64,000 bases of DNA from positions 12,733 to 76,732 of IMG/VR virus record IMGVR_UViG_2751185860_000001. The stretch is one strand, 5' to 3'. This DNA is from a virus. Its lineage: Duplodnaviria; Caudoviricetes. How positions within the stretch are numbered: the stretch's first letter is position 1; each line of letters opens with the position of its first letter. The notes under the pieces were generated by a model. It was not told the origin of the DNA. It did not search any database and saw only the letters and a program-made list of their open reading frames with translations. Made by a program: the position numbers and the translations under genes. Below, one piece after another: positions 1-64,000 of this stretch.

Positions 1-45
1 AGAGTGAGGTCTTTTTTGTTTAAATCACTTCCAAAGGAATCCCCG

Positions 46-366
46 ATGGCATCTGGATCAGATAAGTCTGTGAAAGGGACACCGCCTAATGCAGGAGCAG
101 GGCGTGTGAAAGGTGTTCCCAATAAGACAACGCGTATACTTAAAGAGGCTGTGATTAAGGCTGCAGAGCAGGCTGGCAACAAATATGGCAATGAAGGGCT
201 GATCTCTTATCTTGAACGCCAGGCTGTAAAATGCCCCGCTGCTTATTTAGCGTTGTTGGGAAAGATCTTGCCTTTGCAGGTTACCGGTGAAAATGATGAA
301 GCCATCAAGATGATTACACGTGTTGAGATTGTAGCACCTGTTATCAAGGACAAAGATGCTGTTTAA
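46..366 (+). CDS. Terminase small subunit (putative)
   Basis: ATG at 46 after AAAGGA; GRVKGVPNK motif typical of small terminases; directly upstream of terL. Confidence 0.7.
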   Translation: MASGSDKSVKGTPPNAGAGRVKGVPNKTTRILKEAVIKAAEQAGNKYGNEGLISYLERQAVKCPAAYLALLGKILPLQVTGENDEAIKMITRVEIVAPVIKDKDAV

Positions 367-377
367 GGGTAATTGAG

Positions 378-1703
378 ATGGCTACAGCTCAAGTTGTGAT
401 CATCGAGAAATTAATCCCCTTGTTTCAAGGAGCTGCTGATGTGCGTGCTGCGTGGGGAGGGCGAGGATCAGGAAAGACAAGGTCCTTTGCCTTAATGGCG
501 GCCTTAAAGGGCTATGAATATGGTATGGGTGGGATATCAGGGATTATCCTTTGTGCTCGCCAGTTTCAAAATTCGCTTGCTGAGAGTTCATTGCAAGAGA
601 TTAAACGAGCGATTGAGACTTATGATTTTTTAAAGGATTATTACAACGTTGGAGAGTCGTCCATTAAGTCGAAAGATGGACGTATATCTTTTCAGTTTTC
701 GGGGCTAGATCGCAATATTGCGAGCATTAAGTCGATGGGACGTATTTTGCTTTGTTGGGTTGATGAAGCTGAACCTGTGACAGAAACGGCTTGGCAAACA
801 CTGATACCGACATTGCGGGAAGAAGGAGAGGGCTGGCGTGCAGAGCTTTGGGTGACGTGGAATCCGTTGCGTGAGAATGCACCTGTTGAAAGACGCTTTC
901 GTTTTACAAAGGACGAAAACATTAAAGGAGTAGAAGTTAACTGGTCTGATAATCCTTTGTTTCCCCAAAAGCTGCAAAGAGTACGTCTTGATGATCTTCA
1001 AAACCGTCCTGAGAGCTATAAGCATATTTGGGAGGGTGATTATCTTAAAGCTGTGCAAGGGGCTTATTTTCAAAAGGAGATGTTAGCAGCAGAGCAAGAG
1101 GGGCGCATAGGGCATGTTGCACGTGATCCTTTAATGCCCATTCGTGCTTTTTGGGATATTGGGGGCACTGGAGCTAAAGCTGACGCAACGGCTATATGGA
1201 TTGCACAGTTTGTGGGAAGAGAGATCAGGGTGCTTGATTATTATGAAGCACAAGGTCAACCCTTATCGGAGCATATAGGATGGTTGCGTCATAATGGTTA
1301 TGACAAGGCAGTGATGGTGCTTCCTCATGATGGGGCGACAAGAGACCGTGTTTATAATGTGAGCTTTGAGAGTGCTTTAAATGAGGCTGGTTTTGACACA
1401 CAGGTTGTGCCCAATCAAGGAGCAGGGGCTGTTAAGATGCGCATTGAAGCGGTGCGTCGTATTTTACCTTGTGTTTGGTTTCATGAAGAAACAACGGTTG
1501 CTGGCCGTAAGGCGTTAAATTGGTATCACGAAAAATGGGATGAAAAGCGCGCCATTGGTTTGGGTGCTGAACATGACTGGGCAAGTCATGGAGCCGATGC
1601 CTTTGGTTTGATGTGCACTGTTTATGAAGCACCACGTACTCCATCAAAACCAGAGCGTTATAGCGCGACAGAAAGAGAAACGGCATCATGGATGGCATTT
1701 TAG
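378..1703 (+). CDS. terL: Terminase large subunit (PBSX-like)
   Basis: Walker A GGRGSGKT, Walker B WVDEAE, nuclease motifs WDIG and SHGADAF. Confidence 0.95.
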   Translation: MATAQVVIIEKLIPLFQGAADVRAAWGGRGSGKTRSFALMAALKGYEYGMGGISGIILCARQFQNSLAESSLQEIKRAIETYDFLKDYYNVGESSIKSKDGRISFQFSGLDRNIASIKSMGRILLCWVDEAEPVTETAWQTLIPTLREEGEGWRAELWVTWNPLRENAPVERRFRFTKDENIKGVEVNWSDNPLFPQKLQRVRLDDLQNRPESYKHIWEGDYLKAVQGAYFQKEMLAAEQEGRIGHVARDPLMPIRAFWDIGGTGAKADATAIWIAQFVGREIRVLDYYEAQGQPLSEHIGWLRHNGYDKAVMVLPHDGATRDRVYNVSFESALNEAGFDTQVVPNQGAGAVKMRIEAVRRILPCVWFHEETTVAGRKALNWYHEKWDEKRAIGLGAEHDWASHGADAFGLMCTVYEAPRTPSKPERYSATERETASWMAF

Positions 1704-3730
1704 AAAACGATGTACAAAAGACGACAAGTCTTGATGATGATGCGCTTTATAGACGTCTTAAGTCTTGGTATGCAGAAGATATAGAGCATGCCAATGAATG
1801 GCGTGAGCAAGCGCGTGAAGACTTTGACTTTTATAATGGACGTCAATGGGCAGAAGAAGATTTAGCTGTTTTAAAGGCACAGCGGCGCCCTGTGATGACG
1901 TTTAACCGTATTGCTCCTTTGGTGAATGCCATTGTTGGAGCAGAGCGTAACAATAAACGGGAAGTGCAGTTTCAACCAAGACAAGTTGGTGCAGCGATAT
2001 CCAATGAATTACTCACCGGAGCAGCAGAATGGTTTCGTGATGAAGCTGAAGCTGAATATGCCGATTCCGATGCCTTTCAAGATATGGTCATTTGCGGTAT
2101 GGGGTGGACAGATACACGGCTTGATTATGAAGAAAACCCTGAAGGTAAACCCACAGTAAGACGCTTAGATCCACTCAAGATGGTGTGGGATGTGAATGCT
2201 GTAAGGCCTAATCTGGTTGATGCACAGCGTATGTGGTATGTTGATCGCAAGCCCATTGAGGATGCAAAAAGCTTGTTTCCCAATGTGGCCAGTGAAGATC
2301 TGAATGCTGATTGGGCTGTCGATAACACAACCGATCTTGAAGATTATCATGTTTCCCTTGATGCTTATAGTGATGACAATAATAGGATAGATGCCGTTTC
2401 AAGGAAACGCTATGTCACGCTTGTTGAGTGTCGTTGGTTTGAACATGAGACCTATTACAAAGCACCTGATCTTCAAACAGGACAGATGCGTGATTATAGT
2501 GCCCAAGAGTTTGAACAACTGCAAATGCTTGTGCCGCAAATCCAAGGAGCGAGCTTTCATAAAAAGGTGGTTAAGCGTGCTTTTTTAGGGCGTCGTCTTT
2601 TAGGCAAGCCTGACAGACCATTAGCGCCTGATGGGCAACTTGGATGGGAGTGCATTACAGGCACGTTGGATAAGCTTAAAAACCAGTTTTATGGCATTGT
2701 GAGGCCGGCGAAAGACCCACAAAAATGGTCGAATAAATATTTTAGTCAGGTGATGTATATCCTCAATAGCCAGGCTAAAGGTGGGATTATGGCTGAACGA
2801 GGTGCTTTTGATGATGAGCGCCAGGCCGTGGAGAGCTGGGCAAAGGCTGATACAATCACATGGCTTAAAAGTGGTGCTTTAACTCGTGGAATGATACAGT
2901 CTAAACCACGTGCAGAGTTTCCTAATGGTTTCTTTCAGCTGTTTAATGAGGCCTGTGAGGCGCTTACACATGTGACAGGTTTATCTGCTGAGTTTATAGG
3001 AACAAGGGAGGTTAATCAGGCGAATGTGTTGGAGAATACACGTCGCCAGTCAACACTCAATTTGCTTGCAGGTTTATTTGATAATTTAAAGCTGTATCGG
3101 TGCCGACAAGGAAAGATCATTCTTTATCTGATTCAAACCTATCTTTCCGATGGTCGTTTGGTGCGCATTTCTGGACCAGAGAAGGCTGAGTATGTACCCT
3201 TAACGCGTGAGGCTGTCACCACCCTTGAGTATGACATTATCGTTGATGATTCACCAACCAGTCCGAATGAGAAAGAAAGAACCTTTGCAGCGGTTACTCA
3301 GATGTTGCCGTTGCTCGGGAATTTCTTAACGCCTGATATGATCCCCGATCTTTTGAAACTCTCGCCATTGCCAGCAACTCTTGTAGCCAGTTTAACGGCT
3401 AAAGCCCAGCAAGCGCAAATGCAACAGCAACAACAGCAGATGATGATGCAAAACCAAGGGCCACAATTAAGCCCCGAGCAACAAGCAAAAGTTGCAGCCA
3501 TTCAACAAGAAACTCAGGCGAAAGGCGTGCTCAATCAACTGGATGCCCAAAGCAAACAAATGGCACTGCAGCAAAAGAATATTGAGCTTTTCTTAAAGCA
3601 AGAACAAGCGCGTATGCAGCTTGAACAGCAAAGAGCAAGAAATGAGATAACCCAGCGAGAGATGCAGATCAGAGCATTACAAATAGAGCTTGAAGGTTAT
3701 CGAGCAGCAACCATCAGAGGCAAAACTTAA
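1688..3730 (+). CDS. Portal protein, P22-like, Q-rich C-terminus
   Basis: 680 aa after terL; DFYNGRQW and NRIAPLVNAIVG N-terminal motifs; coiled-coil/polyQ tail. Confidence 0.85.
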   Translation: MDGILENDVQKTTSLDDDALYRRLKSWYAEDIEHANEWREQAREDFDFYNGRQWAEEDLAVLKAQRRPVMTFNRIAPLVNAIVGAERNNKREVQFQPRQVGAAISNELLTGAAEWFRDEAEAEYADSDAFQDMVICGMGWTDTRLDYEENPEGKPTVRRLDPLKMVWDVNAVRPNLVDAQRMWYVDRKPIEDAKSLFPNVASEDLNADWAVDNTTDLEDYHVSLDAYSDDNNRIDAVSRKRYVTLVECRWFEHETYYKAPDLQTGQMRDYSAQEFEQLQMLVPQIQGASFHKKVVKRAFLGRRLLGKPDRPLAPDGQLGWECITGTLDKLKNQFYGIVRPAKDPQKWSNKYFSQVMYILNSQAKGGIMAERGAFDDERQAVESWAKADTITWLKSGALTRGMIQSKPRAEFPNGFFQLFNEACEALTHVTGLSAEFIGTREVNQANVLENTRRQSTLNLLAGLFDNLKLYRCRQGKIILYLIQTYLSDGRLVRISGPEKAEYVPLTREAVTTLEYDIIVDDSPTSPNEKERTFAAVTQMLPLLGNFLTPDMIPDLLKLSPLPATLVASLTAKAQQAQMQQQQQQMMMQNQGPQLSPEQQAKVAAIQQETQAKGVLNQLDAQSKQMALQQKNIELFLKQEQARMQLEQQRARNEITQREMQIRALQIELEGYRAATIRGKT

Positions 3731-3748
3731 ACGAAAAGGAACGAAACA

Positions 3749-4723
3749 ATGGAAGAAAAATTAACCCCTGAAGAACAAGCCCTTTATGATGAACAATTTG
3801 CAAGCAATTCTCCTGTTGGCGATTATTCTATTGAAAGCGTGCAAGTGGATGAACCTGAGCAAGATGTTAAAACAGATGGAGCAAATGACACAGGTGGGCT
3901 AGATGAGGCATCTGAGCAGCCAGGAGAAGAGGTTTCTCAAGAGCCGTTAAATGATGATGCTGGTGAGCAAGAGTCTGAAAAGCCTGATTACGGTGTTGTA
4001 GAGCAAGAGCGCCAAGCGCGTCAAAAAGCGGAGCAAGATGCTGCTGAGGCTCGTGAGCTTGCACTGGAGATGGCACAAAAATATGCCACCATGCAGCAAG
4101 AAATTACGCGCCGTTCTGATGAAAATGTTCCTTCTTTGGAAAAGGATCCCAAGGCGCATATGGCATGGCTTAGTCAGAAGGTGCAAGAACAGCAAAGATT
4201 GCTTCATGAGTTTTCATCGATAAGAGAGCAACAAGAGCGCGTCAATCAAGAGCACTATGAGCGTCAGCAATTAGGGGATTATTTTGAAGCAGCCAAGGCA
4301 CAGGTTCAAGATAAATACCCTGACTTAGATAGCATGATGGATTATCTTTATGAGTATGCAGACAATGATTTGAAAGAAAATGCCAATCTGTATCCGCAAC
4401 TTAATGACCCTGCGGTAAGGCAAGAACAACTTGGCACTCAATTGCGTGATATATGTAAGCAGTGTCAAAGGGCAGGTATTAACCCTGTGGAGTTTCTTGT
4501 GCAAAAAGCAAAGAAGTCTGGATACTCTGGCCCACAGATGAGAGATGATGTGAGTGCTCTTCAAGAACGCACAACAGCAGCACGTACATTGACAGCCCGT
4601 GGGGGGCAAGCTCCAACAGGGGGTGTTGATGTAAAAACACTTTCTTCCATGCCGGAAGCTGAGTTTGCAGCATGGGTTGAGAAAAATCCTGGGAAATTTG
4701 AACAAATTATGAGCGGGATGTGA
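3749..4723 (+). CDS. Scaffolding protein (putative)
   Basis: Acidic N-terminus and coiled coil; lies between portal and capsid. Confidence 0.7.
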   Translation: MEEKLTPEEQALYDEQFASNSPVGDYSIESVQVDEPEQDVKTDGANDTGGLDEASEQPGEEVSQEPLNDDAGEQESEKPDYGVVEQERQARQKAEQDAAEARELALEMAQKYATMQQEITRRSDENVPSLEKDPKAHMAWLSQKVQEQQRLLHEFSSIREQQERVNQEHYERQQLGDYFEAAKAQVQDKYPDLDSMMDYLYEYADNDLKENANLYPQLNDPAVRQEQLGTQLRDICKQCQRAGINPVEFLVQKAKKSGYSGPQMRDDVSALQERTTAARTLTARGGQAPTGGVDVKTLSSMPEAEFAAWVEKNPGKFEQIMSGM

Positions 4724-4829
4724 AGGACATGCATCTTAGCTCATCAGAGATAACCAAGTGATGGTGCTTGGTTATGCCGTACTTTTTGCGGCAATTTTTT
4801 AAACAATACGAAGAAAGGCATTTTAAAAA

Positions 4830-5966
4830 ATGGCGACAACACAAATAACGATCAATGACCCATTAGCGGTTAGCGCTTGGGCTAAGATGCTCAATACAGA
4901 GACCTCAAAAGCGTTGTCTATTGCACCGCTTATGGGGACAAACAAAAATAGTGTCATCCAAGTTCAGGATGAATCAGGAAAATCAGCGGGTGATTCAATC
5001 ACCATGGGATTGCGTGTTCAGCTTATGGGTGATGGTGTTAGCGAGGGCCAAACGCTGGAAGGCAATGAGGAAGCACTTCAGTTTATGAGTGATAAGATAC
5101 GCATTAATGAGCTTTCTCATGCTGTACGTGTTAAAAATGAAGGATCGATTGATCAGCAACGTGTTTTGTTTAACTTGCGTAATGAAGCAAAGGATGGACT
5201 TGTTGATTGGTATGCAGACCGTTTAAGCATGATGTTCTTTATTCAGGCTGCAGGCTATACAGCACCATGGATGAAGTTTGAAGGGCATACCGTAACGCTT
5301 AAGCCTGTGCATTATGGTTTTAATGAACCTTTAGAGCCAAGCAGTAAGCGTGTTATTCGCCCAGGTCAGAAAAAAACGGATGAGACGCTTGCGAAAGAGG
5401 ATGTGTTTAATCTCAAATTGATTGATCAAGCTGTGCAGCGTGCAAAACTGGCTAATCCTAAGATTAGACCGGTGCGTATCAATGGAGACAGTGTCTATGT
5501 GATGTATCTTCACCCAATACAGGTGACCCAATTGCGCACCAATACAGATCCTGGTCAGTGGCTTGACATTACCAAGGCAGTTTTTAATGGAAGCCGCTCT
5601 AAAAACCCCATTTTTGATGGATCATTAGGGATGTATAATGGTGTTGTTTTGCGTGAATCTGAACATGTGCCCAATGGTGTTGATTCAAAGACCAAAGAGC
5701 CTGTTTTGTCTGTTCGGCGTGCTGTTTTGCTTGGTGCACAAAGTATCATCATGGCTTATGGGCGTTTTAATGGTGGAGCGAAAGGCAATGGAGCAACACG
5801 CTATAAATTAGTGGAAGAGATGTTTGATTATGAACGTGAGTTTGGTGTGGCTGCTAAGACTCTTATTGGCATGAAAAAGCCACGCTACGCTTTACCCTAT
5901 TCTAATCAGGGAGCACAAGACTTTGGCACCATTGTCATTCCATCTTTTGCTGAAGATAACGTATAA
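4830..5966 (+). CDS. Major capsid protein (N4-gp56/DUF4043-like)
   Basis: 378 aa; GDSITMGLR, LEGNEEAL, GSLGMYNGVVLRE motifs; position. Confidence 0.85.
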   Translation: MATTQITINDPLAVSAWAKMLNTETSKALSIAPLMGTNKNSVIQVQDESGKSAGDSITMGLRVQLMGDGVSEGQTLEGNEEALQFMSDKIRINELSHAVRVKNEGSIDQQRVLFNLRNEAKDGLVDWYADRLSMMFFIQAAGYTAPWMKFEGHTVTLKPVHYGFNEPLEPSSKRVIRPGQKKTDETLAKEDVFNLKLIDQAVQRAKLANPKIRPVRINGDSVYVMYLHPIQVTQLRTNTDPGQWLDITKAVFNGSRSKNPIFDGSLGMYNGVVLRESEHVPNGVDSKTKEPVLSVRRAVLLGAQSIIMAYGRFNGGAKGNGATRYKLVEEMFDYEREFGVAAKTLIGMKKPRYALPYSNQGAQDFGTIVIPSFAEDNV

Positions 5967-5994
5967 ACATCAATGAAATGAGTAGGATTTAATT

Positions 5995-6426
5995 ATGACA
6001 AAACAACGTCTTATGACACAGACATTTGTTGATTTTACACAAACAACGGATGAGGGCATGCCACCTGTTTTGCAGGGGCGTGATATTCATACACAACAAG
6101 TGAGCTTTTTTCGCTCACGTATACAAGCAAGTGACACAGGGCTTACCACATCGGTTGGTGTTTTACCACGGGGTGCTTTGATTAAAAGCATTACTGTTTA
6201 TACACTGACAGATTTTGAAGGGGCCACTGCAACGATTGGCAAAAAACCAGGGGACAGTGATTATGGGACACAAGTGCTTGAAGCGGAAGGTGTTAAAGAG
6301 GTTGAATTGCCTTTAAAAGCACGCAGCGTTCCCCTTCAGTTTGAAAATACGATTTATGTTACACGAGACAAGAAAAGCTCCAAAGGGGATGCTGAGATCA
6401 TTGTTGAGTTTTACACAAATCGTTAA
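5995..6426 (+). CDS. Virion protein, possible capsid decoration
   Basis: 143 aa beta-rich ORF after capsid, followed by terminator. Confidence 0.5.
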   Translation: MTKQRLMTQTFVDFTQTTDEGMPPVLQGRDIHTQQVSFFRSRIQASDTGLTTSVGVLPRGALIKSITVYTLTDFEGATATIGKKPGDSDYGTQVLEAEGVKEVELPLKARSVPLQFENTIYVTRDKKSSKGDAEIIVEFYTNR

Positions 6427-6430
6427 AAGA

Positions 6431-6464
6431 AGGGGGCGTTTGTTCCTTACGCTCCCTCCTTTTT
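6431..6464 (+). terminator. Rho-independent terminator after capsid genes
   Basis: AGGGGGCGT...ACGCTCCCT stem followed by T-run. Confidence 0.6.
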
Positions 6465-6466
6465 AA

Positions 6467-7180
6467 ATGTTGGGAATATTATTGATGGCTATTACGATTC
6501 ATACAGGCGGTCCCCTTGAGATAAAAGGAGAGATAGTTCCTCATGATCAAAATTTCATTCAGATGGTCGATGATATTCAAGATGAGATTGATGATCAAAC
6601 CAATGAATATGTTGACCAAGTACAAAAGGTGATATTTTCAGCTATTCGTTTTTGTGAACGGTTTCCCTTTTATTTTAATGAAAGCCGTGAGGTTGTTTTA
6701 ACCACATTGCAAGGCAAAAGCCGATATGGAGATGAGGCTCACCCTTCAATCAGTGGAGCTATTCAGATTATTGATGCTTATATTGATGGGAATAATCATA
6801 GCAAGTCAAAGCTTTTGCGGGTAGATCCGATGGAGATTGAAGGGTTTGATGAGGCTCATCGTGGTTTGCCCACACGCTATGCTTATTTTGCACAAAGGCT
6901 TGTTTTCTATCCAACACCCGATAATGTTTATTCTATCAGGCTTATTCTTGATCCTATACGGGTTAAAACTATTGAGAATGCGAGGCAAGCATCTGTATGG
7001 TTTTTGGAAGCTTATGAGCTTATCAAAACCCGCGCAAAATATGAGTTATATGCCAATATACTCAAAGAACCACAGATGGCAGCAACAGCCCTTGCGATGT
7101 TTCAAGAGCAGTTAAACGCGCTTCAAATTGAGACCTCACGGCGTAAAAACTTTGCACAGATTCAACACACGGATTTCTGA
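6467..7180 (+). CDS. Head-tail adaptor (putative)
   Basis: Position after capsid; GLPTRYAY and LVFYPTPD motifs resemble podovirus adaptors. Confidence 0.6.
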   Translation: MLGILLMAITIHTGGPLEIKGEIVPHDQNFIQMVDDIQDEIDDQTNEYVDQVQKVIFSAIRFCERFPFYFNESREVVLTTLQGKSRYGDEAHPSISGAIQIIDAYIDGNNHSKSKLLRVDPMEIEGFDEAHRGLPTRYAYFAQRLVFYPTPDNVYSIRLILDPIRVKTIENARQASVWFLEAYELIKTRAKYELYANILKEPQMAATALAMFQEQLNALQIETSRRKNFAQIQHTDF

Positions 7181-8637
7181 TGACTTTTATCCCTATTGCT
7201 GAATTTAGACCAGACACTGCATTTATAAACAGTGGCTATTCGAATGAGATTGTGAATGTTTTGCCTGCCCCTCAGGCTTATATTCCCTTTCCAACGGTTG
7301 CACCTATTTCAGAACCATTTCCCGATGAGATCTTAGGCGTGTATGCTGTACGCTCATCAGGTGGTGTGCGTATCATTGTGGGTTCACCAACCAAGCTTTA
7401 CGCGTTTGATAATAGTACGCGTGGATGGAAAGATATCAGCAAGCCTGATACGCTCTATCATGCCAATGAGACAGCACCTTGGTCATTTGCTTCTTTTGGG
7501 GATTATATCATTGCTGTTAATAGTAATGATGCACCACAGGTGCTTTCTTTAAAAAAGGATGAGAGGTTTGATGATTTGGGAGGGGAGCCTCCACGGGCTG
7601 GTATTGTGCGTGTTTGGGGTGATTTTGTTTGTTTGATGAAGCTTACAGATTATCCAAACCGTGTGCATTGGTCAGGGTTAAATGATGCGCAGTTTTGGAC
7701 TGTTGGGGAAAACAGCTGTGATTATCAAAATTTTCCAGATGGTGAATATGTTCAAGGTTCAACACAAGCAACCAACCCATTTATTTTTATGCGATCTTCT
7801 ATTTACCATGCGACATTTGTACCAGGCTCGAAGATTATATTTAGTTTTACGAAAGTAAAGGATAAAATAGGAGCCAAAAGCAGCACAGCCATTGCAAGCC
7901 GTGGGGAACATACTTTCTTTGTCGCTGATGATGGGTTTTACCAGATCAATAATGAAGGAGAGATGCTGCCTATTGGTTTTGGTAAAGTCGATAAAACGGT
8001 TTTTACACTTTATCATAACTTTTCTATTGATGACATGCACGCGTGCATTGATCCAGTTTATTCACGGGTATACTTTTCGATCAATGACGATATCGCTGGA
8101 ATGCATATTTATGTGTATGATTGGATCTTGCAAACATGGAGTGTCATCAAGGGGCATGATCTTTTCTTATTTCCCTTATTTGCAGTGGGGTATACCTTAG
8201 AAGGTCTCGATGAAGTCTCTAACCGTTTGATAGATTTGCCCGCTTCTCTTGATAGTAAGATATGGCAAAATGGTGCCCCTGTCTTAGGAGCGTTTAATCA
8301 AGACAATAGATTTGGGCTTTTTGCTGGCCCGCCGATGGAAGCGGTGATTACCTCACAGACGATGGGTAATACGACAAGACAGATCAACCTGATGAGTGAG
8401 GCTTTTGTTCAAGCCGATACAACAGAGGGTTTGTTAAGTGTTGGGGCTGCTTTTATTCTGGATGATGACAATCGGTTTCATTGGGCAGACGAACGTTATG
8501 CGGGCTATAATCACGGGATGTATAATATTCGCTCACGAGCGCGTTATCATGGGTTGCGTCTGAGAATACCAGAAGGCACACCATGGACGCATATGACAGG
8601 TTTTGAAGTAACGCTCAAACCTGCAGGTATCAGATGA
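7180..8637 (+). CDS. Tail nozzle / head stabilisation protein
   Basis: 485 aa beta-propeller-like; RVHWSGLND motif; position. Confidence 0.65.
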   Translation: MTFIPIAEFRPDTAFINSGYSNEIVNVLPAPQAYIPFPTVAPISEPFPDEILGVYAVRSSGGVRIIVGSPTKLYAFDNSTRGWKDISKPDTLYHANETAPWSFASFGDYIIAVNSNDAPQVLSLKKDERFDDLGGEPPRAGIVRVWGDFVCLMKLTDYPNRVHWSGLNDAQFWTVGENSCDYQNFPDGEYVQGSTQATNPFIFMRSSIYHATFVPGSKIIFSFTKVKDKIGAKSSTAIASRGEHTFFVADDGFYQINNEGEMLPIGFGKVDKTVFTLYHNFSIDDMHACIDPVYSRVYFSINDDIAGMHIYVYDWILQTWSVIKGHDLFLFPLFAVGYTLEGLDEVSNRLIDLPASLDSKIWQNGAPVLGAFNQDNRFGLFAGPPMEAVITSQTMGNTTRQINLMSEAFVQADTTEGLLSVGAAFILDDDNRFHWADERYAGYNHGMYNIRSRARYHGLRLRIPEGTPWTHMTGFEVTLKPAGIR

Positions 8638-9062
8638 ATTTGAAAGTTTATAACACACAGCAATGGAGTGCTGAACAAATAGCACCTTATTGGCGTAATA
8701 TCTTAAAATCGATTGCTTATTTTATTGATAAGTTTCCCGATGATTATGATCTTGAGACACTTTTGAGCGATATTTTAAAAGGGGAAAAGCTTCTTTGGAT
8801 TATCGTTGATGAGCACGAAAATTTTATGGCTCATATCACTACACAATTGGATCATCTTATTACAGGGGTAAAGCGTGCGGTTATTGTGACGCTTGGTGGA
8901 ACAGGTGGGCAGCATTTAAGTCAGATTATTCCACATATTGAGGACTATTACAAAGAACAAGGGGCAGACGAGCTTATCATCATAGGCCGGCGTGGATGGG
9001 AGAGATCTCTTAAAGCGCATGGCTACTGCGTTAATCTTTTAGAATATAGAAAGCAGCTTTAA
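8634..9062 (+). CDS. Small virion assembly protein, GNAT-like (putative)
   Basis: IIGRRGWER motif; lies between nozzle and ejection proteins. Confidence 0.45.
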   Translation: MNLKVYNTQQWSAEQIAPYWRNILKSIAYFIDKFPDDYDLETLLSDILKGEKLLWIIVDEHENFMAHITTQLDHLITGVKRAVIVTLGGTGGQHLSQIIPHIEDYYKEQGADELIIIGRRGWERSLKAHGYCVNLLEYRKQL

Positions 9063-9063
9063 C

Positions 9064-10107
9064 ATGGGAAAAAATAAAAAACCAAAGGTGACACAAAACA
9101 CGACACAGACAAATGCACCTCCTGCGTGGGCACAAGGTATTTTTGAGCTTGGTGCCAATGATGCGATGAATCTTTACAATAGTGGCAGTGGGAAGGAGGT
9201 TTATCAGGGGGATCGTGTTACCAATTTGAGTGATCAGACATTGGGTGCGATTACAGGGCTTAACAACACGGCTCAAAGCTATAATAACAGCTATTTAAAT
9301 GGGCTTGCCACGGGACCAAATGCAGCAAGTCAAAATTTAAGCAACATGGCTTCTGGGGCGCAAATAGGCGCTAACCCTTATTTTAATGAAGCCCTTCAAA
9401 ACACCTTAAACAATACGGCGAACTCTATTAACAGTTCAATGTCAGGGGCAGGGCGTTATGGTTCAGGGGCACATACGGGTGTTCTTGCCAATGAATTGGG
9501 GGGTATTGCAACCCAAGCGATGGCACAGCAATATAACCAAGATGTCAACAATATGATGGCTGCCAATAGTTTGATTGACCAGGCTAACCAAAACCAGCTT
9601 GCAGGGGCATCGAATTTCTTCCAAGGTCAAGGTCAGGCGAATATAAATGCGCTTGCGGGAGGCAGTTTGATTGATGCCAATAATCAGCAGAAACTTGATG
9701 CAGAGCGGGAAAAATGGGAGCAGCAGAATAATCTTGAATGGGATCAGTTAAGTAAGTTACTGGCCGCAGGAGGGGCTGTTTCTGGCAATTACGGTACACA
9801 AACAGGGCAATCGACAACACTTGTTCCAAACAATCCATGGGCAACTATTGGAGGTATTGGGGGTATTTTTGGTGGAATGCCGGGGTTAAGTGATCGAAGA
9901 GCAAAAGAGAACATTGTTGAAGTTGGGTATAGAGATGGACACAAGCTCTATGACTATAATTACAAAGGGTGCTCTAAACGCTATCGAGGGGTAATGGCGC
10001 AAGATATTCTTGCAACAAATCCTGAGGCTGTTTTCTTAAATACTGTCACCGGCCTTTTGCATGTTGATTATAGCAAGCTTGGTTTTAATATGGAAAGGGT
10101 TGCTTAA
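9064..10107 (+). CDS. Ejection/pilot-like protein with C-terminal S74-like chaperone domain
   Basis: N/Q/G/A-rich body; C-terminal SDRRAKENI...YRGVMAQDI. Confidence 0.65.
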   Translation: MGKNKKPKVTQNTTQTNAPPAWAQGIFELGANDAMNLYNSGSGKEVYQGDRVTNLSDQTLGAITGLNNTAQSYNNSYLNGLATGPNAASQNLSNMASGAQIGANPYFNEALQNTLNNTANSINSSMSGAGRYGSGAHTGVLANELGGIATQAMAQQYNQDVNNMMAANSLIDQANQNQLAGASNFFQGQGQANINALAGGSLIDANNQQKLDAEREKWEQQNNLEWDQLSKLLAAGGAVSGNYGTQTGQSTTLVPNNPWATIGGIGGIFGGMPGLSDRRAKENIVEVGYRDGHKLYDYNYKGCSKRYRGVMAQDILATNPEAVFLNTVTGLLHVDYSKLGFNMERVA

Positions 10108-11840
10108 TGTCTAGATTTGATGAGTTAGATCCACCTTTGGGTCAAGAAAATGGCCGCAATAATAAAGGGTTTATGCATTTTTTTGCTCGTTCTGACCCGT
10201 TCCTTAAGCATATCAATAAACAAGACAGGCGTTATAATCGACAAAAGGCCACTCTTCAGGATCTTATTCGAGGCGTTTATGATGAACCTGAAGAAACGGG
10301 TAAAAAAGGGCTTAAAGATTTAATTGTATCTGTTACAGATTTAAAAAGTCAGATGCCTCCTTTATCAGATTACTCAATCAAAACAAACAATACACCCCAA
10401 CTCTATCAAGGCAATTCTTTAGAGAATGCTGTGTCGTTGGCGCCCCAATCTGAATTTGTTTCTCCTATTGATATGCCTTCACAAGATGAAGCAGAGCAAC
10501 AGCAAAAGGATGCAATGAATTATATTGCTGAGCTCAACAGAGGAGGACCTGCCCCAGAGCAATTGCAGGGTGATGCGCCTTTGAATGAAGAGGAGGCTTT
10601 GAGTGAGGAAGGGGCTTTACAAGCAAATGATAAGCCAGAGCAAGCTGTAAATGGTGAAGCAGAAGATTTTTTCCAAAGGTTAGTGGGGGGCAATGGAGAT
10701 ACACAGGCGCATGATAAATACAGTGCGAGCGGTTTATGGGATCGTTTTAAGAACTCGGAATTTTCAGAGCGTTTAATGGATTCTTTTGCTGGTCTTGCTT
10801 CGGGGCAAACACCTCAAGAGAGCTTTTCAAATGCAGCACTTAAATTGCGCCAGGGCAATAGTGAGCGGGCTCAACGTCAGCAAATTTTAAAAGTTTTACA
10901 ATCCAAAGGATATAGTGATCAAGAGGCGCAAGCAATTGCACAAAACCCTGATCTTGCTACGAAAATCATGAGCGATACGTTAAGCCCTACTGGCCTTCAG
11001 GAGGGGTATAGAATACTCACACCCGAAGAAAAGGAAGCGCACGGCTTGCCCGGTGATATGGCTTACCAAATATCAACACAGACGGGCAAGATTGAACCTC
11101 TCAAGGGAACACAAAGAACAGATGATCCTAACAATATGCTTTCAAGGCCTGAGCTTGGACATATGTATGTTAAAGATGAAAATGGCAACATACGTTCTGT
11201 ACTTATTCCAGGAAGTGATGCAGAGCGTAAAAGAATAGATGAAGAGAACAAGAAAAAAGTAGAATTTGCAAACAAATCTTTTAAAGCAGAACAGTTCATT
11301 GGAATGGTAGAAAAATTACAGGAAAAATTGGATAAAAATCATAGCATTGTTGGTTTTTTGGGTTATTGGGAATCGCTCATACCAGGAACACCTGCTTCTC
11401 AATTTAAGTCTATGCTTAATGTTATTAAAGCAAACATTGCAATTGATAGATTGATGCAAATGAAAGATCTTGCGCCAAATGGAGCATCAGGCTTTGGGAA
11501 CTTATCTAACGTTGAATTTATGGCACTGCAGAACTCTATAGCTGCTTTAGAACAAGACCTTTCACCTGAGCAGATGAAAGAATCTTTCCAAACGATTATT
11601 GATACTTACAAGAAAGCCAATAAAGCAACGCGGATACTTCTTTTTAGTGAAGGAGAAGTATCACCTGAACTTGTTCAAGAAGCATACGGAATTGAAGCTT
11701 ATAAAAATCAAGATAAGGCGCAACAGACGCAAGATGAGCAGCCACGTGTGACGGAATATACGCAATTTGATACGTTACCAGAAGGTTATGCATTCCTTGA
11801 TAGTGACAATCGCGTTAGAAGGAAACAAAGCAATGGCTGA
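10107..11840 (+). CDS. Ejection (internal virion) protein, putative
   Basis: 577 aa, helical and charged; position in podovirus ejection cluster. Confidence 0.55.
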   Translation: MSRFDELDPPLGQENGRNNKGFMHFFARSDPFLKHINKQDRRYNRQKATLQDLIRGVYDEPEETGKKGLKDLIVSVTDLKSQMPPLSDYSIKTNNTPQLYQGNSLENAVSLAPQSEFVSPIDMPSQDEAEQQQKDAMNYIAELNRGGPAPEQLQGDAPLNEEEALSEEGALQANDKPEQAVNGEAEDFFQRLVGGNGDTQAHDKYSASGLWDRFKNSEFSERLMDSFAGLASGQTPQESFSNAALKLRQGNSERAQRQQILKVLQSKGYSDQEAQAIAQNPDLATKIMSDTLSPTGLQEGYRILTPEEKEAHGLPGDMAYQISTQTGKIEPLKGTQRTDDPNNMLSRPELGHMYVKDENGNIRSVLIPGSDAERKRIDEENKKKVEFANKSFKAEQFIGMVEKLQEKLDKNHSIVGFLGYWESLIPGTPASQFKSMLNVIKANIAIDRLMQMKDLAPNGASGFGNLSNVEFMALQNSIAALEQDLSPEQMKESFQTIIDTYKKANKATRILLFSEGEVSPELVQEAYGIEAYKNQDKAQQTQDEQPRVTEYTQFDTLPEGYAFLDSDNRVRRKQSNG

Positions 11841-14424
11841 GTTAAGACAACCCATGACAAACGAAAAGCCTTTTGATAAGCGATTAGTTGATAAGCGATT
11901 GCTTGATACAAACTATAATAATGCTGAAGTTCTTGGTCATATAAGTGACTTTACTCCAGAACAACTCCGAGAGATTTTCTCAAAAAATAAGGAGTTGCTT
12001 GAGAAAGCAAAAAAAAATAAAATTTCATCTCCCCCTCCTTTTGATAAGCGATTAGTTGATAAACGATTGCTTGACACAGACTATAATAATTCTCCTGTTC
12101 TTGGTCATATAAGTGACTTTACCCCAGAACAGCTCCGAGAGATTTTCTCAAGGAATAAAGAATTACTTGCTAAAGCAAGACAAAATGGTTCTATCACAAA
12201 CAATAATAAACCAACGACACAAGAAGATAGTCCTAAAACGAGTACTATGGAGGCTTTGGGATGGGGGACAGTTCACGGAGCGACTTTGGGCTATGATGAT
12301 GAAATAGGAGCACTTTTTGGAAAAGAAACATATGACGACGGAGTGAAGAGACGGCGTGACTATCAAAAGTTGTTGGCTAAAGAGCATCCTTATGCTTATT
12401 TCGCCGGTAATTTAGCTGGTGGTGTGGCAGCCCTAGTTCCTGCAATAGTTGCAGGCCCTGTTGCAGCAGGTGGTGCTGCTGTTGCACGTGGTGCGCTTGC
12501 TGCTGGACGTGCTGCTCCTGCTATTGGACGAGGTATAGCTGGTGCTATACGTGGTGCTCCTGCTGCTATGCGCGCTATGCCTTCAGCTGTACGCGCTGTT
12601 CCCGCTGCTATGCGTGCTGCTCCTGCTGCTGTTGGACGTGGTGCACTTGCTACTGGACGTGCTATTCCCGGTGCTATACGTGCTACTCCTACAGCAGCAA
12701 AAGCTGTAGGTAAAGCTGTAATGAGTCCTGTAAATAAGGCAGCCACAAGAACTTCAGGTGCAGCTGCAGATTATGTAAGTAGAGCAGAGGCAAAAGCATT
12801 TCATTCTGCATTAGCGCAAGGAGCCACACGGGCAGAAGCAAAACTTGCAGGGGAAGCAGCTGCAAAGAAAGCCGTAGCAAAGTTTAATACAATACGCGCA
12901 GCAAAAATCGGTGGAATCTATGGAGCTATAGCAGGAAGTGGTGAAGGGGAAGGTTGGGGGAATACTATAGTAACTACTGGATTTGGTGGGGCATTTGGTG
13001 GTCTTACACCCTTTGCTCTATCAGCAGCAGCGCCTCTTGTCACAAAACCAGCTAGTGCAACGACTTCTTTTGTTAAAAAAACGCTTCCAAAATGGGTTCG
13101 TGGAAGTCAACCAGGTGAAGTTCAAATAAGCAACAAAGCGCTTAAAGAGATAAGTCGTGCTTTAGACAATGCAGGTATTCATGATCTTGACAAGGCTTTA
13201 AAGTGGAAAGGCTCTGATTCAATGATCATTGATTTAAGTGATCAGCTTGCTGCACGGGCTTTAAGAGAGGCAAAAAAAGACTATCCTACACATTCAATAA
13301 TGAGCAATCGTTTAGGAGCTAGGCAAGCTGAAAGTACTCAACGTGTAAGGGAAAGACTAAATGAAACACTCGGTAAGAAAGTTAATACACTTGATTTAAA
13401 GCAAGACATTATTAACACCGCAAAAAGAGAGGCTGAACCGCTCTATGAAAAGGCATTTACTGCACCCATTGCAGAGTCTGTTATGAAAGATTTACAGCTT
13501 TTAGAAGAAAGTCCTGCATTTAATGACGCACGTAAAAAAGCAATTGCGGGCTTGTTAAACGTGGGAGATGAAACAGTTATAGCAAATCGTAAAAATCCAG
13601 AAATGAGTATGCAGATTTTGCACAGAATAAAGGGGGACATAGATAATCAGATTAAATTAGCTCTCAGAGAAGATAATCAAACACATGCTGCAGATTTGAT
13701 GAATGTGAAGGAACGTCTTCTTCGTGTTTTAGATACGTCATCTCCACATTATACCCAAGCAAGAAAGTTTTACCATGATGAGCGCACTCTTGGCAGCGCC
13801 TTATCTCAAGGTGAAAAAGCGTTTGATAAGAATGTTACGCTTGATATGATCAAAAATCAGCTTTCAGGCTTGGAATCTAAAGAACTGGATGCGTTTAGAA
13901 AAGGTGCACGTTCACAGATAGAACATGCAGCAGCCAATGTACAAAGCCCTGAGAATAGTCTTTCCAATTTGTTTAATACGCAAAGTGGACAAGAGAAATT
14001 ACGGCTCATTTATGGTAAGGATAAAGCAAACCAAATGGTGAAAGCTTTACGGCCAGAGGTTGAGAGATCAGAGTTATTTGCTCGCCTTCCAAGGAACGAG
14101 GGTGAGCTCGGATCAAAGGCAGGAGAAGCACTTGATAATGTAAGTAAGTCTAGCCTTCGTACTACAATAATGAATTTTTTTACAGGGTCAGTCAAGCGTG
14201 GAGTGTCGTCAATCGATAGAAATGTCGAGAGAGATATTGCAGAACTCATAACAGCCCATGAACGTGGGGATGTTAGGTTATCGAGACAAAAATCTGTTGA
14301 GTTAATTAACAAGTTTCGTAAAGCAGAACAGAAGCGTTTAATCACACAAGAAGAATTTGTAAAGTTCATCAATTTGCTTAATGTTCTATCGACGGGCAGC
14401 TATATTAGAGGGCTTAAAAATTAA
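11833..14424 (+). CDS. Large ejection protein with internal repeats, putative
   Basis: ATG 11833 after GGAAAC; 56-aa tandem duplication; Ala/Gly/Arg-rich segment. Confidence 0.6.
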   Translation: MAELRQPMTNEKPFDKRLVDKRLLDTNYNNAEVLGHISDFTPEQLREIFSKNKELLEKAKKNKISSPPPFDKRLVDKRLLDTDYNNSPVLGHISDFTPEQLREIFSRNKELLAKARQNGSITNNNKPTTQEDSPKTSTMEALGWGTVHGATLGYDDEIGALFGKETYDDGVKRRRDYQKLLAKEHPYAYFAGNLAGGVAALVPAIVAGPVAAGGAAVARGALAAGRAAPAIGRGIAGAIRGAPAAMRAMPSAVRAVPAAMRAAPAAVGRGALATGRAIPGAIRATPTAAKAVGKAVMSPVNKAATRTSGAAADYVSRAEAKAFHSALAQGATRAEAKLAGEAAAKKAVAKFNTIRAAKIGGIYGAIAGSGEGEGWGNTIVTTGFGGAFGGLTPFALSAAAPLVTKPASATTSFVKKTLPKWVRGSQPGEVQISNKALKEISRALDNAGIHDLDKALKWKGSDSMIIDLSDQLAARALREAKKDYPTHSIMSNRLGARQAESTQRVRERLNETLGKKVNTLDLKQDIINTAKREAEPLYEKAFTAPIAESVMKDLQLLEESPAFNDARKKAIAGLLNVGDETVIANRKNPEMSMQILHRIKGDIDNQIKLALREDNQTHAADLMNVKERLLRVLDTSSPHYTQARKFYHDERTLGSALSQGEKAFDKNVTLDMIKNQLSGLESKELDAFRKGARSQIEHAAANVQSPENSLSNLFNTQSGQEKLRLIYGKDKANQMVKALRPEVERSELFARLPRNEGELGSKAGEALDNVSKSSLRTTIMNFFTGSVKRGVSSIDRNVERDIAELITAHERGDVRLSRQKSVELINKFRKAEQKRLITQEEFVKFINLLNVLSTGSYIRGLKN

Positions 14425-15293
14425 TGATTAATTTTCATCCTGATGTTCACAGTGCCATCTCCCAGGCGGCACAAAGGTATGATTTACCCGAAAGCTTTCT
14501 TAAACGCGTGGCGATGATAGAAAGTGGTGGTGATCCCAATGCAAGAAATAAGAACAGTAGTGCAGGTGGGCTTTATCAATTTTTAGATTCAACAGCACGC
14601 CAATATAAGTTGGATAACAAGTTTGATCCACTTCAATCGATTGATGCGATGGCACGGTTTACCAAAGACAATATCCGTTATTTGCAAACAGCTTTGGGAA
14701 GAGCACCTTCAGAAGCTGAACTTTATTTAGCACATCAACAAGGGCCAGCGGGGGCTGCAAGGCTTATTAAAAACCCAAATGCACCAGCAAGCCAGCTGTT
14801 AACCCCCCAGGCAATAGCCCTTAATGGTGGCCGCCCTGGTGCAACAGCAGGTGATTTTATGAATCATGTTTATCAGCTGTACAATAAAACAGCACAGCCT
14901 GAGCAAGGTTATAGGCAAGCGGTTCCACCACGTGGCATGCAAAGGCTTCAAAATGTAATGCAGGGTGATCAATTGGTTGCACAGAATATGGCAATGTATC
15001 CTCAAATGGTGCCTCCTGAAAATGTTGCACGTACTGATTTTCTAAAAAAAGGCGTGGATGGTTTAACGCAGTTAATCAAAGAGAATGCGCAAAATTATGA
15101 TCAACAGATACAGATGGCACAAAATCACATGATGCAGCAGCCTGTGTTTTCACAAGCAGGGGCACGCCCTGCAGATCTAACGCCTTTGATTGACCCGTCA
15201 CGACGTCAACCTGTTTCTTCTTTAAATGGTCGACAAAGAGGAGATCAATTGCGCAAAGAGTTCTTAACAAGGGCAGGAGTTTATAATGTCTGA
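14424..15293 (+). CDS. Virion-associated lytic transglycosylase (SLT-like)
   Basis: IESGGDPNARN...AGGLYQF motif with catalytic Glu. Confidence 0.85.
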   Translation: MINFHPDVHSAISQAAQRYDLPESFLKRVAMIESGGDPNARNKNSSAGGLYQFLDSTARQYKLDNKFDPLQSIDAMARFTKDNIRYLQTALGRAPSEAELYLAHQQGPAGAARLIKNPNAPASQLLTPQAIALNGGRPGATAGDFMNHVYQLYNKTAQPEQGYRQAVPPRGMQRLQNVMQGDQLVAQNMAMYPQMVPPENVARTDFLKKGVDGLTQLIKENAQNYDQQIQMAQNHMMQQPVFSQAGARPADLTPLIDPSRRQPVSSLNGRQRGDQLRKEFLTRAGVYNV

Positions 15294-16266
15294 TATTTAT
15301 GATTGGTCACTGACAGCGGATACAAACGCACACTCAGATGATATTATTAATTGGGCACAAGGTCAGCCGCCCAGTTCTGTTAATAATAGTGCACGTGCTA
15401 TGATGCAGCGTATACGAGAATATCTTGCAGATAATGGCGGGAGTATTGAAGCAAAGTTTGTCGTCAACAGTCAAGAAAAGACGACATCAATTACACTCAA
15501 TACAGTTTCTCCTATCACGGAATATAAGAATGATATCTTTATACGTTTTAAGGCAAGCGACACAAATGTTGGTGCGACAACAATAACCGTCAATCGTTTG
15601 AGTGAGAAGCCTGTTTATAAGATGACCGATGCAGGTGTTATGCCTTTAGAAGGTGGTGAACTGCAAAAAGATGGCATTTATGAACTGGTCTATAATAACA
15701 ACACACTAACAAGAAGTCTTGATGGTTGGTATTTATTAAACCCAACCCCAAAAACACCTCCTAAGATAGAAATTTTTCCAGCTGGGTTTATTGCGACATT
15801 TGCAATGAAAGAAGTGCCAGGTGGTTGGCTTTTGTGTGATGGTGCAAGCTATGAGCGCAAGAAATATCCTCGGTTGTTCAAGGCAATAGATATATATTGG
15901 GGAGCAGATAGCGATACTACTTTTAGAGTACCCGATTTTAGGGGGATGTTTTTACGTGGTTTTGATAATGGGCGTGGTGTAGATCAGGGTAGAAAATTTG
16001 CTGAAAAGCAGCAAGATAGCTTGAAAACGCATACACATGGCTGCACCATTGAAATGTCAGGGGCGCATGTACACCAGTATCAGTATGAGGCGTTAAGAAG
16101 ACCTGGCAGTCCTATTGGTGGAAGAAACCCTGCCTTTTATAGCCAAAATATAAGAGCAAATACAGCCTCAGCAGGTGCACATACGCATAGTGCAACGATT
16201 TATTCAACAGGTGGAGCAGAAACACGCCCTATTAATACAACGGTTGTTTACGCCATAAAATCATAA
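15286..16266 (+). CDS. Tail fibre with phage tail-collar domain
   Basis: GWLLCDG...FRVPDFRGMFLRG.D.GRGVD collar signature. Confidence 0.9.
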   Translation: MSDIYDWSLTADTNAHSDDIINWAQGQPPSSVNNSARAMMQRIREYLADNGGSIEAKFVVNSQEKTTSITLNTVSPITEYKNDIFIRFKASDTNVGATTITVNRLSEKPVYKMTDAGVMPLEGGELQKDGIYELVYNNNTLTRSLDGWYLLNPTPKTPPKIEIFPAGFIATFAMKEVPGGWLLCDGASYERKKYPRLFKAIDIYWGADSDTTFRVPDFRGMFLRGFDNGRGVDQGRKFAEKQQDSLKTHTHGCTIEMSGAHVHQYQYEALRRPGSPIGGRNPAFYSQNIRANTASAGAHTHSATIYSTGGAETRPINTTVVYAIKS

Positions 16267-16279
16267 AGGTTTTTTAAAG

Positions 16280-16540
16280 ATGATCAATAATCCCTCGGCA
16301 ATTGATGAGATTGCCGACACAGGGCAGATTCGTGTTCTTTTTTATGCAAGTCATAAATTAGTTCATGCGCCATTAAATAAGGTTCTTGATAAGGTCAAAG
16401 ACGATATTCAGCATGATCTTTTGAATGTTTTTACAGCTTACCAAAAAGAGACAGAGCAACGCATTGAGACTTTGCAAGAAGCCGTTGATGAATTGCGTTT
16501 GCAACTTGTCAATCTAACACATCCCGAAGATACAAATTAA
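16280..16540 (+). CDS. Hypothetical phage protein
   Basis: 86 aa ORF in operon. Confidence 0.6.
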   Translation: MINNPSAIDEIADTGQIRVLFYASHKLVHAPLNKVLDKVKDDIQHDLLNVFTAYQKETEQRIETLQEAVDELRLQLVNLTHPEDTN

Positions 16541-16553
16541 GGAATTCAAAGCG

Positions 16554-18850
16554 ATGCCTATTCCCTATCACACACACAAGTTTGAAATTGAGCCAGCGAC
16601 AAATAAGGAAGTCAAAGAAGGTATTTTAGACAATAAAGTTGTTGCACCCTCTTCATTGGGGAGTGCAGCGGCTTATTCTATGGGTTATTTTGCGACTGCT
16701 GCTCAAGGAAAGAAAGCTGATGAGGCCGTTGCAAAAAGAGATGTTGGGGCACTTGCTTATAAAGATACGGTTACAGTTAATGATATAAGCACAAGTGGGG
16801 ATCCTAGTGAGAATACAGTTCTATCGGGTACTGGCTGGATAAAGCTATCGCCTTTGGGAATTGGCGATATGAGTGCTGCTATTTATGATCCTTCTAATGT
16901 GATGTCAGATGCCTTTTCTATGGAGAATATGGTTGAAGGTGATACAAAGAAGATTTTGACTGCAGAAGAAAGAGTAAAGCTACAATGGATAAGTTCTGAG
17001 TGCCCTACAATAGAAAAATGGAAGAAGGCAGATGAGGATATCAATTATCCTATATCTCCTGCTGATCTTAAAGATACTATCACTCATTTTACATTATCAA
17101 AATCTCTTGCGATGTCAAAATCAGTTTATGATCCAGATAAAATAGCAAAGGATGTTTTTGCTATGGATCATATGAAAGAGGGGGAGAAACACCTTATCTT
17201 AACGCCTCAAGAACGTATCCAGATTACGAAGATTAATCAAATTGAAGAGGTTGCACAGCAAGCACAAACGACAGCTCAATGTGGGGTCAATGCAGCAGGT
17301 GAGGCTAAAGAGACTGCAGATAAAGCACAAGTGGCCGCAGAGAGTGCAAAAGAAACGGCGGCGGTTGCAAAAGAGGCGGCAGTAGCTGCACAAACGACAG
17401 CTAATAGTGCAAAGAAAGCCGCTGATACTGCACAAAGCACTGCCAATAAAGCACAAGAAACTGTAGATAAGGTGCAAAGCACTGCAGAGAGTGCAAAGGA
17501 AACGGCAGCAGATGCTTTAAGCACAGCAAAGGATGCGCAAAGCACTGCTGATAAAGCACAAGTGGCTGTAGAGAGTGCAAAAGAAGCAGCGACAAGTGCA
17601 AAAACAGTAGCTGATAAGGCGCAAGAAACTGCCGTGGATGCAAAAGAGACTGCAGACAAAGCACAAAAAGCAGTTGATCTCATTCACCCTCTTGAAAAGC
17701 AAGATTGGATTGATGGCATCAAAGCAGAAAATGCACTGATATCACCGGCTCATCTTGTTGCTTCTATCAAAGCAAATAGTGGCGGCAGTAGTGGGGGCAG
17801 CAGCAATAGTGTGGGTGTAGGTGTTAGCAAACCTGTTGAGATTTTCATGACGGAAAGTGGGGAAATTGCATGGCCAGAAGGGACAACTGGAGACACCGAG
17901 CTTGAAATATGGGCTTGGGGTGGTGGTAATGCTGGTGATGATAGTGGTCGTCATGGTGGTAATGGTGGGTGTTGTACTTATGTGAGAACAAGGAAAAAGT
18001 TTCTTGGCAACAGTAAAGTAACTATCGGCAAGGGTGGAAAAACAGCTGAGAATAGCGGTTTCGCTGGGGAAAAAACAAAAGTTGGTCAGTTTATTACAGC
18101 TTCTGGTGGTTCTATCGGATACGATCCTAGTGGTATTCATGGTGCCAGGGGCGATGATGGAGCTGATGCAGAGGATCAAAGTGGTATTGGGGGTGATGGC
18201 AAGAATGGTGAAGTTGGTAGGATAGGTGGATTTGGTGGTAATGGGGGAAAGGGGGCAAAAGCGGTAAAAATAGTACTGGAGGGCGTGGGGGCAGTGGTGG
18301 CAGAGGGGGCGATAATTTTTTAAAAAGTGCCGGTAATGGAGGTAAAGGCGGTGATGGTGGGCGTGGCGAGAATGGTGGTAAAGGCGGCGGAGGTGGCGAT
18401 GGTGGAAACAATATATATAACGGTGGCGGTGTTGGAGGTTGGGGTGGTAAAGGAGGAGATGTAGGTGCTGGTTTAGGTGGTGAAGGCGGTTGGGGTGGTA
18501 AAGGAGGCAATAGTATGTGGGGTGGTGGTGGCGGAGGTGGTATTGGAGGAGACGGTGGTGATAGTAACCAAGGAATTGGTGGTAAAGGCGGTTTAGGCGG
18601 ACGTGGTGGAGACAGTATTTATGGCGGTGCAGGTGGAGGGGCAGGGGGTGGCAAAGGTGGAAAAGGCGAGAAAAACGGTAATAATGGTACTAGTGGACTT
18701 GGGGGTCATAGCATGTGGGGTGGTCGTGGTGGACAGGGAAGTATTGGTTACTATGGTGGTGGCGGTGGATATTTTCCCGGAAAAGATGCGACATCTTCAT
18801 CAAGCGGTGCTGGGGGAGATGGTGCTGTATTAATTAAAGTGTATTTATAG
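16554..18850 (+). CDS. Gly-rich tail fibre/adhesin split by a -1 frameshift at about 18245-18255
   Basis: Frame 0 ends at 18323; the -1 frame opens at 18242 and runs Gly-rich to 18850, ending GAVLIKVYL like fibres at 43-45 kb. Confidence 0.8.
17270..17680 (+). repeat. Degenerate 42-bp (14-aa) tandem repeats encoding an Ala-rich coiled-coil stalk
   Basis: Repeated AKETADKAQxAxES units. Confidence 0.85.
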
Positions 18851-18865
18851 AAATGGAATGAAACA

Positions 18866-19531
18866 ATGGCACGAAGGATTAGTAAAGACTGTTTGAATTG
18901 TTTAAAAAAATGGGAAGGCTTGCGATTAAACGCTTATCAAGATGCATCTGGTGTTTGGACCATTGGATATGGTCATACCGGAAAAGCTGGTAAGCCATTT
19001 GTTGTTGAAGGTATGACGATTACCAAGCAAAAAGCTGAAACTATACTTTTAACTGATTTGCAAAAATATGAAGCAGCAGTAGAAAAAGAGGTTTGCGTTG
19101 ATTTAAATGATGAACAGTTTGGGGCTCTGGTTTCATTTTGTTATAATGTTGGTGTAAGTGCTTTTCAACGCTCTACCTTGCTTAAAAAGCTTAATAAAGG
19201 GGATTATGAAGCTGTACCGGCTGAATTACAAAAATGGACAATGGCAGATGGCAAACGTTTGAAAGGTTTAGTTCACCGGCGTGCTGCTGAAGCGGGGTTA
19301 TGGGCAACGAGTGCTTATGTTTCTTCTAATTATCAAGCTGTAGAAGCAAAAGAATCAACAAGTGCTTTTAAAGTAGAAATGTTAGCGCCTGTCATTGGGT
19401 CTTTCTCGGGGCTTGGAGGATTACTTGCTGGCAATGGTCCAGTTCAGTGGGCTTTTGCGGCAATTATGGTTTTAGCAGCTTGTGTTGGTATTACGTTTGT
19501 TGCTCAACGTTTTTGGGAGCAACGGCTGTGA
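18866..19531 (+). CDS. Lysozyme (GH24) endolysin with C-terminal hydrophobic segments
   Basis: EGLRLNAYQD...WTIGYGHT motif. Confidence 0.95.
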   Translation: MARRISKDCLNCLKKWEGLRLNAYQDASGVWTIGYGHTGKAGKPFVVEGMTITKQKAETILLTDLQKYEAAVEKEVCVDLNDEQFGALVSFCYNVGVSAFQRSTLLKKLNKGDYEAVPAELQKWTMADGKRLKGLVHRRAAEAGLWATSAYVSSNYQAVEAKESTSAFKVEMLAPVIGSFSGLGGLLAGNGPVQWAFAAIMVLAACVGITFVAQRFWEQRL

Positions 19532-19755
19532 TTTGGTGGGGAAAGAAATATTTACTGATGGTGGCGGCGACTTTAGCCGCTTTTTTTGTAACTTTAGCTA
19601 AGGTTTTTCGGTTTGGAAAGAAAGTTGAGCAACGCAAACGGACTGAGAAAACTTTAAAAATAGCTATAACACGGTTTGAAGTAGAAGATGAAGTTAACAA
19701 GAAAAGTGATGTGGATATACGCTCTGATCTGTCTGAGTGGGTGCGTAAAGAATGA
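19528..19755 (+). CDS. i-spanin (Rz-like), putative
   Basis: GTG start overlapping lysozyme stop; N-terminal TM then coiled coil; homologous to 53565-53780. Confidence 0.65.
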   Translation: MIWWGKKYLLMVAATLAAFFVTLAKVFRFGKKVEQRKRTEKTLKIAITRFEVEDEVNKKSDVDIRSDLSEWVRKE

Positions 19756-19900
19756 CTATGTTTCTTGCCTAGGATGGATGCCAATTTATTTGGATAGGCA
19801 AGACTACGATGGAATCAGTTCAAACTTAGCACGAGACATTTTAAAGCATAATGAGAACGGAAAACGTTCTTGTGGATGGAAGCCTATTAACACAAGTTAA
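19688..19900 (+). CDS. o-spanin (Rz1-like) lipoprotein, putative
   Basis: Lipobox LSGC; overlaps i-spanin in another frame. Confidence 0.7.
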   Translation: MKLTRKVMWIYALICLSGCVKNDYVSCLGWMPIYLDRQDYDGISSNLARDILKHNENGKRSCGWKPINTS

Positions 19901-20013
19901 AGGTGATTTATAAGGGTAAGTTGCAAAATCCTATTCCCTAACCTGATTATTTTATCCCTAACCTTAAATAAATATCAATAAAATCAATGGGTTATAGGGG
20001 TAAAAAAGGCATA

Positions 20014-20029
20014 TGGTGCCCCCAGAGGG
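20014..20029 (-). other. att core: tRNA-3'-end-like remnant
   Basis: Reverse complement CCCTCTGGGGGCACCA ends in CCA; flanked by repeats CCCTAACCT (19936, 19956) and AAGGTGGTC (20156, 20168); adjacent to integrase. Confidence 0.6.
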
Positions 20030-20191
20030 CGAATCAGTCCTTAGCAAGTAGAATCCAATCACATAAAAATGTGCAAAGACGTGTTGCTGTATATAGCTTT
20101 TTATGATTCAGTAAGAAAATTAATGATTAAATAAAAAATCTGATATCAAAAATTAAAGGTGGTCAAAAAGGTGGTCGAAAAGGAGGGGTAA

Positions 20192-21349
20192 ATGAGGGCG
20201 ATTCATAGGTTAACAGCATCGTTTGTAAAGACATCTCCTCAGGGTAAGTATTGTGATGGAGCAGGCTTATGGTTAAATGTTCGAAAAGACAATACACGCG
20301 GTTGGTTTTTTCGTTATACATACCGCAATAAACGCCGTGAAATGGGGCTTGGTCCTGTTACAAAAACTTCTTTAAAGGAAGCACGCGAGTTTGCTAAACA
20401 TTATAGTGATATTCTTAAGGGTGGCAACGATCCTATTGTATTTCGAGAACAAAGCATTTTAAAACAGCAAAGCAATGTTTTTCAAGAAATTGCTCAAGCG
20501 GCTTTTGAAAGTAAAAAAGCTGAGTTAAAAAATGAAGGAAAAAATGGTCGTTGGTTTTCTCCACTAGAGTTACACGTTATTCCACATATAGGTAACCTTC
20601 CTGTAGAAAAATTAACAGCGAATATTATTCGTAATGTTCTTGCTCCACTTTGGCATAAAAAAGGAGATACAGCGCGAAAAGTACTTAACCGTATCAATAT
20701 TTGCTTAAAATATGCCGCCGCTCTTGGCTTGGATGTTGATTTACAAGCTTGTATGAAAGCACGCGCTCTTTTAGGAAAGTCACGCGCTATATCAACAAAT
20801 ATTCCTGCTATGCCATGGCGGGAAGTTCCGGCTTTTTATCAAAACTTAAATGATGACCTCCTTTCAAATTTAGCGCTAAAATTGCTAATTTTGACTGGAG
20901 TACGGTCATATCCCTTGCGATATTTGCGTCTTGAGCAAATTGATAAAAATGTATGGACGATACCAAAAGAAAATATGAAGGGTATTGTAGGCAAAGTTTC
21001 AGACTTTCGCGTACCGCTAAGTAATGAAGCTTTGAGAGTCATTGAAAAAGCTCTTTCTTTTGAAAAAAATGGTTTCTTATTTTCTGGTCTTAAAGGCACC
21101 CCAATTTCTGATGCAAGCATGGCAAAACATATGAAATTTTGTGGTTTAAAGTATCGTCCTCACGGTTTTCGCTCAAGCTTACGAGATTGGATAGCAGAAA
21201 CAACATCAACACCATTTGAGATTGCCGAAACTGTCCTTGCTCATTCAGTTGGTAGTTCAGTGACAAAAGCTTACATGCGAACAGATTTTTTAGAACAACG
21301 ACATGCTCTCTTAGAACAGTGGGCTACATTTATAACAGGGACGACTTGA
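20192..21349 (+). CDS. int: Tyrosine integrase, P4-like
   Basis: Arm-binding N-terminus (YCDGAGLWL, RREMGLG); catalytic R, HGFR, H and Y motifs. Confidence 0.95.
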   Translation: MRAIHRLTASFVKTSPQGKYCDGAGLWLNVRKDNTRGWFFRYTYRNKRREMGLGPVTKTSLKEAREFAKHYSDILKGGNDPIVFREQSILKQQSNVFQEIAQAAFESKKAELKNEGKNGRWFSPLELHVIPHIGNLPVEKLTANIIRNVLAPLWHKKGDTARKVLNRINICLKYAAALGLDVDLQACMKARALLGKSRAISTNIPAMPWREVPAFYQNLNDDLLSNLALKLLILTGVRSYPLRYLRLEQIDKNVWTIPKENMKGIVGKVSDFRVPLSNEALRVIEKALSFEKNGFLFSGLKGTPISDASMAKHMKFCGLKYRPHGFRSSLRDWIAETTSTPFEIAETVLAHSVGSSVTKAYMRTDFLEQRHALLEQWATFITGTT

Positions 21350-21375
21350 CAAAATCACGGAAGCATTTATATACG
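21346..21375 (+). promoter_or_regulatory. sigma70-type promoter for the antisense/antirepressor unit
   Basis: TTGACA at 21346 overlapping int stop, then TATATA; conserved in the copy near 54782. Confidence 0.7.
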
Positions 21376-21377
21376 CA

Positions 21378-21440
21378 AATCAGGTGCTTGAAAAACACCT
21401 TAAGCAAACAGCGGATAGATTGTCGACACAATCTTTTTTC
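21378..21440 (+). ncRNA. C4/CI-like antisense RNA (putative), copy 1
   Basis: Hairpins AGGTG/CACCT and GATTGT/ACAATC; TGAAAAACAC (21389-21398) is complementary to 21555-21564. Confidence 0.65.
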
Positions 21441-21587
21441 TGCACATTAAAGGCTTTGACTCGTTGTATACGTGTGGCGTATAGTGATCCTGTCGGGTGT
21501 GGTTATGCGATACAATACCCTTTATGGGGAAAGCATAACGACGGACTGTTTGCCGTGTTTTTCAGCGCCCGGCGCTCTTTTTTTTGA
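21384..21587 (+). CDS. Small Icd/Ash-like ORF (start uncertain)
   Basis: QYPLWGKHNDGL conserved with 54531-54794; lies between antisense RNA and antirepressor. Confidence 0.4.
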   Translation: MLEKHLKQTADRLSTQSFFCTLKALTRCIRVAYSDPVGCGYAIQYPLWGKHNDGLFAVFFSARRSFF

Positions 21588-22142
21588 GTGTCAATGAAAA
21601 ACGTTTGTTACAAACAGGAGTTCGTTATGAACAATCTTATAGAGATTAAAAAACAAGTGATTGATCAGGAAACTGTTCAGACAGTCAACGCACGTGAGTT
21701 GTGTGCTTTTTTAGAGGTAGGAAAAGATTTTTCTACTTGGATTACAAACCGCATTAATCAGTATGAATTTGTTGAAAATCAAGACTTTGTTTGCTCCCCT
21801 ATTTTGGGGAGCAAAGGCAGAGGTGGTCACAATCGCAAAGAATACCATCTCACCTTAGACATGGCGAAAGAGTTATCCATGGTTGAACGTAATGATAAAG
21901 GACGTCAAGCCCGTCGATATTTTATTGAATGTGAAAAAAAATTAAACAGTCAATTACAATTTGATCGTGAACTGTTTTCTCGTGATTTATTAAAATCACC
22001 TTCAGGTATTGGTGAAATTTTAGAAATAATTATGACACGTTTATTAGATGCAAATGGTTTTGAAAAAGAGCTTGAACATTACAAATCAGTTACAACAGAA
22101 GCCAAGCGTGTTTTAGAAAGCCCTGTTGCAAAGGCTGCTTAA
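21588..22142 (+). CDS. Antirepressor, AntA/AntB N-domain (start probably the later ATG near 21627)
   Basis: VNARELCAFL...DMAKELSMVERN...ARRYFIECE. Confidence 0.9.
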   Translation: MSMKNVCYKQEFVMNNLIEIKKQVIDQETVQTVNARELCAFLEVGKDFSTWITNRINQYEFVENQDFVCSPILGSKGRGGHNRKEYHLTLDMAKELSMVERNDKGRQARRYFIECEKKLNSQLQFDRELFSRDLLKSPSGIGEILEIIMTRLLDANGFEKELEHYKSVTTEAKRVLESPVAKAA

Positions 22143-22208
22143 TTACAAAGAATATAACCATACCTTTCCCCTGTAAAATGGGGAGAGGTTAAGTTTTATA
22201 TTTGTATG
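21975..22208 (+). repeat. 234-bp inverted repeat, left copy
   Basis: Base-by-base reverse complement of 53942-54175 as read by eye. Confidence 0.95.
22162..22197 (+). terminator. Terminator hairpin inside the inverted repeat
   Basis: CCTTTCCCC...GGGGAGAGG stem followed by TAAGTTTT. Confidence 0.65.
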
Positions 22209-22217
22209 TTTAGCAAT

Positions 22218-22454
22218 TTACTTACATTGCTGAATAGAGAAACATCCGTATTTGTAGGGCACAAACTCATAACTTTGTTTTTCTTCCCATTGCGTAAATA
22301 AAAATAAGTACTTTTGAAAATCTATACTTGAAAGGCGTCCTCCGAATTCTTGAAGGAAAGCTAACAATAGTTTTTGCCGTTTGAATAGAATCCTACTTTT
22401 TACTGTTTTCATAGTATTATTTCTGTATCTGATTGATATTTTGCTTAGAACCAA
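22218..22454 (-). pseudogene. Truncated gene fragment resembling the N-terminus of DUF488-associated proteins
   Basis: FKRQKLLL...DFQKYLFLF...FVPYKYGCFS, then an abrupt stop 10 bp from the repeat edge; family assignment from memory. Confidence 0.45.
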
Positions 22455-22634
22455 CCCAATGAAATTATATCACAAAAAAGTATTTATGCACTGATAAAAT
22501 CAACAATAATTGTTTATTTTCAATAATTTATGCTGTTTTTTCTTTGGAAAAATGGACTGTGTTGTGCTATAGTAAAAGCAGCTTTTCATATCCGTATTTC
22601 ATTTCAATTATTTTCCTTAGAAAAGATATCAAAC

Positions 22635-23081
22635 ATGCTTAATAAAGTAATTTTAATCGGCTATCTGGGTGCCGATCCCGACAGCAGAATAATGCCATCT
22701 GGAGTAGAAGTAGCAAATTTTCGTATGGGCACTTCTCAAAGTTATACAGATAAAACAACCTCTCAAAGAATAAATAAAACAGAATGGCATTCTATTGTGA
22801 TTTTTAATCCGCATCTTGCAAAGATTGCGCTTCAGTATCTCAACAAAGGTTCCAAAGTTTACATTGAAGGTCAATTACAAACACGTAAATGGCAAGATAA
22901 AGATGGGCAAACACGCTACACAACAGAAATTGTCTTACCGCAATATAAAGGTGAGTTAAAAATCCTTGATAGTGCTCAAAAGTCTGATCCTGACATGGCT
23001 ACTCAAGAGCAAACAATGGCATGGGAGAGTGGTGGTCGAGAGTCTTTAGAAACGACTTTGAATGACAGAATCCCATTTTAA
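22635..23081 (+). CDS. ssb: Single-stranded DNA-binding protein
   Basis: MLNKVILIGYLG...TEWH...VYIEGQLQTRKW; acidic tail ending IPF. Confidence 0.95.
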   Translation: MLNKVILIGYLGADPDSRIMPSGVEVANFRMGTSQSYTDKTTSQRINKTEWHSIVIFNPHLAKIALQYLNKGSKVYIEGQLQTRKWQDKDGQTRYTTEIVLPQYKGELKILDSAQKSDPDMATQEQTMAWESGGRESLETTLNDRIPF

Positions 23082-23097
23082 TCAGGAAAGTTAATTT

Positions 23098-23628
23098 ATG
23101 AAGAAACGCAAAAAAAGGGGAAGACCTAGAATAGAAGGTCAAATAAGAAAACCCAATGGACGTATCTCGTGTGCAAAAACGCCTGATAAGTCTTCATATC
23201 AACAGACACTTGAAATGCGTGCCAAGCGTTATGGAGCGAGTATTCAAGATGCGAAAAACCCACTTATGGGCACTTATGTAGGGCGGTTATATTTATTGGA
23301 AAAAAAGATTAATCAAGATCAGTACGATGCATCACAGCAGTATATTCAAGTGCGAAACAATTATCGGTGTGCGAAAGGATTACCAGGGGCTATTTATGAT
23401 GAAATGCCAACATCTTCTGATGATAGCGAAAGGAACAAGTGGGTTGAAGTAACAACTGATCGCTATAAAGCGATGCAAGAGGTTATCAGAGAAACACAGA
23501 GACTGCATCGTCGGTATAATCTTCATGATGCATTAGAGCATCTGGTTATTGAAGACCAACAACTGCCACATCTTGTCAACTCTCTACGCATGGCTCTGAA
23601 TGCTCTTCACAAATATTTTGATCCTTAA
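23098..23628 (+). CDS. Hypothetical DNA-binding protein, candidate late-gene regulator
   Basis: Basic KRGRPR N-terminus; occupies the Q position upstream of the late promoter. Confidence 0.45.
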   Translation: MKKRKKRGRPRIEGQIRKPNGRISCAKTPDKSSYQQTLEMRAKRYGASIQDAKNPLMGTYVGRLYLLEKKINQDQYDASQQYIQVRNNYRCAKGLPGAIYDEMPTSSDDSERNKWVEVTTDRYKAMQEVIRETQRLHRRYNLHDALEHLVIEDQQLPHLVNSLRMALNALHKYFDP

Positions 23629-23636
23629 TAAAAGGA

Positions 23637-23683
23637 TTGACATCAGATTTAAAATTAATAAAATGTGTATATATTTACACATT
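23637..23683 (+). promoter_or_regulatory. hicAB promoter with palindromic operator
   Basis: TTGACA-16-TAAAAT overlapped by AATGTGTA-N6-TACACATT (23662-23683). Confidence 0.7.
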
Positions 23684-23696
23684 ATGAGTATATAAA

Positions 23697-23897
23697 ATGG
23701 AACAAGATAGCCGAAAAATCATTGCAAAATTAAAGTGTGACGGCTTTGAACTTGTTAAAGTAAAAGGTTCTCATCATAAATTTAAAAAAAATGGTCAAGT
23801 AATTATCGTTCCCCATCCTAAAAAAGACTTGCCAATTGGTACAGCGCGTTCCATTGCACAACAAGCGGGCTGGTTAAAAAAAGGAAAAGAAGAATGA
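23697..23897 (+). CDS. hicA: HicA toxin
   Basis: KGSHHKF...VPHPKKDLPIGT. Confidence 0.95.
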   Translation: MEQDSRKIIAKLKCDGFELVKVKGSHHKFKKNGQVIIVPHPKKDLPIGTARSIAQQAGWLKKGKEE

Positions 23898-24289
23898 AAA
23901 GATTTTTTGCTCTTGTTCACAAGGATGAAAATTCTGCTTTTGGTGTTCAGTTTCCTGATTTTAAAGGACTATTTTCTGCTGCCGATCAGGAAGAAAATCT
24001 TATTGCTAATGCAACAGAAGCTCTTCAACTATATTGCGAAGAAATGGATAAATTGCCAACTCCTTTAAAATTTGAAGAAGTGATACAGAAAGAAACTGTC
24101 AAAATAGCTTTGTCGGAAGGAGCTTTTTTAATACAAGTTCCATTTGTTGAAAATGATTCAGAAGTGGTGCGTATGAATATATCAATTGAACGAGGGCTCT
24201 TGCGTGCAATTGATGATTGTGCACAAGAAAGAGGCTTAACACGATCTGCCTTTTTAGCAACGGCAGCACGTCATGAGCTTAATATTTGA
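23894..24289 (+). CDS. hicB: HicB antitoxin
   Basis: FGVQFPDF N-domain; C-terminal ribbon-helix-helix (RGLTRSAFL). Confidence 0.95.
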   Translation: MKRFFALVHKDENSAFGVQFPDFKGLFSAADQEENLIANATEALQLYCEEMDKLPTPLKFEEVIQKETVKIALSEGAFLIQVPFVENDSEVVRMNISIERGLLRAIDDCAQERGLTRSAFLATAARHELNI

Positions 24290-24401
24290 GTCATCAGATG
24301 TAATGAGAAAATTTACAACTTTTCTTCTACGACCATTTACACTTAACAAATACCATATTTAGTTTGATTGAAATAAAAAATACCAGATTGTGATTTTTTA
24401 G

Positions 24402-24430
24402 TTGACATGGGGATATAAATAGTATTTAAT
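24402..24430 (+). promoter_or_regulatory. Candidate late promoter (pR'-like)
   Basis: TTGACA-17-TTTAAT. Confidence 0.65.
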
Positions 24431-24502
24431 AGCGCTACTGCACGTGTTTTTGTGCGCCCAAAATTACAGAATCATGTAATTTTTTCTTGTTGGTGTTGTT
24501 TT

Positions 24503-24529
24503 AAAAGCCCTGCAAATGCAGGGTTTTTT
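24503..24529 (+). terminator. Terminator tR'-like
   Basis: CCCTGCA-AA-TGCAGGG plus T6. Confidence 0.8.
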
Positions 24530-24578
24530 GATTTAAAAAATCAAATTCAGTCACTCCTATTTTTTTATGATTTACTGG

Positions 24579-24613
24579 CCTCACTCCTCCCCTCCTGAGA
24601 GTGAGGTTTTTTT
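24579..24613 (+). terminator. Second late-leader terminator
   Basis: CCTCACTC...GAGTGAGG plus T7; its 3' half recurs at window positions 1-17. Confidence 0.75.
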
Positions 24614-24642
24614 ATATCTCAGTTTCTCCAAAGGAATAACCC

Positions 24643-25113
24643 ATGGAAAAAGTACAAGTAGTCATCACAAGACCTATGTGTGTTCTTGGTGACAATAAAG
24701 GAATCGTTCGTTTTGAGCCTTCCACAAAAAGTAATCCATTTGTTGAGGTTTCTTATCAAGTTTACTGTCGTCTTAAACGCGCTGGTGCTGCTAAGCTTTA
24801 TCAACAATGGCTATCACAAACCGTCAATGAAAAACCAGAGCTTAATGAACAAGAAGTCTCTGTAGATGTAAACACTCAAGAGGTTACACAGGTCGTTGAA
24901 GAAGTTGAACAAACTGTCGATGAAAAACTAGAGCTTGGTAAGCAAAAAGTTTCTATACAAGAGTCTCATGAGCAAGAGGTCTCTGTAGATGTAGATACGC
25001 AAGATACTGAACAGACTACTGAAGAAGTTGAACAAACACCTATAAAATCTGACAAACAGTCTCCAAAAGCAAAAACTTCTAAATCTTCGACGCGTGCGAC
25101 AAAGAAAGCTTAA
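24643..25113 (+). CDS. Hypothetical phage protein with acidic internal repeat
   Basis: EQEVSVDV.TQ...EEVEQT occurs twice. Confidence 0.7.
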   Translation: MEKVQVVITRPMCVLGDNKGIVRFEPSTKSNPFVEVSYQVYCRLKRAGAAKLYQQWLSQTVNEKPELNEQEVSVDVNTQEVTQVVEEVEQTVDEKLELGKQKVSIQESHEQEVSVDVDTQDTEQTTEEVEQTPIKSDKQSPKAKTSKSSTRATKKA

Positions 25114-25116
25114 ACT

Positions 25117-27866
25117 GTGAAGTCAAATACCCATGCAAAGCAAGTTGAACGCTTTGCTGAGACTGCTCAAAATTATATCACGCGCTTAACAAACATTTTA
25201 GCAGAGCCAGATACTGAAGTACGGCAAGCCTTTGACAGTTTCTTAGCAAAATTGCGTAATGATTTAAATAACACGACCACAGAAGGCGATGCGATTGAAA
25301 TGCTTGCACAGCATATTATCATGCTTCCTGTGTTTAAAGTGTTGTTTGAAGAATACCAATTTATTCGTGAAAATCCTGTGTCACGTGCTATACAACGTGT
25401 GCTTGATGCGCTTAAGAAAGCTAACTTTGAGCAAGAATCTAAAGATCTTGAAAAATTTTACGATAGTGTAAAATTACGGGCCTGTGGACTTACCGATCCA
25501 CAAGAAAAGCAAAAATTGATTTTAGAGATTTATGAAAAGTTTTTCCGTTATGCATTTCCACTCACTGCTCAAAAACTAGGTATTGTCTACACTCCCATTG
25601 AAGTTGTCGATTTTATTATTCATTCAGTCAATGAGGTCTTACAAACTGAATTCGGCAAAACGCTTGGTTCACCCGGTGTTAAGATTATGGACTCGTTTAC
25701 GGGAACGGGAACTTTTATCACACGGCTTTTACAATCTGGACTGATTAAAAAAGAGGAGATGGAATATAAATTCCGTCATGAGATTTATGCCAATGAAATA
25801 GTACCGTTAGCATACTATATCGCGGGCATTAATATTGAAGCCACATACCATAGCATTATGAGTGGAGATTATGTGCCATTTGAGGATATTTATTTAACCG
25901 ATACATTCCAGCTTTATGAGCAGGGAAAAGATCAGATGAGTGATTTGCATGAAGCAAAACAGTAAATGTCAGGAAAAACGAGATATTCGTGTCATTATTG
26001 GCAACCCACCCTATTCTGTTGGGCAAAAAAGTGAAAACGACAATGCGAAAAATCTCAGTTATCCAAAATTAGATAATTATATCCATGAGACTTATGTAGC
26101 TCGATCTAAAAGCGTTAATTTACGATCACTTTATGACAGTTATATTCGTGCAATTCGTTGGGCGAGTGATCACATAAAAGATTGTGGCGTTATTGGTTTT
26201 GTCACCAATGCAGGTTTTATTAATGCACGTTCCACGGATGGCTTACGAAAATGTTTGAGTGAAGAATTCTCGAGTATTTATATACTTAATTTACGGGGGG
26301 ATATTCGTAAAAATATGTTAAGTAAAGGGCGTGCTCAAGAAGGTCAGAATATTTTTGGTAGTGGAAGCATGACAGGTATTGCCATAACAATTCTTATCAA
26401 AAATCCAGATATTACTGAACCTTGCAAAATCTACTACTATGACATCGGTAATAATCTAACGAGAAAAGAGAAACTGTCTGAACTTCAGCGTTTTGGCAGT
26501 ATTGGTGGCATCAAGCGTGAACATGGTTGGCAAGTGATTACACCAGATGAGCACGTCGATTGGATTAATCAACGCAACAGTGATTTTGAAAAATTACTCG
26601 CTTTAGGAGATAGGAAAGGCGGTGATTTAAAATTATTCGAAACTTTTTCCGGTGGTGTTCAAACTAACCGAGATGCTTGGGCATACAATTCAAGTCGTGA
26701 AGCTTTAGCAAAAAATATGAGCAATATGATTACCTTCTATAACAATGAAGTAGAGCGTTTTAATGCTACATTCTCCCTCTAATCGTAAAGCACGTGAAAA
26801 TGCTGTAGATGATTTCGTCAGCCCAGATGCTAGAAAAATCAGTTGGAGCCGTTATCTCAAACAACAGTTAACTAAAGGAAATACTTTCGAATTTGAGAAT
26901 GACAGTCTTACCCAAAGCCTTTATAGACCTTTTACACGCCAGTGGCTTTATTATAATCATGCTCTTAACGAAAAAGTATACCAAATATCACGCATATTTC
27001 CTATAAAAGAGGTCGTTGAAAACAAGGTAATCCAAGTCACAGGAGCCGGAGAAAGAGTAGACTTTTCTGTTTTGATGACTAAGGATTTACCTGATCATGG
27101 TGCAATGGATGTTGCCCAATGTTTTCCACGGTATATTTATGAAAATACTGCATCTTATGCAAAGGAAACCAAAGCAGCTTGCTTACAACGACGTGATGCT
27201 ATAACTGATGAAGGATTAGCATATTTTAAAGAAGCCTATCCTGGCCAAACAATTACAAAGGATGATCTCTTCTTTTACGTTTATGGAGTGTTACATTCTG
27301 AAGGTTATCGTACTCGCTACGCTCATAATCTTTCCAAACAATTGCCTCGTATTCCAACGGTTAAAAAAGTAGAGGACTTTTGGGCTTTTGTTAAAGCTGG
27401 TCGAAAGCTTGGTGATTTGCATACAAATTATGAAGAGATTGAACCATATCCTGTTACATATAAACAAGGTGATCCAAGCACTTGGATTATTGATGACAAA
27501 GTCAGTTTCTACCGTGTTGAGAAAATGAAGTTTGCTGGCAAGCGTGGAGCTATTGATAAAAGCACTGTAATTTATAATGCGCAAATTACTATGCAAAATA
27601 TCCCATTGGAAGCTTATGATTATATAGTAAGTGGCAGACCTGCTCTTGAATGGGTTATGGATAGGCAAATTGTAAAAACCGATAAAGCAAGTGGCATTGT
27701 TAATGATGCTAATCGCTATGCTGTGGAGACTGTTGACAATCCTGCTTACCCCTTAGAATTGTTTCAACGGGTGATTACTGTAAGTTTAGAAACAATGAAA
27801 ATTATTCGTCATCTTCCAAAATTAGAAATGAGAGAAGTCGAAGATACTCAAAAAACTCTACACTAA
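25117..27866 (+). pseudogene. 5'-truncated, twice-frameshifted type ISP (helicase-methyltransferase) restriction-modification gene
   Basis: MTase motif I-like DSFTGTGTF, NPPY, and C-terminal specificity region in three ORFs (25117-25965, 25940-26782, 26763-27866); no nuclease or helicase part. Confidence 0.85.
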
Positions 27867-27879
27867 AAAGGATTAGGTT

Positions 27880-28467
27880 TTGGGGTTAAAGATCCATGCC
27901 AAGTGGTATCTGCAACAGGCAGACAATACTTTTACGAGTCTTCAAGCCCCACGTCTTCATTGGGCATTGCGTAATGCTATTAATACCACGGCCAAGCAAG
28001 TTGAACGTTTTGCTGAAAAGAAAGTTGCAGAGGATGCTTCAATTCCACCAAAGCGCGTTAAGAAAGGTGTCTACATTAGCGGCAAAGCCACAGCTAAATT
28101 TCTTGAAGCGGATATCATTGGTTCAGCTTCTCTACTCCCTCTTAAGATTTTTAAGGCAAGGGAAACGAAACGTGGCGTGATTTATAAAATCTTCGGCAAA
28201 AGAGAAGTCATGCCCCATGGTTTTATTCGAGGGGGAAAGTTTCCAGAGCGTGTCAATCTAAAAATGGGAGGACATGTCTTTATGAGAACCTCTGGAGATA
28301 AGTTCCCCATTGCAAAACAAGACGGCACCTCGATTGCTTATGTCATGTCTAAACCAAAGGTCTCAAGTTCTATTGAACATCATGCACGTGAGAGACTAAC
28401 CAAAAATATACAGAGCCAAATTGCTCGGCAAGAATATATGGTCAATCAAAAGGCCCCACGCTCTTAA
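27880..28467 (+). CDS. Minor tail/neck protein, lambda gpZ-like (putative)
   Basis: TTG start; ALRNAINTTAK N-terminus; basic composition. Confidence 0.55.
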   Translation: MGLKIHAKWYLQQADNTFTSLQAPRLHWALRNAINTTAKQVERFAEKKVAEDASIPPKRVKKGVYISGKATAKFLEADIIGSASLLPLKIFKARETKRGVIYKIFGKREVMPHGFIRGGKFPERVNLKMGGHVFMRTSGDKFPIAKQDGTSIAYVMSKPKVSSSIEHHARERLTKNIQSQIARQEYMVNQKAPRS

Positions 28468-28543
28468 ACTATACTAATTATAAAAAGCATATGATGATGA
28501 TTTTAATGTTTCAAACCAAATTATCGAGAGAAAAGTTTTTAAA

Positions 28544-28589
28544 AGGTACTTTCCAGTGGGGTGAGTGTGTTGCGGGGCAATCAAGCGCG
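28544..28589 (+). other. Lambda-like cos site (cosQ-cosN)
   Basis: AGGTACTTTCCAGTG...GTTGCGGGGC...CGCG aligns with lambda GGGTCCTTTCCGGTG...GTTACGGGGC...CGCG (recalled); upstream of terS. Confidence 0.6.
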
Positions 28590-28726
28590 ACATATCGCTA
28601 GCGACAGAATTTTTAAATAACTGTACATTGTACACATAACCTATTGATAAATAACAATTATCATACACTACCATTCCTTCAATGATGAGGTAGTTTCTAA
28701 ACCATAATATTCAATCACGGTAAAAT

Positions 28727-29296
28727 ATGAATAAAAAGAATAGAGAAGGATTGTCAGCTCGAGCGTTTGCAAAGAAGATGGGCGTTTATCCTAATGCGGT
28801 TATTGCCCGTTTTAAGACGGGGAAGTTTGATGAAGCGCTTTATGATGACGGTTCTATCAATGAAAAATTAGCAACAGCTTTATGGAATGAGAATCCCACC
28901 AAGCAAGCCTATATTGTAGGCGATGATGGAAAGCCTCGCACAAAGACAAAGCAGGATTCTATAGAAGGGGCTAATGAACACAAGATAAAACTCCAGAGAA
29001 TGCAAATTGCACTTGAAAGTGAAACGATTGATCTTGAGCAGAAAAAAGAAACAACACTTGACCGTGAAGAAGTAAGGAGAGGAGCACGTAATTTTGGAAG
29101 AGCTTATCGTGATATCATGCTGCATTTTCCTCATCGTTACGGTGCGCGTATTGCAGCAAAGGTTGAGTGTAATGCCGCAAGTCTGATTGGTGCCATTGAT
29201 CACTATATCCGAGAAGCTTTACAGGAAATCATAAAAGTTCCCGTTCCTTTCCATGATCAAGACCCTCCCGATCATAAGGAAGAGAAGAATGACTGA
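28727..29296 (+). CDS. Terminase small subunit
   Basis: N-terminal HTH and coiled coil; overlaps terL start. Confidence 0.75.
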   Translation: MNKKNREGLSARAFAKKMGVYPNAVIARFKTGKFDEALYDDGSINEKLATALWNENPTKQAYIVGDDGKPRTKTKQDSIEGANEHKIKLQRMQIALESETIDLEQKKETTLDREEVRRGARNFGRAYRDIMLHFPHRYGARIAAKVECNAASLIGAIDHYIREALQEIIKVPVPFHDQDPPDHKEEKND

Positions 29297-31184
29297 TACA
29301 GGAGAAGGTTTTTTTTATTTTCATGCCAGTCAAGCATGCCAACCAGATCCTCCCTACACAGTTTCACAATGGGCAGATAAAAACCGTTATTTAAGTACAG
29401 TAGCCAGTGCTGAACCTGGATTATGGAGGACCAAACGTACCCCTTATTTACGGGAAATCATGGACAATCTTTCCTCTTACGTCCCAATTGAAAAAACAGT
29501 GGTGATGAAAGGTGCACAGATTGGTATGTCAGAGGCTGGCTTGAACTTTTGTGGTTATGCTATTCACCATAGTCCTGGTCCTGTTCTTTATGTGATGCCT
29601 ACAGTTGAGATGGCAAAGAAAGTATCTAAGACCCGTCTTGACCCTATGATTAAGGCCAGCCCTGCATTAAGCGAACGTATCTCTCCTGCCCGCGCTAGGG
29701 ATAGTGGGAATACAATGTTTTCGAAAGAATTTGATGGTGGGGTATTAATGCTTACAGGAGCCAATAGTGCTGCTGGCTTGCGATCAATGCCTATTCGTTA
29801 TTTGGTTCTTGATGAAATTGATGGCTATCCATTGAATGTTGATGGAGAAGGAGATCCTGTCAATCTTGCTGAAGCACGTACCGCAACTTTTATTCAACGA
29901 AAGATTTTTAAATTATCAACACCAACTCATCGTGACACAAGTCGTATAGCTAAAGATTTTGTCCTAGGAGATCAGAGATATTACAATATTCCTTGTGATG
30001 GATGTGGTACACTTCAACCCATTGTCTGGTCACAAATTAAATGGCCCAAAGGGGCTCCTGAACAGGCTGTATTTGTTTGTGCACATTGTGGTCATGAGCA
30101 TGCTGAGCACCGTAAGGAAGATTTATTATCTGAAGAAAGGGGTGCTTGTTGGATACCAACAAAAGAGCCAATTAGACCTCGTTTGCGCTCTTACCATATC
30201 TCAGCACTCTATTCACCTTGGATGACATGGGGAGAGTGTGCTCTCAAATTTTTAGAAGCTAAAAATGATCCTGCACTTTTACAGACTTTTGTTAACATCA
30301 TTCTAGGTGAACCATGGGAAGATAAATCAGGAGAAGTCATTGATCCAGATAGCTTGTATGCCCAACGTGAAGATTATCCTCTTGCCCCTGCCAAAGCAGT
30401 CCTCCTCACAGCAGGCGTTGACGTACAAAATGATCGCTTAGAACTTGAAGTTGTAGGTTGGGGACGTGGTGAAGAAAGTTGGAACATTGATTATCAAGTC
30501 TTCCCTGGTGATCCCTCTTCTCTAGACGTTTGGGATCAATTGGATGAGTATCTTCAAAAACGATGGCCCCATCCTGGTTTCAAAGACGGAATAGAAATAG
30601 CAGCTGCTTGTATTGATACAGGGGGTAACCATACACAAGCCGTTTACAATTATGTGCGTCCTCGTGAAGGTAGACGTATCTGGGGCATTAAAGGACATGC
30701 AGGATCGCGCCCTGTATGGCCACGTCGCCCCAGTAAAAACAACAAAGGACAGATTAATTTATATATCGTTGGTGTTGATTCAGCAAAAGATACCATCACA
30801 AGGCGCTTTAAAAAATCAGGTCCTGAAGCATCAGGAGCTGGTGCAACGCACTTTCATAAAAACCTTGATAGAGAATATTTTGAGCAACTCACTGCTGAAA
30901 AAAAGGTCATCAAATATTTCAAAGGTCATCAGCGGATAGAATGGCATAAAAGTGAAACAGCAAGAAATGAAGCTCTCGATTGTAGGGTTTATGCTTATGC
31001 TGCCTTACAGGGTCTGATTTTAGCAGGTCTCAATCTTAATAAAGAAGTCGACATCTTAGAAGAGCGTTTGAAAAACATTGAAACTTCTTCAACCACAGTA
31101 CCAAAAAGACTGAGACCAGAACCTGAAAAAAAACAAACCGTAATAAAAAGAAACCCTTATATGCAACGAGGTTGGGGATGGTAA
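29289..31184 (+). CDS. terL: Terminase large subunit, lambda gpA family
   Basis: KGAQIGMSE, LVLDEIDGY, NEALDCRVYA. Confidence 0.95.
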   Translation: MTDTGEGFFYFHASQACQPDPPYTVSQWADKNRYLSTVASAEPGLWRTKRTPYLREIMDNLSSYVPIEKTVVMKGAQIGMSEAGLNFCGYAIHHSPGPVLYVMPTVEMAKKVSKTRLDPMIKASPALSERISPARARDSGNTMFSKEFDGGVLMLTGANSAAGLRSMPIRYLVLDEIDGYPLNVDGEGDPVNLAEARTATFIQRKIFKLSTPTHRDTSRIAKDFVLGDQRYYNIPCDGCGTLQPIVWSQIKWPKGAPEQAVFVCAHCGHEHAEHRKEDLLSEERGACWIPTKEPIRPRLRSYHISALYSPWMTWGECALKFLEAKNDPALLQTFVNIILGEPWEDKSGEVIDPDSLYAQREDYPLAPAKAVLLTAGVDVQNDRLELEVVGWGRGEESWNIDYQVFPGDPSSLDVWDQLDEYLQKRWPHPGFKDGIEIAAACIDTGGNHTQAVYNYVRPREGRRIWGIKGHAGSRPVWPRRPSKNNKGQINLYIVGVDSAKDTITRRFKKSGPEASGAGATHFHKNLDREYFEQLTAEKKVIKYFKGHQRIEWHKSETARNEALDCRVYAYAALQGLILAGLNLNKEVDILEERLKNIETSSTTVPKRLRPEPEKKQTVIKRNPYMQRGWGW

Positions 31185-31187
31185 TCC

Positions 31188-31436
31188 ATGTATGAGAAAT
31201 CAAAGCAAATAAACTGGAAATATGAAAGACTTGCACAGCTTAAAAAACGACGAGAACAACTGGAAAATGCACTTTATTCAGGTGCGCAATCTGTGCGCCA
31301 CGGCGATAAGCAAGTCAATCATCGTTCGACTGAAGATATACGCAAAGCCCTTACAATGTTGACTGAGGAAATAGCCCTTCTTGAAGGATACAAGCCTTCA
31401 TATGTTTATTATCTTAACGCATCACGAGGCTATTAA
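31188..31436 (+). CDS. Head-tail joining protein, gpW-like
   Basis: 82 aa between terL and portal. Confidence 0.7.
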   Translation: MYEKSKQINWKYERLAQLKKRREQLENALYSGAQSVRHGDKQVNHRSTEDIRKALTMLTEEIALLEGYKPSYVYYLNASRGY

Positions 31437-32950
31437 TGGCAAATTCTCTTATGCATCAAGTCAATCATAACCCGCATTTTGAAGCAGCAAGCCGTAGCCG
31501 TCGATTGAGTGGATTTGATCCTGTCAAAAAACATATCAATAAAGCCGTTGAAGAATGTGGTGATACAATCGTCGCTCGTTCAAGATGGCTCTATGACAAT
31601 GAATGCCTTTACGGATCTGCAGCGGATGAATGGGTTTCAGCAGCAGTGAGTGATGGGATTAAGCCTTATCCTAAAATTGAAGGGTTTCAAGAAGAAAAGA
31701 AAAAGCTTCTTGATCTTTGGTGGCAATGGGTCGATGAGGCTGATTATGATGAAGATGCTAGCTTTTATGGCCTCCAAGAAATGATTGCTCGTGAGGTTTT
31801 TTTAACCGGTGAGTGTTTTGTAAGACTACATTATATCGATTTTTATGAGCGCTCACGTGTCCCGCTTCAATTGCAGATTTACCCCACAGAAATGCTGGAC
31901 TTGACTTATAACGGACCAGCAGACATTAAAGGCAACACCATTCGTATGGGAATTGAATTTAATGCAAAGGGCAAACGTGTTGCTTATCATTTTTGGAAGC
32001 GTCACCCTTACGATGATCATCAGGTAACTCAGGTATTTACAGATCAAGAGCGTGTTAGAATCCCTGCTGAAATGGTTATTCATATCAAAGAACCTCGCAT
32101 TGCAAAACAACTGCGTGGGTGCCCTAAAGCCACGCGTTGTATGACGAAACTCTTTCAGCTTGAATGCTATGACGATGCAGAAATTGAAAGAAAAAGAACT
32201 GCTGCTCTTTTTGCTGTCTTTATCACAGGATCAAATCCTGGTGATATGGCAGCACCAGGCAATCATGATGAAAACAAATCCGCAACATCCTCACAGGCAC
32301 CACCAGATCTTCCTATAACAGAACCTGGTGCAACACTTTATATGGGAGAGAATAGAGATATTAAATTCTCCAACCCTGTGGAAGTTGGAGGCTCTTATGA
32401 AGCCTTTCAATATCGCAATACTTTAAAAATTGCATCAGCTTTAGGCATACCTTATTCTGTTCTTACAGGTGATGTCACACGAGGGAACTTTTCTAATGTG
32501 CGCACATCTATTATTCAATTTAGACGTCAGGTTAAAAAATGGCGTGAACACATCATCGCCTTTCAGTTCAATCGCGTTGTCTGGGAACGCTTTGTTCAAT
32601 TGGCTGTGCTTGCTGGGTGTGTTGAATTACCAGGATGGGAAGAAAATCCCTTAGCATGGACCCAATGTGAAAGCTTTGCAGCCCCTCTTGAGATGATTGA
32701 TCCCAATAGAGATATTGCAGCTGAGAAAGAAGAAATCCGAGCAGGTTTAAAAACACGACGCATGGCACTTGCTGAGCGTGGTTTTGATATTGATACCATT
32801 AATGCAGAATTGGCAGAAGAGCAAAAATGCGCGCAGGCACTTGGATTATCATTCGACACAGATGGTGACAATCCTTCTACTGGTTTGAGTGACGCTGACG
32901 AACCTGATGAAAGTGATCTCAACAAAGAGGCGCATGAAGATGAAGAATAA
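31436..32950 (+). CDS. Portal protein, lambda family
   Basis: LTGDVTRGNFSNVR and IDPNRD motifs. Confidence 0.95.
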   Translation: MANSLMHQVNHNPHFEAASRSRRLSGFDPVKKHINKAVEECGDTIVARSRWLYDNECLYGSAADEWVSAAVSDGIKPYPKIEGFQEEKKKLLDLWWQWVDEADYDEDASFYGLQEMIAREVFLTGECFVRLHYIDFYERSRVPLQLQIYPTEMLDLTYNGPADIKGNTIRMGIEFNAKGKRVAYHFWKRHPYDDHQVTQVFTDQERVRIPAEMVIHIKEPRIAKQLRGCPKATRCMTKLFQLECYDDAEIERKRTAALFAVFITGSNPGDMAAPGNHDENKSATSSQAPPDLPITEPGATLYMGENRDIKFSNPVEVGGSYEAFQYRNTLKIASALGIPYSVLTGDVTRGNFSNVRTSIIQFRRQVKKWREHIIAFQFNRVVWERFVQLAVLAGCVELPGWEENPLAWTQCESFAAPLEMIDPNRDIAAEKEEIRAGLKTRRMALAERGFDIDTINAELAEEQKCAQALGLSFDTDGDNPSTGLSDADEPDESDLNKEAHEDEE

Positions 32951-33800
32951 TATTGATATGCCTTTTTTGGTTTCACGACTTTTTAATGTACCGCATATGC
33001 TTGTCCCTACAAAGTTTGATGTCATTCTCAACGCTATGACACCACGTCTTTTTGAGGGAGATAAATTTTCTCCTGGAGCATTTTCTCAAGAGGATTCCCT
33101 CTTGCAAACTCCCCCAGAGACTTATGTGGTTAAAAATCATGTGGCTATTCTTCCGGTTCATGGCACGCTTGTACGTCGTGGTGCATGGCTTAGTGCTGCG
33201 TCAGGATTAACCTCTTACAATGGTTTGCAGGCCTCTTTTCAAGAAGCCATTGAGCAACCTGATGTTCGTGCAATTCTATTGGATATTGATAGTGGTGGTG
33301 GTGAAGCAGGTGGTGTTTTTGATTTGGTTGATGCGTTTCGTGCGCTTTCACAACAATACAATAAACCCATCTGGGCACATGCCAATGAAATGGCCTGTTC
33401 AGCAGCTTATGCCATTGCTTGTGCAGCTTCTCAAATCTGGGTTGCACGCACGGGAATTGTTGGGTCAATTGGGGTTGTATGTGCTCACCTTGATCAGTCT
33501 CGTGCTGATGAAATGGACGGATATAAATGGACTTTTGTCTATGAAGGGGATCACAAAGTTCACGGAAATCCTCATGAGCCATTGGCTGATAAAGCCCTTG
33601 AAAAGATGCAAGCAGATTGTGCGCTTCTCTACGACATGTTTGTCGATTTAGTTGCACAAAATAGACCTACGAGTGCTCAAGCGATCCGAGACACGAAAGC
33701 AGAGACATTTATAGGCACTCAGGCTGTAGAGCTTGGGTTAGCAGATGCGCAAGGCACATTTGCACAAGCTTTGGAAGCTCTAACAGCTTCCATTCAATAA
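32940..33800 (+). CDS. S49 head maturation protease
   Basis: IDSGGGE, ACSAAYAIA, GSIGV. Confidence 0.95.
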   Translation: MKNNIDMPFLVSRLFNVPHMLVPTKFDVILNAMTPRLFEGDKFSPGAFSQEDSLLQTPPETYVVKNHVAILPVHGTLVRRGAWLSAASGLTSYNGLQASFQEAIEQPDVRAILLDIDSGGGEAGGVFDLVDAFRALSQQYNKPIWAHANEMACSAAYAIACAASQIWVARTGIVGSIGVVCAHLDQSRADEMDGYKWTFVYEGDHKVHGNPHEPLADKALEKMQADCALLYDMFVDLVAQNRPTSAQAIRDTKAETFIGTQAVELGLADAQGTFAQALEALTASIQ

Positions 33801-33835
33801 CCCCTGAATATGAAATCAATAAAGGAATTAAATAT

Positions 33836-34267
33836 ATGGTGAATCTATTACGTACAAGATATCGCGCCAAAGATGATGGTGAGCTTTCCGCACAATTGCC
33901 TGCAGGAGAGAAAAGCGAAAAAATTGAAGTTTCTACAGAAGTAAACGCTGTCGACATTGGTGTTAACGCTGAGGTCTTTAATGAAGACAAGGATGCAGGT
34001 ATTCAAGCGGCACTTGAACAAGAAAGAAAGCGTGCTCAGAGCTTTATGACTTTGGAAAAGCAAGCTCAGCGTTTAGGTGTTTCTTTTAATGCCGCACAAG
34101 CTATTCAAGATGGTATGAGCTTAGAGGAAGCAAAGAGCATCATTCTAGCTAATGCTACATCACAAAGCGAATCCTTAGTTGTATCGCCTTATGCACCCCA
34201 TCCGGAAGGAAACACTCAAGCAAATATTTATGCAAAATGGGATAAAGTTTGGAGTACAATACAATGA
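33836..34267 (+). CDS. Scaffold-like hypothetical protein
   Basis: Follows protease in the Nu3 position. Confidence 0.5.
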   Translation: MVNLLRTRYRAKDDGELSAQLPAGEKSEKIEVSTEVNAVDIGVNAEVFNEDKDAGIQAALEQERKRAQSFMTLEKQAQRLGVSFNAAQAIQDGMSLEEAKSIILANATSQSESLVVSPYAPHPEGNTQANIYAKWDKVWSTIQ

Positions 34268-34629
34268 GTAAAGTTTTTTATGAAGGCCCTCGTGATAGTG
34301 CTTATCTTGGGCGTTACAACCCTGACATGTCAAACGAGGAAGTGATCTTTGCAAAAGGATCTGAAGTCGCAGCGGGAACCGTTATGGGGCTCGTGACCAC
34401 AACGGGCAAATATGTGCCGTTTAATCCCGATGCGTCAGATGGCAGTGAAATTCCAGCAGGTATTTCTTATGCCAATGTTGATGTCTCACAAAGCGATCAA
34501 CGAGCAACGATTACAGTGCGTTTATGCACGGTAAAAGCATCTGAACTGATATGGCCTGAAAAAATTGATGAAGAGAAAAAGCAAACAGCCATTCAGATCT
34601 TAGAAAAAAATAACATTCTATTGCGATAG
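34264..34629 (+). CDS. Head decoration protein, gpD-like
   Basis: AGTVMG...YVPFNPDASDGSE. Confidence 0.85.
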   Translation: MSKVFYEGPRDSAYLGRYNPDMSNEEVIFAKGSEVAAGTVMGLVTTTGKYVPFNPDASDGSEIPAGISYANVDVSQSDQRATITVRLCTVKASELIWPEKIDEEKKQTAIQILEKNNILLR

Positions 34630-34642
34630 GAGACATACAAAT

Positions 34643-35719
34643 ATGGATATAAGTTTTTTTAATCACAACGCATTCTCAATGGCAACAATGATGAAAGCGA
34701 TTGAGAATTACGCGTTTAAACCTGATCTGATTGGTTCACTTAACCTTTTTGAGGAAGTTGAGACAAACAAGACAACAGTTGGCATTGAGAGACGTGACAA
34801 CAAATTATCACTCATTCCAACAAGTGAACGTGGTGCGCCTTTAATAGAAGCAGGTAGAGATAGTCGCAACGTTCGGTTTTTTCCAACAACACGTATTGCT
34901 AAAAGCGACACAATAAAGGCGGAAGAAATTCAAGACCGCCGAGAGTTTGGTACAGAAGACCAGCTTGAAACAGCGATGAAATTTATCGCTAAAAGGCAAA
35001 AGAATCTGATTGGGGAAATTGAACTGACCTGGGAAAATATGCAGCTTGGAGCTATTCAAGGTATTGTTCTCGATGCTGATGGATCAGTGCTTTATGATTG
35101 GTATAAGGAATGGGGGATCACACCACCAGAGCCTATTGATTTTAAACTAAATGAGGACACAACCGATGTTTCTTATATGGTTAATCAAATTCGCATCAAG
35201 ATGGTTAAAGCTTCAGGCAATACATTTTCCACTCGTTCACGAATTATTGGGTTTTGTGGAGATGAATTCTTTTTCAAGTTAAAAAATCACAAAACAATTC
35301 GTGAAACTTATCTCAACACATCTTTAGCACAAACATTAAATAGTACAGCAGGTATCGCAACGCCTGGAGCTATTGAATTAGGAAGCTTTGGAAGTTTTGA
35401 TTTTGCTGGTGCGACGTTTGTTAATTACTGCAACATTCATGATTATAATATGAATACTAAATCCAAGACAAAACGAAGCATAGGTATTAAGCCTGATGAA
35501 TGTCAATTTGTTCCTGTTAATGTGCCTGGTGTATTCCAAAAAACATTTGCTCCGGGTGAAAGTTGGAAGGTTGTTAATACAGTCGGTAAACCTCTTTATC
35601 CTACACTTGTTATAGATCGCGATAATGACGCGTGGGTGAGAGCTGAAGTATACAGTTATCCACTCTTCATTTGCGCGCGTCCTGAAATGCTCTTCAAAGC
35701 AGTTGTGAAAGCACAATAA
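34643..35719 (+). CDS. Major capsid protein, lambda gpE family
   Basis: PLFICARPE C-terminal motif; position. Confidence 0.9.
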   Translation: MDISFFNHNAFSMATMMKAIENYAFKPDLIGSLNLFEEVETNKTTVGIERRDNKLSLIPTSERGAPLIEAGRDSRNVRFFPTTRIAKSDTIKAEEIQDRREFGTEDQLETAMKFIAKRQKNLIGEIELTWENMQLGAIQGIVLDADGSVLYDWYKEWGITPPEPIDFKLNEDTTDVSYMVNQIRIKMVKASGNTFSTRSRIIGFCGDEFFFKLKNHKTIRETYLNTSLAQTLNSTAGIATPGAIELGSFGSFDFAGATFVNYCNIHDYNMNTKSKTKRSIGIKPDECQFVPVNVPGVFQKTFAPGESWKVVNTVGKPLYPTLVIDRDNDAWVRAEVYSYPLFICARPEMLFKAVVKAQ

Positions 35720-35720
35720 A

Positions 35721-36065
35721 ATGCAATGGCATGGGCTGCTCAGTCAAATGATTGAAGATGTACGTAACACTTTTGGGCAGCCCGTGATCTATACACGAAA
35801 AAAAACAGGGCAATCTTTTCATATCACAGCGATTTACAGCATTAAGCATGCTGAACAAGAAGCGGGGGGAAGAGTCAAAACAACAATCCCAAGGAAAGAA
35901 CTTGATATCTGCATCAACGATATTGGTGGAGTACAACCTGAACTCGGAGATCATATTGTTTTGCTTGCTTCCCAGGAGAATTTTTCTGTCGCAAATGTGC
36001 AAGCGTCGGAATCCAATATGTACAAGCTTATCCTACGCGAAGAATCTGTCGTAAACAGGAGCTAA
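35721..36065 (+). CDS. Head-tail joining protein (putative)
   Basis: Position after capsid. Confidence 0.55.
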   Translation: MQWHGLLSQMIEDVRNTFGQPVIYTRKKTGQSFHITAIYSIKHAEQEAGGRVKTTIPRKELDICINDIGGVQPELGDHIVLLASQENFSVANVQASESNMYKLILREESVVNRS

Positions 36066-36066
36066 G

Positions 36067-36588
36067 ATGCATCCACGAGATACATTAAGAGAGACGTTTG
36101 TTGAGTTGATCAAATCTGGCAAGACATCGGCTGGTGATGAAGTTTACAATATGCGAGACTTTAATTTTTTTAATGAAGAGCATCCGTTTGTTAATGTATC
36201 GACCCCAAACGAAACGATAGAAGATGGGCATGATTATGGAGCAAGACGACGTATTTTAACGGTTGATGTTGAATGCTATGACACGAGAGACAATGGAGCA
36301 CGCTTTGTTGATCAATTAGCCTGGGAAATAGAAACGATTTTCCATAGCAATCCCAGTCTCAACAACACAGTTGAAAACTGTCGCTTACAAAACATAGCCA
36401 TGGCTTTTGGTGATAACGGCTCCTTAGCATTGCATGGTTCCATTTTAACCTTTGAAGTCACTTATGTAACCAATATCCCTCCTGAAGAAGAAGGCGCTGT
36501 CTTTTTTGAACCTTGTGTAGGCTTTGATCCCGATACAGGGCCTAACAATGAGGATAAATATCAAACCACTGGAAATTCCCCATGTTAG
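36067..36588 (+). CDS. Tail completion/terminator protein (putative)
   Basis: Position; MHPR N-terminus. Confidence 0.55.
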   Translation: MHPRDTLRETFVELIKSGKTSAGDEVYNMRDFNFFNEEHPFVNVSTPNETIEDGHDYGARRRILTVDVECYDTRDNGARFVDQLAWEIETIFHSNPSLNNTVENCRLQNIAMAFGDNGSLALHGSILTFEVTYVTNIPPEEEGAVFFEPCVGFDPDTGPNNEDKYQTTGNSPC

Positions 36589-37319
36589 AGCGGCGTGATA
36601 GCGAAATCACAGATTTAAAAAGGCGTGTGGCCAATATGGTTATGGTGGGCAAGATTAGCCACGTTGATCATAAAAACGCACGCTATCGTGTTCAAAGCGG
36701 TCATATTGTAAGTGATTGGATTCCAGATACACAGGCCCGTGCAGGAAAAACTCGTTCCTATGAAGGACGTGATGTGGGTGAGCAAGTTATTGTCCTTTCC
36801 ACATCAGGTGATTTATCACAAGGGATGATTATTGGCTCTATTCATACAGATGCCAATCAAGCAGCTGATAAGGGCAATATCCATACAACCATATACCCTG
36901 ATGGCACAACGGTTGAATATGACGATGAGACAAGCACTTACTCATTGACGATTAAGTCAGAAGGCAAATTCATTTTAACGATATCCGACGGCGTTTCCAT
37001 GAAAGGTGAAGGAGGTGAATTAGAAATCACCGCTCCAGAGGGCATAAAGATTATTTCAGAAAGTGATATGACTTTAAAAGCAGATGGAAACATGACACTG
37101 GAGGCAGAGGGAGATGTTTCTATCAAATCAAGTGATGGGGTTTCTCTTGAGTCAGGCAGTCATATGTCCCTTAAATCAAGTAGTGGCACCTCTCTCAAAG
37201 CGGGTGGTGAGGTGTCTGTTAAATCAAGTGGGTTAAAGCATAATAGTGTTAACGTCGGAAGTGGCCATAAACACCCTGGTGTTACATCTGGTAATGCTAT
37301 GACGGGAGGCCCCATTTGA
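36582..37319 (+). CDS. Baseplate spike, gpV family
   Basis: OB-fold N-terminus, 8-aa beta repeats, HxH tip (HKH). Confidence 0.9.
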   Translation: MLERRDSEITDLKRRVANMVMVGKISHVDHKNARYRVQSGHIVSDWIPDTQARAGKTRSYEGRDVGEQVIVLSTSGDLSQGMIIGSIHTDANQAADKGNIHTTIYPDGTTVEYDDETSTYSLTIKSEGKFILTISDGVSMKGEGGELEITAPEGIKIISESDMTLKADGNMTLEAEGDVSIKSSDGVSLESGSHMSLKSSSGTSLKAGGEVSVKSSGLKHNSVNVGSGHKHPGVTSGNAMTGGPI

Positions 37320-37657
37320 GTGTAGGAATGAATTGTCAGACAGGCAAATCCATGGTCGGAGTTGATCACTTGCGTCAGTCCATCATAGATATTTTAACGA
37401 CACGGATAGGAACACGGGTTATGCGTCGTGATTATGGATCACGTGTTCTTGATCTGATTGATGATCCAGTCAATGAAACCTTTAAGGTTGCCATTTATGC
37501 AGCTGTTGCAGAGGCTTTAGATAGATGGGAGCCTCGTTTAAAGCTTCAACAAGTGAATTTAACTTCTGTTGAACCGGGAAAAGTTTCCATGTTTTTTGAA
37601 GGAATTTACATCCCTTCAGGAAAGCCAATCACTATGGAAGGATTGCAGATAGGATGA
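37316..37657 (+). CDS. Baseplate gpW/gp25 family
   Basis: ILTTRIGTRVMRRDYGS. Confidence 0.95.
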   Translation: MSVGMNCQTGKSMVGVDHLRQSIIDILTTRIGTRVMRRDYGSRVLDLIDDPVNETFKVAIYAAVAEALDRWEPRLKLQQVNLTSVEPGKVSMFFEGIYIPSGKPITMEGLQIG

Positions 37658-38478
37658 ATGAGGATTTCATAAAACCAGAAATCATTCCAGAGCTTTCTAT
37701 TGAAGAAATACGTGCTGCTTGTCTTGAGAGTTTAAAACAGCTTTTACCCAATTACACACCTTTGGAAAGTGATCCAGCGGTTAAAATCATTGAGGTTGCA
37801 AGTTACAGAGAGTTTTTATTAAGGCAGCGTATTAATGAGGCTGCACGCAACACTGTTCTTGATTTTGCAAAGGGGGAAGCTCTTGATGCTTTGGGTGAGT
37901 GGCATGGTGTTGAACGCTTAGAAGGTGAAAGCGATGACAACTATCGTGAACGCATTAAGCTTCGTGTACGGGCTGGTAAAGGGGGTGGAACAGAGCCTTA
38001 TTATAGGTATTTCGCCTTATCAGCAGATAATCGTGTGAAGGATGCGGTCATTTATCGAAAAGGAAGAAATCCTACCATTCACGTGGCTATTTTTGGCAAG
38101 AATGAGCAAGGAACAGCGAGTGAGGAATTATTACAAAGAGTCAAAGAAGTGCTGACGGATAAAAGTGTGATTATGACCAATGATACCATTGAAGTTCACG
38201 CTGCAGTGACAAAGGTTTTAGATTTAGAAGCAGATGTTTGGCTCTTACCTGAAATCTCTTTAGAGATCTTAACCCAAATGGAAGCAAATTTACGGGCAGC
38301 TTGGAAGAAAGAGCAAGCCCTTGGTCGTGAGTTGAGTTCATCATGGTGGATTTCAAAACTGATGATCCCTGGTGTGCAAAAAGTCATTGCTGTTAACCCA
38401 ACAAATGATATTGCCGTCTCCAGTGAAGAGGTTTTAGCCATTGGTAAAGTAACACTCAATTTCAAAGGGCGTCTATAG
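37654..38478 (+). CDS. Baseplate J-like protein
   Basis: ESDP...AKGEALD...ESDDNYRERI. Confidence 0.9.
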   Translation: MNEDFIKPEIIPELSIEEIRAACLESLKQLLPNYTPLESDPAVKIIEVASYREFLLRQRINEAARNTVLDFAKGEALDALGEWHGVERLEGESDDNYRERIKLRVRAGKGGGTEPYYRYFALSADNRVKDAVIYRKGRNPTIHVAIFGKNEQGTASEELLQRVKEVLTDKSVIMTNDTIEVHAAVTKVLDLEADVWLLPEISLEILTQMEANLRAAWKKEQALGRELSSSWWISKLMIPGVQKVIAVNPTNDIAVSSEEVLAIGKVTLNFKGRL

Positions 38479-38480
38479 TA

Positions 38481-39752
38481 ATGCTTGGGTGCTTACTTCC
38501 AACAAATACAACACAATTTGAAAAGCGCCTTGCCGATGCTTGTGACTTTCATAAAGACATTGAAGATTCAATCAATTTTATCTCTCGTGCAAAGCTTGAT
38601 ATCATAGACCCAAGCTTCTTGCCATGGTTGGTTGAAGAATATGGGCTTGGAGAACTAACATCTTATGTTCCGGATTTCTCTGTTTTGCTTGAAACGGGAC
38701 CGGAATGGCAGCGGGTACGTGGATCTTTAGCGGCTATTGATAAAGGGCTTGAATGGTTAGATCTGAATGCACATTTCGTAGGAGCATGGCCAGAGCGAAA
38801 ATGGTGGAATTCATTCCAGCTTTATTTTGATCAATTGCCTGATACAGACAAACTTAAAGCTATTGAAGGGATCGTTAAGCTTTCTGAATGTTTGCGCTCT
38901 GATCTTTGGCGTGGTATTCATGGTTATGACGCTCCCATTGTAGAAGGGAATATATCTCGCTTAGATGACAGCATGTTTGACTCTCAAAGTGGTGTGTGCG
39001 TGACAGAAAGCGGCACAGTATTTTCCTTTGGGCGTTCTAAAGAAATAAGCCTCACTTTAACTGAAGAAGACGGAAAGTTCATTGGCAATTGGATTGATGA
39101 TCAAGAAGAGCTCGTTTGGGAAGGTTTAGATTATCCATGGGATAGAGCAAATTTCCCTTGGGAGTCAGCGCAAATAAGTGAGCATGATGTATTGATAGCA
39201 TCTCAGTTTAAGGATCGTTCCCTTTATAATGAAAATGATGAACTTATTGACAATTGGATTGATGATGAGAATGAGGAGTTCAGTTGGAAAAGTTTAGATT
39301 ATCCATGGGATGAAGCAAATGTTCCTTGGGTATCAGATCAAAAAAATGGGCGCGATATATTGATGGCGAATTGGTTTAAAGATCGCACCCTTTATCTGGC
39401 TTTAAGAGATAACAATAATAAGCTGATTGGTTATCGAAGATGTAACATTGTCCAGCAAGTGACAAGAGTTTCAGATGGAGTTTACAGTTATTCAGGTCAT
39501 CGCTTTACACCCTTTATAAAGGGTACAAAAGTTTTGCTTGCAGCACGAACACAGTTTGATGATATCAACGATAAACAAGCAGCGTTTGTTTCCGTTTTCG
39601 TGCATGCGGCTCCTGCAAAACATATCTCGCCTGGCAAACTATGGTTAGAGCCTGATGAGCTTATTGATGGCGTGGAGATTCTCAAAACCCCTGTCTCTCT
39701 ATCTTTACGTAAAGACGTTCGTGAACAATTCAAAATTTTATTGAGGTTTTAA
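38481..39752 (+). CDS. Baseplate/tail protein, gpI-like, with internal duplication
   Basis: LLPTNTTQFE...FLPWL N-terminus; duplicated NWIDD...LDYPWD unit. Confidence 0.75.
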   Translation: MLGCLLPTNTTQFEKRLADACDFHKDIEDSINFISRAKLDIIDPSFLPWLVEEYGLGELTSYVPDFSVLLETGPEWQRVRGSLAAIDKGLEWLDLNAHFVGAWPERKWWNSFQLYFDQLPDTDKLKAIEGIVKLSECLRSDLWRGIHGYDAPIVEGNISRLDDSMFDSQSGVCVTESGTVFSFGRSKEISLTLTEEDGKFIGNWIDDQEELVWEGLDYPWDRANFPWESAQISEHDVLIASQFKDRSLYNENDELIDNWIDDENEEFSWKSLDYPWDEANVPWVSDQKNGRDILMANWFKDRTLYLALRDNNNKLIGYRRCNIVQQVTRVSDGVYSYSGHRFTPFIKGTKVLLAARTQFDDINDKQAAFVSVFVHAAPAKHISPGKLWLEPDELIDGVEILKTPVSLSLRKDVREQFKILLRF

Positions 39753-39753
39753 T

Positions 39754-42700
39754 ATGGAGCATGAAAGCGGTTTGCCGTTTGCAATTGACCGATCTGTAGG
39801 CAAAGACGAACAACAAAGCGTCGTATTCTATGGAGAACGCCCCTTTATTCAAAGCGCAGAACTCAATGAAGTTCAAACCATTATTCGTGGCCGTCATGAT
39901 CGTTTAGGAAGACTTGTGGCCAAAGAAGGTGACCGTATTGAGCGTGCCGATGCTTTCGTTGATCAAAGCACTCAAAAAGTCACTTTGACAGAAGGGAAAA
40001 TCTTTATCGCAGGGGATATTTTCCCTGTAGCAGAAACCGTTTTAAACAATGTCCCCATGCTTGGACGTGTAGAGATCGGTGTGAAACTCCAAAAACAATG
40101 GATAACCCATGAAGATGATCCACAGTTATTAGGTCAAATTCCAGGCACATTGGCAGAAGGTGAACCAGGAGCAGCAAGGGAAACAGCAAAGCTTGTATGG
40201 GCTTTACAAAATGACAAACAAGAAGGTGTTTTCTTCCCCGTCTATATCTTACAAGATGGCACTTTGATTGATCAGAAGCCCCCTTCATTGTTAGAGCCTG
40301 CCTTGCAAGCTATTGCAACTTATGACCGTGCTCATGGGCATTATATTGTCAATGGTTGTCGGGTGACAGCCTTAGGACAAAATGATGGCAAACAAATATT
40401 TAGTATAGAAGAAGGCGAAGCCAATATTAATGGCTTTAAGCATAAACGCCTTGCTGCTTTAAGGCATGAAGAGCCAGAAGACTACTGTGAAGGTATAGTG
40501 CCAAGTGAAACACATCTCTTTACATCCAAGAAAGCCAAGGCAACTAAATCGGAGAAGACAAGCTTTACGTTTGAAACTTATTATTTTCCCATCGCAACTG
40601 TTCACTCTATTTTACTCACAAAAGAAAAGACCACTAATGTCACCCGCGGTGGCGTAGCCTCAGGGCGTGATGGAGTTCCCGATAAAAGTGTTGTCAGTTT
40701 TGTGAAAGTCGTTCAAGGGGATAAGGAATTTAAAGAAGGTGTAGACTTTAAAAAGACTGGTGATACGATTGACTGGTCTTTATCTGGTGATGAGCCTAAA
40801 CCAGGTAGCACTTATGAGGTCACCTATCATTATCGTGCAAAGGTGGATGCTGATAAGGTCACAGCGCGGGAAATTACTGTTTCAGATGGTGCTGAAGGTG
40901 GAGATATTATTGTCAGTTACACCTACAAACTCCCTCGTATTGACCGCATAGGCTTAAATGCTCAAGGTGGAGTGGTTTACATTCAGGGGATTTCAGCAGA
41001 CAATCCCATAGCACCTAGTGTTCCTGATGATATCTTATCGCTTGCAACGATCACAAATAATTGGCTTGATTATCCACGTGTCGATAATAATGGCACACGT
41101 GTTGCCCCTTATGCTGAAATGTGGCGCTATTTTAACCGTGTTCTTGACCTTGATCGGTTGTTACAGCTTGAAAAGATTAAGAGCAATGTTGATTCAAAAG
41201 AACCTGTCTCTAAAAAAGGGATGATTGCCGATCCTTTTCTTGATGACAGTCTTCGTGATGAAGGAATCGAGCAAACAGGTGCCATAGGTCATGGCTTGTT
41301 ACGCCTTGCCATTGAGCCTACATTTTACTACGCTTCCTTAAATGAGCCTGTTACCCTTGATTGGGAGAATGAAGTCATCATTGCGCAAGAATTGATGACT
41401 GCTTGCGAGAAAATCAATCCTTATCAAAACTTTGACCCATTGCCAGGCACACTCGCTCTCACCCCTGCAACGGACTTCTGGCGTGTTCAGCGTACAGATT
41501 GGCTTTCAGGTGTGACCAATGAATTGTCGATGGGCAGCCGTCCTGGGGGTGGTCGTACTACAGAAACGAAGGATGAACTGGTCAGCACACATCAAGAGCA
41601 AATTGATTTCTTAAGACAAATTGATCTCAACTTTAAGATTGAAGGCTTTGGTAAAGGAGAGATTTTAGAAAGTCTGACATTTGATGGCGTTAATGTTTTA
41701 CCAAAAGAGACACTTACTGCCAATCCTCAAGGCATTATTGAAGGGAAATTTAAAATTCCCAAAGACATCACAGCAGGAACAAAGAACGTCATTGCTGTTG
41801 GTACAGGAAAAACAACGGCTACAGGCCTTTTCACAGGGCAAGGTGTGATTGATGTGCAGGTTATGCGGCGTGTCACAACAGTGCGTGTATGGAAAAAATC
41901 TGATCCACAAGCACAAGTCTTTACACCCGATGAAACGCGGCAAATAACAGGTATTGATTTCCATATTTGCAAGATTGGTAATCGTGCTCATGATTTGATG
42001 ATTGATCTTGTTACAACAGACAATGGCTATCCTACATCTGACATTCAAGCACAAGCTCTTTATTCAATGAAAGAGGCTGAAACGGGATGGGCTGCAGCAC
42101 GTTATAGTGTTCCATTAACTGTGCTTAATGATCGTTTAACCGCCTTTGTCATTAAAACAGATGATGGCGATCATTCTGTTTCATTAGCAAAACTTGGAGA
42201 TTTTGACGAAGAAAACCAAAGATATGTTTCTAGCCATCCTTATATCACAGGTCCTCGTTTTTCTTCTGTGAATGCGCAAACATGGACAGCTCATCAAGAT
42301 GAAGCCTTAGCATTTCGTGTACTTGCTGCTCGTTATACACAAACAGAAAAAACTGTCGATTTAGGTGAGTTTGATCTTAAAGAATGTTCTGATTTGCAGG
42401 TGCGTGCAGCGATTGAATTGCCTTCCAGTGAATGTTCTGTCATCTTTGAAATTGAACGCAACAACGGTACAATTTATCAACTCTTACCGTTCCAATTGCT
42501 GAGTTTAACGGAATATATCAGTGAAAAAGTCCAGTTACGTGCCATTTTAAAAGGGACCGGGAAGCTATCGCCAGTGTTGTTTGCTCCCATTGAATTGATC
42601 GCGGGCAAGATTAGAAAAGAAGCAACCTATGTCACACGTGCTTTTTCCTTTGGAGAAAAGTCGAGACTAACCAGTTATATTAAAACTTTTTTACCAGGCG

Positions 42701-42912
42701 GTTCGACTTTCAAAATGGAGCTGCAACTGGATGATGGTGATTTCACTTCCCTAAAATTAGAAGAAACAGAACAACTCGCACAGCCACTTTGGACGGAACG
42801 TAAATTTGTCAGTGAAGATAAGACAGCTGGGCAAGCGCGTTTGAGACTGACATTAACTGGCGGTCCTGCTGCACGTTCTATGGCAAGTGATTTTGGTGCG
42901 GGAATTATGTGA
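39754..42912 (+). CDS. Large baseplate/tail protein (DUF4815-like)
   Basis: 1052 aa; QSAELNEVQ N-terminal motif; follows gpI. Confidence 0.7.
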   Translation: MEHESGLPFAIDRSVGKDEQQSVVFYGERPFIQSAELNEVQTIIRGRHDRLGRLVAKEGDRIERADAFVDQSTQKVTLTEGKIFIAGDIFPVAETVLNNVPMLGRVEIGVKLQKQWITHEDDPQLLGQIPGTLAEGEPGAARETAKLVWALQNDKQEGVFFPVYILQDGTLIDQKPPSLLEPALQAIATYDRAHGHYIVNGCRVTALGQNDGKQIFSIEEGEANINGFKHKRLAALRHEEPEDYCEGIVPSETHLFTSKKAKATKSEKTSFTFETYYFPIATVHSILLTKEKTTNVTRGGVASGRDGVPDKSVVSFVKVVQGDKEFKEGVDFKKTGDTIDWSLSGDEPKPGSTYEVTYHYRAKVDADKVTAREITVSDGAEGGDIIVSYTYKLPRIDRIGLNAQGGVVYIQGISADNPIAPSVPDDILSLATITNNWLDYPRVDNNGTRVAPYAEMWRYFNRVLDLDRLLQLEKIKSNVDSKEPVSKKGMIADPFLDDSLRDEGIEQTGAIGHGLLRLAIEPTFYYASLNEPVTLDWENEVIIAQELMTACEKINPYQNFDPLPGTLALTPATDFWRVQRTDWLSGVTNELSMGSRPGGGRTTETKDELVSTHQEQIDFLRQIDLNFKIEGFGKGEILESLTFDGVNVLPKETLTANPQGIIEGKFKIPKDITAGTKNVIAVGTGKTTATGLFTGQGVIDVQVMRRVTTVRVWKKSDPQAQVFTPDETRQITGIDFHICKIGNRAHDLMIDLVTTDNGYPTSDIQAQALYSMKEAETGWAAARYSVPLTVLNDRLTAFVIKTDDGDHSVSLAKLGDFDEENQRYVSSHPYITGPRFSSVNAQTWTAHQDEALAFRVLAARYTQTEKTVDLGEFDLKECSDLQVRAAIELPSSECSVIFEIERNNGTIYQLLPFQLLSLTEYISEKVQLRAILKGTGKLSPVLFAPIELIAGKIRKEATYVTRAFSFGEKSRLTSYIKTFLPGGSTFKMELQLDDGDFTSLKLEETEQLAQPLWTERKFVSEDKTAGQARLRLTLTGGPAARSMASDFGAGIM

Positions 42913-42925
42913 CAGGAGTAATATC

Positions 42926-44361
42926 ATGGCGAAAACAGAGAAGTTAGGAATGGAATTACCTCAAGAAGGTCGTTTTATCAGCGCTGAATTTCCTCTTTTA
43001 CGTAAAAACCTGATTATCATTGACCAAGCCGTTTCTGATCTGGATGAAAAAGTGGATGAGAAGGCTCCTTCACAGCATACTCATGAGATGAGTGAAGTCA
43101 GTGGACTTGAAGATGCACTCAGTGGAAAGATGGAGGTAGATAAGACCTTTGCCTTGGTTGATTTAACTGATATCCAAGGTGCCAACGATGCAGCTGAAAA
43201 TCATGTTTTGTATAAATCAGGTGAGGATGCTTTGCCTTTGGCACTGCTCTCTCGCTCTTAGGCGAACACCAGCATACCATTGAAGATATCACAGGTCTTG
43301 AAGAGTATGTAGAAAGCGTCAATGTAGATTTGAAAGATTATGGGTGTTTGTCTGGTGAAAATGCGTGGGAAGATACCAATGTTTTCAAAGGTAAAGTCAG
43401 TGTTGAAAAGGACATTGAATTAACTGAAACCTCTTCTTTAACTTTGAAACAAAGTGATAAAGTGGTGACACAGTTAAATGCAACTGGAAGTTTGCTTAAA
43501 GGGCCTCTTAAGGTTGATGGCAAACCCGTTTACACCAAACCGCAAGCGGATAAAGCTATATCGGAAGAAATAGAAAAACTAAAACAGTCTTTGACTGATG
43601 AGAACTCGAGTTGCTCTGTTGTCATCAATAAGCTCGTTCATTGGCCTAAGCGTGCTGATGCCGAGTTACTTTACACACAAAGTGGGAAGATTAAGTGGCC
43701 AGATTGGATAACCGATGAAGCCGTGGTTGAAATCCAAGCGTGGGGCGGCGGCGGTTCTGGTGGGGGAGCTGGTCAGATACATTTGGGCGGCGGTGGCGGT
43801 GGAGGAGGATGCTCAGTATGGTATGGCCATAAATCAAGTTTGAATGAGCATGAAGACTTCATCATTGGTAAAGGTGGAGCTTCTGTAAAAGATAAAAATA
43901 CGTCAGGCAATCCTGGTGGAAAAACAACTGTTGGAAAGAATCTTATCGTAGCCACAGGCGGCGGTGGGGGGTGGGGAGCTTCTGACACTAGTTCAGGACA
44001 AGGTGGTGTTGGAGGAGAAGGAAAAACCGTTACTGAATTAATGGACGGTCGTCCAGATCTTGCCAAAAGTGGCAATGGTAGCTCGGGAACGAAAGGCAAT
44101 GCTAGATTTAAAAGTGGCTTTGGTGGTGATGCTGGAGGGGATACATCAAGAGGCGGCTGTGGAGGGACTGGCAGGGGGCACTTTATTTCAGGTAAACCAG
44201 GTCGTGGATTTGGTGGTGGCGGTGCTGGATCGCATTATCAAAATAATCCCAGTGGCAATGGAGCTAATGGTGCTGTTCTTATAAGAATATGGAAGAAACC
44301 ATATGAAAAGATCAGTGATCTAAATTATAAAGCTTTCAGTACTTTAATGCGACAGGAATAA
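42926..44361 (+). pseudogene. Gly-rich tail fibre A, broken by a 1-bp deletion near 43228
   Basis: Alignment to the intact paralogue restores FAFG...HQHTIEDITGLE in the -1 frame. Confidence 0.85.
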
Positions 44362-44362
44362 T

Positions 44363-45712
44363 ATGATGGCGAAAACAAATAAGTTGGCAATGGAATTACC
44401 CTTAGAAGGTCGTTTTATTAGTGTTGAATTTCCTATTACACGTGAAGATTTGATAATAATTGATCAGGCGGTTTCTGATCTTGACGAAAAAACAGATGGT
44501 AAGGTGCCTTTACAGCACACTCATGAGATGAGTGAAGTCAGTGAGCTTGAAGAAGCATTAAGTGGCAAGATGGCAACAGATAAAACATTTGCTTTGGTTG
44601 ATTTGACTGATGTCGAAGGTGCCAACGATGCACCTGAAAATCATGTTTTATATAAATCAAGTGAGGATTGCTTTGTCTTTGGTGATCCGACATCACTCTT
44701 CCACCCGCACCAACATGAAGCTGAAGATATTACAGATCTTGAGAAATATATAGCAACTGTCAATGTAGATCTGAAAGATTATGGATGTTTATCGGGTAAA
44801 AACGAATGGGAAAATACCAATGTTTTTAAAGGTAAGATCAACATTGAAGAAGGTGTTGAATTAGCTGAAACCTCTTTTTTAACTGTAAAGCAGAAAGATA
44901 AAGTGGTGACAAATTTAAGCACAACTGGAAGCTTGCTTAAAGGACCTCTCAAGATTGATGATGAACCCATTTATACTAAATCGCAATTGGATGAAGCTAT
45001 GTCAAAAGAAATCGAAAAACTGAAACAATCTTTGACTGATGAAAATACAAGTTGCTCTAAGCTTGCTGATGCGGAATTACTTATTACACAAAGTGAGAAA
45101 ATTAAATGGCCAGATTGGGCAACTGATGAAACCAAAGTTGAGATCCAAGCATGGGGCGGCGGCGGCGGTAGTGCAAAGAACAATGATTATCCGGGTGGCG
45201 GTGGCGGTGGTAGTGGCTGCGTAGTGTGGTATGGCTATAAGTCAAGTTTAAATGGACATCACGATATCATCATTGGTAGTGGGGGACATGATGGTGGTGG
45301 ATCAGGCTATGGTGGTAATTCTGGAGGACACACAATTATAGGCAATAATTTTATTGCCGTCGCAGGTGGTGGCGGTGGTGGGCCCGGTGTTGAACAGAAG
45401 GTAGGAAACAGTGGCTACGGGAGTAGAGGAGATAACTTTGGTTTGGTAACTGATGAACATCCCGGTCTTGTCAGAGCTTGTAATGGTTATGCCGGAGGGC
45501 ATGGAGAATATAAACAAAGAAGTGGCTTTGGTGGCAATGCAGGCAATGCGATAAAAGGGGTTACTGGAGCACAGGGAGGTGGTTTAGGTAACCTTATCTC
45601 AGGAGTTGGAGGTGCAGGTTATGGTGGTGGTGGTAGTGGTGCTCGTGGAGCTCAAGATGCTGGCGGTAAGGGAGCTAATGGTGCTGTCCTTATAAGACTA
45701 TGGAAGAATTAA
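44363..45712 (+). CDS. Gly-rich tail fibre B (intact)
   Basis: N-terminus paralogous to fibre A; EIQAWGGGGG...GAVLIRLW domain. Confidence 0.85.
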   Translation: MMAKTNKLAMELPLEGRFISVEFPITREDLIIIDQAVSDLDEKTDGKVPLQHTHEMSEVSELEEALSGKMATDKTFALVDLTDVEGANDAPENHVLYKSSEDCFVFGDPTSLFHPHQHEAEDITDLEKYIATVNVDLKDYGCLSGKNEWENTNVFKGKINIEEGVELAETSFLTVKQKDKVVTNLSTTGSLLKGPLKIDDEPIYTKSQLDEAMSKEIEKLKQSLTDENTSCSKLADAELLITQSEKIKWPDWATDETKVEIQAWGGGGGSAKNNDYPGGGGGGSGCVVWYGYKSSLNGHHDIIIGSGGHDGGGSGYGGNSGGHTIIGNNFIAVAGGGGGGPGVEQKVGNSGYGSRGDNFGLVTDEHPGLVRACNGYAGGHGEYKQRSGFGGNAGNAIKGVTGAQGGGLGNLISGVGGAGYGGGGSGARGAQDAGGKGANGAVLIRLWKN

Positions 45713-45742
45713 CGTCCTAAAGATTTTTACAAAGGAGTTTTT

Positions 45743-45967
45743 ATGCAATATGCAGTTGTTGAAAATGGTATGGTAACTAATATTATTGTTGCACCAGAGG
45801 ATTATGTTTATCCGTTTGAAGGGAAAGCTATTGCCTCAAACGAAGCACAAATCGGTTGGACTTATAAAGACGGGCAATTTTATCCTCCTGTTGATGAGGA
45901 AAAAGACGACTTATCTTTCACTGAAACAACACAACCAGAGACATCTGAAGACCCCATAGAGGTGTAA
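45743..45967 (+). CDS. Small tail-fibre-associated protein
   Basis: MQYAVVENG.V.NII...IGW.Y.DG.F.PP pattern. Confidence 0.7.
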   Translation: MQYAVVENGMVTNIIVAPEDYVYPFEGKAIASNEAQIGWTYKDGQFYPPVDEEKDDLSFTETTQPETSEDPIEV

Positions 45968-46084
45968 AGAAGGACACTTCAGTTAAGTTTCATCAAAACC
46001 TTTCTTAAGAAAGCAGTGCAAGGCCAAATAGATTTATTTGGCCTTTATTTTTTCATCAGCCAATCATTTAAAGGAGCACCAAGA

Positions 46085-47476
46085 ATGGCATCAGGATTTT
46101 TACACGGTGTTGAAGTCATCGAGAATGACGATGGCACACGCCCTATTGCGCCAATTCAGTCGGCAGTTATAGGCATTGTAGGTACAGCACCCAATGCAGA
46201 TGAAGAGGTCTTTCCTCTTAATACACCGGTTTTAATATCAGGATCTCTTTCCAAGGCAGCTAAACTCGACAAATACAACACAGGAGAAGGTACACTGCCC
46301 AATGCTGTTGATCTGATTTTCAAACAAGCAGGTGCCATTGTTGTTGTGGTGCGCGTAGAAGAAAGCAGAGATGAAAACAAAACATTGACGAATGTTTTAG
46401 GTGGTGTCAATGCCAATGGTTCTTACGAAGGTGTCCATGCTTTCATAGGAGCACAATCCATCGTTGGGCAAACACCACGCATTCTGATTGCTCCTGGTTT
46501 TACTCACAAACGCGATGCTGGTGTGTCTGCTATAAGTGTCTCAAACGGAGGCAGTGGTTACACATACGCTACTGTTAAAATAGAAGGCAATGCCAAGGCG
46601 ACAGCTATTGTTTCTGATGGAGAAGTGCGAAGCATTGTAGTTGATGAGAGTGGAAGTGGTTATGAAGAAGCCCCTCGTGTAACCATTGAAGGTGATGGAG
46701 AAGGTGCCACAGCCGAAGCGACAATCAAAAAAATGTCTAATCCCGTAGCAGCAGAGCTAATTGGTATTGCTGAACGTTTACGCGCTATTGTGGTGATTGA
46801 TGGACCCAACACAACGGATGAAGAAGCAATCTCAACGAGAGGAGATTTTGATTCCAAACGTGCCATCATAGCTGACCCATTTGTAAGTGTTTTGCGTAAT
46901 GGAAGAATTTCACAAGAACCAGCAAGTTCAGTAGTTGCCGGTATTATTGCTAAAACAGATTTCACGCACGGTTTTTGGCATTCTCCTTCAAACAAAGGGA
47001 TCAATGGCATTAGTGGTACAGCACGACCCATTGATTTTGCCATTGGTGACAGTTCCAGTCGTGCTAATTTGCTTAATGAAAAGAATATAACAACAATCAT
47101 TCGTGAGAATGGTTATCGCTTATGGGGTAATCGTACACTTTCATCAGATCCAAAGTTTGCTTTTATATCCGTGGTGAGAACTGCAGATATGATTAACGAT
47201 GCCATTTTACGTGGGCATATGTGGGCAGTCGATCGAAACATCACAAAAACTTATCTGAGCGATGTGAGTGAAAGCGTCAATGCTTATTTACGTGACTTGA
47301 AAGCACAAGGCGCCATTATTGGAGGGCGTTGTTATCCTGACCTCGAACTTAATACACCAAGTGCCATTGAAAGTGGACAAGTCTATTTCAATGTCGAATT
47401 CCAACCAACCACGCCAGCAGAACGCATCACGTTCCGTTCGCGTATTGTCAATGATTACATAGAGGAGATCCTTTAA
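46085..47476 (+). CDS. Tail sheath protein (P2 FI family)
   Basis: FLHGVEVIE, WHSPSN, LWGNRT. Confidence 0.95.
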   Translation: MASGFLHGVEVIENDDGTRPIAPIQSAVIGIVGTAPNADEEVFPLNTPVLISGSLSKAAKLDKYNTGEGTLPNAVDLIFKQAGAIVVVVRVEESRDENKTLTNVLGGVNANGSYEGVHAFIGAQSIVGQTPRILIAPGFTHKRDAGVSAISVSNGGSGYTYATVKIEGNAKATAIVSDGEVRSIVVDESGSGYEEAPRVTIEGDGEGATAEATIKKMSNPVAAELIGIAERLRAIVVIDGPNTTDEEAISTRGDFDSKRAIIADPFVSVLRNGRISQEPASSVVAGIIAKTDFTHGFWHSPSNKGINGISGTARPIDFAIGDSSSRANLLNEKNITTIIRENGYRLWGNRTLSSDPKFAFISVVRTADMINDAILRGHMWAVDRNITKTYLSDVSESVNAYLRDLKAQGAIIGGRCYPDLELNTPSAIESGQVYFNVEFQPTTPAERITFRSRIVNDYIEEIL

Positions 47477-47982
47477 TGATTGCACCTAGATTACCAAGAG
47501 CTTTGAAACATTTTAACATTTATGTTGATGGGATTCCCTATAGAGAAAAATGTGACAGTGTTACTTTACCAAGTTTAAATTTCGTCGTTGAAAGTTTTCG
47601 TGCAGGTGGCATGGATGTTCCTGTTGGAATCGAGATGGGAATGGAAGAGCTCACGCTTTCTATGACTGTTGCAGATTGCTCTGACGAACTTCTAGGTCTT
47701 TTGGGTAAACCCAATATTGATATTTCTTTGCGTGGTGCAATTCAAGCACAGGGTGCAGCAGAAGAAGGAGTTGTAATCTCCATGCGTGGATTTTGCAAGG
47801 GCTATGAACCTGGCCAATGGCAGCCTGGTGCTAAGTCTACCACAACGATCAATTATACCCTGAATTATTTCAAATATGTTCAAAATGACAAGGAAATCGT
47901 TGAGATTGATGCTTACAACATGGTGAGAAAATTCAATGGCGTTGATCAATTAGCAAAACATAGAGAACTTTTAGGAATGTAA
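47476..47982 (+). CDS. Tail tube protein (P2 FII family)
   Basis: RAGGMD...GMEEL. Confidence 0.95.
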   Translation: MIAPRLPRALKHFNIYVDGIPYREKCDSVTLPSLNFVVESFRAGGMDVPVGIEMGMEELTLSMTVADCSDELLGLLGKPNIDISLRGAIQAQGAAEEGVVISMRGFCKGYEPGQWQPGAKSTTTINYTLNYFKYVQNDKEIVEIDAYNMVRKFNGVDQLAKHRELLGM

Positions 47983-47983
47983 A

Positions 47984-48244
47984 ATGACTATTAAACAAAA
48001 TATTACCCATAAATTGCTCTTCCCCATTAACGTTGAAGGAAAAGAACGCACCGAAATCACTTTACGCCGTCCAAAGGTAAAAGACGCCGAAGCTACTGAT
48101 AAAACAGAAGGTGTTGAGCAAACGATAATTATGATTTCACGTCTTTCTGGGTGGCCTGAAGAGGCTGTTGGTGAACTTGATGTCGATGATATGGAAAATA
48201 TCGGGAAAAAATTGGCGGCTTTTATAAAGCGGCGGGCTACCTAA
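47984..48244 (+). CDS. Tail assembly chaperone (gpE)
   Basis: ITLRRPKVKD; between tube and tape measure. Confidence 0.9.
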   Translation: MTIKQNITHKLLFPINVEGKERTEITLRRPKVKDAEATDKTEGVEQTIIMISRLSGWPEEAVGELDVDDMENIGKKLAAFIKRRAT

Positions 48245-48267
48245 CCTGGGAAACCGCCGCTGAACTC

Positions 48268-48381
48268 ATGGCCGATATTGCTATCGTGTTTCATTGGCCC
48301 CTTTCAGAGATGATGGAAATGGAACCTCAAGAGCTCTGGTTTTGGCGCCATAAAGCTGCAGAAAGGTATAAGAAAAAATGA
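48268..48381 (+). CDS. gpE' extension (37 aa, absent from ORF track), probably reached by -1 frameshift
   Basis: MADIAIVFHWPLSEMMEMEPQELWFWRHKAAERYKKK; -1 frame open from 48190. Confidence 0.8.
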   Translation: MADIAIVFHWPLSEMMEMEPQELWFWRHKAAERYKKK

Positions 48382-50419
48382 GTAAAACAGTTGCAGATGC
48401 TAAGGTGCGATTGACCCTTGAAGACAAGATAACTGCACCCATTAAACGTATTCAAAAACGTTTAACGGACTTATCAAATAAATTATCAAATAAGTTTAAA
48501 ATCCCTCGCCTTATGGCTGCGACACGCAAAATGACAGCAAGCTTAAAAGGGGTCAACAATGCTCTTGGTACAGTAACCAACCGTGTTTCTATGTTATCAG
48601 GAGCATTAGGCCTTGCTGGTGGCGGTCTTGCTGCAAGCTTGACTGCAGTGACTATGAAAACCATGCATATGGGGGATAGTCTTCACCACGCATCGCGTCA
48701 TTTAGGTATGAGCGTTAAAGATCTTCAGTTATGGGGTGATGCAGCGGATAATTCAGGTTATTCTGCTGAGAAATTCCAACAATCCCTGGCTGTTTTAAAC
48801 AGGCGTTCAGCACAAGCTTTAGCTGGACAAAAAAGGGGAATTATGGGGTTTCAGGCGCTTGGTATTTCTGTAAAAGATGCCTCTGGAAAGCTTAAATCAA
48901 ACTCAGACTTGTTAGAAGAAATTACCGACAAGATGAGTAAGATAGACAACCAAGCACAAAGACAACATATTGCTGCCTTGCTTTTTGGTGGTGACGGTAA
49001 AGAAATGGCTGCCATGCTCTCGCAAGGTATGGAGCCTATCAAGGAGTTGTTTGAAAAGGCAAAAAAGAGCGGATGGCTTATGGGGGCTGATGTTGCTCAC
49101 TATGCTGCAGATTTAAATGATAAGCTTGGAGCTTTTAAGAAAAAACTGGGCGGTGTTGCCACTTTTATTGGGGCACGGTTCATGCCGGTAATCAATGATT
49201 TGATTGATGCCTTTTCAAAGTTGATTGATGAAAACCGTGATCTCATTCAAACAACTGTCGCAAATTGGGCGAGGGTTTTAAGAAAAGCTATACAGGATTT
49301 ATGTGATCCTACTTCTGAATTAAGGCAAAATATCACAAATGTTACAGAAAGTATTAAAGGCTGGTTTCGATGGTTAGAGCCACTAATTGGTGAGATAACT
49401 CTCTTTAAAATAGGTCTTACAGCTCTTGTGGCCTTCATTGTGGGGCCACTGGTTTCAGCACTTGCTGTGGTTGGTGCAGCGTTTGTTACATTTGGTACAA
49501 CTATTGTTACCCTTATTATGGGGCCACTTATAACAGCGATTTACACACTTACTACAGCTTTTTTACATTTGGTGCGGCCATTATGACCACACCTGTTGGG
49601 TGGATTGCAGCAGCTATTATAGGGCTTATTGCAGCAGGGGTCGCACTTTATGTCTATTGGGATAAAGTCAAGAAAGTGCTTACTATAGCACTCAATAAGA
49701 TTTGCGATGCCTTTGTTAAGCTGGGTGACTTCATTATGAAGTATACGCTTATCGGTTATGTAATTAATGGCATTAAGAAGCTTGTTGCAACAGCTGTTTG
49801 GCTTTACGAAAATTGGGATGAGGTCATGGCCTCCTGCGGGCGGTTATGGAGCTCTCTTGGGGAGACAATTAATCAATTTTTTGATTGGTTTTCTAATCTC
49901 AGTTTATTTGAGGCAGGTGCTAGCCTGATTACAGGTCTGTGGGATGGTCTCAAAAGCGTATGGGATACTATGACACAATGGCTTTCTGGTGCGGTGCAAA
50001 AATTAATGGGGTGGATGCCTGATTTTGTTAAAGACAAGCTAGGATTTAACGTTACAGTTAGCAAAAACACTACCGAGAGTTTAAAGAATCTCACACAAGA
50101 GACAAAAACATACGCACAAAAGATTATTCATTCAACTGTTGTTTCTAACATCTCTCCTGAGCAACGTTATTACACAGATGAGAGATATGTTAATGGTGAA
50201 GGTAGGCGACCTTATGGGGAGGCATTTAAAACGCCTGAACCGATTATGGCACATAAGGAAAATAAGACGACTAATGTTGATGCATCTATTACGATTAGCG
50301 GTTTAAACATCAGTGGGGGCAGCGGTTCACCGCAGGATATTAGTGCTGCTATTAAAAAAGCTCTTGCAGATCAAGCTAGACAGCAACGTTTAGCAATTAA
50401 CTCAAGTTTATCGGATTAA
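48378..50419 (+). pseudogene. Tape measure protein split at T6 run 49559-49564 (frameshift or recoding)
   Basis: ORFs 48378-49586 and 49583-50419 join by a -1 shift giving TAFFTFGAAIMTTPVGW. Confidence 0.75.
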
Positions 50420-50424
50420 GCGTC

Positions 50425-50814
50425 ATGATGTTAGCATTGGGGGATTTTATTTTTTCCGTTAACACAGCTGCCTATCAAGAACTTGAGATGACTTATGATG
50501 TTCCATGGGTAGAGCAAGGACGTCTGGGAAGTAAAGCAGCGTTTCAGTTGCCGGCCATTGCTAATGCCGAATATTCTTTATCAGGCGTGATTTATCCGAA
50601 TTTTAAGGGTAGTTACGGTCAATTGGATAGATTGCGGAGCATGGCGCATGTAGGGCCACATTTGTTGGTAAGTGGAAAAGGCAAAATTTTCGGTAAATTT
50701 GTTATTCTTTCCCTAGATGAAAAACAGAGCTTTTTTCATAAAAACGGTGATCCACGCAAGCAAGAATTCACATTGCAACTAAGAGAATATGGTGGAGATG
50801 GGGGCATGTGGTGA
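50425..50814 (+). CDS. Tail protein gpU family
   Basis: MMLALGDFIFS; P2 gene order. Confidence 0.9.
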   Translation: MMLALGDFIFSVNTAAYQELEMTYDVPWVEQGRLGSKAAFQLPAIANAEYSLSGVIYPNFKGSYGQLDRLRSMAHVGPHLLVSGKGKIFGKFVILSLDEKQSFFHKNGDPRKQEFTLQLREYGGDGGMW

Positions 50815-51035
50815 GTGATATTTACGTTACCAAAGATGGCGATATGGTTGATGCCATTTGCTGGAGACACTATCCAAAGGGTCAGCAAGCACTGGCTGTT
50901 GAGCGTGTTTATGCAACCAACCACAGACTAGCAGATCTTGGACCCATTTTAAAAGCGGGGATCACAATTATTTTACCTTCCCTTCCTCATCCTCAAGCAA
51001 CACCCGTCATTAGGCTCTGGGGCAGCAAACAATGA
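50808..51035 (+). CDS. Tail protein X
   Basis: YVTKDGDMVDAICWRHY, LysM-like. Confidence 0.9.
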   Translation: MVSDIYVTKDGDMVDAICWRHYPKGQQALAVERVYATNHRLADLGPILKAGITIILPSLPHPQATPVIRLWGSKQ

Positions 51036-52348
51036 AACCTTTCTGCAGGGTGATGTCTAATGGTGAGGATGTCACAAAAGCTTTAATGGATTATGTTCTA
51101 TCCATTGAAATAACCGATGAAGCAGAAGACAAAAGTGATCGGATCACCATAGAGCTCGATGATCGTGCGCGCATCAGTGATAATGGTTTTTTAGAGATCC
51201 CTTTAATTGGAACAGTTATTTCTATAACGCTTGGTTATGAAAATGGTAAAGCACGTGACATGGGATCCTATCTGATTGATGAAATATCTGTCAGCAGTCC
51301 ACCACAAAGTTTAAGTGTGACAGGACGTGCGGCTTCTATGAACACGTCTTACCGAACCCCCAAAAGTCAGTCTTATCATCAGATAACACTGGGCAAGATT
51401 ATTCAAGAGATAGCAACACGCAATGGCTATATTCCCGAGGTTGATCCTTCTCTTGCAAAGATTGTCGTGCGTCACATTGATCAAACGGGTGAAAGCGACA
51501 TGGCTTTTGCAACACGTCTTGCTGCAGAATATGACGCTGTCGTAAAGCCTATGGATAACAGACTTGTTCTAGCTAAACGTGGTGAAGGAAAAGCCATTAC
51601 TGGAGAGATGCTGTCTGTGGTCACTATTCATGAAAGGATGTGTAGCTCTTGGGATTTTAAATATAATGCACGCGATGAAGCAGGGGAAGCCCAGGGCTTA
51701 ACATCGGGTGAAGGGGATGATCAAAAAGCTGCATCAGCAGCACAAAACCCAGAGACAATTGAAGAGTATGATGAAGAAACATCCATTCATATGGATGAAT
51801 CTCCTTTGCGTTCATTAGCTCGTTCAGAAAACACACTTAAAAAGCAAGAGAAAGTTGAAAAGCAAGAGGAAGAAAAGAAAGGAGGTGTGATAGCAACCTA
51901 TCATGATTTACGCAGTGGTGAAAAGAAAGAGGTCAAAACCGGTCAAGCGCCTTTTCATGAATTAAAATATACCTACCACAATCAATCAGAAGCCGTTGCT
52001 GCTATTGCCGCTTATCGTAATAAATCATCACGGGGTAAAGCCACATTTTCGTGTGATATGGGTGGAGATCCATTCATTCAAACTGAAATGAAGCTTATCC
52101 AAGTCCCTCCTTTCCGTCCTTACATTCCAGAACAATGGCGCATTAAAAGTGTCAAACATCGGTTGGATACAGCGGGCGGTTATACAACAAGCATAGAGTG
52201 TGAACTGTTTAATGAAGCACAAGAGAATACAGCGCAAAACGTCATAAACACCACACCCGATAAAGACGACACAATAGATGATAACGCCCCGCCTCATGCT
52301 TACGATGAAGGTGAAGGTGTTATTCATATGGAAGGGGAAGATACATGA
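51032..52348 (+). CDS. Late control D / baseplate hub
   Basis: TDEAEDKSD, QTGESDMAFATRLA. Confidence 0.9.
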   Translation: MKPFCRVMSNGEDVTKALMDYVLSIEITDEAEDKSDRITIELDDRARISDNGFLEIPLIGTVISITLGYENGKARDMGSYLIDEISVSSPPQSLSVTGRAASMNTSYRTPKSQSYHQITLGKIIQEIATRNGYIPEVDPSLAKIVVRHIDQTGESDMAFATRLAAEYDAVVKPMDNRLVLAKRGEGKAITGEMLSVVTIHERMCSSWDFKYNARDEAGEAQGLTSGEGDDQKAASAAQNPETIEEYDEETSIHMDESPLRSLARSENTLKKQEKVEKQEEEKKGGVIATYHDLRSGEKKEVKTGQAPFHELKYTYHNQSEAVAAIAAYRNKSSRGKATFSCDMGGDPFIQTEMKLIQVPPFRPYIPEQWRIKSVKHRLDTAGGYTTSIECELFNEAQENTAQNVINTTPDKDDTIDDNAPPHAYDEGEGVIHMEGEDT

Positions 52349-53532
52349 CAGAGATTGTAGAAAAATTACTCAATGGTGAATGCAAAGCACGTACACAAGG
52401 TCTGGTGAAATCCTTAGCACAAGAGATTGGTTGTGAAGAAGCTGTCGTTGCTGCGATTATTTCTGTGGAGTCAGATGGTAAAGGTTTTGATGATGAACAG
52501 CGTGTAAAAGTCCTTTTTGAAAAACATCAGTTTTATAAGAATTTACCCCCTCATAAGCGTAAACAAGCTGTCAAAGAAGATCTTGCGAGAGAGAAGTGGA
52601 TTAGCCCCAAAGATGGAGGATATAAAGAGCAAAAAACAAACACTCAAGCTTTACAATTACTTATTGCAGCTATGACCATTGATGAAGACGCTGCTTTAAA
52701 ATCTGCTTCTTATGGTGCTGGTCAAATTATGGGAAATAACTATGGTATCCTTGGTTGGAATAGTGTTCAAGATTTTGTCACCAGCATGTGTTCGTGTGAA
52801 GACGAGCAAATAAGAGCAATGTTTTCCTTTTTCAAAGTTCGTGGTCTTGCCTCAAGTTTACGAGACAAAGATTTTAATGCCATTGCACGCGTTTACAATG
52901 GCAGTGGTATGGTTAAAGAATATGGCCGACGCATGCGTAATGCTTATTGTGCTCTCTCAAAAAAATCAGCAGAGGTTAGTAATTCTGTTCGTGCCAATGG
53001 TTTACGACTAGGGTGTAAAGGCTACCGTGTTGAAGGATTACAAAAACGTCTTAATGATCTTGGTTATCCTGTTGCCATTGATAGCGATTATGGACCAGAT
53101 ACACGCAGTGCAATCTTTTCATTTCAAGCTGATCATAATTTAGAGGTTGATGGTGTTGTTGGTGCAAAAACCCAAGAAGCACTTGATATAGCCACGCCAA
53201 TGATTAGTCCTCGCCGTTCTGGTGTCAGTATGGCGGATTTGAGAAAAAAGGGTACGAACATTATTAAAGATGCGGATAAAACCCAAATGGTGGGGGGTGC
53301 TGTTGCTGCCAGTTCAACTCTCATAGGAGCAGAACAGATGGGGCTATTTGATAGTCTTAAACTCTCGATAGGAAAAATGAGTTCTATTGTAGAGCCGCTT
53401 GTTCATATTGGTAAAGCAATCTCGGATCATTGGTGGATGGCTGCTATTTTTGTAGGATTGATTATTGTTCTCGTCTCAGATCGTGTCAAAAGAACTTATC
53501 TAAAAGCTTACAAGAAAGGCAGAGCTATTTAG
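52345..53532 (+). CDS. N-acetylmuramidase (DUF3380-like) endolysin with PG-binding domain and C-terminal TM
   Basis: VESDG...LFEKH...SASYGAGQIMG; LEVDGVVGAKT. Confidence 0.9.
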   Translation: MTEIVEKLLNGECKARTQGLVKSLAQEIGCEEAVVAAIISVESDGKGFDDEQRVKVLFEKHQFYKNLPPHKRKQAVKEDLAREKWISPKDGGYKEQKTNTQALQLLIAAMTIDEDAALKSASYGAGQIMGNNYGILGWNSVQDFVTSMCSCEDEQIRAMFSFFKVRGLASSLRDKDFNAIARVYNGSGMVKEYGRRMRNAYCALSKKSAEVSNSVRANGLRLGCKGYRVEGLQKRLNDLGYPVAIDSDYGPDTRSAIFSFQADHNLEVDGVVGAKTQEALDIATPMISPRRSGVSMADLRKKGTNIIKDADKTQMVGGAVAASSTLIGAEQMGLFDSLKLSIGKMSSIVEPLVHIGKAISDHWWMAAIFVGLIIVLVSDRVKRTYLKAYKKGRAI

Positions 53533-53564
53533 GAAGCTATTTTAAGAAAAAAGGAGAGCAGCGG

Positions 53565-53780
53565 ATGAAAAGATATTTGGTGATTGTAATAACAGCGTCC
53601 ATCGCTTTCTTTATAACTTTAGCAAAGGCATTTCGTCTTGGAAAGAAAGTTGAACAGCACAAACAAACAGAAGAATCTTTAAAAGTAGCAACAACAAGGT
53701 TGGAAATAGAAAATGAGATTAACAAGAAACGTGATGATGATGTACGTGCTGCTCTCTCTAACTGGGTGCGCGACAAATAA
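53565..53780 (+). CDS. i-spanin, putative
   Basis: Homologous to 19528-19755. Confidence 0.65.
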   Translation: MKRYLVIVITASIAFFITLAKAFRLGKKVEQHKQTEESLKVATTRLEIENEINKKRDDDVRAALSNWVRDK

Positions 53781-53928
53781 ATACGCTTCCTCTTGTCTTG
53801 GATGGTTGCCTATTTATTTAGACAGAAAAGATCTCAATGCAATCAGTCCAAACTTAGCACGAGACATTTTAAAGCATAATGAACACGGTAAACAGTTGTG
53901 TGGATGGATGCATGTTGACAAAACCTGA
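53713..53928 (+). CDS. o-spanin lipoprotein, putative
   Basis: Lipobox LTGC; homologous to 19688-19900. Confidence 0.7.
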   Translation: MRLTRNVMMMYVLLSLTGCATNKYASSCLGWLPIYLDRKDLNAISPNLARDILKHNEHGKQLCGWMHVDKT

Positions 53929-53941
53929 ATAACTTGCCCTG

Positions 53942-54175
53942 CATACAAATATAAAACTTAACCTCTCCCCATTTTACAGGGGAAAGGTATGGTTATATTC
54001 TTTGTAATTAAGCAGCCTTTGCAACAGGGCTTTCTAAAACACGCTTGGCTTCTGTTGTAACTGATTTGTAATGTTCAAGCTCTTTTTCAAAACCATTTGC
54101 ATCTAATAAACGTGTCATAATTATTTCTAAAATTTCACCAATACCTGAAGGTGATTTTAATAAATCACGAGAAAA
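53942..54175 (-). repeat. 234-bp inverted repeat, right copy
   Basis: Reverse complement of 21975-22208. Confidence 0.95.
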
Positions 54176-54502
54176 TAATTCATAATTGGGTTGTAATTGA
54201 CCTTCGAGTTCCATCCAACGATCAATAATCTTAGCACGTAACACTGTGCTATAACCTGAGATTAAAATAAGGCACTCACGTTTGGGAAGGTTAAAGCAAG
54301 GAAGTATACGACCTGTTGAATCTTTGTATGAACTTGCAAAATCACTCAATCCAAATTTGGATTGAGTACTTTGAGGATATAATTCTCCAAGAATTTTCCG
54401 GATATCACGCATTATATGAGCATGTTGCTTACCACACAAATCTGCAATTTCACGACTGGATATTGTCAGTGTAGTTTGTGGGTTTTTTACTAAATTATTC
54501 AT
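54008..54502 (-). CDS. Rha-family regulator/antirepressor
   Basis: ISSREIADLCGKQHAHIMRDI...LRAKIIDRWMELE; C-terminus identical to the 21588 ORF. Confidence 0.9.
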   Translation of the reverse strand: MNNLVKNPQTTLTISSREIADLCGKQHAHIMRDIRKILGELYPQSTQSKFGLSDFASSYKDSTGRILPCFNLPKRECLILISGYSTVLRAKIIDRWMELEGQLQPNYELFSRDLLKSPSGIGEILEIIMTRLLDANGFEKELEHYKSVTTEAKRVLESPVAKAA

Positions 54503-54530
54503 AATGAACTCCTAGGTAATAGATGGTTTG

Positions 54531-54794
54531 TTAATGACACCCAAAAGGGCGCCGGGTGCTAACAAACACGGTACCTAGTCCGTCGTTATGCTTTCCCCAT
54601 AAAGGGTATTGTATAACATAACTACACCCGACGAGGTCATTATATGCAACATACATACAATGAGTCAAAGTCTTTAATATGTGCGGAAGACTGATTATTT
54701 CGGCAACCAATCCGCTAGGTATTTTAAGGTGTTTGTTAGGCACCTGATTCGCATATATAAATGCTTCCGTGATTTTGTCAAACAAAAAATTCAC
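54531..54794 (-). CDS. Small Icd/Ash-like ORF, copy 2 (start uncertain)
   Basis: QYPLWGKHNDGL shared with 21384-21587. Confidence 0.4.
   Translation of the reverse strand: MNFLFDKITEAFIYANQVPNKHLKIPSGLVAEIISLPHILKTLTHCMYVAYNDLVGCSYVIQYPLWGKHNDGLGTVFVSTRRPFGCH
54690..54750 (-). ncRNA. C4/CI-like antisense RNA (putative), copy 2
   Basis: AGGTG-CCTAACAAA-CACCT hairpin; TAACAAACAC is complementary to the target at 54560-54569; TTGACA promoter near 54782. Confidence 0.65.
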
Positions 54795-54806
54795 CGCACT
54801 TAGTTA

Positions 54807-54990
54807 AGTAAAGGGGTTTCGCTCAAAAATGAGCAAAAGTTACATCCTTCCTAAATTCATAATCTTGAATACGTTCAGTAATCCAATCTGCAAATTCACT
54901 CAGCCCAAATTTGGGCTCAGTGAATATTTGTCTAAATAAGTGCCCCCAAATTTGGGTTCAGTACTTTCAGAGTATAATTCTTCAAAGCCA
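54807..54990 (-). pseudogene. Chimeric Rha/AntA antirepressor remnant
   Basis: Minus-strand fragments EELYSESTEPKFGG and EPKFGLSEF-ADWITERIQDYEF. Confidence 0.7.
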
Positions 54991-54991
54991 T

Positions 54992-55483
54992 TTACTCTAA
55001 AGGAGAGTAGACAGCATTTAAGTTAAACAAATGTACAAGACTGTTTATAAAACCACGCATTTGAAGGCAAATAGTGCACACAAAAATTAGAAAAAAGTAC
55101 CATAACAAAACATCCCAATAAAAATAAAATTCCCATTTTGAATCAAAAGGTAAAACAATGTCTTGTCTGAGATTAGTTGGGAAAAGTAACAACAAAAGTG
55201 CTATAAAGACTATATTCAAAAAACTATACAAATATTTGCGCAAATAAACTGTTACAGTATTCAAATCTGTTGTTTTTTCATATTGATGTTTAGGGTTGTG
55301 ATACAATTCTGAAGCAAGTTTGGAATTAAAGAAAGCTGTCATAAAAATCATTGTTATCACAATGGCAAGAGATGAAAATATTAAAACAGCTTGAATAAAT
55401 TCAATGCTTTTTTCTATTTGCAAAAATTGCAACACTGTAAATCCTATGATGTATATCGCTACAGTTCCAATTATTTTAAACAT
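54992..55483 (-). CDS. Hypothetical multi-pass membrane protein
   Basis: 163 aa with about four hydrophobic segments. Confidence 0.65.
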   Translation of the reverse strand: MFKIIGTVAIYIIGFTVLQFLQIEKSIEFIQAVLIFSSLAIVITMIFMTAFFNSKLASELYHNPKHQYEKTTDLNTVTVYLRKYLYSFLNIVFIALLLLLFPTNLRQDIVLPFDSKWEFYFYWDVLLWYFFLIFVCTICLQMRGFINSLVHLFNLNAVYSPLE

Positions 55484-55485
55484 AT

Positions 55486-55875
55486 TCAGCTTTCTAGATT
55501 CTTCCCAGTATTTTCAATTTTAGGAAGATCACCCCCGTTAATCCAAGCTCTTATTTGCGCTATCATACTAAAGTCCGCATTATCTGGAGTTTTATCATAG
55601 TCATAAACACGCCCTGGAAACCTTTCAAATGTTCGTCTTCCATCTTCGTACTCATAAAGGTTGTAAAAACACTCAACCGATTGCGTCGTCCATGAATCAT
55701 GATAAACCAATGGCTCATAACGCTCATAACCATGAACAGTGTCCAAAAAATGTTTTTTCATTGGTTTCGGAGGGGTTTCACAGAAAAGATATTTTAGAAA
55801 TTTCATAGTTATTATCCTGATTTTAGTACAACCTTGAAAGTTTAAATTTTGCTTATGAAAACAGTTAAGCCGCAT
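55486..55875 (-). CDS. Hypothetical protein (start probably near 55806)
   Basis: ORF between methylase and membrane gene. Confidence 0.55.
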   Translation of the reverse strand: MRLNCFHKQNLNFQGCTKIRIITMKFLKYLFCETPPKPMKKHFLDTVHGYERYEPLVYHDSWTTQSVECFYNLYEYEDGRRTFERFPGRVYDYDKTPDNADFSMIAQIRAWINGGDLPKIENTGKNLES

Positions 55876-56800
55876 TGCAAAGTGATGTTGTATTCTGTTC
55901 TAGTGATTGTGGAATTTTGATTTTAGGTGAAAAAATCATCAGCTCTTGAGCTTTTCTCTTATTTTGTAGAGAATACCGTATATTAAATTCTACTTTAGGA
56001 TATTGATTGTACAAGAGTTTAACTTCTTCTACATTGTCATAAGTAATTAACCAAAGAGTATTCACATGTTTAGAAATGGTATTTTCTAAATAATGATGAT
56101 CTTTAGTTTTATAAAATGCAGTATACAATCCTTTTCCCTTTTTAAAATATGGGGGATCTATATAAAGGCAAATGTTTTCATCTTTATCTTTTCTTCCATG
56201 ACGTAGTAAAAACTCCTGTGCATCTAACTGTGTTAAGTATATCCTATCTTTTTTTGCGCTTATATTTCTAATTCGGCCAATTAAATTTTCTTTATTGAAT
56301 CTACAGTCTATTTTGTAATTCCCAGTTTGCTCTTTTCCTCCAATGGGACCAGCATTTTTAATAATTCCTGATCTGTTTGTTCGATTCAAAAAAAGGGCAG
56401 CAAACCCTACAGAAAGTACATCTGCTTTTTCAGGAGAAATTTCTTTTTGTTTGTACCATTCTTCTAAGTTAATAGTCGTCGTGTTAATCTTTTCTATTAA
56501 TTCTTCTGTCTTGTACAAAACACAATGCCAAAAACTCCAAATAAACGGGTCAATATCGTTAATGTAAATATCTTTCACATCACCATTTAAAAGAAGTTTT
56601 AAAGCCAATCCGCCACCACCAGCAAAAGGTTCACGATAAGAACATCCGTTTAATCCATTTGTCTCAAAGATTTCTTTGATTTTTTCATAGAGTGCAGTCT
56701 TGCCGCCCGGATACCTTAATGGAGAATAACTACAAACCATCTCTTTCAACCCCTCAATATTAGAAAAAAACGTGATGAAAATATTCTCATGATCCCTCAC
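55865..56800 (-). CDS. Dam-type (D12 class) N6-adenine DNA methylase (start probably near 56740)
   Basis: SPLRYPGGK, EPFAGGGG, YIDPPY. Confidence 0.92.
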   Translation of the reverse strand: MRDHENIFITFFSNIEGLKEMVCSYSPLRYPGGKTALYEKIKEIFETNGLNGCSYREPFAGGGGLALKLLLNGDVKDIYINDIDPFIWSFWHCVLYKTEELIEKINTTTINLEEWYKQKEISPEKADVLSVGFAALFLNRTNRSGIIKNAGPIGGKEQTGNYKIDCRFNKENLIGRIRNISAKKDRIYLTQLDAQEFLLRHGRKDKDENICLYIDPPYFKKGKGLYTAFYKTKDHHYLENTISKHVNTLWLITYDNVEEVKLLYNQYPKVEFNIRYSLQNKRKAQELMIFSPKIKIPQSLEQNTTSLCNAA

Positions 56801-56961
56801 GACTTTTTTCTCAAATTAGCTTCATACAGAGCGTTTTATGTTCCCAATGTGGAATTATCAAAAAACTTTCAAATCTCTCTCTAAGATGCGTTTCTGTTGA
56901 TTTAAACGCATATCTAATCCAAAAGTGATCACCATTTCTCTCTACTTTGCTGTTCTAAAAC

Positions 56962-57534
56962 TCATGAAGCCGTTCTTGTGAGGGGAATGACATTTCCTCC
57001 TCTCTCCTGTCCTTTCAGTGCCTTCTTGCGAGTATTTTCAATCGCTCTATGCACATACCAAGCTTTGCAAAGCACCTCGCTTTCTATCTCCTGACAGTAG
57101 GAAGAAAGTTCTGCACATGTGGGCATGAATACCTTTGACATCCCTTCAACCTGACCGGTGAGAATATTTTCAACGGCTTGTGCAAGAGCGTATGCTGAAA
57201 CATCCTTGAGTGTGAGCTTGTAGGATGAGGAAACTACATTGGGATCTGTGTTAGCTGGAACTCTCAAACTCGAAAGCAAGAAAGCTGCTTTCTTAATCTG
57301 CTCATCCGAAGCTTTCATACTGAGCAATCTCTGCAGACTGTTGTAAACTTCTAATGCTGTCATCTCCTCCTGTTTCGTCAATTCGCTCCCACTCTTGAAG
57401 ATCAATGGATACCCCGAACTGATCCTCTTCATAAGCATTTCCAGATGAGAAATCATCTCTGGAACTTTCGAAACTTTCTGCAAGACGTTCGCTGAAACTT
57501 TTTTGTCGCTGAGAATAATTTTCATACCTACCAT
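56962..57534 (-). CDS. Hypothetical protein following replication initiator
   Basis: AAGGAAA RBS before ATG; FMPTCAEL motif; overlaps upstream gene by 233 nt. Confidence 0.6.
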   Translation of the reverse strand: MVGMKIILSDKKVSANVLQKVSKVPEMISHLEMLMKRISSGYPLIFKSGSELTKQEEMTALEVYNSLQRLLSMKASDEQIKKAAFLLSSLRVPANTDPNVVSSSYKLTLKDVSAYALAQAVENILTGQVEGMSKVFMPTCAELSSYCQEIESEVLCKAWYVHRAIENTRKKALKGQERGGNVIPLTRTAS

Positions 57535-58486
57535 TTTGTTTTTCCTTTTCCAGTTTTGCTTTTTTCTTAGCTAAAAGTCCATAATCGGAAGTAACCCAGT
57601 TGTACCATGTCCGCTGCCAATCCTTGATTTCTGCACATTTTCTTGGTCTTGCTAGCCAGTAGTTTTTAAATCTCTCAAACTCTGACAACGCCTCTTCATG
57701 CGTTAAGCCCTTGTCGATTGCGTATTTCAAGTTAGGTTTGAAATCCTCAGGAATGCTACTCTCTCGTCTATCCCTAGATCGCTTGGTTTTCTTTTCAGTG
57801 CTTTTTTGCTCTGAAACGGGTGATTGGTTTTCTGATGAGGGGGTATCGTGATCCAAATGCTTCTCAACCATCTCATCGGTTGTTTCATCTTGAACCGAAA
57901 CTTCAGTTGCTAAATTTTCTGAAGCAATTTCTTTTTTTGATAACACGATAGTGTTAGTTTTTTTATATATCTGATTCTGATTCTTTATAGCTTGATTTTG
58001 CTTATCGTTTGCTTGAAGCAAAAAATCGTTTTGCTTAAATTTTGCTTGAAGCAAATTATTATTTTGCTTATCGTTTGCTTCAACAAAATCATTAGCAAAT
58101 TGTTTTTTAAGCATTTTTGCTTGTGCACCTTTTTTCCCAGCTTCACTGCGCACTTGCGATATATGCTCTTGTCTATCAGTAAAATCTTTAAGCTCTTCTT
58201 CTACACGAAGATTCCATAATCCTTCATCTGTTTGGATTAACTTGTCATTTTTTATTAAATAATCGACAACAGTTGTGAACTTTTTTTCAGTGCAATTGCA
58301 TACACGTGCAAGCGTTTTGAAATCTTCTTTCACAGGTGACTTTTTGTCATACATGCGAATAAGAAGCGTAACATAAATTCCTCTTTGTTCTGGTGTCATT
58401 CCATCTGTACCGTTGTTCCAGTCATACAAATAGAATCTTATCCAGGGCAATTTAGCTGACATAGCTTTCCCCCTCTCTTTTCTCAT
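57302..58486 (-). CDS. Replication initiator (DUF1376/YdaU-like N-domain)
   Basis: LPWIRFY..DW...EQRGIY; NQNQ linker; FERFKNYW...DWQRTWYNW C-domain. Confidence 0.8.
   Translation of the reverse strand: MRKERGKAMSAKLPWIRFYLYDWNNGTDGMTPEQRGIYVTLLIRMYDKKSPVKEDFKTLARVCNCTEKKFTTVVDYLIKNDKLIQTDEGLWNLRVEEELKDFTDRQEHISQVRSEAGKKGAQAKMLKKQFANDFVEANDKQNNNLLQAKFKQNDFLLQANDKQNQAIKNQNQIYKKTNTIVLSKKEIASENLATEVSVQDETTDEMVEKHLDHDTPSSENQSPVSEQKSTEKKTKRSRDRRESSIPEDFKPNLKYAIDKGLTHEEALSEFERFKNYWLARPRKCAEIKDWQRTWYNWVTSDYGLLAKKKAKLEKEKQNGRYENYSQRQKSFSERLAESFESSRDDFSSGNAYEEDQFGVSIDLQEWERIDETGGDDSIRSLQQSAEIAQYESFG
57950..58100. repeat. Iteron cluster, candidate phage origin
   Basis: TTTGCTTGAAGCAAA palindrome at 58008 and 58041; TTTTGCTTATCGTTTGCTT at 57997 and 58062; adjacent A/T tract. 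Confidence 0.6.
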
Positions 58487-58802
58487 TCTGTCTTACAGTG
58501 TTTGAAGTTTCACTGTTGGTATCAAGATCAAATGCTGATGAGGTATGCCATAAACGTCCATCTTCTAAACGAATGATACGACCACAACGGATTAAAGCTT
58601 CTAATATCTTTCGAAACGTTTGCACTGAACAGCCGCACAAATTTGTTAATTGAGAAGCATTGTTAAAAATAGGAGCGCCTTTATCAATCATGAGCAACAC
58701 CAATGTTGTGTAAACAGCGGTTTCTGCTGGTTTGAAACCCTCAAGCTCTTTTAAAAATTGACTAGGATAAAATTTTACCCAGGGTGATTTAGTTGCCATC
58801 AC
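58452..58802 (-). CDS. Stand-alone DUF1376-like protein
   Basis: PWVKFY...ETAVYTTLVLLM parallels the initiator N-terminus. Confidence 0.7.
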   Translation of the reverse strand: MMATKSPWVKFYPSQFLKELEGFKPAETAVYTTLVLLMIDKGAPIFNNASQLTNLCGCSVQTFRKILEALIRCGRIIRLEDGRLWHTSSAFDLDTNSETSNTVRQNEKREGESYVS

Positions 58803-59271
58803 TGTTTTCCCTCTCTTTCATTAAATATAAAATTGCCAAAGCATCTGCTTCATTATCATCTTCAGGCTCATGTCCTTTTGCACGCACAGCCTTAATCATT
58901 TCTGTTTTGGGGGCATTGCCTCTGCCTGTCATTGCTTTCTTAATCGTAGCAATAGGGATGCCGTCATAAGGAATCTGATAGCGTTCACACCAAGCGGTTA
59001 AAATTGCTAACAAGCCCCCATAAACGTGAGCAGCATCTGTACCAATGTGACAGCGCACTTCTTCAAAATACACCGCATCAATGTGTCCTAGTATCGCTTT
59101 GGTTTCTGTAAGCCATCGCTTAAATCTCAAATACCTCATCCCACCGCCTTCAAATCGACGTGTAGGAAAATGCACTGTTCCACTGGCTATCGTGCCGTCT
59201 TCAGAAGAAATTGCCCAACCTGTTTTCGTACCTAGATCAAGACAAAGAATGGTTTGTGAATGAAAGCTCAT
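58789..59271 (-). CDS. RuvC-like Holliday junction resolvase
   Basis: LCLDLGTKTGWA, FEEV, NEADALAIL. Confidence 0.85.
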   Translation of the reverse strand: MSFHSQTILCLDLGTKTGWAISSEDGTIASGTVHFPTRRFEGGGMRYLRFKRWLTETKAILGHIDAVYFEEVRCHIGTDAAHVYGGLLAILTAWCERYQIPYDGIPIATIKKAMTGRGNAPKTEMIKAVRAKGHEPEDDNEADALAILYLMKERENSDGN

Positions 59272-59276
59272 GACAT

Positions 59277-59852
59277 TTATTGCCCTATCTGTTGGGCATC
59301 ACGTTGAGTGGAAGCACTCGCATCAACCTCTGTGTTATCGCCAAAATGCTTACCGGAACGGATCTTTTGATCGCCAGCAATATGAGCATTGCCAGCAACT
59401 TCTGCATTAAAACAAACTTCTGCACCACCGTGAACCTGAGCATTACCATGAACATTGGCATCGTCATAAACAAAAGCATTGCCATGAATCAAAGCATTGC
59501 CGTGAACCTGTGCTCTACCGTGAACATTTGCATCGCCAAAAACCCGAGCATTGCCATGAATCAAAGCACTGCCGTTAACACGCGCATTACCATATACCTG
59601 GGCATCATTCCAAACTGAAGCACGACCATAAACCTTGGCATCCTGATAAACCTGGGCATCTTCATAAACCCAGCAATGGCCATAGTGAGAAAGATTGTCT
59701 TCTTTTTCTATAAAACCACCAAGTTCACCAGCTTCAATAAAACCAAAGTATCTTAAAGCTCTAATTCGATAAAGAGTATGGCTGCACTTCCTTCCAAATC
59801 TTAATATATGAACTTGCTTACTTTCTTCCGTTAGCTCGTATTTTATCTTCAT
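59277..59852 (-). CDS. Hexapeptide-repeat (left-handed beta-helix) phage protein
   Basis: Tandem AxVxG(N/D) repeats. Confidence 0.85.
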   Translation of the reverse strand: MKIKYELTEESKQVHILRFGRKCSHTLYRIRALRYFGFIEAGELGGFIEKEDNLSHYGHCWVYEDAQVYQDAKVYGRASVWNDAQVYGNARVNGSALIHGNARVFGDANVHGRAQVHGNALIHGNAFVYDDANVHGNAQVHGGAEVCFNAEVAGNAHIAGDQKIRSGKHFGDNTEVDASASTQRDAQQIGQ

Positions 59853-60006
59853 AATTGTCTCATCAGTTTAGGCAATATACGGCCATGCACGCTATGACAG
59901 AGCGTCTAGCGAGTAACTCGATTGAAAAAATGTTTTTGAAAAGTAGCCTTCTTAAAACTCTGAACGCTAAACTAATGAGATGGCCACGTTTAAATGGAGT
60001 ACAAGG

Positions 60007-60516
60007 TTAAGCTTGAAGACACTCCTTTTGTTCAAAAGGAATAACTTTTTGGGACGATGAAAACTCTACCGATTTAGTTAACTGTTTTACATTGGCTTCA
60101 GCGTTGTTTTGACCATTGAGTATATCAAACAACTTTATCTTTAAAGCCAGTTTTTTCTTTTGCTTCTGTAACGCCTTATTTTTTTGCTCAATTAGATTAG
60201 ACAGATTTTCAAGTGTAGTTTGCTCTTCCTGAATCAATTGACCTTCTTCTTCAAGGGTTTCTTCATAGCGTTTCAGACAACTTTCAACTTTTGACTTATG
60301 CAACATCTCTTTTAATGAAGGGACATTTTCTTTGAGTAAGCGAACACTTTCTTGAATAGAATATTGTTTCTCAAGCTCATCATCTGTACTATTCTCAGGC
60401 GGTATTATCCCTGTGTATTCTTCTATTAATATACTTGCATTCTCAATTCTCTTATTACGATTTATTAATCTGTAAAATCGTGTATAAATTTCTTTTAACA
60501 TTTCCTTTGCTTTCAT
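60007..60516 (-). CDS. Hypothetical coiled-coil protein
   Basis: ORF overlapping the cro-like stop. Confidence 0.6.
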   Translation of the reverse strand: MKAKEMLKEIYTRFYRLINRNKRIENASILIEEYTGIIPPENSTDDELEKQYSIQESVRLLKENVPSLKEMLHKSKVESCLKRYEETLEEEGQLIQEEQTTLENLSNLIEQKNKALQKQKKKLALKIKLFDILNGQNNAEANVKQLTKSVEFSSSQKVIPFEQKECLQA

Positions 60517-60854
60517 AATCTTTCTTCTGTTTGATAGGACGAATTATTCTGTTGATGCTCATTATCTGTGGAACTTTCCAAAAACGTAGATGTTGGAGAT
60601 GTTTCTTTTTTCTGCATTAAGTTTTGCAAACGTTCAGGATAAAAGAAATCCTCAGGACGTAAGTCTATGTTGTTGTGTTTGGCGTAACTAAGCAATTGTG
60701 CTTGGTAAGTTGCAGGAAACAATCCATTAGCACCACCTTTTTTCTTAGAGTAGGTTATACGATAAACAGCCCCCTTACATTTATGTAAAATGCGGGCGAT
60801 ATTAGCAGTTCCCCCTAAATACTTTATAATGGTATATGCAGGTTCTTGTTTCAT
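60513..60854 (-). CDS. Cro-like HTH regulator
   Basis: LGGTANIARIL...AVYR; divergent from repressor. Confidence 0.75.
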   Translation of the reverse strand: MKQEPAYTIIKYLGGTANIARILHKCKGAVYRITYSKKKGGANGLFPATYQAQLLSYAKHNNIDLRPEDFFYPERLQNLMQKKETSPTSTFLESSTDNEHQQNNSSYQTEERL

Positions 60855-60865
60855 AACAGTATAGT

Positions 60866-60960
60866 TTCATAAATTCTGAATTTTATCAAGAAAAAAATTC
60901 AGAATTTATGATATTGATTTTTCATTCAATCTGAAAGAGTTTTATTTCATGGAACGTGAA
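60866..60960. promoter_or_regulatory. Switch operators TTCA-N7-TGA(A/T)
   Basis: Copies at 60866, 60898 (one mismatch), 60921, 60946; a fifth at 61376. Confidence 0.75.
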
Positions 60961-61260
60961 CAATTAAGATTATGGCTTAATGAGCAGTTAGCTAAAAAAG
61001 GACACGGCAGCAAAAAAATGCTGGCTGAGCATCTAGGCATATTGCCATCCACTCTAACCAGCATATTGAATAGTTCGGGTGCAAACCGCTCAATAAAAGC
61101 AGATGAGTTAATAAAAATTATTAACTTTGTTGGTGAGATACCTCCCTTTTTAATTAAAGGGTCTGGGCAATTCGTCAGTCTTTTTTATCAAGCAAATCCT
61201 GAAGTTCAGCAAGCTGTTTTAACGATTCTTCAGAATTTTTGCTCTTTAGACAAAAAATAA
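60949..61260 (+). CDS. CI-like repressor, HTH only (no S24 peptidase domain)
   Basis: KKMLAEHLGILPSTLTSIL...RSIKADEL; 103 aa. Confidence 0.8.
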   Translation: MEREQLRLWLNEQLAKKGHGSKKMLAEHLGILPSTLTSILNSSGANRSIKADELIKIINFVGEIPPFLIKGSGQFVSLFYQANPEVQQAVLTILQNFCSLDKK

Positions 61261-61321
61261 TAGCAGCTACCACTTTTTTATCTGCACAATCCCAAAGTTT
61301 TTTTAACATTTTTTCTTTCAT
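61175..61321 (-). CDS. 48-aa ORF antisense to the repressor 3' end (absent from ORF track)
   Basis: GGGAGA RBS; MKEKMLKKLWDCADKKVVAAIIFCLKSKNSEESLKQLAELQDLLDKKD. Confidence 0.35.
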   Translation of the reverse strand: MKEKMLKKLWDCADKKVVAAIIFCLKSKNSEESLKQLAELQDLLDKKD

Positions 61322-61385
61322 TATTTTTCTCCCGCATAAATATTTTATATTTTATGAATTTTATAATTGACATTTTTCATTAAAA

Positions 61386-61844
61386 ATGAAATATGTCTAC
61401 CCCATATTTAGAAATAAAACATTTGCCAACACGAATGAGAGGGGATGGAAGATGAATAAACAGGTTTCTGTAGCTGATCATGAAATTCTGTTGGTTGTAT
61501 GTGATGATGATTATCCCTATGCTGAGTTTGGACCATTTGAAGAAACTGAAATCCTAGATATTGTTAATGGTTTAGACGATGTTGAAATCATTCTTCGCAT
61601 TAACCTTACGTCAAACTGCTGTTTTGATATTTCAGAAGAAGTTGCTGAAATCTACGTAAAGAATAGCGACTCCTCTCTTTTAGAGTGCAAAACACATCCC
61701 TTTATAAAGGACAGTCGTGCGTATCATCTTCTTTCAGAAAATGTCTCAAAAGAGATATATGCTGATGAAGTCTACGGTACTTATGAAGAGCAGCACCGTT
61801 TGCGTCCTTGTGATGTTTTAAACATGAATTATCGGAGGATCTAA
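61386..61844 (+). CDS. Hypothetical acidic protein (start probably near 61451)
   Basis: GAGAGGGG RBS before MNKQ. Confidence 0.6.
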   Translation: MKYVYPIFRNKTFANTNERGWKMNKQVSVADHEILLVVCDDDYPYAEFGPFEETEILDIVNGLDDVEIILRINLTSNCCFDISEEVAEIYVKNSDSSLLECKTHPFIKDSRAYHLLSENVSKEIYADEVYGTYEEQHRLRPCDVLNMNYRRI

Positions 61845-61846
61845 TA

Positions 61847-62590
61847 ATGGAAGCGCTTATCGCTATTCATAACAATACAATTAATCAAGAAACTGTTCAA
61901 ACAGTCAATGCACGTGAATTGCATGTGTTTTTGGAAGTTGGTAAGAAGTTTGCAGATTGGATTACTGAACGTATTAATCAATATGAATTCGTTGAAAATC
62001 AAGACTTTGTTTGCTTCCCAATTTTGGGAAGCAAAGGCAGAGGCGGTCACAATCGCAAAGAATACCATCTTACTTTAGACATGGCGAAAGAACTTGCTAT
62101 GGTTGAACGTAATGAAAAGGGTAAACAAGCCCGTCAATATTTCATTGAGTGTGAACGGAAAGCAAAACAGCCTTTAGACCTCGTCAGTGCTTTGCAGAAT
62201 CCTCTCTCAATTAGGCAATTGCTTTTAGAGAGCATTACACAATTGGAAGATTTGAGAACTGAGGTTAAAACACTTAAACCAAAAGCAGAAGCACTTGAAA
62301 GTTTAAAACGCTCTGATGGTTTGTTTGCTTTATATGAAGCTGCAAAGATGTTAGATGTACGTCCCACAGATTTTACTAAGCACTTACAGTTCCATAAGTG
62401 GGCTTATCGTAATTTTCCGGGTGGGCCTTTGTTACCTTGTCAGGATAAAATCAATAGAGGATTGATGGATTGTGTAATCCACACCATTCAAAAATCAGAC
62501 GGAACAAAAATGAGCGTTTCCAGTGCAAAAATCACAGTCAAAGGATTGGCACGCCTAAGAGAACAGTTCCAAAAACAGACTCTGCATTAA
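61847..62590 (+). CDS. Antirepressor, AntA N-domain plus KilAC-like C-domain
   Basis: N-terminus similar to the 21588 ORF; LKPKAEAL...KITVKGL C-domain. Confidence 0.9.
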   Translation: MEALIAIHNNTINQETVQTVNARELHVFLEVGKKFADWITERINQYEFVENQDFVCFPILGSKGRGGHNRKEYHLTLDMAKELAMVERNEKGKQARQYFIECERKAKQPLDLVSALQNPLSIRQLLLESITQLEDLRTEVKTLKPKAEALESLKRSDGLFALYEAAKMLDVRPTDFTKHLQFHKWAYRNFPGGPLLPCQDKINRGLMDCVIHTIQKSDGTKMSVSSAKITVKGLARLREQFQKQTLH

Positions 62591-62601
62591 GGATAAAGAT
62601 A

Positions 62602-63378
62602 ATGACAACTTCCCTTATAGCAACAGTGGCACAGAAATACAGTTTCTCTGAACAAGAATTCCGCAAAAATGTTATAAATAATTGTATCAATTTCAATATT
62701 TCTGAGGAAGATTTTGTTTTCTTTATCTATCTTGCCAATGAATATGGATTAAACCCTCTTAAAAAAGAAATATACGCAATTAAAAAATATGGTGGCGGTA
62801 TTATCCCAATTGTCGGTATCGATGGTTGGATAAAGATCATTCATTCACACGATAATTTCGATGGAATGACCTTTCAAGACCAACTCGATAACGATGGCAA
62901 ACTAATTGCTACTACATGTACTGTATATTTGAAGGATAAGAAGCATCCAGTAGAAGTTGCTGAATATCTTAAAGAATGCAAACAAAATACAAAACCTTGG
63001 AATGAATATCCCTTTCGCATGCTACGTCATAAAGCAGTTGCACAATGTGCACGTTATGCATTCGGTTTATCTGGTATCTATGATGAAGACGAAGCTGCTC
63101 GTATCAATGAAGCTAACCATAATCCCCAAAATGAGAGGGTATCTGATGAATCACTCGCACAGATTAAAGAGCTAATACAACAAACAAAAACAGAAGAAGC
63201 AAAAGTACTCTCTTTTGCAAAGGTCTTAAGCCTCACAGAGATGTCTCATGAGAAAGGGCAAATTATTTTAGAACATTTGAAGGATAGACAACGTTCACAA
63301 GTGGATGAAGAGCAACAAGCTTTACCTTCACCAAAACAACCAAACACACCAACTCAACAAAATCTACCAGGGGTGTGA
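62602..63378 (+). CDS. bet: Phage recombinase Bet (Red-beta/RecT family)
   Basis: YGLNPLKKEIY, IVGIDGWIKI, MLRHKAVAQCARYAFG. Confidence 0.92.
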   Translation: MTTSLIATVAQKYSFSEQEFRKNVINNCINFNISEEDFVFFIYLANEYGLNPLKKEIYAIKKYGGGIIPIVGIDGWIKIIHSHDNFDGMTFQDQLDNDGKLIATTCTVYLKDKKHPVEVAEYLKECKQNTKPWNEYPFRMLRHKAVAQCARYAFGLSGIYDEDEAARINEANHNPQNERVSDESLAQIKELIQQTKTEEAKVLSFAKVLSLTEMSHEKGQIILEHLKDRQRSQVDEEQQALPSPKQPNTPTQQNLPGV

Positions 63379-63379
63379 C

Positions 63380-64000
63380 ATGGAACAAAGGACACCAGAG
63401 TGGTTTCGAGCTCGTTTAGGTAAAGTCACAGCCTCAAACATTGACAGCATTGTTGATAAAACAAGTAAAGGCTCACCAACAAGCAAATATGAAAACTATA
63501 AAATCAAACTCATTGCAGAACGTTTAACAGACAAAGCAATATTATCTTATGAAACGCCTGCCATGCGTTGGGGAAATGAACACGAAGACAGTGCAATTGA
63601 AGAATATAGCTTCATTTACGATACCAACGTCACCCGATGTGGATTTATTCCCCATCCGACAATTGAAATGGCAGGCGCTAGTCCTGATGGTCTCATTGGA
63701 GATGAGGGCCTCATAGAAGTCAAATGCCCTCAAGAAACAACACACACACGTTTTTTGCTAAGTGGTGAAATCAAACCTGAATATATCTTACAAATGCAAT
63801 TCCAAATGGCTTGCACAGGACGAAAATGGTGTGACTTTGTCAGTTTCAATCCCTTGTTTACTCATCAAGTAACTCATTTGCGAGTAAAGGCGCTACGTAT
63901 CCCACGCGATGATGAACAGATTGAGCTCATCAATAAAGCTGTCGAAACATTTTTAGCAGAAATAGAACAGGATATGCAAATCTTGACAAAAGCTGTTTAA
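63380..64000 (+). CDS. exo: Lambda/YqaJ-type exonuclease
   Basis: QRTPEWFRARLGKVTAS, GASPDGL, EVKCP. Confidence 0.95.
   Translation: MEQRTPEWFRARLGKVTASNIDSIVDKTSKGSPTSKYENYKIKLIAERLTDKAILSYETPAMRWGNEHEDSAIEEYSFIYDTNVTRCGFIPHPTIEMAGASPDGLIGDEGLIEVKCPQETTHTRFLLSGEIKPEYILQMQFQMACTGRKWCDFVSFNPLFTHQVTHLRVKALRIPRDDEQIELINKAVETFLAEIEQDMQILTKAV

Follow-up and report, generated by a model that had tools for sequence, protein, structure and literature searches.

Tandem Bartonella prophages of one lambdoid-style family, with virion cassettes probably exchanged between a shared late leader and shared spanins

Why do two late operons that encode different virions share a leader and a spanin pair in one stretch of Bartonella DNA? 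The window, i.e. the whole stretch of 64,000 nucleotides analysed here, is G000:C2:586447-650446 of its own genome, and negative positions denote the sequence upstream of it. We consider it about 75% probable that two members of a single lambdoid-style Bartonella phage family lie in the window as tandem prophages at one tRNA-Thr and that their virion cassettes have been exchanged. Prophage 1 (P1a) and prophage 2 (P2a) meet at an attachment core that is repeated at window -12831 and at 64389, adjoining the tRNA-Thr.

20014-20027, + strand: att core TGGTGCCCCCAGAG, junction of P1a and P2a

The two cassettes differ in virion type, both known here from genes alone. The first would be a podovirus virion module (933W/Bcep22-like): the capsid's nearest relatives are podoviruses, namely Paracoccus vB_PmaP_KLEP18-1, Stx2-converting phages and Bcep22-like phages. 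The search of 46-19531 turned up neither a tape measure nor a tube or sheath gene.

46-19531, + strand: podovirus-type late cassette, 933W/Bcep22-like, 19.5 kb
46-366, + strand: first late ORF, probable small terminase (phrog_11043)
378-1703, + strand: TerL
1688-3730, + strand: portal
4830-5966, + strand: major capsid
9064-10107, + strand: ejection protein
14424-15293, + strand: transglycosylase
15286-18850, + strand: tail fibres
18866-19531, + strand: endolysin (phrog_7) with a C-terminal transmembrane helix

The second would be a myovirus virion module, with sheath, tube, tape measure and baseplate V/W/J-like genes; its sheath has vB_EcoM-type myoviruses as nearest relatives.

24643-53532, + strand: myovirus-type late cassette, lambda-like head and P2-like contractile tail, 29 kb
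24643-25113, + strand: 156-aa ORF, function not assigned
25117-27866, + strand: type-ISP-like methyltransferase, three overlapping ORFs
27880-28467, + strand: gpZ-like gene
from 28727, + strand: TerS
29253-31184, + strand: TerL
31188-35719, + strand: lambda-like head genes
36582-39752, + strand: baseplate genes
39754-45712, + strand: fibres
46016-47476, + strand: sheath
47476-47982, + strand: tube
48378-50419, + strand: tape measure
50425-52348, + strand: gpU/gpD-like genes
52345-53532, + strand: endolysin (phrog_1224) with a C-terminal transmembrane helix

The initial annotation had a podovirus terminase follow the late ATG in one prophage and a myovirus module in the other. This stands for prophage 1, with its probable small terminase, but the myovirus genes do not follow immediately in prophage 2, where the 156-aa ORF and the methyltransferase precede the gpZ-like gene, TerS and TerL. 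The tape measure, one fibre gene and the methyltransferase are each split into several ORFs, and the prophages may be defective.

Ahead of each cassette lies a control region, with ssb, the 176-aa gene and the late leader in common.

22530-23081, + strand: phage ssb, 72% identical in amino acids to the prophage 1 copy (tblastn)
23098-23628, + strand: 176-aa protein, presumed late regulator (phrog_15385)
23894-24289, + strand: HicB antitoxin, occupying the variable slot that separates the 176-aa gene from the late promoter
24329-24642, + strand: late leader of prophage 2, ATACCA repeats just upstream of the -35
24402-24407 and 24425-24430, + strand: late promoter of prophage 2, -35 TTGACA and -10 TTTAAT, 17-nt spacer
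24503-24529 and 24577-24613, + strand: terminators T1 and T2 of prophage 2
24630-24635, + strand: conserved ribosome-binding site of the prophage 2 leader
1-45, + strand: 3' end of the late leader of prophage 1, the remainder upstream at window -270..0
1-10, 11-17 and 33-38, + strand: T2 3' arm, U-run and ribosome-binding site AAAGGA of the prophage 1 leader

The late promoter is near the sigma-70 consensus (-35 perfect, -10 matching at 5/6, spacing 17 nt), and the transcribed leader of about 215 nt carries two intrinsic terminators and ends in the conserved ribosome-binding site. On folding, T1 and T2 form stable hairpins followed by U-runs in the leaders of both prophages: T2 of P1a has -18.2 kcal/mol (z -6.5), and T1 and T2 of prophage 2 have -15.9 and -15.1 kcal/mol, with a U-run after each. 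A terminator scan of 23600-24700 reported none, but the folds plainly show two and are preferred. Across 18 leaders 98.8% of the T1/T2 stem cells pair; pair counting found no compensatory pairs in these stems, the variation being G-U changes only.

Other RNA elements were also sought. An Rfam scan of 20000-25200 gave no match in the leader; elsewhere in that range, 21491-21582 resembles an sRNA-Xcc1-like element at a score under the gathering threshold. RNAalifold on 39 promoter-proximal leaders found no consensus structure over the transcript's first 70 nt, which are conserved, so a put-like or boxB-like element was dropped as unsupported.

A promoter followed by intrinsic terminators upstream of the first late gene is the layout of Q-type control. 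By analogy, late transcription may run as at lambda PR'-tR', a model to which we give a little under even odds. The late promoter would fire and transcripts would halt at T1/T2, unless the 176-aa protein, encoded where Q is in lambda, lets RNA polymerase read through. Conservation of leader and protein would allow a prophage to be acted on by the copy from its neighbour.

Alternatively, the control is promoter activation, which would leave the exchange picture unchanged and which we hold to be rather unlikely. The 176-aa protein would then bind the ATACCA repeats or AT-rich DNA upstream of the -35 via its AT-hook-like KRGRPR, and the hairpins would only damp leaky transcription. The ATAC(C/A)A motif does occur twice, about 29 bp apart, directly upstream of the -35 and conserved across the genus, and both the AT-hook-like N-terminus and the missing conserved RNA structure near the transcript start are compatible with such binding. 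However, a promoter with a perfect -35 and a 5/6 -10 at 17 nt should need no activator, and two successive terminators downstream of a strong promoter, ahead of the first gene, form the classical arrangement for antitermination.

In the antitermination model as in the activation one, the 176-aa protein is the presumed regulator, put forward from its position and basic N-terminus only (KKRGRPR). Its gene is always the last conserved one ahead of the late promoter, and in Rhizobium phage RHph_I3_18 and one metagenome contig the genes for homologues immediately precede terminase genes. The family counts about 480 clusters at 50% identity. A structure predicted from a shallow alignment of Bartonella sequences only was poor (pLDDT 64) and its fold search meaningless; a deep alignment gave a confident, all-helical predicted fold at pLDDT 92.

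Known relatives were looked for by sequence and by fold. Neither the protein nor 72 homologues could be placed in a Pfam family, profile searches of PDB sequences were empty, and Foldseek with the pLDDT 92 model had no match in the PDB. In a wide fold search by VIA-align the best Z was 4.8, with Q21 (6jnx_P) at a Z of 3.6, within noise, and the BFVD search returned uncharacterised phage proteins only. The protein Atlas offers a weak DUF6456 lead only. The protein may, though this is less likely than not, found a new and widespread class of phage late-gene regulators that pass RNA polymerase through leader terminators, one copy of which could switch on prophages of different virion types in multi-prophage Bartonella.

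The sharing extends well beyond this control region. The genes common to both backbones are YqaJ exonuclease, RecT, an AntA/KilAC antirepressor, a DUF1376 replication-type gene, ssb and the 176-aa gene, next to the late control region of about 320 bases. Between P1a and P2b, a myovirus-type prophage elsewhere in the genome, the early region is colinear for >6 kb at 78-97% identity, through exonuclease/RecT, antirepressor, DUF1376, Dam, ssb, the 176-aa gene and the leader. The shared chassis that the initial annotation proposed thus goes beyond ssb and the 176-aa gene. The types carry different integrases, so the backbone is not identical between them; within this genome, the 385-aa enzyme is confined to myovirus-type copies.

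20192-21349, + strand: tyrosine integrase of prophage 2, 385 aa

Could the mobile unit be just a small control cassette of ssb, 176-aa gene and leader that spread into two otherwise unrelated phage lineages? The integrases differ by type and are placed differently relative to att, and colinearity within the window is limited to ssb, the 176-aa gene, the leader and the spanins. However, the P1a/P2b homology adds exonuclease/RecT, antirepressor, DUF1376 and Dam in the same order at up to 97% identity, and P2a has this region too, at 54-64 kb and inverted, the inversion splitting its backbone. The spanins at the far end are also common to both types, and the trend here is already towards sharing of over half of the non-structural genes. 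We regard this alternative as improbable and keep to the exchange of virion cassettes on a common backbone.

At its left border the exchange first appeared as a match of 48 bases. Positions 1-48 and 24598-24645 are co-linear and identical at 33/48 without gaps; AGAGTGAGGT stands at 1-10 and 24598-24607, TCCAAAGGAAT at 30-40 and 24627-24637, and the ATG at 46-48 and 24643-24645, all at equal offsets as first described. Homology to 22.6-24.6 kb continues upstream of position 1 and takes in ssb, the 176-aa gene, the promoter and both terminators, as the initial annotation had expected. Window -270..+49 matches 24329-24646 at 76.8% (blastn, E 5e-45), a late leader of about 320 bases, and -2038..-1052 matches 22604-23620 at 83%, about 1 kb with ssb and the 176-aa gene. 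The slot between these two blocks is non-homologous and holds hicB in prophage 2; HicB presence is unrelated to cassette type. Past the ATGG of the first late gene identity is at background level, so the reported stop at the late ATG is borne out.

Chance or convergence of a generic terminator and ribosome-binding site is refuted as the source of the 48-base likeness, with a negligible probability: identity within it is indeed limited to two blocks of 10-11 nt and the ATG, with 8/20 in the middle, but the likeness reaches over 320 bases and a further 1 kb upstream, and the 1.81-Mb genome contains the 10-mer AGAGTGAGGT at five sites only, each within such a leader.

The right border is the start of the i-spanin, with homology setting in at about 19578 in prophage 1 and about 53603 in prophage 2.

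19558-19900, + strand: spanin pair of prophage 1, i-spanin 19558-19755 and o-spanin 19688-19900
53565-53928, + strand: spanin pair of prophage 2, i-spanin 53565-53780 and o-spanin 53713-53928

Both pairs have the features of two-component Rz/Rz1-type spanins as judged by sequence. The i-spanins belong to phrog_1026, with an N-terminal transmembrane helix in prophage 1 and a hydrophobic N-terminus in prophage 2, the o-spanins have the lipoboxes LSGC and LTGC, respectively, and the genes overlap at 19688-19755 and 53713-53780. The pairs are homologous (19578-19900 vs 53603-53928, 78% identity) and the endolysins unrelated (phrog_7 vs phrog_1224), both as proposed earlier. Each cassette, with its own endolysin, ends at the start of these overlapping genes, and the homology breakpoints fall at gene or signal borders: the ATGG of the first late ORF on the left, the i-spanin start on the right. 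Between P1a and P1b a further breakpoint lies at the 5' edge of the leader, so the exchange is not limited to the ATG.

Among 90 Bartonella genomes surveyed, the same leader or promoter precedes either cassette. The full leader is present in 23 copies in five ruminant-lineage genomes, 7 leading into a podovirus cassette, 13 into a myovirus cassette and 3 decayed; its promoter-proximal part of about 120 nt precedes either cassette in about 25 further genomes. A third cassette type was considered for leaders L043, L045 and L048 and rejected, these being decayed podovirus- or myovirus-type remnants, and contig C1 searched for one has only truncated backbone fragments.

The exchange is supported as a repeated event, since gene trees conflict with cassette type and hybrid leaders exist. 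On the 176-aa gene tree the cassette type requires at least 3 changes, and the AU test rejects a single podovirus clade (p = 6.7e-7). On the spanin tree the myovirus-linked spanins are paraphyletic, those of the P2a type grouping with podovirus-linked rather than other myovirus-linked ones (support 98/97). The hybrid leaders L038 and L039 have a podovirus-type T2 arm followed by a myovirus cassette; L042 and L043 have a myovirus-type spacer followed by a podovirus start. Together with the upstream homology and the P1a/P2b colinearity, the survey supports the original idea of one lineage swapping virion cassettes between leader and spanins.

As to the mechanism, co-resident prophages may swap cassettes by homologous recombination in the conserved flanks, probably aided by the phage's own RecT/exonuclease pair, as RecT and YqaJ are encoded in both backbones. 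RecT-type recombinases are efficient on 78%-identical DNA, and 23-27 nt are reported efficient for Red-beta (PMC3945230). In their last 50 nt the leader types share no exact stretch longer than 11 nt, which is less than this, and therefore crossovers may mostly fall further upstream. Selection would keep only junctions at functional boundaries, i.e. ribosome-binding site/ATG and spanin start.

Bartonella genomes have many prophages, which drive inversions and deletions (PMC6257571). Two virion types on one late switch and a recombination-prone backbone would explain the reshuffling of these prophages. The leader and the gene at 23098 offer a single handle for asking what turns them on, and if the 176-aa protein proves a regulator, a large uncharacterised phage protein family gains a function. 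The joints are so precise, at ribosome-binding site/ATG and spanin start, that the system illustrates the linker model of modular phage evolution cleanly, as a natural case from an alphaproteobacterium pathogenic to animals.

How does this locus compare with known systems? Elsewhere in the genome, at window about 745-763 kb, lies what we take to be a candidate Bartonella gene transfer agent (BaGTA) structural locus. This BaGTA-like cluster is homologous to the whole podovirus cassette, with amino-acid identities of 73% for TerL, 65% for portal, 68% for capsid and 66% for endolysin. The late leader, the 176-aa gene, ssb and spanin homology are all absent near it.

The control region resembles lambda Q/PR'/tR' in its strong, constitutive-looking promoter, its candidate factor encoded immediately upstream and its short terminated leader transcripts, predicted at about 100 and 183 nt; the lambda 6S RNA has 194 nt. 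It has two terminators instead of the one of lambda PR'-tR', and no Q-binding element or pause signal could be identified. Unlike lambda Q, the 176-aa protein lacks a Q-family domain and matched no known fold, the Z to Q21 above being within noise; a distant structural kinship with Q proteins is possible.

Lambdoid phages combine one regulatory/early backbone with podovirus, siphovirus or, rarely, myovirus virion modules (PMC8065619), and RecT/Red-type recombinases carried by phages drive mosaicism (PMC3945230). The Bartonella family differs from them in that the lysis genes close the late operon instead of opening it, the endolysin moves with the virion cassette while the spanins remain with the backbone, the presumed regulator resembles no Q family in sequence, and the host is an alphaproteobacterium rather than an enterobacterium. 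Like lambda, P22, 933W, H19-B and other Stx phages, it has one backbone with differing virion modules, a late operon behind a promoter-plus-terminator leader with a putative regulator gene directly upstream, mosaic joints at gene borders and RecT/Red-type recombinases; the capsid of its podovirus cassette is related to those of Stx2 phages. With colinear early/regulatory genes, breakpoints at borders and incongruent trees, this is lambdoid-style mosaicism, a clear but ordinary modular exchange between related temperate phages that is new for Bartonella.

The initial annotation had described a 48-base co-linear match between the late starts of two Bartonella prophages, the podovirus-type prophage 1 (P1a) and the myovirus-type prophage 2 (P2a). 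The match is confirmed. Window positions 1-48 and 24598-24645 align without gaps at 33/48 identity, with the same blocks and the start codon in register:

1-10 and 24598-24607: AGAGTGAGGT
30-40 and 24627-24637: TCCAAAGGAAT
46 and 24643: ATG of the first late open reading frame (ORF)

The window is G000:C2:586447-650446 in its own genome, so the sequence upstream of position 1 (negative coordinates) is readable. Homology continues there, at 76.8% identity between -270 to +49 and 24329-24646 (blastn E 5e-45) and at 83% between -2038 to -1052 and 22604-23620, while the slot between the two blocks is non-homologous. Directly past ATGG the identity drops to the background level, as had been claimed. 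The 10-mer AGAGTGAGGT has five copies in the 1.81-Mb genome, all inside late leaders. The observation stands because the homology extends upstream and the 10-mer is confined to leaders.

The late leader is a control region of about 320 bases ahead of the first late gene. In prophage 2 it consists of:

24402-24407 and 24425-24430: near-consensus late promoter, -35 TTGACA and -10 TTTAAT with a 17-nt spacer
24503-24529: terminator hairpin T1, -15.9 kcal/mol, then a U-run
24577-24613: terminator hairpin T2, -15.1 kcal/mol, then a U-run
7 nt 5' of the ATG: ribosome-binding site AAAGGA

The folding energies of T1 and T2 in prophage 1 are -14.6 and -18.2 kcal/mol. Over 18 leaders, 98.8% of the stem cells are paired and the stem changes are exclusively of the G-U type. 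Hence, the stems are conserved and covariation proof is absent.

Five ruminant-lineage Bartonella genomes contain 23 full leaders between them, the relatives being, by their names, B. schoenbuchensis, B. bovis and Bartonella sp. WD16.2. Of these leaders, 7 stand ahead of a podovirus cassette, 13 ahead of a myovirus cassette and 3 ahead of a decayed podovirus or myovirus cassette. Conservation of the promoter and of ~45 nt from the transcript start is genus-wide, with 25 further genomes in which they again stand ahead of either cassette. RNAalifold finds no common RNA structure in this conserved transcript start. Ahead of the promoter, hicB is present or missing from its slot irrespective of cassette type. 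On the 49.5-kb contig C1 of the window's own genome, 27128-29861 contain ssb, hicB and a 176-aa gene with a frameshift; homology is lost within the 5' part of the late promoter region, with no virion cassette behind it.

After the prophage 1 leader, the podovirus cassette encodes a 106-aa ORF, TerL, a 680-aa portal, capsid, ejection proteins, a transglycosylase, fibres and a phrog_7 endolysin. Genes for a tape measure, tube or sheath are absent from it. Among cultured phages, the nearest relatives of its capsid are podoviruses, with Stx2 and Bcep22-like phages among them. A cluster on C2 at ~745000-765000 in window numbering (minus strand) is homologous to this cassette over its whole length, with amino-acid identities of 73% (TerL), 65% (portal), 68% (capsid) and 66% (endolysin). 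No leader, ssb, 176-aa gene or spanins accompany this candidate locus of the Bartonella gene transfer agent.

The myovirus cassette opens with a 156-aa ORF of no known function. Next are three overlapping ORFs that together make up a type-ISP-like methyltransferase, then a gpZ-like gene, TerS, TerL and a lambda-like head set, and after these P2-like baseplate, sheath, tube, tape measure and a phrog_1224 endolysin. The sheath has its relatives among vB_EcoM-type myoviruses. The methyltransferase with its specificity portion (25117-27866; domains coupler, N6_Mtase/Eco57I and Type_ISP_C) lies directly 3' of the first late ORF; other myovirus-type copies have lost it in part or in full.

The end of each cassette is marked by the start of an overlapping spanin pair that is homologous between the prophages, matching at 78% identity between 19578-19900 and 53603-53928, with o-spanin lipoboxes LSGC in prophage 1 and LTGC in prophage 2. 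The homologous spanin pairs and unrelated endolysins seen by the initial annotation are both borne out. A hydrophobic C-terminal helix ends both endolysins (18866-19531 and 52345-53532), and a separate holin gene ahead of the spanins is not apparent in either cassette. Glycine-rich fibre proteins of one family, phrog_8139, are present in both (16554-18850 and 42887-45712), so the host-recognition ends may be common to both virion types. In the myovirus cassette there are two diverged tandem copies, 42907-43878 and 44347-45286, of 76% identity.

The att core TGGTGCCCCCAGAG is found at -12831, 20014 (to 20027) and 64389, the last adjoining tRNA-Thr. Hence, prophages 1 (32.8 kb) and 2 (44.4 kb) lie in tandem at one tRNA-Thr site. 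Prophage 1 has a classical order, with integrase, YqaJ exonuclease, RecT and AntA/KilAC leftward, and a beta-solenoid protein, DUF1376, ssb and the 176-aa gene rightward, followed by leader, late genes and spanins. The prophage 2 homologues of the early genes lie at 54-64.4 kb, inverted relative to its own late genes.

The genome holds three further copies, the podovirus-type P1b and the myovirus-type P2b and P2c. P2b keeps the colinear order of prophage 1 at 78-97% identity over >6 kb of early genes, so the "same chassis" of the initial annotation is a fair description except for the integrases, as that of prophage 2 (at 20192) differs from that of prophage 1. P1b, a near-identical podovirus copy, is integrated at another tRNA. 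At each of its ends the core is replaced by the 15-nt TGGTGGGCAATGAGA, beside unchanged phage arms.

Relative to P2b and prophage 1, the 32-kb ssb-to-spanin segment of prophage 2 is inverted against the early genes. It is flanked by two inverted repeat pairs, 21922-22220/53930-54228 (299 nt, 91%) and 21443-21581/54543-54681 (139 nt, 83%). An Rfam sRNA-Xcc1 match at 21491-21582 (plus strand; 46.3 bits, below the gathering score of 53; E 4e-6) lies a short way 5' of the AntA antirepressor gene, and its inverted copy is near 54543-54681. RecT adjoins a YqaJ-type exonuclease in each backbone (62470-63378 and L085:1700-3146).

Incongruent trees and mosaic leaders support the main interpretation, that virion cassettes are exchanged, and repeatedly so, between conserved flanks. 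In the tree of the 176-aa gene the podovirus and myovirus labels are interspersed, requiring at least 3 changes, two of which strongly supported branches make unavoidable, and a single podovirus clade is rejected (AU test, p = 6.7e-7). Spanins of P2a-type myovirus copies cluster with the podovirus-linked ones, apart from other myovirus-linked spanins (98/97 support). Leaders L038 and L039 have a podovirus-type T2 5' arm ahead of a myovirus cassette, and L042 and L043 a myovirus-type spacer ahead of a podovirus start.

P1a and P1b are 99.6% identical from the leader 5' edge (-248) to attR and 88.6% in ssb and the 176-aa gene; this step suggests a recent replacement that has its border at the leader. 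Within the final 50 nt of the leader, no stretch of exact identity exceeds 11 nt. Many crossovers probably took place 5' of that, in the promoter region or in ssb and the 176-aa gene; identical runs there are as long as 22-32 nt. RecT-type recombinases efficiently recombine 78%-identical DNA and drive phage mosaicism (PMC3945230), and the backbone-encoded RecT and YqaJ exonuclease are a plausible engine here.

The presumed late regulator, the 176-aa protein (gene 23098), has a basic N-terminal segment, KKRKKRGRPR, followed by a helical body. A word-based search matches Bartonella hypothetical proteins only, and a profile search of 1.84 billion representatives 478 clusters. Pfam has no family for it or 72 homologues, and a PDB sequence search gives no match. 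Its structure is predicted confidently from a deep alignment (pLDDT 92.3, pTM 0.79); Foldseek finds no solved relative, the best VIA-align Z is 4.8, and BFVD matches are uncharacterised phage proteins only.

The homologue in Rhizobium phage RHph_I3_18 is the last gene ahead of the terminase operon, another on a metagenome contig is immediately 5' of HNH, TerS and TerL, and at other loci it comes after RusA and DnaA_C-like genes. This position, ahead of the terminase and late genes, is that of Q in lambda, which favours antitermination; from genomic context alone, we give this role a probability of roughly 45%. A promoter activator working via the upstream ATACCA repeats is less likely, and the remaining probability falls to some other activity. 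As a regulator, the protein of one prophage might also trans-activate the other, as the initial annotation proposed.

Bartonella prophages are known as heterogeneous rearrangement hotspots, and neither a common late control region nor paired cassettes are described in the literature searched (PMC6257571, PMC6899734, PMC11080155). Lambdoid phages combine one regulatory backbone with podovirus, siphovirus or, rarely, myovirus virion modules (PMC8065619, Stx phages). The Bartonella prophages resemble them in the alternative modules on one backbone and the mosaic joints at gene borders, but differ in that the lysis genes come last in the late operon, the endolysin goes with the cassette and the spanins with the backbone, and no Q family is related to the candidate regulator. 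The Bartonella system is a fresh example of long-known lambdoid-style mosaicism, in which the function of the 176-aa family is the most novel point.

Follow-up and report, generated by a model that had tools for sequence, protein, structure and literature searches.

A late gene block turned between two inverted antirepressor cassettes in a Bartonella prophage, probably by homologous recombination

The prophage described here carries its whole late region, judged by gene order, in the inverse of the orientation that is usual in its family. Homologous recombination between the two inverted antirepressor cassettes that flank this region has probably turned it; we read the event as a passive accident in the course of prophage decay, not as the work of a regulated switch. 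All coordinates refer to the window, by which we mean the whole stretch of DNA that was analysed (64,000 nt), unless a contig of the host genome is named.

Organization of the prophage

Within the window lies a prophage of ~44 kb, contractile-tailed to judge by its genes, in tandem with a second prophage and between direct copies of an att core. This core is a 17-mer common to the two tandem prophages; it is found at 20011–20027 and recurs at window coordinate 64355, which is 355 nt beyond the window end. On contig C2 of the genome, exact direct copies are located at 573581, 606457, and 650801, one of them left of B1, the neighbouring prophage. A search for a tRNA at the att site found none in the window. 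The integrase gene (20192–21349, plus strand) encodes a tyrosine recombinase with Arm-DNA-bind_3, Phage_int_M, and Phage_integrase domains, and is followed by the first antirepressor cassette.

The inverted block (22209–53941, plus strand; 31,733 bp) extends from ssb to the spanins. It begins with a DUF488 stub on the minus strand (22218–22454), ssb (22530–23081), a gene that the original prediction took for the late regulator but whose sole match is a PHROG family of unknown function (23098–23628), and hicA and hicB (23697–24289), after which comes a type ISP methylase/specificity remnant (25117–27866). The terminase genes terS (28727–29296) and terL (29253–31184) precede the portal gene (31436–32950), with protease, decoration, and major capsid genes continuing to 35719. 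Baseplate and fibre genes (36582–45712), sheath and tube genes (46016–47982), and the tape measure gene (48378–50419) are followed by tail protein genes to 52348, and the block closes with the endolysin (52345–53532) and the spanins (53430–53928). Family searches bear out the SSB, HicA and HicB, head, tail, and lysis assignments that had been made for the enclosed segment.

Beyond the second cassette lies a leftward early operon (54992–60854, minus strand) that encodes a Dam methylase (55865–56800), DUF1376 replication-type proteins (57302–58802), a RuvC-like resolvase (58789–59271), a hexapeptide-repeat protein, and small proteins of unknown function. The lysis genes and this operon, which the original prediction described as meeting head-to-head, are in fact arranged tail-to-tail and are convergent. 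The rightward arm (60949–64000, plus strand) carries genes for two small proteins, a third antirepressor with AntA and KilAC domains (61847–62590), a Bet/RecT-like annealing protein (62470–63378), and an exonuclease that runs from 63305 to the window end. Among the genes at 23098–23628, 60513–60854, and 60949–61260, Pfam, PHROGs, and NCBIfam assign no late regulator, cI, or cro. A distant blastn search of a phage collection returned only terminase-level matches, to Wolbachia and Roseobacter phages.

Orientation of the late block in related prophages

The usual layout is seen in G019, a related and complete prophage from a different Bartonella species. It is collinear with the window save for the genes at 22530–53928, all of which lie on the opposite strand, so that its order reads integrase (plus), antirepressor (plus), lysis genes to ssb (all minus), antirepressor (minus), early genes (minus), and recombination arm (plus). 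The same tail genes are found on the minus strand in two further loci, L021 and L032, and in ~35 informative integrase loci of other Bartonella species the integrase on the plus strand is followed by lysis genes on the minus strand, with integrase, antirepressor, and ssb all on the plus strand in none. Two more copies are present in the same genome as the window prophage. P2, a sister prophage, has the usual order, and P3, a third copy, has the inverted order of the window and has lost its early genes. The window order, whose presence in relatives the original prediction named among the findings that would speak against it, is found in none of G019, L021, L032, P2, and the ~35 loci, and the claim that a flip would restore the order usual in the family holds.

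Measured against the gene order of these relatives, the late block of the window is inverted. The att cores are direct, and both the integrase and the recombination-gene arm stand in their normal places when compared with G019; because the att cores and the outer arms are canonical, the inner block alone has been turned. The norm for this phage family would be a late block, from ssb to the spanins, that is bracketed by two inverted antirepressor cassettes, one beside the integrase and the other beside the early operon.

The antirepressor cassettes and their inverted repeat

The cassette beside the integrase contains antL (21588–22142, plus strand), an AntA-type antirepressor gene in which the AntA domain covers residues 33–102 and the stop codon ends at 22142. 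Its counterpart beside the early operon contains antR (54008–54502, minus strand), a Rha-type antirepressor gene with a Phage_pRha domain at residues 14–100 and its stop at 54008. The two products combine different N-terminal heads, AntA and Rha, with one C-terminal module that is 91% identical over 67 residues and wholly identical in the last 55, an arrangement that fits domain-shuffled antirepressors of the Bro-network type. Heads of both types occur next to the integrase, in different Bartonella species.

Homology also extends to the 5′ parts of the cassettes (21443–21581 versus 54543–54681, 83%; 21346–21403 versus 54724–54781, 91%). The left 5′ block (21346–21587, plus strand) comprises a promoter-like site, an sRNA-Xcc1-like RNA at 21491–21582, and a small ORF at 21384–21587, with a terminator-like hairpin at 21564–21576 in the region of the RNA. 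The right 5′ block (54531–54794, minus strand) has an sRNA-Xcc1-like RNA at 54542–54633, a small ORF, and a promoter-like site at 54668–54639. Both RNAs match the full RF02221 model at scores below its gathering score of 53 (46.3 bits, E = 8e-7 on the left; 49.1 bits, E = 1.8e-7 on the right). The common plan of a cassette would be a conserved 5′ block with promoter, structured small RNA, and small ORF, a swappable AntA or Rha head, a conserved C-terminal module, and a terminator.

It is in the last two of these elements that the perfect repeat lies. The sequence upholds the earlier observation that positions 21975–22208 (plus strand) are the reverse complement of 53942–54175 (minus strand), with 0 mismatches in 234 nt. 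The repeat is maximal, as one further base at either side breaks the perfect match, although the homology around it is wider than first described (260 nt at 96.9%; 299 nt at 91%). Each arm is, as had been proposed, the 3′ end of a different antirepressor gene plus a terminator, and consists of the 168 nt that encode the last 56 codons of the AntA-type or Rha-type gene followed by 66 nt containing a terminator-like hairpin (22162–22189 in the left arm, 53988–53961 in the right). Because the arms are identical, both antirepressor genes stay intact when the block is flipped, just as predicted.

In other cassette pairs, the shared 3′ antirepressor module of paralogues is only 85–89% identical, which makes perfect identity over 234 nt by chance negligible, and in G019 the two cassettes are at most 81% identical. 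Comparison of the window with P2 places a step in identity, from 97.3% to 87.9%, exactly at 53941/53942, the edge of the repeat. A perfect repeat beside diverged flanks had been read as a sign of recent exchange, and this step points the same way. The 234-bp tract is 88.8% identical to the P3 module and 87.6% identical to the P2 module, values too close to name the donor arm.

Recombination between the cassettes as the probable cause

We infer from these comparisons that recombination was the cause of the block inversion. Under the proposed mechanism, homologous recombination from cassette to cassette, either in the prophage or before its integration, would have turned the 31.7-kb late block and created the order seen in the window, and the 234 perfect bases would be a recent exchange tract, left where the two 3′ modules crossed over or one converted the other. 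Either RecA of the host or proteins for which the prophage itself carries genes (Bet-like, exonuclease, and RuvC-like) may have been the agent; host recA is located at C2 881536–882324. With 234 bp at 100% and 260 bp at 96.9%, the repeat is a suitable RecA substrate, and the borders at which orientation changes relative to G019 and P2 fall inside the cassettes. The repeat would leave the block able to revert, at a low spontaneous rate.

Evidence on whether the crossover lay in the 3′ or the 5′ block conflicts. The antL-DUF488-ssb adjacency is common to the window and P3, at 81–92% identity without a break, and the adjacency of lysis genes to the Rha cassette is common to the window and P2; together these favour a crossover in the 5′ block with later conversion of the 3′ module. 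On the other side, the adjacency of integrase, 5′ block, and AntA is kept in other species, which along with the perfect 3′ tract favours a 3′ crossover, and the 5′ blocks of the window's two cassettes, ~79% identical overall today, make a poor RecA substrate. An inversion between two prophages was also considered. All such crossovers, when worked on paper, lead either to the canonical order or to a block flanked by two integrases, neither of which fits direct att cores 44 kb apart, and an inter-prophage origin was rejected on this basis.

The sister copies give a sense of timing. The blocks of P2 and P3 are 100% identical over 4,817 and 18,702 bp (23.5 kb), and their integrases and 5′ blocks differ at 1 site when the att-proximal arm and the first bases beyond the 5′ block are excluded. 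Despite this likeness, they have opposite relative block orientations, with the switch point at the end of the 5′ block. An identical block and a near-identical integrase in copies of opposite orientation lead us to infer that the rearrangements are recent. P3 has also lost one arm and the whole early region, and its repeat partner is only 63 bp; a copy that is both inverted and decayed is more in keeping with a one-way accident than with a switch. As a counterpoint, the fact that two of the three copies in one genome are inverted could reflect a recurrent, favoured process instead of an accident.

Selection for replication co-orientation was examined separately. GC skew puts the replication origin at about 1.56 Mb and the terminus at about 0.78 Mb. 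On that map the window block runs with replication but those of P2 and P3 run against it, so there is no consistent pattern.

If accidental recombination is the right reading, the window prophage indicates that an inverted antirepressor-cassette bracket can really turn a whole late region, and provides a concrete route by which a prophage could be grounded without mutation in its genes. It would also make an easy system in which to measure the frequency of such flips, and it is a caution for the assembly and annotation of Bartonella genomes, where structural variation is known to be prophage-driven.

Alternative readings

In a working flip-flop, the block would turn to and fro at an appreciable rate by way of either RecA or, upon induction, the phage recombinases, and its orientation would gate the late programme or virions would exist as two isomers; this is improbable. 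In its favour are the perfect 234-bp inverted repeat, which is fit to serve as a recombination substrate, the Bet-like, exonuclease, and RuvC-like proteins of the phage, and the opposite orientations of the near-identical P2 and P3, with two of the three copies inverted. What counts against it is that family searches over 20192–64000 find no recombinase other than the integrase, that no invertase gene lies within or beside the prophage, and that the genome's only serine recombinase (Resolvase-family) gene is on the plasmid contig C1. Moreover, the flipped state is found at none of the ~35 loci of other species, the divergence of the G019 pair implies that the family does not maintain the repeat, and P3 has lost one arm and the entire early region. 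The original prediction had the prophage alternating between a read-through-connected and a disconnected state; this part is weak, as each cassette closes with a terminator whichever way the block lies, leaving no read-through link evident, and family searches assign no late regulator.

A broader version of the same thought, to which we give an equally small chance, is that the paired cassettes act as an isomerisation device built into the phage, with recombination in the 5′ or the 3′ blocks repeatedly flipping the late block in this Bartonella phage lineage. If so, one phage would exist as two isomers, an inducible and a grounded one, or as two packaged forms. A flip through one kind of block, followed by a second flip through the other, would exchange the antirepressor heads of the two positions, which would explain why AntA and Rha heads stand beside the integrase in different species.

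An assembly artefact, with the block mis-oriented by an assembler that could not resolve the 234-bp inverted repeat, is very unlikely. Short-read graphs leave unique DNA flanked by inverted repeats ambiguous, and this genome contains long, nearly identical prophage repeats; however, an assembly in three contigs, with identical repeats of 18.7 kb resolved, implies long reads, which would easily span 234 bp, and P3 independently has the order from integrase and antirepressor through to ssb with a repeat partner of only 63 bp. The idea that this lineage has always had the order integrase, antirepressor, ssb, and late genes, with no inversion and with the repeat a case of domain sharing kept alike by conversion, can draw on the matching left junction of P3 but is largely refuted, and scarcely credible, given the opposite relative orientation in G019, L021, L032, P2, and ~35 further loci and the canonical att cores and outer arms around an inner block that alone differs.

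Comparison with known inversion and antirepressor systems

Site-specific invertible phage segments, such as Mu G with Gin, P1 C with Cin, and e14 with Pin, have a dedicated recombinase and short crossover sites, and Gin-type segments consist of a few kilobases of tail-fibre genes. Gene-end exchange of the Gin/Cin/Hin/Pin type is not seen in the window, where the arms are identical and the duplicated fibre genes are direct repeats. Intraprophage inversion by Int itself is described for HK022 lysogens, in which it locks the lysogen (Dorgai et al., 1993, as cited in PMC6379469). The window prophage resembles Mu, P1, e14, and HK022 in having an intraprophage segment inverted between inverted repeats, but differs in that it has no invertase, its arms are the 3′ ends of genes, and the segment is the entire 32-kb late region.

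The cassettes also recall RNA-gated antirepressor loci, of which immI of P1 and P7, arranged as c4 RNA-icd-ant, is one example. Another is isrK-orf45-anrP of Gifsy-1 (Hershko-Shalev et al., 2016, PMC4825925). In their candidate layout the window cassettes resemble both, with a promoter-like site, a putative small structured RNA that has its own terminator-like hairpin, a small ORF, and then an antirepressor gene; unlike them, they yield no C4 or IsrK RNA in an Rfam search, even at E values up to 1, and the sRNA-Xcc1-like RNA falls just below the gathering score.

A phrase search of the literature for inversions inside a prophage returned nothing useful, and the nearest published events are larger. 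Laboratory inversions driven by prophage repeats arise in Bartonella within about 470 generations (Gutierrez et al., 2018, PMC6257571; also PMC9540758), and in wild B. krasnovii about half of the inversions are prophage-associated (PMC9540758). Induction of Bartonella prophages is temperature-dependent (PMC6257571). Prophage-mediated inversions by homologous recombination are likewise attributed to E. coli O157 (Iguchi et al., 2006, as cited in PMC6257571 and PMC9540758). The window shares with the published Bartonella inversions the use of inverted homologous prophage sequences as recombination substrates. Those cases span hundreds of kilobases and recombine one prophage with another over kilobase-scale stretches of identity (15 kb in the Tel Aviv strain), whereas the event proposed here would have taken place within one prophage, through gene modules of 234–300 bp, and turned the late block alone.

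Inverted repeat arms and prophage organization

The original prediction of an exact 234-bp inverted repeat around the late genes holds at the sequence level, where 21975-22208 matches the reverse complement of 53942-54175 at 234/234 nt with 0 mismatches. This match is maximal, as no single-base extension is possible. Moving inward into the genes from the repeat edge, matches drop to 17/25 and then 12/25, and beyond the terminators arm-to-arm similarity is at background. The whole homologous 3′ module spans ~260-300 nt (96.9% identity over 260 nt, 91% over 299 nt), and the 5′ parts of both cassettes are also homologous (79-91%). In each arm, the final 56 codons of the gene are followed by 66 nt that include a terminator-like hairpin. 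As had been proposed, the arms belong to two different antirepressor genes: antL on the left (21588-22142, plus strand; AntA domain) and antR on the right (54008-54502, minus strand; Phage_pRha domain), whose sharing is limited to the C-terminal module.

A conserved block lies 5′ of each antirepressor gene and contains a promoter-like site, a small ORF, and an RNA. The RNAs (21491-21582, plus strand; 54542-54633, minus strand) match the full length of the Rfam sRNA-Xcc1 model (RF02221) at 46-49 bits, slightly below its gathering score of 53, while the C4 and IsrK Rfam models gave no match in either cassette. Because the sRNA-Xcc1-like RNA overlaps the small ORFs, these may be noncoding. A further inverted repeat of 41 nt (90% identity; 54854-54894 versus 61949-61989) pairs an antirepressor remnant near the early operon with a third antirepressor gene, and thus the early region, too, is flanked by inverted ant-derived sequence.

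Between the arms lie 31,733 bp that contain a DUF488 gene stub, ssb, a gene of no assigned function, hicAB, a type ISP methylase remnant, and a full head, contractile-tail, and lysis gene set with the spanins last, so that ssb, HicAB, head, tail, and lysis are all found where they were expected. To the left of this block lies a tyrosine integrase. The right flank carries a minus-strand early operon, which includes Dam, DUF1376 replication-type proteins, and a RuvC-like resolvase; beyond it, the plus strand encodes the third antirepressor, a Bet-like annealing protein, and an exonuclease. The early operon and lysis genes, first described as head-to-head, converge instead. The window corresponds to 586447-650446 of C2, the chromosome contig of the host genome (G000). 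A 17-nt core at 20011-20027 has a direct repeat 355 nt beyond the window end, and a third copy lies to the left of a different prophage, the late genes of which occupy window positions 1-20018; the element is therefore a ~44-kb prophage in tandem with another. One att end carries the integrase, the opposite end the recombination genes; the inner block alone is misplaced.

Gene order across Bartonella

The genus of the host is Bartonella, and a homologous prophage in G019, a complete genome of another Bartonella species, has, in order, int, a small RNA/ORF, and an AntA-type ant gene, all on the plus strand. Spanins, lysozyme, tail, head, terminase, a gpZ-like gene, a gene of no assigned function, and ssb follow, all on the minus strand, and next are an ant cassette (minus), early genes (minus), and the recombination arm (plus). 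The window departs from this order in a single inverted block, 22530-53928. Of the 63 integrase loci examined in other Bartonella species, ~35 were informative; all of these have lysis genes immediately downstream of int on the opposite strand, and none has the int-ant-ssb order. Loci L021 and L032, also from other species, extend far enough to show the same tail genes, again on the minus strand. The opposite block orientation in G019 and in the ~35 loci shows that the window order is derived, and flipping the block restores the family order, as originally predicted.

Sister prophages within the genome

Two more copies of this phage type, P2 and P3, reside on the G000 chromosome and are essentially the same phage. 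Gene order is canonical in P2 (~923-968 kb) and, on the integrase side, inverted in P3 (~1,185-1,226 kb). Two stretches of the late blocks, 4,817 and 18,702 bp long, are 100% identical between the two copies. The integrase and 5′ block differ at one site, leaving aside the att-proximal arm and the initial bases beyond the 5′ block, yet block orientation relative to int is opposite; the switch point lies where the 5′ block ends. This combination argues that the cassettes rearranged recently on the point-mutation scale of the G000 genome. The shared late blocks (C2 933349-965747 and 1190040-1224105) are in direct orientation, 258 kb apart, and the recombination-gene arms are only 87% identical; late-block identity beside diverged arms reflects either very recent inter-locus copying or an assembly risk.

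The right antirepressor gene and the entire early region are missing from P3. Its lysis end is fused to the third antirepressor gene at a fold-back junction (C2 ~1224100-1224180; ~700-780 of L088, a stretch of P3). There, inverted arms of 37 nt surround a hairpin natural to the third antirepressor gene, and 9 nt of microhomology connect the fold-back to the lysis-side terminator. The junction resembles the product of a template-switch deletion that removed the early region. In P3, the interval from the antirepressor to ssb holds a histidyl-tRNA-synthetase-like gene (484 aa; 2924-4378, plus strand, of stretch L087) and a full DUF488 gene (302 aa; L087:4397-5305, minus strand), a pair that corresponds to C2 ~1187623-1190004. 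The DUF488 gene is cut to a 78-aa stub in the window (22218-22454), and P2 has at this position a HigB-like toxin gene, an adjoining helix-turn-helix gene, and a DUF488 remnant.

Mechanism of block inversion

The most likely cause of the turned block is homologous recombination between the two antirepressor cassettes, which are inverted relative to each other. Family searches of the prophage genes found no recombinase besides int, and the single Resolvase-family gene in the G000 genome is on a plasmid contig. recA is present in the genome, and the prophage encodes its own annealing protein, exonuclease, and resolvase. Other cassette pairs in G000 are 85-89% identical across the 3′ module, and the G019 pair ≤81%, against which the perfect 234 nt appear to be a recent exchange tract, in keeping with the recent recombination or conversion first suggested. 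The edge of the repeat is exactly where identity between the window and P2 falls from 97.3% to 87.9%.

As to where the strands crossed, the evidence points two ways. The antL-DUF488-ssb adjacency, common without a break to the window and P3, and the lysis-Rha cassette adjacency, common to the window and P2, both favor a crossover in the 5′ blocks, with the 3′ modules converted later. The 5′ blocks today are only ~79% identical. A crossover in the 3′ module itself would fit the perfect 3′ tract and the int-5′ block-AntA adjacency in other species.

The repeat could permit reversal of the block, and the presence of both orientations within one genome is suggestive. Several findings nevertheless weigh against a working switch: the flipped form is absent from the ~35 informative loci of other species, repeat identity is not kept in G019, and P3, which represents the inverted state, is decayed. 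Furthermore, a read-through link is not evident, because a terminator closes each cassette in either orientation, and the proposed late regulator was not recognized by family searches. The inverted phage could conceivably remain viable, provided that activation of its late promoters occurs in trans.

Prophage repeats are documented drivers of inversion in Bartonella (PMC6257571; PMC9540758), where an 800-kb inversion between two prophages occurred within ~470 generations (PMC6257571) and 48% of inversions in wild B. krasnovii are prophage-associated (PMC9540758). For HK022, a passage in PMC6379469 cites an Int-driven inversion inside the prophage that locks the lysogen. The window is a new instance of a known event type, not a new kind of system; what it adds is the flipped state itself.

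Other features of the region

Inside the late operon, 25117-27866 contains three ORFs with type ISP coupler, N6-methylase, and C-terminal specificity domains, lacking the nuclease half, and a copy 79-83% identical lies at C2 853934-856717. A fibre-like gene is present as a tandem duplicate (42887-45712), where the first copy is broken into ORFs 42887-43261 and 43330-44361 (phrog_8139 positions 1-101 and 139-453) and the second, 44363-45712, is unbroken. The late region of the neighboring prophage (window 1-20018) recurs at C2 722263-742280, in a second copy of the same phage type, with 99.8% identity over 20 kb.
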